Positions 1 to 64,000 of a stretch of 64,000 bases of DNA are shown in pieces (position 1 is the stretch's first letter; every line of letters begins with the position of its first letter). The notes below the pieces were generated by a model that did not search any database, was not told where the DNA came from, and saw only the letters and a list, made by a program, of their open reading frames with translations. The DNA is from Epiperipatus broadwayi. Lineage: Eukaryota > Animalia > Onychophora. The stretch is from NCBI GenBank assembly GCA_028023455.1, contig JAQFVV010000004.1:16554001-16618000 (forward strand). The letters are read 5' to 3'. Both the position numbers and the translations under genes were made by a program.

Positions 1-3000
1 AAGTTTATTCAGTTAATGAAATGTCACTTTATCAATCATTAATGTTATTATAGCCTATCCAAGGATATCTTGTAATGTAAGTCAAATTTCATATTAAATG
101 GAGAATTAAAAAATAAATATTTTCAGAGTTTAATTTAAACTTTAAAAAATTATAATTCATTTACACATACATTTTTAAAAAATAAATTGCTTTGCATTAT
201 GTGTGATAAATAAGAGAAGTATTATTTTTTACTTTACTCGCCATCTGAAACCATATCTTGTATGTGATCAAATTTAAATTCTGCTGCTCAAAATTACACA
301 GAAATGAAACAGACCTTTATTTGTTTTGATTTGTTCTCTGTCTGTATAGTTGCAGTTAGCAATGTTTAGATTTAATAAATAATGAGACTTTTGAGATTTA
401 GCGCTACTAGTAATAGGTTATAAAGAATATTTCCTATATTTGTTATCATATTTAATTTTGATTTGCAAGTGTCAAATTTTCTGCATTCACAACTTTTACA
501 TCAACCATTTCAGATAAAAACATTAATGATTATTACTAATCATTTATTAGGTTAGAAATTATTCTTAAACCAGAAATAAATTTTAAACCCCAGTTAAAAA
601 TAAATATCTGGTCTGGGTTTTTCAGATGTTTTTATTTATGTGATTCAAAAAATATATAGCAGAGTGGAAGTTATATATATCTAAATATAAAGTGTATGGT
701 GGGTTAAGTATATCTAAATTATACATGTATATTTTTATTTTTTATCAGTGCATTTTTCACAATAGCTCAATCATATCATGACTATCCATCATCCCATGTC
801 TAATATATATATATATATGTGTGTGTGTTAAACCATGTAATTATGTTTAAGCTCAGCTGAAAAGCAGATATTGTTCTGAAATGCTTTCATTGTGAGAAAG
901 GAGTATATGAATTTCTATACTAATTGACTGTTGTGATATGAGAGAATTGAGATGAGACAAGTATTGATAAAAGAACACTTGTGACTGTAGTAGACCTTAT
1001 CCAGCTAAATTTGAAATTAGTTAGTAGAACTAAATAAAAATAACAATTGGAAAATTATCCTATATCAGATATTAGCCAGATGTCAATATTATTCATAGAT
1101 GTCTGGCTAGTAGGACAAATTGAATATTAGATTGTTGGAAATAGGAACAAGCTTTCCCTCCTCCATTCTCTTTTTCATTTATGTTAATTATTTCAGTTAT
1201 TATTAACTACTTATAGAAATATACTTTTATCATTAAAAGATAATAAAATAATTTCTGGAAGTAACAGATGTCAATAACAGGAATTTCATCAAGAATGATC
1301 AGAAAAGATAAATCCTGCCAATAAAGTGAGGGAAGTCCTGGAAAATCTAAATTTAGACCATATGATTATTCCATTTAATGATTAATTATTTCTGTCTATT
1401 GAGGTAAATGAAATTAAATGATATATTGTGATGTATTTACTTAAGAATTATTTCTAAAACCAATGATTATAATATTTATCTGATTAGAAAAATGCTCACG
1501 TGAAAGAGGAAAAAAACCAAAGAATGAGATATTTACAGTGTGTTATAGCTCAAGAAGTTTAACTTAATTAATAAGGAATGAAAAATATATTGGGGTAGGA
1601 CACAATAGGAAGCTCGAGATGGTGATAGAATAAAGAAAAAAAATTAAAATATTCATCAGAAGCCATCATATTTTGTATAAAATTGTGATGGTCTTTCCAA
1701 AACAGTTGGTCTTTTAAAAAAAAAAGTTTATTAGATTTCTGAAGCATATAATATTGTTTTTATTTTATAGTGAATTATTTATGAAGTTTATAAAGTTGAA
1801 TAATATGGAACATAATCTTCAATTTTCTTTCTGTATAGCTGGACTTCCAGACAGACACTATATATCTATTCATATACATATGTATAAAAGTAAATCATTT
1901 ATTATATATCGTGTAATTATATATTTAGTAAAGCAAAAGGCTTAATAGAATAAAGGTTTCATCATCTTTTCACAATTTATTAGAAATCCTGGGATAAGAT
2001 ATAGTCTGTTTTAGTCAATTATTGATTGGTGAAAATTTTATTGTTTTCATTTCTTGTTTCATTCTGCAGCTAAAACTAGTTATTTGTATTCATTTATCAC
2101 CTAATGTTGGTAGCTATTTAGATTATATCTACAAACCAAAATCTCACATCCAAAAAATACCAAACTTTCTCAAAAACTTTTTAACTATCTAAAAAATTTT
2201 TGGCTTTACTCTGAATTTTGATTCTAGATCTTTAACCTGTTTATCATCATTTTAAAGATTATTAATCCATAGTCTCAATTCTTCCATTATTTTTAAAACA
2301 CTCTTATAACACCCATCTCATCTATTATCTTCTTCTAGGTCTTTTACCATTTTTTGGAATGGGCATTATAGTGTAACATAATTTACAAATGAATGTAATA
2401 GTCAAGCTTCAATAATATTGTAGAATTTTTAGTAATATGTCTAAAAGAAGATTCACTTACATTTATATAATTATTTTAAATATTTTTAAAAAGAAAAATA
2501 ATTTTGAGTATAAAGTAGAAGTAAAAAAAAAAAATCGCTTGCATCTCCAGGAAACAGTTATTATCAACACAGAAACATCCAATTTTTCTCTCAGTGGCAG
2601 TTAATCCTGAGCTATTATCATATTGCATCTCTTTCCAGCAGGAGAGATGATTTCTAGAGATATCCTGTAGTCTGCAGGGAACTAAAATTTTATATACTTC
2701 ATATGTCTGTGCGAATATATATATAGATAGATATGCACATATGTTTCCAACAGCTTTTCCTATGTAATAAAAGTATTGACTGTGCTTTTAATTTTAACAG
2801 GTAAATATTTTAGTTTATTTTAGATTTGAGTTGACTGTAGTGAAACCAGCTGGATATTTCACAATCAGGTAGAAGAGCTCTTGCTTAACCAGCTTAAATA
2901 TTAATATTATGATAGTAATATAATCCGATTATTTATAACAGTCAGATCATGTTTAAATTAATATCTTTTATCATTAACAAAATTTGTAGATTTTTTAATA

Positions 3001-3659
3001 TTAAAATGCTTATAAATTGAGGGTAATACTACAATGAGATAATTTTTTAAAGCAAAATAAATAATATTTATTTCCATACTTTTGAAAATTTGTATTTTTA
3101 AAGAGATTTGAAAAATAATTTCTGATATCTTTCAGTACAAAGAGCGTACTTTAATTTATAATCCATTTACTTTTAAAAAAATTCAATACTAATTAAAAGT
3201 CGACTATAAAATGAATCGTTAACAGTTTCATTTTAAAGAATTACAATCTCTATATATACACGTATATAGTTAATCTGTTTGTAGTGGCCCTCATTATAAA
3301 AAATACTGAAAAATAATGGATAAAATATATTTTTGCAGAATAAAAGCTTTATTTGTAATAATTGTATCCTGCTTTCATAAAATCGTTCCAAAACTAACTT
3401 TTCTAATAGAAGATATAATTTTTATAGACCGAGTTTTGCGATAACTGTGGTTGTCTTAAAACTAGCGAAAGAAACAGGTATCTGCGTTTTAAAATAATTT
3501 ATTATTAATAATACAAAAAAAGCACCATCCGATTATCTCAGATTAAATTTAATATATGCATTAAGAATTGCGATGCTACTACGCACTGTGACTTCTCTTT
3601 ATTCGGAGTCAGGAATCTCTCAGCCGCTATGCTCAGAGAAACCTGTTAGCCACTTTACT

Positions 3660-4667
3660 TTGACTTTCCATCCCCTGCCTTAAATTTTTCCCATATTCTT
3701 CTCTAATCTACTCTATCTCATTTCCACAACATAATTTTGTCAACTCCATGTTTTCCCAAACCCAGCATAAACACCAAGCACCCACTTTCTGTATAATCAC
3801 TTTATTTATATTTATTCTCCCACAACTTCATTATTTATACCCTTTCTGTTTTCAGGCATTTACATTCTATTAACAGATGCCTAAAATTTTCTATGCATTT
3901 TTTACACAACTTGCAGAATAAATCACCACATTTTTCCATTTATGTGTATATTCCCTTGCTGCTAAAGATCCTCCTGTTCAAGCCTTAAACAATAAATTAC
4001 TTTCCTTGCTACTATTATAAATTAACTTGCACCCAATATTGTTTCCTTATATATATATATATAAACTCTTTATACTCTCTGTACTAGTTCTCTATCTCTC
4101 CAATTCCCTATTCTTTATGAATGCAATTATTCTTCTATCCCATTCCTTGCCACTCCATGATCATCCCATCTCTTGTATAAGTACACGGACATAAATTCTT
4201 TATCCAAATGTTCTGCATGCTATACTACCTTTCTCACCCATCTTTTTGCCTGCTCTTTACTCATAATCCAATTAAATATTATTTTGGCTACTCTCTTATT
4301 ATCAATAAACTGCAATCTACCAAACATTTTCATTTTTGCATCTCTCATATAAAAACTTGACCATTCCTTTTATCCTTGAATTACCTTCTTTGCTGTCCAC
4401 ATATCTACATCTAATGAATGTCTTCCTACTTCTCTTTATACTTTTTCTAAGTAATTTAACATTCCTTTACTAACACATAATACATTGTTACCATATGTTA
4501 ACTCTGCTACTGCCATTTCCTTTCATACAATTCTAGCTACATATTTATTATATGAAAACACTGTTAATTTCTTTATCCGTCCCTTTCTTCTCTTTGCTTC
4601 ATTTATCAATTTTTTCTCTAATTCATCCAAGCAATTTCTCTGATTACTTAAGATGATTCCCACATAG
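3660..4667 (-). mobile_element. Decayed non-LTR retrotransposon, RT C-terminal/thumb region and CCHC-type finger (3' part)
   Basis: Minus-strand manual translation with frameshifts/stops gives YL-GIILSNQ..., ARIV*KEMAVAELTYGNNVLCVSKGMLNYLEKV*REVGRH, YNSSKESNLLFKA*TG and ENFRHLLIEC, the usual layout downstream of RT domain 7. Confidence 0.7.
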
Positions 4668-6168
4668 GTATTGAAACAGTAAGATTCGTATTCGAATCTT
4701 AAGTTTCACCTTTTTTTCTATTGTCTCTCACTGACCACTCTATCCTACCCAAATTTAAACTTTTTGGTATCGAATTGTGTATGTAGCAATATTAAAAATG
4801 TATAGATATATGTAGAATTCACCATAAACATGCACACATTTTGATCTCAAATTTAAGGCAATAAATAAAGATAAATAATATAATTTAGATTTCTTCTTTT
4901 AGTTATAAAAATATATATATATTTTTAACCATTTATTTTAAATTGTAAAATCCGTTATTTCTTGCTTTGTTTAAATTTTATTTAATAATAATTTAGAAAT
5001 AGATTGTAATATTTAATTAAAAGTAAAAATAATCATATGTTCCCTTTTGTATTTGAAATTTTAAAAGCAACGGCCGGTGAGAGATAATAGATTAATTAAA
5101 AAGAAAAATTCCCTAAAATGTAATTATAAAATGTAAATGTAAACAATAGAAAGGCAGCTTTCTCTATAATTAAAATTAACAAAAATGCATTGATTATCCT
5201 CAGGGCAGATTAATTGGAATCCAAAAATAAACTAACAAAAATGTAAAAGATAAGATCTAAGAAAGGAGGCCAATTTTAGACTTTCTAGGAACTTTCAGTT
5301 TAACTTTAGCTGTGCTCTCGATCAGTTGAAAGTCTCCAAAATATATATTGTTTTACGTGCCACAGTATGCATGAATAGAAAGCACCCAGACTATTCTCTG
5401 TCCGAAGATGGCCTATCGTATGCCAAATCTTCCATTGCCCTTCATAAATTCAACCATGAAGATCTGCTGCCTAAAATAATTTGGAAGCTGCTGCTGTTAA
5501 ATTACATGAATCATCTACATGCTGTAAAGAACTGCTAATGCTAGAATCATGAACAATTTGCTACTGATCACTGAATCGGAAAACTTCTCATAAAACAGGT
5601 ACCTGTATCCAAATTCTCTAGAGTACTCTACTAATATCCCGCTATAGCTTATTCATTCTTTATATAACTTATAAACTATAAACTGTAAATTCTCGTTTGT
5701 AAAACTAAAATTAATTATTAAATTTTTTTATGTAAAGTTCTTTAATAATCTAGCCTGCCTAACTCTAACTTTCTTGGGTACGTATTTCTAAAATCTACAT
5801 TTTATTATACAATTATCGCATGCTCATAATTTTCTAAGTATAAATCTATGATCGCTTGAAACAGTGGGTGCATGTCAAATTTTCATTAATATTTACTTTC
5901 ATAAATAGCTTAATATTTTCATATAAATCGACACGCATTGAATGCTTCATTTATTGTAATGCAGGGGTCTACTGCTTAGCAAATGGCTGACGTATTAATT
6001 GTAATCATCACCCAGTTTACATATTGTTTATATTTTATTAAATTTTGATTAATAATTCCATAAATTTGCATTTCTTTGAGAGTCGCCAACGTTCTTTATT
6101 AAATGTTGATGATGTAGGGCCGAGTTATAAAATATATTTAAATCTTAACAGAATCGTCTGTACATTAT

Positions 6169-6477
6169 ACATGTGTTACGTTTTAGAGACGCGATGACCC
6201 AATACAAGCCTTGAATATTCCAGATTCTATAGGGTTGAAATTAACCCCAATCGTCCTACACAAGCGGACATAATAAATGCTTCTGTAGGGCTAGACGAAA
6301 GTCACACAGCCAGCAGGCAATCAGGGCACGAACCACTTGTCCATGGTTATGCTTATGTGACACCTTACCTCTTTGGGCCGATGGCAAATGCCAGCCCGTC
6401 ATTCTTATAAACTCATTCACGGCTTTGCAGTTTCAATACTGCCATTCCATATCGCCTTTCTAAAACGTACCACGTGT
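6169..6477. mobile_element. MITE-like element with ~27-bp terminal inverted repeats, nested in the TG...CA element
   Basis: ACATGTGTTACGTTTTAGAGACGCGAT versus reverse complement of the right end ACACGTGGTACGTTTTAGAAAGGCGAT (23/27). Interior GC-richer than flanks, no ORF found; TSD not clear. Confidence 0.55.
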
Positions 6478-6720
6478 TTCTTTAATTAACTTTATTATTC
6501 TATGTATCACTCCGTCCCTGCATTAGTGACATAACTCACTCTCAAATAAATGTTTGCCCCTAGTTATTAGTAAATATCTTTAATTAAATAAATATATGTC
6601 CACCACTACTATTATAAATCTTACTTTAGACTCTTGTATTGCAAAAGTATAAATCCCTAAAGGCATGCCTGTCTTAGAAATACTTGCTCAAGAATTTTAG
6701 GTAGCTAGATTACGTCATCA

Positions 6721-6945
6721 AATAAATGTATTTCTCTTTGTAAACATAACAGTATCGGAAAATACCGCTACTGAGATCTTAAGTATAAAGTATTATTGGT
6801 AAAATGATTTCATATAAATGTTTCTAAATAAATAAATGTATTTCTTGAATATATAACAGTATCGGAAAATTCCGTTACTCAATTGAAATATTACCAAATA
6901 TTATTAGTAAATAATTTATTATTAAAATGTTTCAATAAATAATTT
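6721..6945. repeat. Degenerate tandem duplication, ~113-bp unit x2
   Basis: AATAAATGTATTTCT...AACAGTATCGGAAAAT(A/T)CCG(C/T)TACT occurs at 6721 and again at about 6833. Confidence 0.7.
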
Positions 6946-7275
6946 CAAACTATACGTCTGCAGTTATGTTTTATTTATTCGATACCCATTCTATATAATA
7001 TTTCCTCGATTTTGTAAATATAAATGTTTAATTAATATTAGTGTTATTATTGGCTAACTAGAAAATAAAATCTTGAATCTCTTGCAACATCCCTGACCAC
7101 CGTGCCTAAAGAAATGTTTACTAATGTCGCATCAGATGCATTGTTTCGTAGATTGTATTGTGGAACCGATAAACTATGTTTGAACTTAGTAGTACGGGTG
7201 GCTTCGCTACCTAGATGATGCTGCAGTTCCTTCTGCACTGTTAACAAATCACACGTTTTCTGACCGTTACAGTAT

Positions 7276-7540
7276 ACCTACTCACCACACTTAATTTTAT
7301 ATCCTTCAATAAAAATTCTTTGTCTTATCTTTCCCCAGTATTAATCATCATTATGTTTGATTTTTCACTAAATTTAATCCCCATATTTTTACCCACCCTT
7401 GTGCATATCATCAGTATAGCTTCCATATCTTCCCTTCTTTCTGTGCACAATAAGACATCCACAAATAAAAGACCTGATAATGTATTATTCCACTCTATCA
7501 ATATATCATCTATTGTAAATAAGAATGATTAATGGGCACT
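7276..7540 (-). mobile_element. Decayed non-LTR RT core (domains 4-7), 5' part of the LINE at 3660-4667
   Basis: Minus strand reads PLIIL..IDD...SGLLFVDVLLCTERREDMEAILMICTRVGKNMGIKFSEKSNIMMIN...VVSRY, a decayed LLFADD motif followed by the GLKFS..KS and YKYLG regions. Confidence 0.7.
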
Positions 7541-8423
7541 AAATAATAATGCCAATCAAATCCCCAAACTAATTTTAGTTTACTGACCATCATTAGTTAT
7601 ATTATATGACCTAACACTAAAATATATAACTGCTGAGCACATGTCAACCCATAATTATATAAATAAGTTAGCTTGAATTCATAACTTTAGATTATTTGAA
7701 GTAATATAAAAGAATTACAAGTGAATTGTGGATTATATATGTAATTCAGTGTCTCTCTATAAATGCCAACATTTTATTCTGGGAATTTATTTGTTGTTGG
7801 CTGTCACATTAATTATTCATGTTTCCAATAGATGTCTCTAAAATAGGATGATAAAATGGATTAATTCTCTTATTCCTTATTTGGCTTAAAACTAAATATA
7901 TAATTAATTTTGAATAGATTATATATTTTTAATAAAAACTTTTTAGTAACCTGTAATAAAAAATCATTTTGTCAAAATGATGTATTCTCCTTGTTTGACA
8001 AATCTAAAAATATATTTAAAATTATGGCTAATCGTTTATTGAAATTAACTGCTGAAAATTTTTAAAAGATTTATTTTTTTTAATTGCTGTTCCTTTTTTT
8101 ATTATTTATTTATATTAAATTTTCATTAATATTTCATCAACTTCAATCTCTGGACATGCATACCAAAATATTAATTCTAGCCATATTCACTGTGAAATAA
8201 ATCGGGGTTTAAAGCAAACGAATCTGAAAATAATTTAAAAGAGGAAAATCATTTTTATATCGTGCATTAATTCAAAATTTTATTTAATTAATAAAGAAAC
8301 TGCAATATTTACTCAATTGGAAATAGATATTAATAGGATTTAGTTTATTGCAGATACCAGCTAAATATTAAATTTAAGTTCACAAAAATGCTTTAAATTT
8401 ATAAATTTTAATGTTCCATTGGG

Positions 8424-8552
8424 TTTTTTTTTCCATATGTCATAGCATCGGCCGGGAGGCGAACCCACAACTGTCTGCAAACAACTACTTGCTTGCAAGG
8501 TCGCTGCGATGACTTCTCAGCTGATGACCTCTCAGCTAACAACGTTTGACTA
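8424..8552 (-). mobile_element. tRNA-Gly(TCC)-derived mini-SINE, copy 1 (internal duplications)
   Basis: Minus strand GTCAAACGTTGTTAGCTGAGAGGTCA...GGGTTCGCCTCCCGGCCGATGCTATGACATATGG plus A-tail. Confidence 0.7.
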
Positions 8553-8888
8553 TGTTTTGATTGTTTATTTATATTTTTGTTTGTTTGTTTATATTTTTTA
8601 TTGAATAGTATATACAGTACTTGAAATTTGGCATAGCATATTATAGATTTAAAACATTTTTTTCTTTTCATAATATAAAAAAAAAATTTCTCTTATAAAT
8701 ATTAAATAAATTTTTTAAAGCTGACTAAAGAAACTTAGTTATTTATCAGCTTACAACCACCAAAATATTGAAGCAGAAAAATATGTCTTTATCTGGATTA
8801 ATTAAAAACTTTATTGCAATGTAAATTCAATGGTTTATCAGTCATATATACAGATGTATACGAATGTACATATATATAATTAACTGGG

Positions 8889-8988
8889 TTTTTTTTATGT
8901 CATAGCATCGGCCGGCAAGCAAACCCGCTAACCCGGGACAACTGCTTGTAAGGCAGCTATGCTGACCTCTCGACCACCAACGCTTAAC
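8889..8988 (-). mobile_element. tRNA-Gly(TCC)-derived mini-SINE, copy 2
   Basis: Minus strand GCGTTGGTGGTCGAGAGGTCAGCATAGCTGCCTTACAAGCAGTTGTCCCGGGTT...CCGGCCGATGC, close to metazoan tRNA-Gly(TCC) as recalled (GCGTTGGTGGTATAGTGGTTAGCATAGCTGCCTTCCAAGCAGTTGACCCGGGTTCGATTCCCGGCCAACGC), followed by an A-tail. Confidence 0.8.
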
Positions 8989-9099
8989 TATGTTATCTAC
9001 AATTTACAACATATACACAATATATATGAAGTTGTGTAATATGGCTTCAACATTATGTTTATCCTTTTTTTTTTGTTTGGCACTTAAATAAATGAATTG

Positions 9100-9219
9100 A
9101 ATAATAATAATAATAATAATAATTATTATTATTATTATTATTATTATTATCATCATCATCATCATCATCATCATTATTATTATTATTATTATAATATTCT
9201 CTTTCTCCTCCTCCTCCTC
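9100..9219. repeat. Compound trinucleotide microsatellite (AAT)n(TAT)n(CAT)n(TAT)n plus (CTC)n
   Basis: Directly visible; accounts for the poly-N/Y/H and poly-I/M ORFs in the track. Confidence 0.95.
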
Positions 9220-10289
9220 TCTATGTCTAATCATTGTCATTTAATCATTTTTCAATTGATTCTTTCACTGATGTATATCCTCTTACTTCATGTGGTATTT
9301 TTTTAATATTTTAAATTTAGATTTGATAGAAGTTGAGATTAATCAAATGTATTATGACTTTGGAAAACTATTTTAATATTATATTGATTACAGATTTTAT
9401 TTAGTTTTCAAACCATTCACAATATAATGGATGCACTACAATACCTATCATTCTTATTTTTAAAAAAATTCTTTTTATAGTCTACTTAAGGTTTTCTTAA
9501 TAATATCTGATTGTTAACTATTTTTCAGGAGAAAATATAATATTTGGGCCTTTTCTTGTGAACAAAACTTATTTGTTCTGTTACATAATGATAATATAGT
9601 TTCATTTTTATACTTATGCCATGATTAGGTATATATGCCAAGTATTTTCTTGTGAGTGTGAGTTTTCTGTAAACAGTAGTTTGATTTTTTCATGATATAG
9701 TCTTCTCACAAGAACATCTAATATTCCAATTTTTGTTTTTATTTTAATTCTATTGTGAATTTAATTGAAAGTTTATGTTACTGATATGGGTCTATAATGT
9801 TTGCAATAGGATTTTACCATGTGCACAACAAATGTATCACCTGCATAGCAAAGCCAGACTTTTGTTGGAAGTGAAGTATTTTTTTAGTTATACTGTGATT
9901 TTGTTGGTAGAATTTTATGCTGTATTGAAAGCATGTTATTGTTACACAGACTATTAATAGTTTCATTATATTATTAATAAGAAAAGTTGTTCTGGTTTGA
10001 AGAGGATCATCTTCATTTAATCTTTTGTTTACAATAGACAATATTTAATCATTAGGAATATTTGTGAATAAACTTTCTACATTAACACATAACTATATAT
10101 TTTGTCACATTTTAACATGGTTAATTTCTAGAGATAATAATAAATTTTAGTAAAACATGGTCTTTGTAGGTTTTGGGTAAACAATAAAAATGTGGAATTT
10201 TGCTAAAATATATTGTCAATATACTTTTTTTTCTGAATAAGTGACATATCCATTATGCTTTCTGAATAATGCCTTTTTGGTAGTTTTCA

Positions 10290-12140
10290 GTTATGCATAC
10301 TGTGGCCACTAGGTGATGCTACAGAACCACCAAGGATTTATTTCTGAAGCTGGTATAGGATTTTATGTCAATCTTCTATAAGTTTGTTACAACTATGTCA
10401 TTGCTTTTATCACCAGGGTGATTTGTTTGACTTGGGGAAGCTTAATAGCTTCTTTCTCAACTCAGTTATGTTTTGAATTTTATTGCTGGTGCTCTCTACT
10501 TTATTTTTTATGCTTCATTATAATCTGCTTCTGCTAGAGAAAATTTTTTGTTGCCATTATATGTCTAATATGGGATATTACATTGGTGTAATGAAAGATT
10601 TTAATCCTTTTTCCAGAATAGAAATTTCATTATCATTTCAATTTTTGAAAAATTTTTAACTGATATGATTTATATTAATCAAATATCCTATATAATCAAT
10701 GAAACAACAAAATATTCTCTAATCTTTTCAATTGTCTGGCATATATCGACAATAGTGTCTCTTGTTGATTGAACTTTACTAAAACTGCTTTGTATATCTG
10801 ACAGTCCTCTTTCATTGTGAGGCTAAAATCTGTTAACTGATTTCTATATGGTCTTATTAACATTGAATAATTTTCTTGTTTTATTAGTATAAATTGTTAG
10901 TTATTTTACTGATTACTTTTCACCTTTCAACAAGGTGCTGATAATATTCCCATAAATTGTAACATTTTTTCAACGCTTATCTGATTTCTTCATTGATTTC
11001 CAAAGATTTCATCTATGTTGAGCAAAAGTATCTTTCTTGATTAATGTTTTTGAGGTATAATTTTCCAATTATGTTCTTAGGTTAAAATATATCCAGAGGT
11101 ATTTTTTGAAAAACTTATAACTGAAGCTTCCTTTTGATTCCAGGATACTCTGAATTAGATCTTCTCCAAGCTTGTTTCATTTTCAATATCTTTGCACATA
11201 TGTTTATAATATTAATATATTTATTTTTCTTAAAAGTATTTTTTAGAATCTTTTATTCATTTCTTTTTAAAAATATTCATCTTTTAATTTTAGCTCTTTT
11301 TTTCTAGTTACTATTTTATTATATCATTCATTTTATTCTCAGATTAATCTTCATTTATTTCTTTTGCATCTTAAGTATGTAGGATATTAAATAAATTTAT
11401 AGTTTCATTTCAGCTTGAGTTGAAGTTTACAAATAATTTACAATCTGTTCTAGAATCTGCCTTGTCATATAAAACTGAAGTCCCCCTATTTCAGATGCCT
11501 GTAATATAATCAATTTTATTTCTGACAATTTGGTCTGGTAATGTTTATGTATGTAATCAATTCTTTGGTTACTTAAAATACATTGGCAATAAAAAAATTC
11601 ATTTTATTGATCAGTATATTTCATATTGTTTCCAAACCCACATTGATCAATAGTACTTTTTTTATCATTTCCTATTTGATTATTCTGGTCACCAATTTCT
11701 AGAAGTTGATCTAGCTTATAATTTTTTATCAATTTCTGACTTTACTTATCAACAATACTTTCAATTTCTCCTTCAATTACTTCACTTATTGGAGCATAGA
11801 TTTGTAATATATTAATGTTGGATCATCGGATTATATCCAATCACAGTTTTTACAACATTCAGAAAATGATATATCATTTTTTCTTGTTTTCCTGAAATTA
11901 TTTTTCTGAAGACATTCAATACTTATATTAGATTATGGAAGTAGTCCAATATATAAATACAACCACTTTTTGTTATTTGAGCATTTCGTGAATAATAGAT
12001 GTATATTCTATTGATCCAAAGTCTTGACCAATCTAATAAAATCTCAATGGAGTAGTGATCCATTTCTATATTTATCTTATCAAGACTTTCTTAGTTTGCA
12101 CTCTATGCATTCAAGGTTTCATTGGCAATCTTATTGTAAC
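10290..12140 (-). mobile_element. Heavily decayed RTE-like LINE (APE endonuclease to RT N-terminus)
   Basis: Minus-strand fragments such as LDKINIEMDHYSIEILLDWS and T*TLPDQIVRNKIDI match APE endonuclease motifs (EM..Y.I.IL, TW.SP...NQIDY); many stops. Confidence 0.6.
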
Positions 12141-12516
12141 CTCAGATTTCCCATTTCCAATTAATAACATTGAAAACTAGATATTAAAATGACTTTATAT
12201 AATCGCATTGTGCAAACTAATGGAATTGGAAAATATCTATACTTTTCCTCAGTGGCATGTTGAGGACCTTCAATCAGAGGGTACATCTTCCTAAACTAGA
12301 ATTTCCATTTATCTTACTAATCATGGTTTATAAATAGGATACAGGAATAGTTTGTAATTGCTTTCTACTACTGGTGCATTTCCAAAATAGGATATTTTAT
12401 CCCAGTGAAATAATTACTACAATTAAATTAGTTGTACTTGGAGCTATTATTTTACTTAATTGATTGTATGTAAGAATGACATGAATCTGGATTTCCTATC
12501 AGTATAATATAAAGAC

Positions 12517-13284
12517 ATAAAGGTACTGTAGAAGTTGCTCTTGTCAAACCACATTTGATGAATGATAAAGGTACTGTAGAAGTTGCTCTTGTCAAACCAC
12601 ATTTGATGAATGATAAAGGTACTGTAGAAGTTGCTCTTCTCAAACCACATTTGATGAATGATAAAGGTACTGTAGAAGTTGCTCTTGTCAAACCACATTT
12701 GATGAATGATAAAGGTACTGTAGAAGTTGCTCTTGTCAAACCACATTTGATGAATGATAAAGGTACTGTAGAAGTTGCTCTTGTCAAACCACATTTGATG
12801 AATGATAAAGGTACTGTAGAAGTTGCTCTTGTCAAACCACATTTGATGAATGATAAAGGTACTGTAGAAGTTGCTCTTGTCAAACCACATTTGATGAATG
12901 ATAAAGGTACTGTAGAAGTTGCTCTTGTCAAACCACATTTGATGAATGATAAAGGTACTGTAGAAGTTGCTCTTGTCAAACCACATTTGATGAATGATAA
13001 AGGTACTGTAGAAGTTGCTCTTGTCAAACCACATTTGATGAATGATAAAGGTACTGTAGAAGTTGCTCTTGTCAAACCACATTTGATGAATGATAAAGGT
13101 ACTGTAGAAGTTGCTCTTGTCAAACCACATTTGATGAATGATAAAGGTACTGTAGAAGTTGCTCTTGTCAAACCACATTTGATGAATGATAAAGGTACTG
13201 TAGAAGTTGCTCTTGTCAAACCACATTTGATGAATGATAAAGGTACTGTAGAAGTTGCTCTTGTCAAACCACATTTGATGAATA
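12517..13284. repeat. Minisatellite, 48-bp unit x16, near-perfect
   Basis: Unit ATAAAGGTACTGTAGAAGTTGCTCTTGTCAAACCACATTTGATGAATG; only one internal substitution seen (G>C in unit 3) and no spacers. Confidence 0.97.
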
Positions 13285-14639
13285 ATTAAGGTAGAATTGT
13301 CTTGTCAAACCACATTTATGAATATAAATACTATTCCCATTTGGAGAAAGGCTGTCCCTGGGATGGCTTGCCCTTTGGTGGAGGAGGGGCCCCGAGAAAA
13401 AGCTGCCCGGGGGGCCGCAACCCATGGCAAAAGGGTTGTCAAACCCATTGAGAAGATAAAGGTCTGTGAAGGCGCAAACCACTGGGAAAGGAGCCATTTG
13501 GAGAAAAGGACGAGGGCTTGTCAAACCACATTTGATGAATGATAAATAAGATTTTCTAAAAAAAATATTTTATAATGAATTTGAGCATGTTGATGGTAGA
13601 AGAAGACTCTATGTTATCTTATTCCAAAAACATTATTAAAGAATGTTGATTGTTTTCACTAAGAAGATAGAGCTGAGGATAGACGACAATATGAGAGCTA
13701 CAATTAGAGAAGGTATTAAAATATTTTAGAAAGAAATTATTTCTAGCTGAAGTTAAGAAACATCATTATAAAGTATCAAATAAACAGAATAATGGACCAG
13801 TATATTTATGGTTCACAGATTGGTTTGTATAGTCATCACAAAATACATCTCCAAAACATATAAATTTGTTGATAAGTGATTGCTGATAATTATGGTGATA
13901 TGGGACTATTTTCACCTGTCATCAATATTGATATATATTGCTGTTTATATCTATTAGTGTATTTCCGATGATATTTTCTGGATGGATTAACCTGATATAT
14001 GTAAATTATCACTATTACAAGTTATAAGCATTCCAGTAAAATTATCTACTTTATGATGTTTTTAATTTTAAGAAAATCTGTATTCAGCATTTTACAATGT
14101 ATATATTCACAATGGTAGTGGTAGTTGTTAAATTCTCCAAAAATATATTTTATGAAGTTATATCCCGAAACTTAACTTATAATATAGCATTGTTGATCAC
14201 ATTGAGATATTATCCTATGAAGCCCTGCTCAGAAGAACAAGTAAGTACTGAAAGTTCTTGAACATCTTATTTAGACATAAATTCATCACTTTATTACTAT
14301 ATTAAATAATTTAGAGACATTATGAATCATAAATTAACAAATATACCAAATTCAAGAAAAATAAAAACGAGGCAACAAAAAGAGACTCTGATAATGAAAA
14401 TTGTTAGAGGAGAGAAAGTAAAATTAATTATACTTTTCAATTCCTCTGTAAATTTCCTATTAAGGCAAAACAATCTATGGATGAAAAAAGAAGTATGAAA
14501 ATAACTAAGAGTAGCTCCTTAGATGAACTGAATACATGAAATTATTTAAATGGTAGGAAAATAAATGAAAGATAACATAAGAAAATGTTAAGTGTGATAT
14601 GGTGAGAGAAGTTTTAGAAGAAAATAAAAATCTCAAGGA

Positions 14640-15230
14640 CATATAAATATCTTGATATTGGGAGATGAGTTACTTTAGCAAAAACAGCAGCAACAACAAC
14701 AAAAAAAAGCATTTCAAGATTATTAAAAACTGGGATGACATCATGAAATATGTGGAAGAATTCTACAAAGAATTGCATCATAATAAAATAACAAGAAAAT
14801 AATTTAACCCATATAAAAACGACATTATTGGAAATGCCATATTTTCTAAATAATGAGATTGGATAAAGCAATGTTCTCATGAAGATATAGAAAAAAATTC
14901 TAAATCAAAAGAGTATATAACAGAAAAAATGAAGTAGTAATATCTGAATGTAAGAATGCTAAAAAAAGATTATATCAATCTTCTGTCAATTGTATACAAT
15001 ATATTAAGTCATTACAATTCATCTCCAAAGATTAGACCAACTAAAGAGACAAGTAGGATTTAAGTAGTGGTTATAGTGCTTTAGAGCATATTTAAATATT
15101 AAGGAGTAACAAAATTGAGTTGCCACTTTGCATTAGGATTGTGGTCATTTGATTCCAAAAACATTTCTGTTGAGATAAAAGTTCATGACATAGACCCAGA
15201 ATATAATTAAAACTGCAGAGGTCATTATCT
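14640..15230 (+). mobile_element. Decayed RTE-like LINE, RT N-terminal region
   Basis: Reads IKNWDDIMKYVEEFYKELH, then remnants of the NYRPISLLS and EQ.GFR.GYS..DHI motifs. Confidence 0.55.
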
Positions 15231-16818
15231 TAAAAAAAGTGTACTGAAAGTCATAGTGGTAGAAATCACTGCAGTAAATCATCTAATCAATGGAAATATT
15301 TTTTTGTTTACTCAGCATATCTTTCAAATATGATCTGCAACACTATTGCTATTTATAATCTATTTAATTGCAGTGACAATATACCATTTTTATGCATGTG
15401 AATCCACAAACGGTCATCTTTAATAGACATTTTATTAATTTAACTACATCATTTTTTTATAATTCATTTTTCTTTATATCTATATATTAGTATTTTAAAA
15501 TTGTTTCTATCCTTGATTTTTTTGATAAGTTTGTTTCATTTCATTTTTTCTTTATAATTAAAATTAATTAATTAGTAGCTGTAACTAGTCATCTATGTTT
15601 CTTAATATAGACTACCTTCATTTTCATAGTATTGACTGGTCATGACACTCATATGAACTACTCATTGGTTTTATATAGATAGTGTCTTACATTTTTTTAA
15701 TGAAGTCAAAATTTTCTGTGTTAAGTAGTTAAGACTTAGAAATTCTAGGGTAGAATGATTCTCCAATATTTTTATTGAAGTTTTGTAGGAAATAAATGCT
15801 TTGGAAATGCAGCAAATATTCAATAAAAACTTTTTAAAAAAAGTTAGATTAAAGATAAATACTGCTAAGACTATAGCTATGTTCAATAGAGTTTTTTTAA
15901 AGAGATAACAAAGATTGGTATTAATGAATTAGAAAAATTAACAATTATAAATTTTTACTGTCAATGAAATCATAGTGAAAGCAATTAATCATGGAATTCT
16001 AAATTTATATTAAGATTAATTTCCATGGGAACCAACTATAGAATTATCTTGCATCATTTTAGGGGAAAATTTTAATAACTTTAATATTAACATTTAAAAA
16101 ATACACACAATTCTGACTTTTTACATTTAAATTAGTGTATTTTATAGAAGATTTGAATAAACACATGCTTAATGAAAATATAGTTTCAAACTCCCACAAG
16201 GGTGTTTTTCTTGGAGCTTTAAGTTTCTATTTTAGCATCTTTTACCAATTTTTGTTTTTCGTTTTAGTTTTCAATTAACTCTTATTTTATGAGTGTTGAT
16301 ACCATTATCTTTACTTTCACTATATTATAGTCTAGTCTAGGCGTTTCATATATTTATGTACTGATAATTATTATTATTGGTGATTCAAAATTTCCTATCA
16401 CTGCCTATTTGCAATTGTTGTAATGCTCTATTATAGGTAGAGGTTGTATCAAGAAAGATTTCAGATTTAACTCAATGATTTTAGAGGACACTTAAATAAT
16501 TGTAAAATTAACTCCCAAAAAGAAGAGGAAACTCTAGACTTTATAAATTATTTAATAATTAAAAAAATTATATATTTGTGTTTTTAAGATTTATTGTAAC
16601 TTAATATTCTACTAGCTATATAATTATCAAAAAATGATAATATATATATCAATAATAATAATAATAAAATATTCTATTTGATTTATTGCTAATCTGAGTG
16701 CCGAAGTATCAGTAATGGATTCTATCTGAAGATCTCATACTCCAGTGACAGACACTCTACCATTGCACGAAACCACGCAGGGCTTTAAGTCAACATTTAA
16801 ACGTTAATGGGTACTTAC

Positions 16819-16888
16819 GTATTAATCCGACGATGATGAAAAATGTTGGCACAAACAAATGTGTAAATAATGACCGAATTAAACACAT
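16819..16888 (-). CDS. Candidate first coding exon (signal-peptide-like) of an unidentified minus-strand gene
   Basis: ATG at 16888; 70 nt encode MCLIRSLFTHLFVPTFFIIVGLI plus 1 nt, then a consensus GTAAGT donor (phase 1). Lies in a locally CpG-rich stretch. No downstream exon identified. Confidence 0.3.
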
Positions 16889-17551
16889 TTACAATCTTTT
16901 AAAACGAAAACAATTTTTTAAGTGAATATCCCGATCTGAAGAAAGTTGGTATCAAAATGTTGATTTATTATCTAATATTCACAAAAAAATTGTTTTTGTT
17001 TTTAGATTGTAAATGTGTTTATTTCGGTCTTTATTTACAATTTTGTTTGTGCCGGCGTTATAATATAAGTGCATAATTTCCTCTATGTACAAAATGTTTT
17101 TTTTCCTCTTACCAACAATCGCCAGACTAATACTTATCTGAAATCTTACCGTCGGACTATGCATGTACCAGTTAATTAATGATAAAATTACTACGATTGT
17201 GTGTTTGTTATGTTTATATATACGCACACACATATAAATTCTAAAGTGCAAAATTAAAAGGAATATGTGTATATATAAAAAAATAAAATGTAGACTTTAA
17301 ACATAGATTTTTTAAAAAATTTTACTATATAAACATTGAATACAACGTTAAATTAACGATACTTAAATCTAAAACGTATTTCAAATTAAAAATATTAATT
17401 TATTATTTTGCTTTTATAAAGTAGTAGTAAGAAAAAATTTTAAGTATCGTCAAAAGTAATTACTTAACTATTTTTATTTATGCAGATTTTTTAATTTATT
17501 TTAAGTCTCGTAATTGTTAATAGAAAATAATTTATGGATTCAGATTGTGTA

Positions 17552-17685
17552 TATCATTTTCAAGCATTATCGATCCACTTCAGGATGAAGGTTTCGTCAA
17601 CTTCAAACCAGTGTCTCCGATTTCTAGCCTCTTCTCTACACCACCCAACACACTTCCTTATTTCATCCATCCATCTTACATATAT
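17552..17685 (-). mobile_element. RTE LINE extreme 3' end, 5'-truncated
   Basis: ORF track: YVRWMDEIRKCVGWCREEARNRRHWFEVDETFILKW; same family as 43830-44068. Confidence 0.8.
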
Positions 17686-20039
17686 ACAAATACATATACT
17701 TCCCATCAAACCCTTAATGGTATAATGAAGTAGTCGAGTGTTAGATTCGGAGCATATGGCCTTAGGTAGGATTGATTCCGGTTCTAGCATTTTTGGTGCT
17801 CGAACTTCTTACAGATTCCCGAGCAATAAATCCACACGATTATTATTTTAATTATCATTATTGTAATTTGCATCAATGTGTATTTTATATAAAAATTAAA
17901 ATGTAAAATATTCCAAAAGTAAATATCTACCTAAAAAATAGACAATGAGACATCTTAAGGCATTTACATTACAAATTCTAAAAATTTATCTCTAAAATGC
18001 TTGATGATGATTTTAATTTTTCAACTCGTATATGGACCCATACACAAGTTGAAAATATATTTAAATTTATACTTTAAATAAAACTATTGTTCCTTATATA
18101 ACTTGAATAAATACAAAAATATTTACTTAATATACTACTATAATGTTTTTATTATCATATTTCAATTTCTCTTTCATTATAAACGTTTTATTTTTCCGTA
18201 GAATGCAATTGTTTTTAAAAATCACATTTTGCAAACTGTTGCATCTTGATGCAATATTGGGCGGATTCCCTGCGAGCTTCTCTGAGGTTTTTGACTCCCG
18301 TGATATTTACATCATTTTTATAGATTAATTAAAAAACAATATGCATTTGTCTTACTTTCCAATGCTGGAAGCAGTTAGTCTTTGAGTAGCTACCTAGAGG
18401 GTGCGTACAATGACCTTGATTGGTCTTTTGTTGTTTTAAAAATAAAATCCCCTGTAGTTCTTTTGCATTTCCTTTAGCCTGGGTTACTTGAAGTCCTTGT
18501 TCTAATCTTGCAGCCTTTATTGAAATAATTACTTTGCTGCAAAATACACATTTCTGCTGATTAATTAATGCTGCCTGTTAATTGACTTTGCACAGAGAAA
18601 ATGGTATTTCAAAATGACCCTCCAGGAACTAATGTATGTTTACTTTTTTTTTTTTTAACTTAATTTCAGAGTAAACAATCTTTATTGAAGTAGGAGAAAT
18701 AATAAAAACATGTCTCTTAGGTTTAGTTGTCTGTGTTCGTATAAAATAAAAATAAAGGATCTGTAAATAATGTAATTTATTTATTATATTTAACTGCAGC
18801 GCAAATTAAAAATTCAAAACTTTTCATAAAATGAATGAATTGTCCCAAAGAATTTTCATTTATCAGAGGTAAAATCAACTAATGTTCCCTTTAATGTTGT
18901 AGCCATCCATATTGAGGCATGCGCATATCTAACTGGTAAGCCAAATATTAATTTGTAGAAAAATGTAGCTACAATCTTGCTATAAGCTCCTATTAAACTT
19001 TATTTAAAATGTTGTTCTAGTTGATAATATTTCATCTTCAAATTTAATTTTGATCCTATATGTATCCTTTGGAAGAATTGCCTAAAAAGTATGTTGCATA
19101 TATTCCCGATTGAAAATAATTTATACAAATTACCAATCTTTAATAGTAATAATAATAGGTCAATCACCCTCAAAGTATTGTTATATTATTATGCCTTTGA
19201 TGTTTTTCAATGGGTACAATGCCCTGTACGGTTTTATTTGACAATTAAAAACTATTAAAAAAAATAAGATTAATTTATATATGTATGTAAATATTAATTA
19301 ACCCAGCAGTATATAAATGAACTATAAATGGAAAGAGTCTAAACATTTTAATAAATAAAAATATTCACTTTCAGTATGCCAGAACACATTAAGACTAGAA
19401 TGAAGGAAATGAAAATGAGTGTTTGCACTTATTCACAACTAGAAAGAGTTTAGTCTACTTTCATTTTAATTTCATTTATATTTTGTTATGTTAATTATTA
19501 TTTACTTACTTATTGATTTCTAACATTTATTAACATTAAATCAAAATGGTTAAAAGTGATATTCTTTTTCTATTCTTTGTTTAATCGATTATGATTTCAA
19601 ATTTCGTAATTGGTCCTAGATGTGACTTTTATTTTCAAATTGTAACACTATCGGAATGCAAAGCATTATCAACAACAAAAGATTTAGGAGATGTTCTTAT
19701 TATGTTCTAACACCATGAATGGGTTTGTATTTATTTGCAATTGAAGACGGTTTAGTTTTTTGTTTCATTTGTATTGTATATATGTGTGTGTGAGTACTTA
19801 AATTCTTATCAGAAAAATCAATTAAAGTATGACATTCCAACATGTTTACTAGTTGCTTTACTTTTTTACTCTTTTATTTCAATTTCATCTCCATTTTTTA
19901 TTTTATATAATCAATCACTCATAAATGAATATGGAAATTGATATGAAGCCAAAGCTTAAAAATCAAAATGAATTTTGTGGTAGATCTCAAATACGTCCAT
20001 ATTTGTCATTGCACTAAAGTTTAAGATCCTGATTTAGAG

Positions 20040-20195
20040 TTTGCTCACTGCCATTCTGAATTCTAATGACCATCCAAAACCACCACCGACACTTCCAAGT
20101 GATAAGTGACTGTGAATAATCCACGTGCCGTTGCTTGGATGTGTCAGCGGTGGTTTTGGCTGGTCTTTAGATTTCAAAATGGTAGTGAGTGCAAA
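20040..20195. repeat. Hairpin/MITE-like inverted repeat (~62-bp arms)
   Basis: TTTGCTCACTGCCATTCTGAATTCTAATGACCATCCAAAACCACC... pairs with ...GGTGGTTTTGGCTGGTCTTTAGATTTCAAAATGGTAGTGAGTGCAAA. Confidence 0.85.
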
Positions 20196-21348
20196 TTAAA
20201 TCGGTACCAAAAAATCATGTTCATCAAAATATTTTTAGGAAGATTCATCATTTTATTTATATCAAATGTCCAATGAGCCTTTATAATAGTAATGGCATTA
20301 TAATCTTACTGACATACTTTTAGAGATTTAGTAGTAACCTTAAATAAAATCTTATAGTATTTTTATGTTATATTGTTAGACAATGTAAGTTTTATTTCCA
20401 GAAGATATGATACACGTTTGAAACACGTCCATACTTCGTATTCCATAAGCAAATAATTAACCTAAAAGAACTGCTTGAGAAAAATATCAAAAATTTTAAT
20501 CTATATAATGCCATTGTAATTATTCACAGTATTAGAACCATGTGGCTTGCTCGCTGTTTTGTAATTTTCGATAACAAAAAATATGTTCTAAAATAATAAT
20601 AATAATGAGTGGTATAATGTATATTTATATGCTCTAAATTACTATGAGAAAACTTGGCAAAACAATATTGTGCTTAGTTGTTCAGACACTAATCAAAATA
20701 AATATATTTTATAAGTTTTGCATTTTATGTCATATAAAAAATTTTTTTCCCGCAGTACATATGTTTATACTTGTACATAATTTGTAAATAGTAAAGTCTA
20801 TTTTATATATATATAAAGTTTTACTTCCATATAATAAATTGGACAAAATATTAGTGCTATATAAAATTAACATATCTGTGGTAGTTATATCATTATAATT
20901 TATTAATTCTTTTTTTTAATTTTCTAAATGTAGTAGTAGCTCATAGGAGTCTATTGCACTTTTACATGCAGAGCTATATTTATATTTAATTTGATTCATA
21001 TTTTCAAAATAATAATCGTTGAAGCTTAAAATTGCTGATGATTTTTTCCTCTTACTGGCTGATAAAAAGTACTTTTTTAAACATTAATTACTAAATCAAT
21101 GGCTAAATAATTAAAGAATATTCTTATATATTAGCTTTTGAAATGAATAGATAGCACAATCATTAGCATATTATAAATATAAAAGCTAAGAATAAATATG
21201 CTTGTATATATAGTACACAAATCCAATATCTTTAGAATAAGACCTGATTTTAATGCAACTATCATTTAACCTTGGAGTATATTAATGTATGATTTGTCAC
21301 CAAACTGAAGCTGTAGGTATTCATGTAATGTGAACTTCTTTTACATTT

Positions 21349-21962
21349 TGACTAGGATTAATAAACCATAAAATTACAAAAGTCTTCAAATACTGGGAAA
21401 TGGAATCAAAGTATTTAAATCTTATTTTAAAAATAAATATGGATGCCATGCCCACCAATTGGTTCCTACATTATAAAAGAGGCATATCTAAAATCAACCC
21501 AATATGCCCCAGTTGCAAAAGAACAGAAGAGACATTTAATCATATCATTGAGAACTGTCATGGACTACTAATAACAAAACAATACATCTATAGAAACATT
21601 AAAGCGGACTACTACACCATTACATCATTAAAACAAAGTATCCAATCTAAACATTTCGTGACCATAAGGTTATCCCTTTACATAATAATGGCAATATGGT
21701 TGGTGAGATGCAACAGAATCTTCAACCACCCACATCAAAATGAAGAAATTTTTATTAGCAACAAATTAAAGGAATTCAGGAGAGATCTAATTCTGGTGCC
21801 TATTATTAAACACAATGATACATGGAGCCTCATAAATGAAGATTGACTTAGAAGATTAAGGAAGTACCAAATAGTACACTGACATAGTATAGACCTCAAG
21901 ATTCAACAGACCAATCAATAAACATCAATGTATATATAAAGCCTTAATAAATATATTGAGAA
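21349..21962 (+). mobile_element. 5'-truncated Tx1/L1-like LINE: ORF2 C-terminus with zinc knuckle plus 3' UTR
   Basis: Open frame to 21846 with CPSCKRTEETFNHIIENC and IWLVRCNRIFN (CX2C..E...H...C and W..RN..IF motifs of L1/Tx1 ORF2); AATAAA near 21945. Confidence 0.75.
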
Positions 21963-23028
21963 ACTATAACGTAATTTATTAGATATCTTTTTTTTTTTTA
22001 GTATTGATACATTATCATTTCATTATTGGGATTTTTTATTTATAAACAAAGTTTTCATAATAACCAATTTGTATGTTCTGTAAAAATTCAAACGTAAGTT
22101 TGTACCATTATTCCCAATAATTTTGTACTATTGTTTACAATTGTTATTAACATGTATATTAAATTTTCTATTGAAAAAATTCAGTCTAAAAACTTTTTCA
22201 GCTGTGCAAAATAGTGAAGAATTTCAAGACTAGTAAATACCAAATAACCTCATAGCAAATCTAAACTATGCAATCTTTTTTCACTAGATGGCACTTCAAA
22301 AAAAACTTGTAATGAATCAAACTTCCTTTTTATGGAAGAGCTGCTATATCAATATCAAATCAGGCAGTTTCTTAGTTATAATGTTCACGTATTCCATATA
22401 TTTATATTTTTTAAAAAATTTATAATATTTGTCTTAATTATTATCACTACTTTTTGCTTTTCTATAATTATTATCACTGATTTTATAATTATTTCTATTG
22501 TTGTAATGTGCCATTCACCAGGCATAATGCATTAGTCAGATTGTGTGTGGCAATCTTTTTTTAGATGTTCTTTACTAGATTTTTCAACTTATATAGCAGA
22601 TATTAATATGCTCAAATAGGGCTTTGTAATCATACAATCATCTGACAAGTGAAACTCTTAATCCAAATTCAGTAACAAATAACTGATTATTATTGTAATA
22701 TTCTTATTAAAGTCACAACAAAGGACAACTAGTTTTTTTAAATCTGTCTCAGCCATTGCTTTCTCAGTGCTAAAAGCTTTGCAAAAAACAAAATGAAAAA
22801 AAATGCATGTAATTAAATTTCCATTATCATAACAACTAATGGATGCAGATGAGCAATATGAGAGCTTCATGATACCCAAACTCTAAATTAATTTGGCTGA
22901 AGTTAGTAAAATAAAAATTGTTTGTTTCAAAAATACTATTTAGATAAGCTATTAATTAATTGCTATTGGGATCCATAAAATCTATGCAAAAACAATAATT
23001 TAAAAATATAATTACTATATTAATTTAT

Positions 23029-23145
23029 ATATAAGGGACTCAAACTCAGACTTTCACATGACCCTCAACTCTCCATGCCATGTGAAAGTCTGAGTTCGAG
23101 TCTCTTATATATTACATTATATGTGCAGGTGTGTACAGGGTATTA
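23029..23145. mobile_element. Family-A fold-back element, short copy (no ribozyme core)
   Basis: Arms ...AAGGGACTCAAACTCAGACTTTCACATG / CATGTGAAAGTCTGAGTTCGAGTCTCTT...; flanked by AATTACTATATTAATTTAT (23010) and AATTACATATTAATTTAT (23146), a probable TSD with one indel. Confidence 0.8.
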
Positions 23146-24344
23146 AATTACATATTAATTTATGTATTTTACAAATTAATTTCTAGAATTATATTTGTGT
23201 ATTATTATGGGATTTTTTAAAATCTAACTTATTCTTTCCACATTCATTTTTATATAAATGAATACAGTTTTTTGAGTTCTTAAGTACATTTGGCTGGTTT
23301 TTATTTTATTTTATGTAATGTTTTGTGCTCACTTAAGGTTATTTAGAAATAATTGTGTCAGTAAAATTCTTTGGCTATATTGAGACTAGCTCCCATATGG
23401 TTTTGATTTACCATTATAAAATTGTATAAATAGTATATAGGTGTTTTTAAATTAAATTTATTTTATTCGGATTTTTCTAAAGGCTATTTTTGAATGCAGA
23501 GACAACTACATGATTGCTTATTATTCCTAGTACCAACTGTTTTAGGGTGATCTACCTGGATGTTTTGGGGGTGTGGCTAGAGAATGAAATGTTTAAGATT
23601 ATTTCAGTATTTTGATTTTCATTTTTTTATTAATATTTAATTATTTTTTTCTATTTTTAGAGGTCTCTCTTGCTAAAATTAAGCACTCAAGGCGCATGTA
23701 CTAAAGTTTTAGCCTTAAAAAAGTACTATTTAATAATTGTAAAACAAATTAACCAGAACTACCCTCTTACTTTTTGCTTACCTGTTTGTATTTTTTGAAC
23801 CAGTAAGAAAAATTGTAAAGATTTTTGGGAAAGAAAATGCTATAGATATTTTACCACATGGCATATTAATAATTCTAAAGCCAAGATATATCATAATAAA
23901 CAAAATTCTATTAGATATAAGATTAAAATCTAACATCAAATATTATTGAATATGATCAAAATAACTATAATGGTTAAAAAGATAGGAATGAATTGAAAAC
24001 AAATATATAGAATAAATAAAATAACACATTACTTTTTAACTTTGCAAATATAATTGAAGTCATATTATTCTCACCTGAAAATTCTCATGTACCACTAATT
24101 AAATGCACCTTATTAATACTAATTATAATAAGCCACTTTATTATTTTGTATAGTCAAGTTAATGATTTAAACATTCAAATCAATCAAAAACTTTGAATTC
24201 AGGCCTGCAACATATATATATATATGTGTGTGTGTGTGAGAGAGAGAGAAACAATTCAGAGTTTTGTAATTTGGGAAAAGAAATATCAAGTTATATATCC
24301 TATGTGTAATTTCAAGAGATTTAAAACTTTTCTAAACAAAAACG

Positions 24345-25465
24345 CAATTCACTATAAATCATACAACACACATACTAAGAAAAGCTTGTTTAATACTTTA
24401 AAATAAGTATACTAAATGTATCAAAATCATATGCTGAGCATACTTTCAATTAATTTATAGTCATAATCATAGGTATTATTATCCAAGAGAATTGTGAGAT
24501 TTATAGAAGAATTACTAAAGTAGTGATTTACATAATATTTGAGTATAAGGTGTAAATGAATTTATTTACATGAGCCATTGGATAGAGGATACAGGATTCT
24601 TTTTGTTGATTGCATGTATATTATTGGTGCTGTGCCAGATCTTTTTAACTTTGTGTTTGGCATTGTTTCTCTCAGAGCAGACAATACTGGTGGATATGCA
24701 TTCAAAGCCGCAACCAGTTTGGACTGTTGTTTAAGAAAGATGGATTTAATGTCCATATTAGTTTTGACTTTTGTAATTCTTGTGAGGGATTGGCATGAGA
24801 TTCTCCAAAGTATACTGCACTGCAGTTTGTGTTATTGGATATAATTTTATATAGTACTTGGGAAATCTGCTCTGGTGGCAATTTATCTTTTATATTGAAT
24901 TGCCTGATTAACAATATGAAAGATAAGTTGCCACCAGAGCAGGTTTCCCAAGTAATGTATAAAATTACATGCAATGTCACTAACTGTAACACAGTTTACT
25001 TTGGATAATCTCATACCAATCTCTCTACAAGAATTACATATCACAAATATCAATACAGTTGAGCCAAAACTAATACAGATATTAAATCTATCTTACTCGA
25101 ACACCACAGTCACAGCTTTGAACCTACATCCACCAGTATTATATTTCTTCGAGAAACAATGCCAAATGTAAAGTTAAAGAGGCCTGGCATATTGCCAATA
25201 ATGTAAATACAATCAACAAGAATCCTGTGTTCTCTTGTCAAAAAATGGTTCAGGTAAATAAATTAATTTACATTTTATAATCAAACCATTTTTGTGATTC
25301 TTCTATAAATCCCATAATCCTCTTGAATAATTATAGCTGTGAGTATGATTACTAGTTAGTTGAAAGCGTGCTCAGCATACTGTTTTGATGTATTTAGCAT
25401 GTTTATTTTAAAGTATTAAATGAGATTTTCTTAGTATACATGTTGTATGTATTATTTATATTGAA
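24345..25465. mobile_element. Head-to-head inverted duplication of a Penelope-like element 3' end: decayed GIY-YIG endonuclease plus 3' terminal region
   Basis: Plus arm from 24915 reads NNMKDKLPPEQVSQVMYKITCNVTNCNTVYFG*SHTNLSTRITYHK...SILLEHHSHSF...LRETMPNVKLK then, after a frameshift, EAWHIANNVNTIN (VYKI.C..C...YIGE..R...H, EA..I pattern). The minus arm reads KDKLPPEQISQVLYKIISNNTNCSAVYFGES. Arms about 550 bp. Confidence 0.8.
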
Positions 25466-26410
25466 TATCTTACGTCGGATTATACAATACCACACTAAAC
25501 ATCAGAGTTCTACGTAATCGTTACAAGTCTATTTTAAGAAAAATGCTAGCCAACATCAAAGGCAATTAATTGATAATATTTACACATGTTGATTAATCTG
25601 CATTGATGATGTTATCACTTTCACTCTCCATTTTTTTTTTTAATTAATAATGTATGATATTTTCATTTTTTTAACCGTTTCAAATTCTATTATTTTTATT
25701 GTACATTTTTTAAAATTTATTTTTATACAATTTTCTTATTGGGGGGGGGGGGGTAAATGTGTTTTTCGATTATTAAACTTCTGCTATTCAATTTTTGAAA
25801 AATTATCTTTTAAAAATCCAATCACAGACCTGCAATGTCTTTATTTTTTATTGTAGTTCTTTATCTTTTTATTATAATTATTCGTATAGGAACAGATTTT
25901 GTATCTGCAGAGAACAAATGTATTCTTAGTGCTATTGCTTTATATTCAATTGCTTTTATACTTTTGTGCTTTAATTTACAATTGTTATATTATATTCATC
26001 TATGAAAACACATTTGAGGAGCTATATGAGGGCTCAATCTAATTAATGACACCTCTTTGACCCAAAGTAAATCTTAAGAATCATTAACATATATATATTA
26101 CCAGACATGTGTGATTATAATAGCAAATGAGCAAAAAAAAAAAATGAATGAATAAAAATTAAGATTACCATGAACAGTGCATTAGATAATCACATGTTTT
26201 ATCATTCAGGCGGTCATAAAAAATGACGCAGCTGAAGCCGTGACAAGACTTTGAACTCCAGAGACCACTATTCTATTATTAGACTAAACTATGCAAGTTG
26301 TAAAAGAATTTATACATATATTTGAACTTTATTAAATTTAGAATCTATATTTAAAGTTAATTTAAATACAATAATTTCTAACTTAATAAAAGATGATTAA
26401 TAATCATTTA

Positions 26411-26632
26411 ATTATTTATTTATCTTTTCAATATGAGTGTGATGTCAAGCTTTGGTGGCTGAGTGGTTAGCACAGGTGCCTTACAAGCAGTTGTCCCGGG
26501 ATTCGCTTCGCGGCCGACGCTTTGATACATTAAAAAAAAAAAAAACATGTTTGTGATCAGGTGGGTTAGCAATATGAGATGGTATAGAGAATTGACGGTC
26601 ATGTGAAAGTCTGAGTTCGAATCCCTTATATA
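26411..26632 (+). mobile_element. Family-A element, 5'-truncated single arm, interrupted by a mini-SINE
   Basis: ATTATTTATCTTTTCAA...[SINE]...GTGATCAGGTGGGTTAGCAATATGAGATGG...ATGTGAAAGTCTGAGTTCGAATCC matches the arm at 35320-35414. Confidence 0.8.
26444..26545 (+). mobile_element. tRNA-Gly-derived mini-SINE, copy 3, with A-tail and ~14-bp TSD
   Basis: tRNA-like core 26449-26520 (72 nt; TGGCTGAGTGG A-box, CTTACAA loop). Direct repeats AATATGAGTGTGAT (26430) and AACATGTTTGTGAT (26544), 11/14 identical. Confidence 0.85.
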
Positions 26633-27444
26633 TTAAATATTTATTGAAATTTTATCATTATAGATAAGTAATAAACATCACATGACCGCTTATTTATAGA
26701 TAAGTATTTGCTAAATTAGAAAAAACACTTGTAAAGATAAATGACTTAATATATTTTATAATTTAATCAAAGCTTATAAATTTATTTTGTTTCTGCTTAG
26801 TACAGCATAATAATTACGTTTCTATTATTCAGCTTTGAGGGAGTAAACCATAATAAAAGGAAAATCAAAGAACTTTTTTTATATAAATAGAAATATGACA
26901 TCATTATTTAATCGGCAAAGTAGGATATATTAAAAAATTCATAAATCTTGAGACAAATTTAAAATGTTTAGCAATTGAGAAGTATTTATAATTGTTATTA
27001 TAAATATTTATTATCATCGTGATTATTTTCTAATTATTTAACAAGTTTCGCTGGTGAGGCAATTAATTGACGTACTGTATCTCCATGTGCATAAATGAAA
27101 TCTAGTTCACCTCTGAAAAACTAAATTATCAAACTATCTCTCTACCAGTCAATCTTAGGATAATGTGATGATGATTACTTGAATGCCATCTATAATCTTG
27201 ATTATAGAACCATAACCATTCCATAACTAATCTCCCTCAACTTTATTTTTATCCATTATTTCCCGTAATTATAGCTTTATCAATTACCATAGGCTAAACA
27301 TAGAACTTGTCTCTGATTTTCCCAAATATCAACTAACACTCGTAAAATTAAGAATAAAGAAATTTAAAAGCTTTAAACAAAAACAAATTATTTAATGCGA
27401 TAAGATTTGATTATAGTACAAAATGAGCATTTTCCAGGCTAAAT

Positions 27445-27544
27445 ACCAAGCGTTGGTAGCCGAGAGGTCAGCGCAGCCGCCTTGCAGACAAACTTGTCGC
27501 GGGTTCGCTTCCCAGCCGATGCTTTGACATATATAAAAAAAAAA
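27445..27544 (+). mobile_element. tRNA-Gly-derived mini-SINE, copy 4
   Basis: AAGCGTTGGTAGCCGAGAGGTCAGCGCAGCCGCCTTGCAG...GGGTTCGCTTCCCAGCCGATGCTTTGACATATAT plus A10. Confidence 0.8.
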
Positions 27545-29432
27545 CTTAGTAATTCTGTTGACACATATTGATAATTTTAAAACCGAAATTTTCCAAATTG
27601 ACATGATCAACTCAAAAACATATATATATATAACACATTTATAAGCAGTTACCAGTCCATTCTATACTATCATATCAGTTTCATATATAAATAAACAAAA
27701 AATGAAATGAATTGGGGATACCTCTCTTTTCTTCTGAAATGCAAAGTTTCTGATCTTACTAAATATGAATAAATATTATAAAAAGTATAAATAAGAAATT
27801 ATTACAATATTTCAAATATAGATGAAACATCAAATACCACATAAGTCCATTTTTAAATGTAACTAAAATTAGTAATAAAGAAATTATAAATTTTGATTAA
27901 AAGAAATAAATACAAATGTTCTTATTTAGGTTTTTTAGGATTTGAATTTCAGATTACCTTAGACCTTAGTATAAGACTTTGGAAATTTGCAGGTTTGTTT
28001 GAACACTTGTGTGCACTAATTACTGAAGGTTCAAGTCTTTCTAGTTCTTGCTTTCTGATGAGGAGTTTCCTTACGTTGACAATTTTCTTCTTATCCTTGC
28101 TTTAATCTTCTCTTTTTGTCTGCTAAAATTCTATTAAACTTTCACCATTACATGTGAAAATTTTGAAAATAGATATTTTATATTCAGCCAAATCAGATTA
28201 TAAGAGATGAAAATAGGTTCACAATCTGGAACCAACACTTTATAAAATCCTGCAAGCTATATCTCAACAGGATTGTCAACAATTGGTATCATCGGTTCAT
28301 CTAAAAACACATTTTAGGGTTTTCTATGCTGCTATAATTTGAGATAACTTCAGCTTCTAAATGTATTACCACGTTTTTCTCTTTTATGGCAACTGCTTGC
28401 TTGATTATGGATTGTCACTAACTTTGTTTGAGAATATAGCTTATACGAATTTAGTAGGTACCTACCAAATGCTGGAAGCCAAGTAATTATTATATTTAAA
28501 ATCAGACCTTGTATGTTTTTTCAGTTCACAAATGCAATAAAGATCAAACATATATTGTTATTTGATTTACAATTCCATTCATTAATTAAGTGCACACTTT
28601 TAATATATCTGTAAACAAGCTTTACTGTTTACTTCAAACTTATTTACTGAACTATTTGCTGGATCAATAAAATTTCTAAACAAGTTAATTATTATTTTAG
28701 TCAGCTTTAAAGAAATTATTTAGTTTTTACACTTAACATTACAATTATTCCTTAAACATTACAAATTCTCATTTTACCAAATTATTGAGCATAATATTAA
28801 AAAATTTACATTTACAAAAGTAAGAATTATTAACTCTAAATATTTATACCCTGCTTAGTGCCAGACTTTTATGACAGAATTCACAATAATGAGCATCAAT
28901 TTACACATTTATTTTGATTTACAATCAATTTTCTCTATAACAACCTAAAAAAATTTTAAAATTTTTTGGGTGACCAATTTTAAAAATGGCAGCTTGTTGC
29001 TATGTTTTAAGATTGATGACATCATAGCAAAATTACTTTATTAAAATTATGCTATCCAAAAGCAAAATAGCATTTATTTTATTCATTATACATAATATAG
29101 TGCATAATATTTTGATTATAAATTTAAATTATAATTGAAGTATAGTAGAGTACTTCATTAATGGCATATCCAAAGTAAAGATTTTCATCATTAATGACTA
29201 CAAAAGTAAAAAAAAAAGTGTTTCATTATAATAATTAATCAAAATTATATTTTGATGGCATATAAAAACCATATGTATTAATACAGTATTAAATTTTAAA
29301 ATGTATATATTAGTTTAAAAACTCTGTATTGTATTTATTCATTTATATGGATTAAAATTTTTATATGATACTTTGCTTGTGGTAAAAATTATGATCATCA
29401 TATTGCAATTTAGTTATCATGATTGTTATTTC

Positions 29433-30215
29433 AGGAAAAAAATGATTTCATGGATTATGCAATTAATAAACAACTTTACATGATCAATGGTTACTAAATG
29501 CAGAATATGTTTAAAATATTTATTGTATTGTACTATACAATTATTTGCTTAATTTCAAATTACAATATTGTAATTTGTTTCAGACTTATCCAAGCCAATG
29601 CTAATATCACAAATGTAAAACAGAATGCTAAATTGTATTGAAAAAAATACAAAATTCATTCAGCATAAAACTAAAAATAAATTTTGGTTATATATAATGT
29701 ACTATTATTAAACTCTTCAATCAACTAATTTTGTACTAAAACTTTCAGTCAAATCAAAACTGCTATAATATATCTAAAATGTTTTCAGTAAAAAAGGGAA
29801 GAAAATGATTTCATGATTTATGCAATTAATAATCAATTTTATATGATCAATAATTATATCTAAATCAAAAATAACTATTTGGTCAATTTTAAAATGTCTC
29901 AATTTATTTCAGATATCCAATGCAATGGCAAACATCACAAATGTAAAAAAATTATAGTACTGAAAAAAAATGTAAATTTCATTCAGCATATAACTAAAAA
30001 TAAGTTTTGGTAACGTACTATTAATATTTAATTTTAAACAGTGTATAGCATAAATATTAGCTAAAATAGTCAGTCAATTAATTTTAAATTAAAATCTTTA
30101 TGAATGCTAATTTCAGTCATATTGAAACTATGATTATAAATGTATTTTTGGTAAAAAAAATATTTGGATGATTTCATGCATTATGCAACTAATAATAAAT
30201 TTTGTATAATGAAAA
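29433..30215. repeat. Old tandem duplication, ~365-bp unit x2 plus a partial third
   Basis: ATGATTTCATG..TTATGCAA.TAATAA recurs near 29443, 29806 and 30168; CATCACAAATGTAAAA-like and TTCATTCAGCATA blocks recur in register. Confidence 0.75.
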
Positions 30216-31083
30216 TGCAATACAAATAAATTGAAGAATCATACTTTTAATATTTCTTTAAATAAATTATATCTCTGCCATCATTGTCAAGTATTGCACT
30301 ATTCAAAAAAATTTAAAGTCATTTCAAAGAAAATGGCCACCATGCTTGATAAAATATGACATCTCATGTTTAAAAAATGCCACAGATAGTGTATTTCTAT
30401 ATAAAATGCTATTTATTTAGATTTGAATATGTTGTAAAAAAATCCTTAAAAATTGATTTCAATATGCAAACAAAATGTATTAGATACTCTTTTTTCTTTT
30501 TTAACATGTCAGAATGTTTATATTTATTTGAAATTACCTGTGTAATTAGAGTTTGGTAATGTACAGTTTTATAATTTGGTTACCCTTACAGTGTTGATAA
30601 ATAACAAATTATTATGGCCAATAGTACAGTTAAGTGAGACATTATTAAACATGGCTTTTTAATTCTAAATCATTTCACATAAATAATATAAGTTTATGAA
30701 TTATAAAAAAGGAAACTTCAGTGTGATTTTTTTTCTAGCACAATAATTAACAATTTTATGGAAGACACAAAAAACTGTCAACTGCGAACTTATTCCTTCT
30801 TTCTTGATCTGTTTTTCTATACATTTACACACTGAAACTACATATTTTTCCTTTACAGCTATATATGTTTTTAATTGGAATCATAGCAACTAACACCAAT
30901 GAACACCACACCACTTCTTCAACCCATAAATGTAAGAATCATCACAACTATTCTTTTATCACACACATCAAATAGAGAAGTTTAATATGATATATTAATA
31001 TTATTAATGTATAGAAGAGATGAAAGATGGTCAAACATTTTAAATTTTAACAAAAGATTTATAATAATAATAATAATAATAGT

Positions 31084-31323
31084 AAGTATAGAGGATTTGA
31101 ACTCAGATTTTCAAGCACCCTTCAACTATCCACACTATCTCATACAACTGATACACATGACCACACACTTGTAGAAAAGATTAATAATCACCAATATACG
31201 TATTTCATGCTAAACCAGCACTAATCTTTTCTACATGTGTGTGGTCATGTGTATCAGTTGTATGAGATAGTGTGGATAGTTGAAGGGTGCTTGAAAATCT
31301 GAGTTCAAATCTTCTATACTTAC
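31084..31323. mobile_element. Family-A fold-back element (partial hammerhead on minus strand in the loop)
   Basis: ~95-bp arms AAGTATAGAGGATTTGAACTCAGATTTTCAAGCACC... / ...GGTGCTTGAAAATCTGAGTTCAAATCTTCTATACTT; loop holds CACCAATATACGTATTTCATGCTAAACCAGCA. Confidence 0.9.
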
Positions 31324-32526
31324 AATTAAGCTCCCAGGTTTGTGAAGAATGCCTGGTTTCAAATATTTAATAATAATAATCGCTAATTCCAAAGTATAAA
31401 CGTAAAATATCTAATAAGAAAATATATACACTAATCAAAAAAAATATTTGCAATACAATTTCTTATTTATAACTACAGTCAAAATAAAGTAGGAATAATA
31501 ATAATAAAATACTTTGTAAGTCTAACATTCTTTTAAAAAAAAGATTAATGGATTTGTCAAAAATAAAATTAATTCTCATTCAGGTCTCTTTGGTTTTCAA
31601 CTTTTTTCTAAGCTCAAAAATAATAAACATTCATACTTTTATTACATTCTCTTGCAGGATTAAATGAAAAATAAAATTTTTCTTTCTTGAGCATACACCA
31701 GATATTATTTCTGAATAACTTTGAAGTATGCTATTCAATGTTCCTATAGATGAGTCAGTTTTCTCTTATTCCTTAAAAGTTATCCTCACTCTTTTTAGAG
31801 TATTTTTCTTTTGAAATTTAAAACTAATTACAACTTTGATATTTATTTAAATTATCATTTCTCAATTATAAAAGTTCAATTCTTGTGATTCGCTTCAAAT
31901 TTTATTACTTTAACTTCGTCTTCTTACTCTTATATAATTTACAGTTCTATATATATATTTAAAATAAATAACTGCTGATAATTATGTGTATAGGTGAGGA
32001 AAGGTATTGATTGAAAATAGGCATTTGTTAGTCAGGCTTTTGAATTATTTTTATTTAGCTAAGTTTCCAGACAAACTTACACCCTGGTGGATCAGTGCAG
32101 ATAATACACTTGTTTAAGTTTCATCCTCCATTCTTAACTTTCCAATAAATCAGTGAATTTTTTCCACAACAATATGATTTTCCGACCTATAACTACTTTG
32201 TACAATGATATTGTTTATTTTTCTCCTTTACTTCTACTTGCTTGGCTGATGATTTGTCATGGTTTTCACTGGGTTAGATTTAATGGGCAACTGCTTTCTT
32301 TTCAATGTTGATCTAATCTGTTTTTGGTTAGTTTGAAACTATGATTTAAATACTTATCTCAATCTATGGCTTAATAAAATCAAACAAGTATCTATGTTTT
32401 GAAAAACAGTTAATTTTACTGCACCTGGATGTTTTTCAAGAATTAATCATGTAGTTGCAACCATTGTACCAATTTTCATTCATTAACTTACAAATCTAAA
32501 AACGTATATAATAAATAAATATCTAA

Positions 32527-32739
32527 CATACAGGCTATATATATATATGCCTGTACAAACAATGTGATATATAAGGTATTTTGAGCTCAAACTTTCACAT
32601 GATCCTCAACTCTCCACACTATCTCATACTCCTGATACACTTGGCCACATATATGTCTAAAAGAGAAATAATCACCAAGTGTATCAATGGTATGAGATAG
32701 TGTGGAGAGTTGAGGGTCATGTGAAAGTCTGAGCTCAAT
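32527..32739. mobile_element. Family-A fold-back element
   Basis: Arms 32580-32644 and 32679-32739; the left side carries the family 3' tail (ACAGGC...GCCTGT hairpin) in minus orientation. Confidence 0.85.
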
Positions 32740-32780
32740 AATCAATAAAGCAAGTCATATATCACATGACATTGCTTTTA

Positions 32781-32918
32781 TAAGCTTGTATTTACAAATA
32801 TGTAATATAGGGAGCATACCAACAGCTCAATAAGAGCTATTCAATAAGATAAGAGCTTGTTTGAGCTATTCCTCTGCTCCCTATATTACATAAATTTATA
32901 AACGAGATATTCCAAAGC
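32781..32918. repeat. Hairpin/MITE-like inverted repeat
   Basis: ATGTAATATAGGGAGCA...AGCTCAA pairs with TTGAGCT...TGCTCCCTATATTACAT. Confidence 0.75.
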
Positions 32919-34939
32919 AAAATGTGACTGAATTTTTATTTTTTCGCTTTTTTTTTTTTTTAAATTCATTTTATGTTAATAAAGAAATGCTCATTTATGC
33001 TGTGGGGCTATAGCAATTTATTTAATCTCTGATATTTGATTTTAAATTTACAGTATTATCAAATTATCAAAGCGTTGTTTGTGTTCATTAATACTTCTTT
33101 TTCAAGTTTTAAATATATGTGCACACACACACTACATTGTGAGCCATAAGACTAATTTGCCTCATACTGTTTATACTTTTCACAATGCTTAAGGCATTAA
33201 AACTCTGGCAGATTAGCTTTGAAATTTGGAACTCCATGCAGCATTATCAAATAATTGCAGATATAGATTTTATTGTTGCCATTATCTTGCAATATAACAT
33301 TCTATAGTAATTAAAAAATTAATTTATTGTAATCAATATTATGTATCTAGGATTACCAAATTTCCATTTCAATAATACATGTTAATAGGCAGAAACTAAT
33401 CTGTGGAAGTTATAATACTATTGCCTGTTTTCATTGATTATTAAAGGAAAGTGAATAAAATATTCATTCTTTGCTCAAAAAAGAAAATTTGTTTCAAAGA
33501 TAACTTCAGTAAACAAAGGTTACATCGGTAATTATATATATATATAGGTATAATCTAGTTATTAAGTTCAATAAACGGGTTGGATTTATGATATTATGGC
33601 AGGAAGTTAGAGTCTGGACCGAAGTTTTAAGAGGGACCATATAGCTGCAAAAATGTCCGGGTATGCAATCTTGCTATCTCTGGTTCTTATCTGTTCAAGC
33701 TTATTGGAGAAGATAGCTGGGTCGTGTCTAGTGTTGTTACCAAGGCAGAAAGTACATCTCATATACCAAAATGCATTTTATGTTATATATTAACATTGTG
33801 AATAGTATTGTATAAACATTTATTAATTCCAATATTTTATAATAAGAAGTATCTCTTATAATTTAAATCTAATTTGTCAGATTAACTATATGATGCACTA
33901 AACGTTTTTTTTAAAAAAGCTATCATTATACTGAAAGAAATGGTCCCTTGAATGTTTTGAATGAAGGGGCAGCAAAATTGTATTGACTTTTTTTGTTAGT
34001 CATTTTAATATCATATTCATTTTTTTAATGTAGCCAAAACAGCTAAATGCAGGGCGTATAGGCATCTTGGTGTTAAATAGTCACAAGGACAAAATCCATA
34101 AATATATCAGTCAACCCTATGAACTTCATGAGTTTAAGTTTTCATTATCGTTTTGTCTTTTATAAAAAAAAATATTGAAGCGGTAATTGACAAAGAGCTT
34201 AATTGCTTATAATTTTAAAAATATTAAGCGTCATAATTAAATTAAGTAAATAAATATAATATTACTGTTTTTTAATTAAAATATAAAAATATATTAGTGT
34301 GAATATTGAAATATACTCCGCTAATATGTTATTTAAATGTTTCCATTTCTAGATAAATACTTTCAAGCTACAATATATATACCTATATATGAAGGAAATA
34401 TGTTTAGTATTTGATGTGATATTTGCAACCCTTCTCTCTAATCATTAATTAAAATAAAAGATTAATTACTAAAAATAAAAGATTTTTACATCATTTCACA
34501 TTTTATTTTGATTAATTGCGTATTTTGACTGTCTGTTCCGTTTTTCTGTTTTAATATGTGATATTTTAATACAAATCAATAAGTTGCAGATATTTAGACA
34601 AATTGTTACATTTGCAGTTACAACATCTTCACACATGATTAGATGCAGCCAACATTTGCTACTCCCTGGACACTCATAGCCTTCATAATAATCAGCACAT
34701 TCTTAACGCCATTTGAGACTTGATGAAAAATGTAAATTATATCTCATATATATATATATGTGTGTATTTTCGACATTGTGGCTCACTCATTAGTATATTA
34801 TATATATCTAAATTAAATTAAATTTACTAAGTAAATAATGCGGATTCGAACTGAGACTTTCATTACGACCCACTACTCTCAGTGCCATCTCATATTGCTG
34901 ACCCACCTGATCACACACATGTTGAAAAGATAAATAATC

Positions 34940-34983
34940 ACCAATATACGTATTTCATGCTAAACCAGCAATCGTCAGTTGGT
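34940..34983 (-). ncRNA. Minimal type I hammerhead ribozyme motif (family A)
   Basis: Minus strand ACCAA CTGACGA TTGCT GGTTT AGCAT GAAA T ACGT A TA TTGGT; core intact, U-U at the first stem II pair. Confidence 0.7.
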
Positions 34984-35275
34984 CTAGATTACTATCCTCA
35001 CACATATATATATAATCAGTGCTCAGCTTTATATTAAGATAGCCAATCTTCATACTTTAATGGACAGGCTTCAAACTATTCAAACTCACAACTCTTCAGT
35101 CTTCCATTTCATTCAAAATCTGATGGTGGAACGTACAAAGTCCTTGTTAGTGCCAAGGTTGTCATCCTACCCATGTTGACATATTAGTCATTCTGACCCC
35201 TCAAAGTATGAAGATTGGCTATCTTAATATAAAGCTGAGCACTGATTAAATATATGTGTGAGGATAGTAATCTAG

Positions 35276-35319
35276 ACCAACTGACGATTGCTGGTTTAGC
35301 ATAAAATGCGTATATTGGT
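35276..35319 (+). ncRNA. Hammerhead motif, mutated (GAAA>AAAA)
   Basis: ACCAA CTGACGA TTGCTGGTTTAGCAT AAAA T GCGT A TA TTGGT; G12 lost, so predicted inactive. Confidence 0.6.
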
Positions 35320-35689
35320 GATTATTTATCTTTTTAACATGTGTGTGATCAGATGGGTCAGCAATATGAGATGGCACTGAGAGTAGTGGGTCGTGTGAAA
35401 GTCTGAGTTCGAATCCTGCATATATTACATATATAAATGCAGGTTAAGCCTGTACAATGTATTAAGTAAATAATGCGTAACCATATCATTTATTTTTTAG
35501 TAAATATTGAAAGGCTTGAAAGTTGCACTGTTTACAAAACTGTACTGATCTCTTCTTGAGTATATTGCAGCACGTTATTCATTAAAAAGTATTAATATCA
35601 GATTGTTTTATAAATAGATTCTTTCATTTCCTTTCTATATATATAAAACGCGCTCCCCAATACAAGACATCTGAAAAAAACAAAAACAA

Positions 35690-36700
35690 ATGCCCTCCAA
35701 AATGCATTTCATGCTAAAGCAGCACTTTTTAATTGGTCAAGGTCACAATCTCTTACATGACTTCATCATTTGTTTAGTATTTATCAATACTAAATTATTT
35801 CACTTTGATTTAGAAATGTTAAACTTTCTGTATGTCATAACCAATCACTTTACATAAATACATAATGATTGTCATGAATCATTTATTAAACAAAAGATTG
35901 TTTATAACCCAGTATAAAATCTATGAATCAGCTTAATGTATTATCTGAGCTACAGATAATCTCTAGTTTAATAAATAATAATTATTCATCACTAATATAT
36001 TTATCTGAAGAGATCGATGTCAAAGTTGTGAGTGAAGAAAGTTTGATATTTGTAAATCAAAGTGTAATTTTATATATAAAGAAAGGAAATACCTTGTGAT
36101 ATAGAAGTAGCACCTTTTTACTTACCGATTTTATAATCTGGGTAAGAATTTGGGTCTATAAATAAGCTTGAAATTTTTTTCAATTTCCTTTCAGGTTTAG
36201 GATTTTTCTGTCAGGCAATTGGCTTATAGCTGATCTATTTAACTATCCAAAGATAAAAATCTTCAACAATTAGTAATTATCAAACTCAGTAAATAATGCT
36301 TTCTCCCCAATCATTTCTCTATAAGGTGTTGCTGGAGAGATCTTTGTGCTACAATTGGTGATACCACATAAATAAAATTTCAAAAAGGATTACGAGTATT
36401 GTATTAAACATAAATGATAGTCATAGATTTATGAATATAGGCAGAAATTATGAGTAGTCTTACTGCAGGTTCAATATTTACATAAAATACAAGATATATT
36501 TTACTACTATACAATAAATAGGAAATAAGTTAACAGAAGTTGCATGATAGTTATTTTGATCCTATATTGCTGAAGATATCAGGTGTGAAAAATGTTTTGC
36601 AGCAAATGAATCCAGCACTTATAAGCATTTTGACTTGCAAATGATTGCTCCAGTGTGACTGATTAAATATATACAGTTGTTCATTATCTTTTTAATCATT
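35690..36700 (-). mobile_element. Possible very decayed Penelope-like coding region ending in a family-A-like hammerhead remnant
   Basis: Minus-strand fragments LNRSA, KEIEKISSLL and NSYP resemble the PLE RT thumb (LI.RA...E...I...L..NGYP). They end at GACCAA TTAAAAA GTGCT GCTTT AGCAT GAAA TGCAT near 35700-35740. Many stops and frameshifts. Confidence 0.35.
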
Positions 36701-36750
36701 GATAAGAATTTTACATGGTGTTAAACTGAGAGCCTAATAATATATACAAA

Positions 36751-36991
36751 ATATTTTACAATAAATGCTTTTATTTACTGTGACTAAAAAAATCAAAAAA
36801 ATAATTGCTTTCTTTAACTACAACTGGGGTTTTTATATTTAATTTGAAATAAAAGCCCAAGACATCCAGAAATTAATTAATTAATATCAACATCTCTGGC
36901 TTTTATTTCAAATTAAACACTGTGGATTGTAAACACAATTATTTTTTTACTTTTTAGTGCACAGTAAATAAAAGCATTTATTGTAAAATAT
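36751..36991. repeat. AT-rich palindromic element (~105-bp arms)
   Basis: ATATTTTACAATAAATGCTTTTATTTACTGTG...TAATTTGAAATAAAAGCC pairs with GGCTTTTTATTTCAAATTA...CACAGTAAATAAAAGCATTTATTGTAAAATAT. Confidence 0.85.
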
Positions 36992-37668
36992 ATATTATTT
37001 TTAATTTTTTAATATTCAGATATATTGTAATTATTCCTATTTAAAACAAAAACAATGTCACAGTCTACATATTTTAAAGGAAATTCATGGTGCATTAAAA
37101 AATCAATTTCTAATATTAGTTTGTTTATGAAAGAATCATTTTTAAAAAAGAAATATTTTTTGCCCATTTTAAAAAAGCAACTTTTACAATCAATTGAAAT
37201 TTTTTTTATTTCTATTTTAATTGATTCTTTTTAAATAAGTGTTTAAAAATATACCACACTCTCATGTGCATTACTGAAAACTTAGTGTTTGAAATATAGT
37301 CAACCAGTACCTTTAGACTATATAAACCAATGAACAACCCTGAAATATTTTATTGCTGAATTGCATGTACAAAATTTGAAGAAAATTCATTTGACAGAAG
37401 TATGTTAAAATTTGATTATAAAACAGTCTATATAGGCAAACAGTTTTTAAGTTAAAAAAAGCATTTAAAAACAATCTTTTTATTAATCCCAGTGACACTG
37501 GAAATTTAATATGTGGACAGAAATTATAGATTTTTATAAATATACCTTAATCTCTTTGTAATTGCATAAGATTAAGATTTCTAGATACCTGACGGAATGT
37601 AAATAAAATGATGCCATCTTTTTGATATATCTGATATAAGTGCAATTTTTAAAACTTATTAGAAGTTT

Positions 37669-37836
37669 TTATATAAATACAATTTATCCACTACTTTGAA
37701 CACTTTTTAGCAAAAACCATATGTTTCGACTGTCCTGCAGTCTTCTTCAGATTGTAAGATTGTGTATGTATATAGATACAATAAAAAGTTTTTGCTAAAA
37801 AGTGTTCAAAGTAGTGAGTACATTGCATTTATATAA
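37669..37836. mobile_element. Fold-back element with hammerhead core in the loop (family B)
   Basis: ~50-bp arms. Minus strand 37755-37718 reads CTGAAGA A GACTG CAGGA CAGTC GAAA C ATAT G; cleavage triplet and stem I degenerate. Confidence 0.7.
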
Positions 37837-38723
37837 GATATTACAGCAAAATAAAGGAAGTGATGAATTTTTTAATATTTCTGAGTTCTTATTTATTTAT
37901 GAGAATTATTAATTCATTAATTGTCATTTACGAGAATAATTCTTCATTTATGAGAATAATTGTAGTTAATGAATACATACTAAGGCCCAGCGTGATTTAG
38001 AGCTGTGATAGAGTAGCAGACTTTGAACTTTGAATGTTCTTCGATCACAATTCAGCTGTCACTTTCGGTGCTTAAACTTATGAATTCTGAGCAATAAAAT
38101 TGTTTATTTTATTTAACAGTTGCTTGATGCTAACTATATGTTATGCCTTTGAAGCCAACTACAAATATTTTTGCAGCATGTGAATGTGGCCTGTAACAAT
38201 AAAAAATCATTTGAATTATTTTATTTTTAAAAATCTGTTACATATGGAAATGTTCACATATGTAATGTTTATATAAATAATGCACTGGTTGTGACTTTTT
38301 AAAATCATTCTTGAAATTGACTTCCTTTATAGGATGGATATAATAGTGATTTACTTCATTAATAAAAAAAGTAATGGCATATTTGCAAAGTTTTATTCGA
38401 TTCTGGAGTGGCAGACTGTGGAACTCAAGATCCACTTCCAGCTCCATCTCTGGCGCTTCCAATGATCAAACTTTGTCTATACTTTCAAATAATGAACCAT
38501 TTAATTATTTTTTACCCTATGTGGACTATGGAGTTCAAGATCCATAAATCATGACTCTAGTTCCACCACTTCCTGCATTTGAACTTCTTTTGCAATCCTG
38601 AGAAATAAACCATATGATCATATTTTTTTTAGTTACTAGAATTTGATGAAAATTTGTTGATTTAAGAGATTAAATGAAAACCATTTGCTAAAGTTCATTC
38701 AAATTATAAAAATTATTTAGTAA

Positions 38724-38805
38724 TGCACTTGGAACTCTCAATTCAAAAACACAAGCCAGAACTACAAGAAAAAGATGGTGTTTTGAATTGAGAGTTCCAC
38801 GTGCA
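38724..38805. repeat. Short hairpin (~29-bp arms)
   Basis: TGCACTTGGAACTCTCAATTCAAAAACAC / GTGTTTTGAATTGAGAGTTCCACGTGCA. Confidence 0.85.
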
Positions 38806-40520
38806 GTCATTATTACATCTGATTGGCTGTTTCATAAGCATTTTTAAAGCGCATCTGTCAAAGGTTTTAGCCTTTCATGTTATTATTATATCATCTGCTT
38901 GCACTTAATAAATTTAATATAATTATTTAGGGAAAAAAAATTGGATCACTTGATTCTAAATACGCAAAAAAATATTTGTAAGATTTGTTTTATTTGATCA
39001 GAAGTTTGACAAAAAATTTTATTCCTATTATCAATTGAGATATTTATATAAAACATTTTGAACAAATTTTCAGCCTTTCACTTTAATTTTGAATAAAATT
39101 CTAAATCGATTCAAATAGGCTTAAGATGAAATAAATTTTCTTAGATCTGGGAAATTGCAAACAATTTTTTAAAATATTATTATTTTTGCTTAATAAAAGC
39201 CAATATTGATAATAGGATTGATTTCAGGTAGATGTATATAGACTAATTTCTCATTTTGAAAGCAAATGAAATGATATAGTAATAGGTGTTATAAAAAAAT
39301 GATTACTATCAGTCATAGTTGCCATTACTTGGCACATTTTAACATATTTTACTGTTTCATTTCAATACTTTAATGTTAAGCTACATTAATAATAAATAAA
39401 CAAATAGGTATATGCTAGGAAGGAAATGTGTTGTTCACCATTAATGATCAGGTTGAACTATAATCTAGGGCTCTTTAATTTTCAAATCTATCTATAATCA
39501 ACCATTCTAAACTGTTCAGAAAATCAGGGTGCATGATCTCGGGTAATTAACTTTGATTAAAATCAGTAGTTTGGTTATGTGCTATTAATGTTTGGACTGA
39601 AAATTTTGAAGTGATGGTTCATATATGGTGGCTTATATCCAAAGGAATCCATACTTATGGAAGAAATACTTGAATCATATAATATAGTTTACAATTAATT
39701 ATAAATATTTGATTAGAATTTTACGATAAATAAAAATTTATTTGAAGTTATTTTTAATGCTAAATAAGAAAAATTATATTAGAACATTAACAGTACAATA
39801 GGTACTTAATCATCTTGATTAAAACAATGCAATTGGATAATTATTTAAGCTTCTTGGAATGCAAACGTAATAATTAGGGAAGTTTTTTTGTATTTTTACT
39901 TTTACTGCTTGAAAAAATATTCTTTTTTTTTCAATGATTAGATCCTAAATAGACAAACATAATCAGCAATTGCATAATTATCAAGGATAATGGGTAAATC
40001 TGTTACCATTGTCTAGTTGTGATATTGATGATTATTTTGTTGAAAAGAGATTGCCTTTAATGGAATTCCAATAGAATAATTATCGATTAGTTAAAGAACT
40101 TTTTCTGCAGAGAAGTTTTTAAAAAAAAATTTGATTTTTTTGTTTTGTTTTTAGAATCGATCATGGTTTGTAAATCAATAGTAGATACAAAATGACAATG
40201 ATCAATATGGTGAATCTTCACATAATGGTCTGGCACTAAGTAGGATATACACGTATTAACAGATTTTAAAGATGGGTCAAACTTAATTGAGATCAATTAA
40301 AAGGCAAGACAACATATGAAAAAAAGAAGGTGAAAATATTTAGAAATGATCATTAAGAAAAATTAAACATCTGGAATTTCAAAGAATGGTATTTTTTAAA
40401 AAAAAGGTTAATAATGATATAAGAAAATATAACTGTAAATTAGCAAGAAAAGTATAGATGAGAGTAAAAGTTTCAAAAGTATATTGCAAAAAAAGTTATT
40501 TCAATAAAGATGAAACTAAA

Positions 40521-40690
40521 CAGGTAAAACTCTCCATGCAGTAGTGCCACTCAGTGCCAACCAGAGTAATCAATGGATGCCAGAAGGTCTGTGCATAAAA
40601 TCCCTATCTAGGTCCTACTTATCCAATATCCCCAGACTAGTTTCTGGCTTGTGGCACTGAGTGGCACTACTGTATGGAGAGTTTTGCCTG
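40521..40690. mobile_element. 170-bp MITE with ~45-bp TIRs
   Basis: CAGGTAAAACTCTCCATGCAGTAGTGCCACTCAGTGCCA / TGGCACTGAGTGGCACTACTGTATGGAGAGTTTTGCCTG; sits inside the RTE remnant; TSD not clear. Confidence 0.8.
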
Positions 40691-41402
40691 TTTTAATAAG
40701 TTATGTGCTAGCATAAGAAATAGTGATCATGTAAAGATGAAATTATATATATAAAAAGAGAGGTGTGTGAAAAAACATAGTAATAAGAAACAAAACAAAA
40801 ATAACCACTGCAATTACTATATCTTTTGAAATGCCAAATCTTTTAAATGAAGAGATGAGACATGCGATAGAAGCTGGAATTACTATTTATATTTTAAAAG
40901 AAGCAAATGAAATAGAAAAATTGTTGATAAAACTATATCTAAATATCTCAATGGTAAAAATTAAGATGATTTGAAGAATGCAGTAATGACATTTAAGAAA
41001 GGTGATAAAGAAGATATTAGAAAGTGTAGGTCCCTATTCTATTATTTCTACACAAAATCTTTACCAAGATAATTATCATTCGTTTGCAGCAAACTTTGGA
41101 TTCAAACCAAATCAAAAGAAAATTAGGCGGATCAGCATCCAAGTATTAAGAGAAGTTATAGAAAGCCCTATGAATGAGTTATCATTATGTTTTGATTTAT
41201 AGATTATGAAAAATAATATACTATAAGCATATCTACAGTGATTAAAGCATTAGATCATCAGGATATAGTCCTAGAATATTGTCATATTTTGAAGAATATG
41301 TATCAAAATTCAACAGCAATGAGTGACACTGAGAAAATTAACATTGATATGAATGTATCACAGTGTGATTTCAGATCTCCGAAACATCTTTGGTAGCTTT
41401 AC

Positions 41403-41645
41403 AAGCTGAGCTTTGATTGTATATATGTGTGATGATAATCTGGACCAACTGATGAATGCTGTTTTAGCATGAAATACGTATATTGGTGATTATTTATCTT
41501 TTCGCCATGTAGGTAATCAAGTGTATCAGTAGTATAAGATAGCACGGGTGGTTGAGGATCATGTGAAAGTCTGAGTTCAAAGCTCCAATATATTACACGT
41601 ATAAGTGCAGGTATGAAAAAAGTCTGTACTGTAAGAGTATTTAGT
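41403..41645 (+). mobile_element. Family-A element, single (non-inverted) arm inserted in the RTE remnant
   Basis: Colinear with 35241-35470 from AAGCTGAGC through GTGAAAGTCTGAGTTC to the TGCAGGT tail. Confidence 0.88.
41444..41487 (+). ncRNA. Minimal type I hammerhead ribozyme, fully canonical copy
   Basis: Stem I ACCAA/TTGGT; core CTGATGA; stem II ATGCT-GTTTT-AGCAT (5 bp); GAAA; stem III AT/AT with palindromic loop ACGT; predicted cleavage after AUA (41482). Confidence 0.82.
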
Positions 41646-42585
41646 ATATATCTTTAGTCCGTTTTTTTATTATCTAATAATTCTAGTTTCATTTCCTGAA
41701 ATTTTGCAAGGATTATTTGCAAAAGTAATTATGTAATCTGCAAAATAAAAATGTCTTAATTTAGCAGAAACGTAATGGATAAAATTAATCATGGAATTAA
41801 ACTTGGATGGAATGCTTTTGGTAGAAATAACTTATTGTTAAAAGGGAATATGCCTACATATTTGAAAATGAAGACTTTTAAATAGATACATATCACATTT
41901 TGTTTTACACTTGCTAATATGAGAACTGGACACTTAACAGAACAATACAGAGACTTCAAATCTCAATAAAGTATGGAGAAGAAAACATATAGTTGTTGTT
42001 GGCCATTATTGAAAGAATTAAGATATTGCAATAAGTTATAATGCCAGAAGAGAATTCCAAGAAATTGTAAAATATCTAGAAAGAGACCATGTGATGTGAA
42101 TGGATAAAATTAGGAAGTCTGTTGGTATTCTGTGGAAAAGAGAAGCTATAAATTGAAGAAATGAGTAAACTTGCAGAGCCAATTATCTTGCAGTGAATGA
42201 TTAATGATCAAAAATAAGTGAGTGCAACATATAATGCAAATAGGATTTTGTCTTTGCTTTTAACTAAATTATTAACATTTTGACTTAAATCAGTTGTTAC
42301 TGGGTGCTGCTTTTAATATTGGAATTATATTATAAAAAAATGTTATTGGTTTTTGCAGAATTTTAATTTTTTGAATGTTGACGTCTCTCTCTTTTACAAA
42401 CAAGATCCTTAGGAAAAAGAGTGCTAATTGTTTTTAACTTGCCATACTTTCAAAACTGTATCTATTGAATGACTATTAAGAGAATAGGTTCTGTAGTTTT
42501 TTCATTGAAATTTCTGCCTTATTTTATATATTTAATTTGTTATGCATACATGATCTTTATTTAAACATTTTTATTAAGGCTCATT

Positions 42586-42880
42586 TCACACGACCCACCA
42601 CTCTCCACACTATCTCATAACACTGATACACTTGAACACATATACGTTGAAAAGATAAATAAACGTATTTCATGCTAAACCAGCAATCTGGACCAACTGA
42701 TGATTGCTGGTTTAGCATGAAATACATATATTGGTGATTATTTATCTTTTCAACATATATGTGTTCAAGTGTATCAGTGTTATGAGATAGTGTGGAGAGT
42801 GGTGGGTCATGTGAAAGTCTGTGCTCATATACCCTATTATATATATATAGACACAGGTATATAATAAGCCTGTGTTTCAG
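42586..42880. mobile_element. Family-A fold-back element with exact 15-bp TSD
   Basis: TTATTAAGGCTCATT at 42571-42585 and 42881-42895; the two arms join at the AATC microhomology near 42685. Confidence 0.92.
42692..42735 (+). ncRNA. Minimal type I hammerhead motif (family A)
   Basis: ACCAA CTGATGA TTGCT GGTTT AGCAT GAAA T ACAT A TA TTGGT; core intact, loop III ACAT (CpG decay of ACGT). Confidence 0.7.
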
Positions 42881-43829
42881 TTATTAAGGCTCATTATTGT
42901 TTAGTTTTAAATAAAATATTTATATATATATAGGTTTGTTCAAAGTATTTACAAGAAGTTTCCTATTAATTAATTGACAATAGTAATATATATTTCTGAT
43001 TATAGTAATAGGCGATATCATTTCTTAAATTAATTCTATAATTATTCTCTGTAGAATTCATTAGTTTTTTACAACTAGGACAATATTAGGCAATGAGCTC
43101 ATTGGTTCAATATTCTTGATAGAAACAAAGCTCAATATTTAATGCTTTTAATATATTTACTAATAAACAATATATCATGTATAGCAGTCATAAGACTTTG
43201 GTTCCCAGTTTTCATTTTATATGCTTAGTATATATCTTGATTTCTAATTGTTTATTTCCCTTTGACTTTCATCTCCAGAACTGACTCCCCAACCACTTGA
43301 GGTATTGAGTAACTATATAAATGTGGAATGACTGGGACAGAAAATTATTAGCTGGAAAATGTCATGTGATTTTTTTAAATCCTCCATAAGGCAATTTATT
43401 CAATATATCTGTCTTCTCATTGCTAAGTTCAGTAATTTTTAGTATTACAAGAAACAGCTAATTATATAATAACTAGTTGAAATATTATCAGTATTTGTAA
43501 AATTGTCATATGACTTTCATATATATTCATTACACTTATTAATTATAATTACATATTGAACTTTTCCCCATTTAATTGCATATTTTAAAATGAGTGGAAA
43601 TTGCTCTGTTCTGTAAATTTAAATATCAATCACTTCAAACTAATTTGCATTGAATATATTAGTTGATTTAATATTTGTTCCTCTGGCTGTTTAGGTTCAA
43701 GATAGCTTTACATATAAAACCTTGGAGTATAGTAAGAAATAATCTTTCTTAGTATAAATCGTATGACTTTTACAGCTATATAGAAAGAAATGTGGGAGGG
43801 GGGGAGAAGAATGTAACTGACCTTATTGA

Positions 43830-44068
43830 AAAAATTAAAAGACTGGAGTTGGGCTGGACATATTACTAGAAGAGATGGACAATTGAGATCTTAAACTGGA
43901 TTCCAAGAGATTGTAAAAGACCCAGAAAGAGACCACATGTGAGATGGATGAATGAAATAAGAAAGTGTGCAGGGGTGATGTGGAGAAGAGAAGCTAAAGA
44001 TCGGAGATGGATTGAACTTGGAGAGACCTTCATCCTATAGTGGATTAAAAATGGTTGACGATGATGAA
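43830..44068 (+). mobile_element. RTE LINE 3' end, 5'-truncated
   Basis: Reads WSWAGHITRRDG, LNWIPRDCKRPRKRPHVRWMNEIRKCAGVMWRREAKDRRW and LGETFIL*W, ending in a GATGATGA tail. Confidence 0.88.
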
Positions 44069-45269
44069 GAAATGGAATAAAAGTGAAATTATGTTAATAT
44101 TTTATTAATAACAAAATATTAAAAAAGAAAATGTTCAATTATAATTATTTAAAACTGTCTATACATTAAGAAATCTTTATATAGTTGGGGGGTTTTTTTT
44201 TTTCAGATGTGCACATTTCCAAAATTTGATAGTACTAATCTAATAAGATTAATTAAAAAGTAGTCATTTGAAATTTCTTTCAGTAGTGTTTACAGTTTCT
44301 TTATCGCTTTATATTGAAATCCGTTGAAAACTTAAAATTTTATTATTATATTTTGTATATTTTTATAAATAAATAAATTTTATTTATATGTAGCAAATAT
44401 ACATAAATGTGTTAATTTTTATATATTAACGATCAATGCTGAAGCTAATAACAATATATAAACACGCATCTCATTTTTTACCTTGTATAGAGTATATACT
44501 TCAGCTGCAAGAAATAGAGCCAGTGCACGTAACTAACCGAAAATTCGAATTTCAAATGTAGATCATCCTCCTAAATGCTATGTTTTTTTCCAGCAGTGAC
44601 ACCTTGTGAATAAAGTGCGAATTTCAAACAACGATTGACATTTTCAATTGCCAGATATATTAATGTAAATGCTTTCTAAATAATTATATAAAATAAAACT
44701 CTGAGGCAGTGATTTTAACTTCATAAATTTAATTTTATTATGTATTAATAATTCAATATTTTACATATATTGATGTAAATATCAAGATTACAAAAAAGAT
44801 TTAGATTAATTTTGTTATTGAAATTCAGAAACTGCACAAAAGATGTGTTAATATTATATATCAATAACTCATTATTAAAAACTCCAATATTGATCTTTTT
44901 GATACAACCGGCTTTTGCAGTTTACCACTAAGCATGATACCAGTGTTTGAAACATAAGAATCTACATGTTTACATCAAGAAAGAACTCAATTTGTTGACA
45001 TGCATTATTTTCTATATAATTTTATGTGAAAAGGTTTATGGATGTCTCTTTTTTATTGAATCAATTATAAGTATACTATCTAGTATTATGCTCACTTTCC
45101 CATTCACTAGAATTGATAATCAGTGATGACGGCTATAACCTAAATAAAAAATAGTATATCTTTTATGTATAAATACAAGATTCAAAGACATGATACTGCA
45201 TAAATGTTTATGCATGTAGCAATGCTAGGACTAATCTAGTGATAATTTTGCATGTAAAGTGTATGCATG

Positions 45270-45464
45270 ACAAGACATAAAAAGTAATGATTGCCAATCA
45301 TGAAATAAACAAGACATAAAAAGTAATGATTGCCAATCATGAAATAAACAAGACATAAAAAGTAATGATTGCCAATCATGAAATAAACAAGACATAAAAA
45401 GTAATGATTGCCAATCATGAAATAAACAAGACATAAAAAGTAATGATTGCCAATCATAAAATAA
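45270..45464. repeat. Minisatellite, 39-bp unit x5
   Basis: Unit ACAAGACATAAAAAGTAATGATTGCCAATCATGAAATAA containing the palindrome ATGATTG-C-CAATCAT. Confidence 0.96.
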
Positions 45465-45990
45465 ACATATGGATTCTTATCTTACTGGCAGATCTAAAAG
45501 TGTGAATGAGCACAATTATTAATAAAAAATAATAATCTTATTTATTACATCTGGAAGATTATATAATGTTGAAACTCTCAGATGATAGACTTAAATTCAA
45601 TTATCTGAGGTTTTTTTTTAAAAAATTAATCAGTTGAGAATTGATCCTGGAATGTTTAACTCTTATCTATTGCCTTGACACTATACTAATCCTCACAGAG
45701 CAATGTGACTATTGTCCTTGTCAATAAAATTATTATCATAAATCAACTGAGGCATTGATCCATGGCCAATTATCAAATAATAATCATAGTGAAAACTGTA
45801 AAAAGTGGTAAATTTCCCTTCTTGTCATACTAATAACACTTAAAATACTAGTGAAAAATAATTTAAACTTTTATAGTAAATTTATATTTGTGATATGTTG
45901 TATAACCAATATGTATTATTTTTATTAAAAATAAAAAATTGATATTTAAATGTAGATTTTAATTTTTTTATATTTTTTTTTATATTGCAG

Positions 45991-48900
45991 AAGTTAACAG
46001 TGGAGTAGACCAAAACTGGCAAGGATCGGAAGAACAGTCACTCAGTGCTTCTGGAAGTACAACACCAACTGACCTGGATTTGAATTATACCATAGGTGTA
46101 ACAGAAAGTACTCCTTATGCTTGCCAGTTCTGTAACAAGGCTTTTCCAAGACTCAGTTATTTAAAGCGCCATGAACAATTACATAGTGATCAAATGCCAT
46201 TCAAATGTGAGTATTGCCAACGACTTTTTAAACACAAACGTAGTAGAGATCGTCATGTTAAACTTCATACTGGTGATAAAAAGTATCGCTGCTCTCATTG
46301 TGAATCAGCTTTTTCACGTAGTGATCATTTAAAAATTCATTTAAAAACTCATGATAATGCAAAACCATACCAGTGCACAGTTTGTAACCGTGGTTATAAT
46401 ACATCTTCTGCTTTAACGTCACACATGCAAAGTCATAAAAAGGAGATTCCATCTACACAAATTTTTAAGTGTATGCAATGCACAGATACTTTTCAGACGT
46501 CTCAAAAATTACAAAATCATATTTTAACTCACCAATCACCATCACCAAAAGATAAATCATTGCAATGTATGTTTTGTCCCCAGTCCTTTGCAGATAATTA
46601 TAATTTTAATTCTCATTTAGAACAGGCACATAATAGTGAAAAACGTAACAGATGTCCAGTATGTTCTGAAAGTTTTTCAGCTCCGGATTCATTTTTTCAA
46701 CATATCAAAGAACATAATGATATTGCATTGCCTGATGGAGAATTTCAGTCTAAGGAAGGAGTATTTTATATCTGTCCATTTTGTGCGAAAGATGAATTTG
46801 TGACATTAGAAGCACTTGAACTGCATGTGTGTGTTATCCATCCGAATGAATTTTCATCTAGTAAGATTGAACAATCTTTATCGATAACACCAAAACCACC
46901 TCCAATGCCATATAATTGTGAATATTGTACAATGACCCTTGATACAGTTGAAAATTTACAAAAACATACTCTTGCTGTACATAGCTATAGTGAAATATTA
47001 TCAAAAGCAAATGACAATTGCACTGTTTGCTGTTCTCAGTGTACTATGGGTTTTTCCAATGGGATAGCTTTAACAGAACACATCCAGGCAGTTCATGAGA
47101 TCAAAGTACCTGTAATAAATCAAAATGATAAAGATGTTGATAGTCACATCAATGGAGATAGTTCTCATTTACCTGAAAATTCTGCATCATCCACACCTGA
47201 ATTGCAGTCTTGTACTGATGACAAATTTTCAGATACATTGTTATGTAATCAGTGTGGAGCAGCCTTTTCTGATTTTGAATCATTCCGCACACATTTAAAA
47301 TCTCATTTAGATGCTGCAATACGCAAATTACCTTGTTCAGAATGTGACTGCGAATTCACATCTGAAGACCAACTAGACAGCCATATTGTAACTCACTTTT
47401 TGGCTACAACAACTGAATATGGGTGTCAAAGTTGTTTAAAACTTTTCTCTAAGCCTGATGAACTTCAAAAGCATTTGATGGATATTCATGCTCACCATCT
47501 TTACCGTTGCGCTCTCTGCAAAGAAATGTTTGATTCCAAAGTTGGTATTCAAGTTCATTTTGCAGTAAAACATAGCAATGAATGTAAATTATATAAATGT
47601 ATTGCTTGTAGCTGTGTTTTTCGATCTGAAATGGAGTGGCAATTACATGTTAAGGTCACACATCTTCAAAAAGCTAAACCATATAGGTGTTTATTTTGCA
47701 ATGATAGTTTTACTACAGAACTTGAGCTGCAATGTCACTTAACTACTCATAAAAAACAATTTCCCTGCCCTTTGTGTGAAGAAGCATTCCATGTAGAATA
47801 TCTTCTTGACAAGCACATGCAAACTAAACATTGCTCAGAGGATAATACTTGCTCTGAATCATCAGAAGGCAACACAAATAAAGCAGTCATATCATCAACA
47901 CTTTTACCTGTAATCCCTAAATCAAAAACTAAAATAAACTCCATTTCACAGATCTCCAAAACTGGAAACAAGTGTGACATTTGTGATGCTGAATTCAATA
48001 CGGAAGCTGCTTTGTTACAACACAGAACTAAAACTCATAACATTAAAGGTCACAATTCGACAAAAGCATCTCAGAGTAATGTTAGTATGTACTGCGCATA
48101 TTGCAATGAAACCTTTAAATCTCGGTCAGAATTAGATAATCATATGAAATCTCATATTCAAGGATCTGGAAAACATAAATGTAATATTTGTGATGAAATT
48201 TGCCCTACTTCTACTATATTAGCAGAACATAAACTTCAACATTGCAAAGTAGTAAAAGCTAATTCATGTCTTGTTTGCAAGATAGCACTTAAATCTGAAG
48301 ATCAGTTTTTTGTTCATTCTCAGCAACATAACACACAAGGACTGCCTATGCAATGTGTTGTTTGTAGACAAACACTTATTGTGGAAGTTGAATTGCAGAT
48401 GCATGCAAAATTTCATTTTAAAAACTGTGATCCATTATATCTTTGTATTGTTTGTCAAAAACAGTATGAAGCTAACAACGTAATTCCAAATTCAGGAAGC
48501 AATGGAACTCAGAACTATATTTGCAAAACATGTTATCATGGACCATCAAAATTACGATGCAGTGAATGCAAAGTAAAATTTGAAACAATGGCAGAATTGA
48601 AGAAACACATTTTGATACATAAAAAAACATACCAGTGTATCAAATGCCAACAATCCTTTGATACTGAAAATGAAATTCAGATTCACGTAGCCACTCATGT
48701 CCTTCAAGAAGGAACCAATCACGAATGTAAATTGTGCCATCAGATTTTTGATTCACCAGGAAAACTTCAGTGTCATTTAATTGAACATACTTTTGAAGGT
48801 TGCACAAGTTTTCAGTGTTATATATGTAGTACTGTTTTTACTACTGCTGTGGGAATTCAAAGTCACATGTTAGAACATGGGTTAAATTCAAGGCCTTATG

Positions 48901-49859
48901 ACTGTCTTCAATGTCATCAGAAATTTTTTTTTCGAGCTGAACTTGAAAATCATACTTATAATCATTCTCTACCAATAACTGATGGTGAATATCAATGTCA
49001 TGAGTGTTTCAGGATTTTTTCTAGCATTATTAACTTAACAAATCATCGGAAAATTCATGAAATGAAAAATAGTACTTTTAAGTGTTCACTGTGTCCTGAA
49101 GTGTTTAACACTTCTGTGGACATGCAACAACATTATTTTAAAAATCATAGTGATTCTGAACTGGAAGAAGGAAAAAAATGTTTTCGTTGCATGGAATGCG
49201 ATAAAGAATTTCCATGTATGAGCAATTTACAAGGACATATGCGCATTCACACACATGGAACTAAATATACATGTACAGAATGTAATAAAGAATTCGCACT
49301 ATCTAGAAACCTGAACATTCATATGCGTTCTCATAATGGAGAAAAACCTTATGAATGCCCTGTATGTAAAAAATGTTTTGCGAGAAAGGAAAATCGTAAA
49401 GCTCATTTAAAATCACATAGTGGTATAAAACCGTTTATGTGTCCACATTGTGGAAAAACATTTTCTAGGAAATGTCATGTAAAAGATCATATGAGAATAC
49501 ATTTAGTTTCCACCTCTCATACATGTGATGTGTGCCATGAAAGCTTTTCTTTTGGAAAAGCATTACAAAAACATATGGAGGATCATGGTCATATACTTGA
49601 ATGTACTTGTAAAATATGCTGTGAAACTTTTGTCTCCAGCCAAAGTTTAAAAAAACACATGATTCAAACCCATCATGTTGAAGACATTCATGACAACAAT
49701 TCTTTAAGTCCTCCTTCTACAGATGATGTATCTGAAAATGGAGACTGGAGGGAGTCAAGTGAGGAAAGCCTTTTTGAAGGACTTCAATCACCTGATCATA
49801 TAAATGGTAATATGGAACCAGATGGTGAAGTTACAGACAATATATCTACCCCAGAATAA
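45991..49859 (+). CDS. Oaz: Terminal coding exon of a ZNF423/ZNF521 (Oaz)-family multi-C2H2 zinc-finger transcription factor, about 35 fingers
   Basis: PYACQFCNKAFPRLSYLKRHEQLH...FKHKRSRDRHVKLHTGDKKY...FSRSDHLKIHLKTH and KPDELQKHLMDIH, KTYQCIKCQ, DSPGKLQCHLIEH, QKFFFRAELENH are ZNF423/521 signatures. A T-rich tract and AG acceptor end at 45990; the frame is open from 45991 (phase 1, (E)VNSGVDQNW...) to TAA at 49857-49859. The track start at 46080 is a TTG, not a real start. Confidence 0.95.
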
Positions 49860-50926
49860 ATACTGAGAAGTCATTTTTTATCATTATTAAATATGATTAA
49901 ACTTGTTATACTGAATGTTATGTTTATTTCTAATATTTTGAAAAAATGCAACCGTTTTAAATTCAGCGTGATAATACATGTGTGCATATACTTACTGTAT
50001 ATACATATATATTGTACATATAAATAAATTATTTTTAAAAGGGACCAAAATGTTGCTAGAAAAAAGTCATTTTAACAATTTTGTATACTATGCATTCCCT
50101 TTGATTGAGTGATTTTGTATAAAGAGAAATGTTTAAATTTCAAAACACTATTGCTAAATACTTGTGAATAATATGTAAAAAAAAAAAAAAAACTGTTATT
50201 ATGGTGATTTGATTTGTAAAAATCAAAAGCCAGTTGAATATTCATTTAATCCTTAATTTATGTAAGGCTGTGTTCTTTAAAATTTCTATTAAAAATAAAA
50301 GTTTTAAAAAATACTTTTAATCACGTGTTATTTATATTTTGTTAATAATCTCCACCTACCTACACATATTGGTATTAATTCAAAACATCCTCCTCATTAA
50401 TGCTACCAACAATCTTAACATTTAATAACATTGAAGTATATGTAATACATAAGATTTAATAAAATTCTATATTGTATTTTTTTATACTTATTCTTAAACC
50501 TCCTTCCAAAAAAAAGATAAAGAAATAGGGGGAGTTCATGATAGGCTGATATATTATTCCATATTGCCTTTTCTTCTGCTTCTTTAAACAAATTTTGGTG
50601 GTTGAGGACAGCCTTAAAACAATGCATTTTAAAATTATGGAAAAGGTTTGTTCAAAATTGTCTACTGAACAAAATATGCATTAAATAAATATATTTGTTA
50701 TATATATACTTAATGGAAAGTTTTAAATTAGTGGCTATTTCAATTCAATGACTGAAACAGTTTTTGCTACTATAGAAATGGGTCTTGCTTACATAGATGG
50801 ATCATACTACATATATCAGATCATATAATTATTCTTAAGAAGAAACATTAAATATAGGCAAATATGCAAAAATTAATTTTATATATTTAAGTAAAAGCAA
50901 ATGCTTAACTATAGTATAAAAAGTAT

Positions 50927-53358
50927 TTTTCATCAGAAGGGAATCACACCCTATACACATGCATTGTATTGTTTTTAATAACTCAACAATGGGTTTTTTT
51001 TATGAAGGATACTCTCAAACCAAGTCACAAGATAGTATAACGGTCAGCGCCCTCTACCCTATCTGCCTTACCAGAGCGCCACTAGGCTATTTGAACCTAG
51101 AAAAAATTATAAAATAGGCAGATATGAATAGGTGAGGTCAACTTTTATTTAGCCGATAGGCTTAGTTGCAAGTTCATGGAGAGACTGAACTTTATAGTAT
51201 AACATTTCAAACTTAAACTTTTTAATCATTAATTTCAAAATAGGATTAATAAAGATAATAAAATAAGTCACTGCCAGAACTAATGAGACAAAACATTTAT
51301 TACGCACATATAATATTGAAACAAATTTGAGGATTTGATTCTTTATCTAACGTTTATTATTATAGATTTAATTCATGTTCTTTATCTAATATGCACAGGT
51401 GGATGAAATTTTATATATTTTAATATTTTGTTAAGCGCAAATATATTGCATAGAACACACATTTGTCTTTTAACTCCAGGCCAAAAGTTTGCATCCAAGC
51501 CAATGCTAGTTTACTCATATATCGATGTGATCAATGCAAAATAAGAATGTTAACATAACAAAAATCATAATTACAGGAATTTATGTCTGTATTATCTTAT
51601 TAAAAGAAGCATAATGATCTTTGCCAAAACAGGAATGTATATCTGTCTGACAAAGGATCACATGAATATATGTGGAAAAGAAATACTCCATACTGGAGGG
51701 GGGGGAGCAGTCCATTGCTGACTTATAGTTCCCATCCTGAGCATAAAAAAATCAATGGCATAGAAATATCTCTACAACCACTGGCAACATGATGGCTACC
51801 ACTTTTCGGGCCATGCAATCAACTGAGTGATCTACCCTGTATGCTAACATGACCTAAGGGAATGAGAATCCAATGTGTCTGTCTCCCCAGATTACCTTGA
51901 CATAAAACACCCGTCCATCCATCCGCTAGCATCGATTCAATTATGAAACACTTAGCCTAAAATTAATCCTACTTAAATCAACATAATCTTTATGAATCTA
52001 TGCAGTCATTTATAACTAACTTTACATTTATTAATTTAATTGAACGAGGATAGAAATGATAACAGCAAACATGTTATACATAAAATATTTAATAAATAAT
52101 TTAGAATTTAATTGTCAGATAAGAGATTTTCTTTAGGCGAAATAACATTAAGGTTTAACAATTGAAAGTTCATGTTTTTTCAAGTTAAATAATTAAACGT
52201 TCAAATCTCATTTTAAAGTTCATACTTCTCTTTTATTTCTGGGAATCCTCCAGACTACTGCAGGTTTACTGAAAGCCATTTTTGTGGTCATTGATGCACC
52301 ACACATCCAGTTCAAAGATTTGTCCATCATCGATTAGAAGAATTTTCCTTTTGGAGACAAATCTATTTGTGTTATTCTTCGAAAACTGCTACACTGGAGG
52401 CTGCCCCAGTCAGAACAACTGAGGGAATGAAGTCTATCGCATGACCCCCTACATTATGGAGGTCCACAATACAGGTATAAAAATATTTTTAATCAAATAA
52501 AAATAATCTTTTAAAGTAATCTAATTCTTCCTTTTATATTATTTAGTATCCCTTATCACCGAATTCCAGGATTGATCTCTCATGGCTTAGCGCAGTTCCA
52601 ATCGGTGATGATGATTTTTCTCTTTGGACTGTGAATTCATACTATCTTTATTGGTTAGTTTGCTTTAGAGAGGAAAACTCCAATATTTTCTTATCACTCG
52701 TAATTTTAATTTCTTTAATCTGACTTACAATCTGTTAAATGCACCAAGCGCCTGTTTGCATTACATTTCAATAAAAATTCATTTCCATCCTACTATAGTT
52801 TAAAAATAACTTTTAAAAAAAAAAACAATTTTCATTATTTTTTTACTTTCCTTAAAATAAACTTTTGTTTTTAGATTTTTAGCTTTTCCTTATCACTTTT
52901 AACTTTAAATAATTCTTTAATCAGTTTACCATATGTGCATTTTATATATCTGTACATTTTTTTAAATATCAATTTAAATAAATTTTTATTGATTTTTTTC
53001 ATTTGAAAGTGATGTAACATATACGTATACCATTACAATAGAGACTTGGAAAAGATAAATCTAAACTGTCTTGATATATATGAGAGTGATTTACATAGAT
53101 TCTAATATTTTGTAATATTAACAGGCAGTAAATTGGGAAATTTCATAATTATTAACAGACAGAATAAAAGTGAATGAGTTTAAAGTGATTACTGGAAGAC
53201 CTTCATGCTCTCATATGAATGTGCTTTAGATTGGCCTAAAGTTTCTATCTTATGACTTGGTTTGAGAGTATCCTTTATTCATAATCAACAAAATATCATT
53301 GAATTATTAAAAACAATACAGCGCATGTGTATAGGATGTAATTCCTTTCTAATGAAAA
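50927..53358. mobile_element. Possible 2.4-kb element bounded by ~110-bp inverted repeats
   Basis: TTTTCATCAGAAGGGAATCACACCCTATACACATGC...GGATACTCTCAAACCAAGTCACAAGATAG (50927-51035) matches the reverse complement of 53245-53358. No recognisable transposase inside. Confidence 0.55.
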
Positions 53359-53630
53359 TTATATACGAATGCGTTTGAAATTTAAATAGCTATTTATATA
53401 AAAACTATTTTTAAAAAAATATTTGAAAATCTTACCTTTTTAAAATGTTTTTGTTTTTAATTTTTAAAGGATGTACCATTCACTATCGTTTCATGCATTT
53501 TTTTACAATCTGTTTATAATAGTTATCTTATTTCATAATTTATTTTTTTTTATAAATCAAACTTAAATTTGCAAGATCAATATATATAGGATCTAATAAA
53601 TAGGGGATGATCTGATATGTATATATAACA

Positions 53631-53751
53631 ACAATCATTCAAATACTAAATGCTGTTATAGAAAATGATACGTCTTATCACTTACTATTTGACAATATGG
53701 AATTATGTATGTAACATCTACTATAACAGCATTTACTATTTAAATGATTGT
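53631..53751. repeat. Hairpin (31-bp arms)
   Basis: ACAATCATTCAAATACTAAATGCTGTTATAG / CTATAACAGCATTTACTATTTAAATGATTGT. Confidence 0.8.
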
Positions 53752-55993
53752 ATTGAATGTTTTTTTCAAATTCAAAATGGCCACCGAGCGCGTACTATAT
53801 CAGCACCGTTTTTTTCTATATGTGGAATAAAGATAAGTTGATAAAAGTCAGAAACTTTGAAATATCTATTGTGCAATGACAATTCACTCTCCACAATATT
53901 TTAAAAGTAGACAGAAATTGGCCCTATCTAGCATGAGAGTCATGTGATGAAAGATATCAAGATGTCATCATGAGTATGAAATATGGGTATGTGATACTTC
54001 TAACTCACCTGAAAATCCAGTTATTTTCAAAATGCATGCATAGTGAAAGAGGGTGGTCTAAATTTCTGCACTGATGGATGGTTGTGATATTGTTAAGATG
54101 AGAGCAGCCCTAAAAAAAACAATATATATATTCAACAAATCAAAAACCATATTTAATATATATAATTAAAATATCATACTTGTATATATATGCCTATATG
54201 GAGGAAAATAATTGACTTTAATAACTTAGGGTGCTTTCAGTGTGGTATATCATAATCATGGTTTCACACTTGCTCAATTGTATGCTATTTTGCTTTTTCA
54301 TTAATGACATCTTTAGAATTTAAAATAAATCCTGCTTCTTTAATCTTATATTTTCAGTTATCACGTTCTTCACAAAATAATCTATATTTTGTGCATAAAG
54401 AAAAATTGTGACAACTTTTCCTTTTATGAAGAAAACTGACATCTAATAAAACATTGTTTTTACATTATATTGGTAAACATGCTGTTTTAATCTTACAGTG
54501 CCAATACCGTAGTAAATACATAACTACTTAGAATTATTATAAGCAATAAAATATATGACCTAAAGCTTATTTGCAATACTAATTTTATTCTTTGTAGTGT
54601 TAATGAGCCTGTTTAAATTTTCTGGAGGCTTGAAACCAATATTAAAATCATTTGGCCTTTTCCACAATTTCAGAAATACGTAGCATCTTTATTTGAGGTT
54701 TATTAACAGTATTCTGTTTACTTTTCCATTTTATTTTATAATTAAAATATTTCATTTGTACTTCCATTAAATCTTTAAAAAACTTCTCAATATTTCTCTT
54801 TATATTTGCATTATAATTGCACAAATAATAAATGTAACATAAAAATTCTTTAAATTTTTCAAGCTTTTATTTCATTCACAATTATACACTCTAATGACAT
54901 ACAACTTATATTTGACAATTTAAAAGATTTTTATTGCACAATTATTATTTGTGCAAATATAATGCTAATGTGAAATGAAATATTGAGAGGTAAATAGAAG
55001 ATTTAATGACAATAAGATGTAACAAGCATATTTTATATCAACAAGTAATTTCAGAAATTTTCAAAAGATCCTAAGAATACGTTCACATGGTTTTTATACT
55101 GGTTTCAGGATTTCAACAGGTGAGTTAATAATGCAAATGATAAATTAATAATACAAATATGCTTTAGATCATATATTCTATTATCGATAATAATCTTGGA
55201 TGTTTAGCAAAGGTTAAATGCACAGCAAGATTGCTGGAGCAATCGCAACTGTAAAAGAGGGTGGTAAATAAAACATTGTGTAACAGTAGTAAGGTGCATG
55301 GATGATTTAGTATTATATAGTAAGATTAAAACAGCATGTTTTTGATTAATGACATCTTTTGAAATTGAAATAAATCAAAGCTATCTAATTTTATGTTTTC
55401 TATCATTATGTTTTTTATGAACATAATTTTTGTAAAAAAAAAAAATTGTTTCCACTCCTATTCTCATAATTAAATAAAATTGATATCTGTAATATATTAC
55501 TTTTACATTCAATATATTAGTAAAGATGTTGTTAATCTTACAGGAGATCTAATCTTAGCTGAGCAGTCAAGATTATTACAAGCAATAGAATATATGATCT
55601 GAAGCATATTTAAATCTGAAAGTAATGCATTATGGACATCATTTTATGTTAATCATGAAAATAGGAGTAGAAAAAACAATTTTTGTACATAAAAAGAATA
55701 GTTGTTAGAGAAAAGCATGATAGAAAACATAAGATTAGAGAAGCCTGATTTATTTCAAATTTAAAAGATATTAATCAAAAGAGAAAATAACACACAATTG
55801 AATCAATATTAAAAAAATTTGATTATAAATAAGATTTAATATATCAAATATTACCAAATTGGAAACTCTATTAAAAGAATACTAGATTATTAAAATTAAA
55901 TATTTCCCTCCACATAGGTACATGCATATAAATATGACATATTGATTATTTATATATTAAAATAGTTAAGGCTTTACTTCATTAGCATTTGAA

Positions 55994-56207
55994 ATCAATT
56001 AATATATATATGTGCTCTGCGCACAGATATGAAGCTATTAAATGTAAATAAAATTATCAAAAATTACAGTTCTTAACCAAATACAAGTCACCATGAATAT
56101 GGGACTATAAACGGTCCCGAAAGCGCTTGGCGGTAATTTTTGATAATTTTATTTACATTTAATAGCTTCATTACCTGAGCTCAGAGCATATATATATATT
56201 AATTGAT
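55994..56207. mobile_element. Fold-back element with degenerate hammerhead in the loop (family C)
   Basis: ~75-bp arms. 56088-56133 reads TCACC ATGAATA T GGGAC-TATAAACG-GTCCC GAAA GCGC T T GGCGG: perfect stem II and palindromic loop III, with CTGAAGA decayed to ATGAATA. Confidence 0.72.
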
Positions 56208-57974
56208 ATTAAAATAAAATGTATGTGTATATAATTCAAATAAGCAAGACCATTCTAATTTTATATTTTAAAGAGAAATCAAAACCCTAATATTAGATAA
56301 AACAAATTTTTTTAAATTTCCTATTTTGTTGTTACTTATATTTTGAAAAGTATATTAATAAAATTCTAAATGATTTAAATTCTAAACTATGTAATTTATA
56401 AAATTTTTAAAAATATAGTTGAGACTGATAGCTTGCAGTCACATTAACTTTAACTGAGATCTTAATTTTTTTTCGTATCATAACTTTAATGTAAGCTAAA
56501 AATACAATATTGATAAGATTTATTGTTAAAATATTTCTTTCAGTACTTATTTTTTAGGTATTTTTACACCATAATCACTCACTTTGGTAAAAGCATCATA
56601 ACCCTTATGTGGAAAAGAAGTTTGAGAAAATATTGTATATGTGTCACAAATTTCATCAAAAATTTGACCTTGTACATAGTCAAAAAGTATGAGATTCTTA
56701 TCGGGAAATATTGAAAAAAATCAGAGAATTGAAAAGGCAACATTACATTTAATAAAGCCAAATTTATTAATAAAAGATTATATCCTTACAATATTATGGC
56801 TATAATTTTAGCATATGTCTGTGAAACAAATAGTAGTACTTGTGAGTTTTTAAGTAAACCAAGATGGCAGCCAGTATGTTTGTTAAATGTCCAGTTTTGA
56901 GGGCCTATAATCTACTAAAAATGTGTTAATTCTTAAATTAAAACAAAATTAATACATCGATTCTTAAATTTAAAAAATGGAATAAATTCTGATAAATTTC
57001 ATTAAGAAGCGTTATTTCTATTTTTTTTTTTTACTCTTCCATAGCATAAGCTTGTGGTTAAAACACCTGTAGAGGTCCCTACTATCACATTTTATACGCA
57101 TATTATCGAGGTTATAGCCTCAGTAAATATTACTTATGTAATCAATGTGCGTTTAATAAATTTATAATTGCAACATGGGAAGTGATGAAATGTTCTTAAC
57201 ATTGTAGTATTTGATTCAGCAGTTTTTTGGTAAATTGTCATAATAATAAAAATTTTGGATCTTCCTGTCACAGAACTTGATGCAGTGGGCTATTTCCAAA
57301 GATACAGAAACTTGCCCTCTTGAAAAGTATGCATTAATGATCACAATATGATTATATGCAGCTGACATGAATAAAGTGTAAATATTGTATTTATATTTTA
57401 TTTTTTTATTAATAAGTTAATCAAAAAGAAAAGAAAAGAAACTGTAAAATGTAATTAATTTTTCCACAATGATTTCTTTTTTTAAAATAATAGTAATAAA
57501 AAATAAAATGTAAATGTCCCCCGAAACTGTATATTTATCAAAAATATGTATGGCCATATTGGTTTACTCGAAAATTCATAAGTACCCAAATAGCTACTAA
57601 CTATAAATATTTTTCCATTAAAAGGTCCTTTCGAATTCAAATTTTATAGTAACAATTGTTTTTTATTATGTCTAATATCTTGTGGCCAATGTTTTTGTCA
57701 TAAATTAAATCAGTTAAATTTGATGGAATAAAAAAACAAAGCTGTGGAATTTCAAATATAATCTTCTAATTGTTCATTTTCTAGTTTAAAAAGTCATTCC
57801 ACATTTGAGGAGGGGGATGGAAGCTGATAATCTTATGCTTTAAGTTTAAGCTTTTTAAATTTCTGTTTTCTACAAATTCTCTTGCAGATATCCCAGCCTA
57901 TGTTAGTTTTATTACTGACAGCCTTTTAGATAAATGCTTAGATTGAGTTGGTTTTTTGAATCTAATGTCCCAAC

Positions 57975-58015
57975 TCCTCACTGAAGAGACCCATAGGTCG
58001 AAACCGTTCTGGGGA
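57975..58015 (+). ncRNA. Minimal type I hammerhead ribozyme motif (family D)
   Basis: Stem I TCCTCA/TGGGGA (6 bp, one G-U); CTGAAGA; stem II GACC-CATA-GGTC; GAAA; loop CCGT; UUC predicted cleavage triplet. Confidence 0.75.
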
Positions 58016-59200
58016 TGGAGACAATCTAAGATAAAGATTATTTGAATGCCTTCTCTTGTAGTAGCATTTATCATAATAAAAAAAAAAGCTTGTTTAGAGC
58101 GTTAGCATGCTCTTAAGTTTACATATTGGTAAATGCAAGCTATGTATAAGTCATGTGACATCTGACTTTTTATTATTACTATAATTACTGGTTAGTAAAA
58201 TTTTAATATTACAACACTAATAGGTCTAAAAACATATTTTATGAAAAGATAAAAAGAGGAAAGGAAAAAAGTCTAATAAATTTATAAATAAATTAGTTAT
58301 TAATATCAATTCATATTGGGTGAATGAATTGGCATTGGTGTTAAAAATAATCATATATTCAGAGTTAGTTGCTCTGTGAATAAGTTTATAATTTATTTTA
58401 AAAGTTGTCAAACTATAATTTATTAAATGACCTTAACAATGATAAGAATTTAGTACAATTTTACATTCTAACTCATTTTTTCTACAATCCATTTATAATA
58501 AAAGTACAAACATTATAGATGTTTAAAATAATTTCATCTAAATACTCTTAATTTTGATTTAATATTTAAAAGATATTTCACGAATTGTATATGAATAATT
58601 TTAAAATTAATAATGCATTAAAATAATAATATATAAATATATTACTTAATTTTAAACTTCATTACGCACTATATTTCAAACATTATTTAAAAATTGTATG
58701 GTTAGATTGATGCTTCAATTTTTATAGAGATTTCTAAACAGAATCATTTTTAAAGGAATGTAAACAGACAGAATAAGCATATTATTATTGAAATCATTTC
58801 TGAACTGATTACTAATGGTATTATATTATTCATTATAAAAAAAATTTGCATATATTTTATATAAAAATAATGTATTTAATTATATGTCTGCTAAGTTTGC
58901 TTCTCAAAGGCAGACAGATAATGTCATACTTCAACCAAGTAATGCTATTCCTTCATTGCCAATAGTAGTTATTTTGTTACCCTCTTAATACAGCTTACTG
59001 CAACTCAATTTTATAGCTATATAATAAACTTTAAGGACTCCACATCTTTAAGATATATATATTTAAAATAGGATAATTTAAATGGCAGAAACATTTTAGG
59101 AATGATGCAAATTTCCCAGCATGCTGTCTCTTGTTAAATATAATTAAAATAAATTTAAAAGCATAAACAAACACAGTCTTCTATTTTAAAACTAGCCCAC

Positions 59201-59719
59201 CAAACCACACACAAACTTCTTTATAAATCTTGATATATTATATGATCTATTATAAGATACAAAAATGTACTCCAACATTTCGACTATATTCTTTTATAAT
59301 CCTTATCAAGAAACAATAAATACGAATATTCCACAATACATATAACAAAATGCAAATATCTCTTACTTTAAACCTATTTTAACAAAACAATCTTAAGTTT
59401 TCATTACATTTCTTTCTTAAATACCTTTCTTAAAATAATTCCCTATAATTATTTAATATGGAATTATTTTAAGGAAGGTATTTAAGAAACGAATGTAATG
59501 AAAAGCTATAATTGTTTATTAGAAGAGGTTTAAGGTAAGAGGTATTTGCATTTTGTTATATGTATTACGGACTATTTGTATTTATTGTTTTTTATGTATT
59601 TTTTAGTTGTTCCTTGATAAAGACTATAAAAGAATATAGTTGAAATGGAGTATATTTCTGTACGTTATAATAGTTCATATAATAAATGTAGATTTATAAA
59701 GAAGTTTGTTTGTGGTTTG
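59201..59719. mobile_element. Large head-to-head palindrome (~240-bp arms) with a decayed hammerhead in each arm (family E)
   Basis: Arms 59201-59442 and 59460-59719. Plus arm CCTTGATAAA GACTATA AAAGAA TATAGTT GAAA; minus arm CTTGATAAG GATTATA AAAGAA TATAGTC GAAA TGTT. Confidence 0.75.
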
Positions 59720-60983
59720 TTGTATATAGATTGAAATATAATTAACTATCTAGCATTCCATCAATTTCAAACTGCCATAGAAGTCAGAAAAGGGATCTTT
59801 TCCAATTAATATGAATGGTAGGCATGGGCAATGACATTTTGGTAATATTTTCCATTCTTATTAATAATCTGGTAATATGTCGAAGAGGTTTCTTTTTTGT
59901 TTGCTATGGTAATTTGATGGGGACATAATTATATTTAATAAAAGATGGTGCAGTGGAGATATTTTTATTGCTCCTAATTTCTATAGGAGATAAATAAATG
60001 ATTGATTAATTCAGTAAATAAAATCAGAAATTAAGTCATTAAATATGTATATAGCATTTTTAATCTTTTCTTTAAGTTAACACAAATAAATATATCAGAA
60101 ATTTTAACAACCAATAATTTAACTAATTAATAATGAAAAATTAAATTTATTATACATATGTTTAATGGTTTATTTAATCATTTATTTATTTGATAAATAA
60201 AAATTTAAGAAACACAGACTAACATATTTATGTAAGACAAAGGGAAACAGACTATCTTTCCACAAACTGTCAATATAAGTTTCACTTTGTCAGGAAACCT
60301 GTAAAAATAAAGTAATTATTTACCCTTATGATCCTAGATGTGTATACAACATGATTTTTTGATTTCTGATGAAATTCAAGGTGATGTTCAAACAAAATCT
60401 AAACATGGCATTATAATTATTGACTAATTATCTAAATTAATACCATATTTACATCTGGTTTGAATTTTAACCTCAATTCCAACATAAATCAGGAAATCAT
60501 ATCTCATAATATCAGGAACTAGCAAATGCTCACCTTACTCTTATAGGTTTTTTTGACAAAGAAAAAGTGAGTGGTACACTTATATTCACAAAGCATTGAT
60601 AATAATCTTTTTCTAGATATCTTATTTACTGGATTTATATTACACATGAATAATATAATATATACTTTTCTTGCAACTTTATAATAGTAATATCTTTTAT
60701 TGTTACTGTTTCTCCTAAGTTTCAACTATCCATCAATCTATACCAGAATATAATTGACATTAGTCATATCATATATCAGCACATATATAAATTCATGTCT
60801 TTTAATCTATATATAAAGTTTATACAACTTATTTCTTTATCTATTATTTAAATACATGTGTATTATTAATATTAAGTACCTGATTCCCACATTTGTATTA
60901 TATGTTTGTAATACATCTATTTTAAATAATAGACAAGAAAATATATATATAATTTTTTGTATATAGTTAAAAAGATACAACTA

Positions 60984-61186
60984 TAAAAACAATAAATATA
61001 ATGGTAATAAGCTACTATAAACAGTCTTTCAATCCACAGAAGTACTTTCGATTAATTCCTTAACCCTCCTCAACTGCTGTTGAATTTAACAGTAGCTGAG
61101 GAGGGTTAAGGAATTAACCAAAAGATCTGTGGATTGAAAGATTGTTTACAATAGATTACCATTATATTATTTTTATTGTTATTATA
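60984..61186. mobile_element. Head-to-head palindrome (~100-bp arms, almost no loop) with a hammerhead in each arm (family F)
   Basis: Plus: AGTAG CTGAGGA G GGTTAA GGAA TTAACC AAAA. Minus: CAGCAG TTGAGGA G GGTTAA GGAA TTAATC GAAA GTAC TT CTGTG. Confidence 0.8.
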
Positions 61187-61299
61187 ATATTTTTTTAATT
61201 AACAGACATTTTATTTGTATTAAAAAGCTATATAAACATTTGTGTGCATACAGCACATTAATATAAATACATCTGTGTATTTATTTCTCAAAAAAAGAA

Positions 61300-61686
61300 A
61301 ATAAAGATTGATAATGATGAGTTAGAAGAAATTAACAACTACAAATACCTTATATTATTACTGCAGATGGAAACATAATGGATGAAATTAGTAACTTGGA
61401 CGGAATACATTTGGTAAAAATAACTTAATATGCTTATGTGTTTGAAAATGAAGATTTTAAATAAATATGTTTTACCAGTTCTTATTTATTGATCTGAGAC
61501 TTGGACACTTAACAGATGAACAATACAGAGTCTACAAACTACTCAACAAAGTATAGAGAGATGCATGTTAGGGTTAACAAAAAGAAATTGAAAATGAAAT
61601 ACACAAGTGAGAGAACAAGTGTTTCTGAACTCATTGAAAGAATTAAGAAACTGGCGTTGGCTGGCCATGTTGCTAGAAGAGATGGT
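61300..61686 (+). mobile_element. Decayed RTE LINE 3' region
   Basis: KIDNDELEEINNYKYL, LKMKILNKYVLPVLIY*SETWTLN and ERIKKLALAGHVARRDG. Confidence 0.85.
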
Positions 61687-64000
61687 CATTTGCAATCTTT
61701 TTCATTACATTCAAACACTTATTTCTCCATCCTTCTCAATCAGTCTTTCTATAAGACTTAGTACCTAATCGTTCAGATATTCTTCGATACTATAATTATA
61801 AAATTATTTTACTTCTTTATAAAATACTCTATTTTTCCCCCCTTTTAAAATCTACCAGCATATAATCAACCTTGTGTTTCAAATTCTGCCTCAATCATAT
61901 AAGGTCTCCATTGTGTACTTTCCTCAAATACTGTATTACAATTTTCAATACAAATTTCCCCACACAGCTTTTTTTTAACGTACCTCTCTATTAATTTTGC
62001 TAATATAACTATTTATGTCGTCTACAATTAATACATGTTCCTAATATAATAATCACATACATTCATTCCTCATGCTAACATCCTCACTATTTCCGTAGCT
62101 AAATAAATTCACTATGCCGGACATTCAAGTTTTTTCAACTAAGTTTTTTAAGAATAAGAATGCGTCCTCTATGTCATGTTTTGGAATTACAGATATTGAT
62201 TATTTTTTTAAATATAAATTAATGTGCATAAAAAACGTTCAATTATACTACATAAATAAACAATATTTCTTAAAGTAAATATAGACATAAATATAATATT
62301 AAAATATAAGTATAGTATATATACTTTAAGATCGATAACTAAAGAGAGCTTGAAAATGTGGCTTCAAATAGCTTCTAATTACACACAGATATAGTATTTG
62401 TATACATTAAATCTTTCAATCACTCCTAATAGTCTTTTTATTGTTATTAAAAGATGCAGCGTGTGCATATATAAATAGCCTATTCTCCTCAGTGTTCTTC
62501 CTAAAGAAAAGCAGTGATTACCTGCCAGGTTAGTTAAAAGCTAGAAAATAGAGGGCGTGTGCTTTTATTTTTGTTGTAAGCTCTAAAAATAACTAGATAT
62601 CCATGCACTGACCACCAATTGGATGAATAGCCAAATTATTTGAAGACCTATTAGCTTAAAAAAACAATCCTATTATGTTTTACGGTAATTTTAAATGCAC
62701 AAAGGCCCCAGAAAGTTAACTTTCTATAGATATTTCCTCTCTTTTTCTTGAAAAGGATTTAGAACAGTATGATTAAAAAAAAAAAAAAAAAGCCAGGCTT
62801 GATTAAATTAAAAAGTCCTTTTTAAATAATTTATGTTTGTCTATATATGAGTGCAAAAGGGCATATAAATATTCTAAAGCATATACATTATTTATTGACG
62901 TAAAAAGTCTATTATTTTTTAAAATGTAACGAATTTTTCTTATACCGCTCTAATAATATGTAGCCTTAAACACAATTTCAGTGATGAGAATTTGGTTTTA
63001 CTGTCAAACAATATGTATTGATTTTACTTGATATTTTCATTATGGCTTACAGAGTTGAAGAGATATATCATTACTATCAAAGTCAAATTATGTTAAAAGG
63101 GTGATGAGCATATTATCTAATTATAATACTCGTAAATGATAAACAATCATTAAATAGTTCACAGCTTGGCAAAGAACTTTCCAACAAACATTCAATGAGA
63201 AACAGCAATGGAGAATGTAATAAGGATTTAATCAGTTTCTACTCTTATTTTACTCCATAGCTAAGAAGGGTTTAAATACCCTTTTATGACTAAATTCTAA
63301 TTCTATTTTTATTAAAACTCTGTTTGAATTCAAATCATAAACATGATAGTTAAATATATTTCCACTGTACCATAAAGTAAAGAACTGTAAATCTAGTTTT
63401 CTAAAATTTAGCAATTTTAAATATCTGGATAACATTTTGAGTGAAGTAAAAATAATAGACTTTATGATTTCAGTAGCATATTAAAAATTTAATCTTGAGA
63501 ATACACATGTGCAAAAAAATATATAGTAAAACATATACACATTTCAAAAAAAAATTATTTAAAAATCATAACTAAGTAAAGTAAAAAGCCTAACTAACTT
63601 GAGTATCAATTTGTTCTTCTTATCTCAATAATGCATTAGAAGCTGTAATTCATTCTACTCTCATACAGAGCCATCTATTGTAGGATTGAATAATCAATGA
63701 ATTCTAAATTGTATATATTTAAATCCCCCAAATACTTTATGATAATTGCCCCAAAATTATGCTGACTTTTGTATTTTTTTAACAGGGTGGAAAGAATGGG
63801 AGTTACATGCAAATTCTTTTTTTAGAATTATTTTCTGAGATGTTTTTCTAAAAAAAAAAAATCAGACAAAAATGACGAGTATTATAAAATTTCTACATTT
63901 TTTTTTTCTTTACAAAAATATATTATGTTAATACATGAAAGTAGTCAACATTTACACAATGCCAATATTAATACCTAACAACAATATCAATCTATTGTCA

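Follow-up and report, generated by a model that had tools for sequence, protein, structure and literature searches.

The repeats dispersed through the 64-kb stretch of Epiperipatus broadwayi DNA analyzed here (the window) derive from a ~490-nt non-coding unit that is present in thousands of copies in the 5.6-Gb genome. This element, designated family A, is very probably a non-autonomous, non-coding animal 'non-LTR retrozyme' that is inserted by the reverse transcriptase/GIY-YIG endonuclease of Penelope-like elements (PLEs). The unit is ~467 nt long with a tandem period of ~488 nt and 39% GC, and carries one hammerhead per unit, at mid-unit; the longest open stretch in a unit dimer is 84 codons.

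Family A copies in the window

Family A was mapped in the window by repeat finding and with an nhmmer profile made from full-length genomic copies. Both searches bore out the seven loci of the initial annotation, and its description of them as mostly head-to-head palindromes was accurate: five are head-to-head pairs with arms 92-97% complementary, and the other two are solo copies, one of them split by a SINE (Table 1). Beyond these loci and one weak fragment, no further family A copies were found in the 64-kb window by either search. The repeat had been sized at ~250 bp, which is not the full element, as that piece represents the 5'-truncated 3' part of the unit. The window copies are worn and mostly shortened. 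In the split copy, plus-strand pieces at 26416-26450 and 26545-26641 are separated by a tRNA-derived, poly(A)-tailed SINE at ~26451-26544. The arms at head-to-head junctions overlap by 5-11 nt, and the apparent 'unique center' at 35064-35197 of the largest pair is the surplus 5' sequence of its inverted arm. Exact TSDs surround whole complexes in three cases in the window.

Table 1 Family A features in the window, with positions on the nhmmer profile
Feature	Position	Strand	Details
Small head-to-head insertion	23025-23137		nhmmer profile and sequence
Inverted arm, 23025 locus	23025-23083	-	Profile 381-439, short 3' end
Direct arm, 23025 locus	23077-23137	+	Profile 402-463
Solo 5'-truncated copy	26416-26641	+	Profile ~334-445, short 3' end; no hammerhead core
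Head-to-head insertion within (AAT)n microsatellite	31077-31355		Arms 97% complementary
Inverted arm, 31077 locus	31086-31229	-	Profile 292-435
Direct arm, 31077 locus	31219-31355	+	Profile 335-469
Head-to-head insertion, main copy on minus strand	32522-32767		No hammerhead core
Main arm, 32522 locus	32522-32678	-	Profile 327-478, long 3' end
Short arm, 32522 locus	32674-32767	+	Profile 360-444
Single insertion event	34828-35477		Exact 15-bp TSD TAAGTAAATAATGCG at 34828-34842 and 35463-35477
Inverted arm, 34828 locus	~34834/34843-35203	-	Profile 72-437, short 3' end
Hammerhead, intact core CUGACGA...GAAA...UA	34940-34983	-	U.U at 10.1-11.1; passes descriptor; predicted cut between 34945 and 34944, minus strand
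Direct arm, 34828 locus	35197-35457	+	Profile 210-474, long 3' end
Hammerhead, G12 to A	35276-35319	+	AAAA for GAAA, at 35303; fails descriptor
Weak fragment like helix II/GAAA region	35684-35752	-	Profile 273-343, 17.5 bits; CUGANGA box absent
Solo 5'-truncated copy	41396-41638	+	Profile 235-481; 90% identical to main-subfamily consensus
Hammerhead, intact core	41444-41487	+	A-U at 10.1-11.1; 2-bp helix III and ACGU loop; passes descriptor
Single insertion event	42571-42895		Exact 15-bp TSD TTATTAAGGCTCATT at 42571-42585 and 42881-42895
Inverted arm, 42571 locus	~42584/42586-42692	-	Profile 288-412
Direct arm, 42571 locus	42685-42876	+	Profile 281-473
Hammerhead, intact core	42692-42735	+	U.U at 10.1-11.1; passes descriptor; loop 3 decayed from ACGU to ACAU; predicted cut after 42730

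Anatomy of genomic insertions

A sample of 81 genomic complexes comprised 44 solo copies, 14 direct partial tandems, 22 head-to-head complexes and a single tail-to-tail one. An inverted 5'-truncated copy, placed head-to-head, is present in about a quarter of complexes; a seamlessly joined partial second unit occurs in 26 of the 81, and 12 of the 22 head-to-head complexes additionally have a tandem part. No array longer than ~2 units was found among the 81 complexes, and no tandem array in the window. The 5' ends of the copies are randomly placed, scattered over profile positions 58-419, whereas the 3' ends are bimodal, at 436-452 and 484-503. The long 3' end lies near ...AAATTCATAT, and the short one ~55 nt upstream of it, just after CAAACCCCC, near ...CAAACCCCCTATAT. 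When complex ends were read at the nucleotide level beside the TSDs, every one of the 22 head-to-head complexes had exactly one long outer end, the other being short.

Exact flanking repeats of at least 10 bp border 15 of 75 complexes, compared with 5 of 150 controls. The TSDs are AT-rich and enclose entire complexes, and in at least 10 cases one TSD brackets an entire two-arm complex. Their length varies from 9 to 15 bp, and the fixed short TSDs or DDE-type ends that the initial annotation had set against mobilization by PLEs were not observed. Taken over the 81 insertions, this anatomy is the PLE signature and matches that published for PLE insertions (Craig et al. 2021, PMC8557442; Frangieh et al. 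2024, PMC11167929). The main minus-strand copy at 32522-32678 has its 5' end at the predicted hammerhead cut site; 5' ends showed no enrichment at this site (n=65), and thus no footprint of cleaved templates.

Family A copies are short, non-coding, 5'-truncated and flanked by long TSDs, and older copies hold a B-box-like GAGTTCGAATCC near the short 3' end, as might be expected of a SINE-like element moved by a LINE (non-PLE) reverse transcriptase, with the hammerhead as cargo, like Schistosoma Sm-alpha. However, the copies have no poly(A) or simple-repeat tail, and ARAGORN detected no tRNA-like head. Two alternative internal 3' ends are, moreover, a hallmark of PLEs and not of LINEs or SINEs (PMC8557442, PMC11167929). 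The consistent pairing of one long with one short end, the partial tandems and the 22:1 excess of head-to-head over tail-to-tail arrangements are likewise PLE hallmarks, and we regard a SINE origin as unlikely.

The unit and its relation to autonomous PLEs

The genome-wide search suggested in the initial annotation confirmed that the family is abundant, with at least 4336 first-look candidates for a hammerhead-region query and at least 3983 for a 5'-region query. Identity to the former was 87-91% (40 scored candidates) and to the latter up to 87-94% (scored candidates). The unit boundaries are apparent from genomic copies in which the 3' end reads seamlessly into the next unit. In ~30 copies picked by their 5' region, the unit start is preceded by flanking DNA in some cases and otherwise by the 3' end of a further unit, which is connected through a conserved linker of ~25 nt. 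Family A was also present in Logan contigs from presumed-RNA runs and likewise from DNA, with a similar profile, the RNA or DNA nature of these contigs being uncertain.

The genome is rich in PLE machinery. The GIY-YIG domain (PF01541) gave 10241 first-look candidates, all 150 of those scored were above the Pfam cut-off, and some matches lie within open frames of 800-900 codons. Linkage of family A to PLE reverse transcriptase or GIY-YIG ORFs, which the initial annotation had proposed to look for, did not emerge: none of 30 sampled GIY-YIG-centered loci, with more than 10,000 candidates beyond them, held an autonomous PLE whose pLTR or 3' sequence matched family A, and co-occurrences with PLE loci were unrelated neighboring copies only.

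These data bear on whether family A might be no separate non-coding family, its copies being remnants, strongly truncated on the 5' side, of the pLTR of a coding PLE. PLE hammerheads do sit in pLTRs, PLE insertions are mostly 5'-truncated (PMC8557442), and PLEs abound in this genome. Yet an ORF never precedes the unit start in the ~30 5'-selected copies, no open stretch exceeds 84 codons in the unit dimer, and the 30 PLE loci have no sequence in common with family A, which makes a pLTR origin very unlikely.

The hammerhead motif

The family A hammerhead has a helix I of 5+6 bp with a UGG bulge, a helix II of 5 bp, and a helix III of 2 bp closed by a palindromic ACGU loop. In the family consensus the canonical type I core (CUGANGA...GAAA...U-H, where three helices meet and helix I is open) is perfect and carries G10.1-C11.1. 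The proposal that the repeat contains a hammerhead holds for part of the window. The descriptor check that had been suggested gave three matches to a strict type I descriptor, compared with none in 100 dinucleotide shuffles, but the motif is reached in only four arms at three of the seven loci, and one of the four has a dead core, predicted inactive because of its G12 to A change. The cut predicted after 41482 in the copy at 41444-41487 agrees with the motif as given. The 23025, 26416 and 32522 loci are truncated past the hammerhead; at the first, both arms are truncated 3' of it and the locus therefore has no ribozyme motif. The inverted arm of the 31077 locus retains the 3' half alone (31183-31220).

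A search with Rfam models, also proposed earlier, returned no hammerhead in the window at gathering or at E<=10, including in the 121 nt around 41444. A genomic copy that keeps G10.1-C11.1 (L077:1848-1893) aligned across the full Hammerhead_1 model with 14.1 bits and an E value of 0.78. This copy, the best genomic one tested, falls below the gathering score of RF00163 (hammerhead type I), which is 34 bits, the loss being in the 4-bp helix III expected by the model.

The descriptor-intact motif occurs in 32 of 93 sampled copies, the losses being CpG decay. Conservation of the core, by which the initial annotation proposed to judge the motif, gave a divided answer. Inserted copies of the main subfamily preserve the core only as well as the flanks (0.91 vs 0.92), which indicates neutral decay, whereas between diverged subfamilies and the main consensus the hammerhead block is 88% identical and the flanks 80%. 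No compensatory covariation above chance decay was found in the helices, in which pairs are almost invariant within the family. The sole variable pair is 10.1-11.1 (G-C 40, G.U 30, U.U 9, A-U 5, A.C 4), a spread that CpG decay together with subfamily markers could explain. Modeling predicts a dimer with an intermolecular helix III of 8 bp, at -33.9 vs 2 x -13.0 kcal/mol.

The palindromic look of five of the seven loci raises the alternative of a DNA transposon, either a MITE or a fold-back element, with a hammerhead-like string that lies in its long TIRs by chance. A chance origin of the motif is not expected from the shuffles. Inverted arms are missing from the 44 solo complexes, and where present are unequal, with inner (5') ends that differ at every locus and outer ends that are systematically unlike; TSD length also varies. 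With TIRs not on every copy and neither termini nor TSD length fixed, a MITE or fold-back transposon is excluded by the PLE-type anatomy across the 81 insertions. Equally hard to credit is the formation of the palindromes after insertion by local rearrangement (template switching or hairpin-mediated inverted duplication), since the 5-11 nt junction overlaps fit microhomology-mediated joining of any origin, but a single TSD surrounds the two-arm complex in at least 10 cases and the outer ends obey the long/short rule, where post-insertional duplication predicts identical ends or none.

Comparison with known systems and proposed mechanism

Family A most closely resembles the animal non-LTR retrozymes (Cervera & de la Pena 2020, PMC7229834; Li, Clavereau & Pollet 2026 preprint, bioRxiv 10.64898/2026.07.22.740005). 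In both, the unit is small, non-coding and low in GC and has a single type I hammerhead, whose short helix III is capped by a palindromic tetraloop. Both also show TSDs exceeding 4 bp, occur in numerous monomeric or dispersed copies and are found together with PLEs. Helix II of the window subfamily has a U.U at its base, which the retrozyme literature also describes for the axolotl HHR_Amex2 motif. Family A differs in its unit of ~470-490 nt, which is at or above the quoted retrozyme range of 150-450 nt, and in its maximum of ~2 units in our sample, where long tandem arrays are typical of classical retrozymes. For prominent head-to-head arms with a one-sided tail, we found no description for retrozymes in the literature compared.

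With PLEs, family A has in common 5' truncation, a partial pLTR-like tandem, a 5'-truncated copy in inverted orientation on the 5' side, AT-rich or microsatellite targets, a one-end extension ('tail') explained by two internal start sites of reverse transcription and, as we infer for family A, cleavage and priming of both target strands. The hammerhead lies upstream of the reverse transcription start site in both. In the Anolis PLE the cut site is at +26 from the AUG in CUGAUGA and reverse transcription starts ~111-118 nt into the ORF (PMC11167929); in family A the corresponding distances from the CUGAUGA AUG are +31 for the cut and ~145 and 200 nt for the two 3' ends. In contrast to PLEs, family A has no reverse transcriptase/endonuclease ORF and no homology to the sampled autonomous PLEs, and its tail is ~55 nt rather than 30-40.

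The motif had been annotated as a minimal hammerhead of the PLE pLTR type. Type I topology, the short helix III and the palindromic loop were rightly recognized, and a likely need for dimerization and PLE-type mobility are shared with the PLE 'min-HHR', but min-HHRs have no helix III or loop 3 (Cervera & de la Pena 2014, PMC4209133). Family A has both, together with a 5-bp helix II and a long bulged helix I in the canonical metazoan layout. This is the hammerhead found in non-LTR retrozymes, the canonical metazoan type I form, and not the loop-less form of PLE pLTRs (PMC4209133, PMC7229834).

Schistosoma Sm-alpha and newt satellite 2 (as cited in PMC4209133 and PMC7229834) are also high-copy short repeats with type I hammerheads, a weak helix III and cleavage as dimers. 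Sm-alpha is described as SINE-like and has a Pol III-type head, and newt satellite 2 is arranged in long tandem arrays, whereas the family A sample has neither such a head nor such arrays.

A PLE mechanism could account for these insertions as follows. The PLE enzyme would cut the two strands of the target 9-15 bp apart. From each 3'-OH, cDNA synthesis would then begin on the element RNA at either of two internal initiation sites, a step for which the Anolis PLE provides an in vitro precedent (PMC11167929). The two cDNAs would end at variable points and then be joined head-to-head, giving the 'fold-back' look. The hammerhead would probably act as a dimer on multimeric transcripts, releasing a unit-length RNA that may be circularized.

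Fixed 3' ends, varied 5' ends, tandems, inverted arms, the one-sided tail and TSDs all support the original proposal of a non-coding, ribozyme-bearing family mobilized by PLEs, and do so more strongly than the evidence first offered for it. As that proposal recognized, the class is already known and readily mistaken for a MITE. In the window the family survives only as dead products of a PLE-type insertion process. It represents a clear case of an element type already known, the animal retrozyme, rather than a new kind of element.

Family A copies and the extent of the repeat unit

The window is AT-rich (24–35% GC in 2-kb bins) and belongs to a 5.6-Gb assembly of 18,588 contigs. A repeat search of the window confirmed the repeat family at 23.0–42.9 kb and recovered long inverted pairs at 31077/31222, 32581/32675, 34865/35247 and 42584/42738, with an arm complementarity of 92–97%. 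All window copies were placed on common coordinates with an nhmmer profile of 17 full-length genomic family A copies. The seven loci named in the initial annotation are all real, each giving profile matches, and its description of them as mostly head-to-head palindromes holds for five; the other two are not paired. The ~250-bp repeat that it described turned out to cover just the 3′ portion of the unit, as genomic copies reach further 5′, about 30 of 40 matches sharing a start at query position 42. Upstream of this start, a conserved ~25-nt linker joins genomic copies to the 3′ end of another, partial unit. The full unit measures 467 nt (39% GC), the tandem period is ~488 nt, and no open stretch of more than 84 codons was found in a unit dimer. 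It is unlikely that family A consists of the truncated ends of a coding Penelope-like element (PLE), since the unit joins back to itself with no ORF in between.

The family A copy in two pieces is interrupted by a poly(A)-tailed, tRNA-derived SINE with A-box-like (TGGCTGAGTGG) and B-box-like (GGGATTCGC) sequences; at the SINE borders, ~14 bp of the host copy are imperfectly duplicated. This insertion is evidence that a second retrotransposition system, of LINE type, was active later than family A.

Features of the window (profile, nhmmer model of family A; TSD, target-site duplication)
Feature	Position	Strand	Basis
Family A head-to-head pair	23025-23083 / 23077-23137	(-)/(+)	profile
Family A copy in two pieces	26416-26450 plus 26545-26641	(+)	profile
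Family A head-to-head pair	31086-31229 / 31219-31355	(-)/(+)	profile
Family A head-to-head pair	32522-32678 / 32674-32767	(-)/(+)	profile
Family A head-to-head pair	34834-35203 / 35197-35457	(-)/(+)	profile
Weak family A fragment	35684-35752	(-)	profile
Family A copy	41396-41638	(+)	profile
Family A head-to-head pair	42584-42692 / 42685-42876	(-)/(+)	profile
TSD (15 bp) TAAGTAAATAATGCG	34828 and 35463		exact flanking repeat
TSD (15 bp) TTATTAAGGCTCATT	42571 and 42881		exact flanking repeat
Flanking repeat (AAT)n	around 31077-31355
Hammerhead motif	34940-34983	(-)	strict type I descriptor
Hammerhead motif	41444-41487	(+)	strict type I descriptor
Hammerhead motif	42692-42735	(+)	strict type I descriptor
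Hammerhead motif, G12 to A	35276-35319
Hammerhead motif, 3′ half alone	31183-31220
B-box-like sites	35398-35412, 26610-26624, 23088-23100
SINE within family A copy	26440-26544
Tandem array, 48-bp period	12452-13289
1.1-kb palindrome	24345-25465
Its arms	24354-24524/25285-25455 and 24784-24897/24912-25025
Direct repeats (families D6, D8)	29434-30219
Uninterrupted 1259-codon ORF	46080-49859	(+)

Anatomy of family A insertions

In a sample of 88 genomic loci plus the window, 132 profile hits were resolved into 81 complexes, each a single insertion with one or more family A parts: 44 solo copies, 14 direct partial tandems, 22 head-to-head complexes and 1 tail-to-tail complex. A tandem part is present in 12 of the 22 head-to-head complexes. 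The 5′ ends are spread over profile positions 58–419, and the 3′ ends fall into two narrow zones, 436–452 and 484–503. Exact flanking repeats of at least 10 bp were found at 15/75 complexes, compared with 5/150 shifted controls; the flanking repeats are 9–15 bp long, AT-rich and placed around whole multi-part complexes. Beside the TSDs, elements terminate in a long end, ...AAATTCATAT(T), or a short end, ...CAAACCCCCTATAT, ~55 nt apart. In every head-to-head complex (22/22), just one of the two outer ends is long, which would be very unlikely under independent draws (roughly 0.5 to the power 22).

These features bear on how family A moves. A LINE-dependent SINE is an unlikely identity for it: there is no tail repeat, a tRNA-like head was not found with ARAGORN, and the end dimorphism and the excess of head-to-head copies are PLE traits. 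The view that the palindromes arose by inverted duplication after insertion is contradicted by the TSDs, which enclose whole complexes. The existence of solo copies, together with inner ends that vary, outer ends that are unequal and TSDs of variable length, rules out a MITE or fold-back DNA transposon. Fixed short TSDs, which the initial annotation had named as evidence against its own reading, are absent, the length varying from 9 to 15 bp. As it had warned, the MITE-like look is misleading; the palindromes are single retrotransposition events of a hammerhead retrozyme.

Two further observations concern the 3′ region. In the loci L062–L089, the 5′ ends of the short upstream partial units appear to cluster at profile ~387–419 (nine cases), possibly marking a position favoured for stopping or template switching. 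Immediately upstream of the short 3′ end (profile ~410–430), older copies have GAGTTCGAATCC, which matches the Pol III B-box consensus almost perfectly, and the main subfamily has GAGTTCAAACCCC instead; no A-box or tRNA fold was detected beside it with ARAGORN. The B-box-like element could be a promoter remnant, the context of a reverse-transcription start site or chance.

The hammerhead motif

We searched with a strict type I descriptor (5-bp helix I, CUGANGA, helix II with at least 4/5 pairs, GAAA, closed helix III, U-H), which gave three matches in the window and 0 in 100 dinucleotide shuffles. The hammerhead that had been ascribed to the repeat as a whole is present at three loci (four arms) and not at the remaining ones: one arm carries a G12-to-A change, the 3′ half stands alone at 31183-31220, and truncation extends past the motif at the other loci. 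The family A consensus, ACCAA-CUGA(C/U)GA-GUGCU-GGUUU-AGCAC-GAAA-U-ACGU-A-U-A↓UUGGU, has a canonical core with G10.1-C11.1, a 5-bp helix II and a 2-bp helix III with a palindromic tetraloop, and helix I extends beyond a UGG bulge by 6 bp more (AUAAUC/GAUUAU). This layout matches that of canonical metazoan type I hammerheads, in which helix III is weak and two copies can form an active dimer; unlike the loop-less "min-HHR" of PLE pLTRs, the family A motif has a helix III loop (PMC4209133, PMC7229834). ViennaRNA predicts that two 79-nt copies (41425-41503) would pair through an intermolecular helix III of 8 bp, both keeping helices I and II, at -33.9 kcal/mol for the dimer versus 2 x -13.0 kcal/mol. 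In the motif at 41444-41487, which has A-U at 10.1-11.1, cleavage is predicted after 41482.

The Rfam check proposed in the initial annotation returned no hammerhead match on the window copies. At 10.1-11.1 these have U.U or A-U, the U.U at the helix II base being like that of the abundant axolotl motif HHR_Amex2 (PMC7229834). Against a genomic copy keeping G10.1-C11.1, Hammerhead_1 aligned all 45 positions and scored 14.1 bits, with a gathering score of 34; the shortfall falls in helix III.

Among 93 sampled family A copies spanning the motif, 32 are descriptor-intact, and the variable positions are three CpG sites (N7-G8, C11.1-G12 and loop 3). Conservation in the main subfamily is 0.91 for the motif and 0.92 for the flanks, as expected of dead copies. 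Diverged subfamilies, those of the window included, are 88% identical to the main consensus in the motif versus 80% in the flanks. The window arms are 97% alike but only ~84% like the main consensus, indicating separate source lineages in which the motif was kept. These comparisons give modest evidence that the master copies are under constraint.

Public sequencing runs were examined as assembled contigs of uncertain RNA/DNA nature. Family A occurs in contigs of runs labelled as three organisms (A, B and C) and at very high multiplicity in DNA contigs; in the assembled contigs, summed word depth over family A peaks in the hammerhead bin. In the DNA run X1, this bin of a genomic copy (L063:1776-1808) has 2–30 times the summed depth of neighbouring bins, and many contigs share the motif yet differ upstream (loose ends at 1761 of L063). 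Depth and contig divergence in X1 suggest that the hammerhead is common to several families or subfamilies.

Relation to Penelope-like elements

Published PLE insertions are 5′-truncated, contain partial tandems that make up pLTRs, have an inverted 5′-truncated copy beside them and often bear an extension ("tail") at one end only (Craig et al., PMC8557442). In vitro, the PLE enzyme of Anolis cuts and extends both target strands, and reverse transcription begins at two adjacent internal sites; their spacing equals the tail, and an AC-rich stem-loop holds one of the two. The hammerhead lies just upstream of these sites, with the AUG of the ORF within CUGAUGA (Frangieh et al., PMC11167929). Family A insertions show this anatomy (PMC8557442, PMC11167929) and a geometry as in the latter element, with the predicted cut at +31 from the AUG and 3′ ends ~145 and ~200 nt after it (PMC11167929). 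The proposal of a PLE-mobilised, non-coding, ribozyme-bearing family is thus supported by the variable 5′ ends, the end dimorphism and the whole-complex TSDs.

The genome yielded 10241 first-look GIY-YIG candidates, of which all 150 scored exceed the Pfam cut-off, some within open frames of 800–900 codons. Many GIY-YIG matches in the genome search (G000) form close inverted pairs, e.g. C6351:2388234-2388500(-) and 2388918-2389184(+), so coding PLEs here seem to share the head-to-head insertion habit of family A. In 30 GIY-YIG-centred loci, blastn and nhmmer found no autonomous PLE sharing family A sequence; the matches were family A copies lying nearby (L037, L043) and, in L039, a single weak and distant resemblance, at inconsistent positions relative to the ORF. 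No motif was found in these loci with a strict descriptor limited to C3-G8, A3-U8 or U3-A8 cores; as it also passes over U.U-type copies, this negative carries little weight. Among 65 unselected copies, no 5′-end peak was seen at the predicted cut site (profile 326/327), a comparison of low power with fuzzy alignment ends. A footprint of cleaved templates is therefore lacking, which fits the Anolis element, where the enzyme mainly uses unprocessed RNA. In Anolis, protein assisted the hammerhead (PMC11167929).

Other features of the window

The peptide encoded at the inner ends of the 1.1-kb palindrome (...VMYKITCNVTNCNTVYFG) looks like the beginning of a GIY-YIG motif; Pfam found no GIY-YIG domain in the palindrome's ORF pieces, and the palindrome has no sequence in common with the 30 PLE loci. 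Rfam hairpin 'miRNA' matches in the window were rejected as a mere reflection of palindromes. In the tandem array, local GC reaches 33% and all three long ORFs are 16-residue repeats in different frames. Between family A copies lie three direct repeats 363 bp apart and a second pair 323 bp apart, short tandem or dispersed and unrelated to family A. The 1259-codon ORF encodes a multi-C2H2 zinc-finger protein that groups with ZNF423/ZNF521-like proteins in an atlas search (score 0.97); it probably represents an exon of a host gene, immediately downstream of the repeat-rich stretch.

Discussion

By most tested criteria, family A is an animal non-LTR retrozyme, i.e. a non-autonomous PLE derivative (PMC7229834; bioRxiv 10.64898/2026.07.22.740005). 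This class is already described, and family A adds a member to it. Compared with other animal non-LTR retrozymes, its unit is somewhat larger, its tandem units are few, its head-to-head arms are very prominent and follow a strict long/short end rule, and it has a 55-nt tail; overall, these differences are of degree. Such elements will go unnoticed or be wrongly labelled when repeat annotators and Rfam thresholds are relied on.

The insertion anatomy provides a link between retrozymes and Penelope-like machinery that does not depend on the phylogenetic argument of the 2026 preprint. It is conceivable, although we regard it as rather doubtful, that the 22/22 rule is the genomic footprint of a dimeric PLE enzyme, with both target strands primed at once and the protomers starting at two internal sites of two template RNAs, and that the enzyme recognises a minimal cis-module spanning the ~150–200 nt between the hammerhead and the 3′ end. 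If so, this short and very abundant retrozyme would serve as a naturally occurring minimal substrate in studies of PLE integration. The long/short rule and the hammerhead-to-3′-end geometry offer testable predictions for this poorly understood process, and the main interest of family A lies in a clean footprint of two-strand, two-start-site PLE integration.
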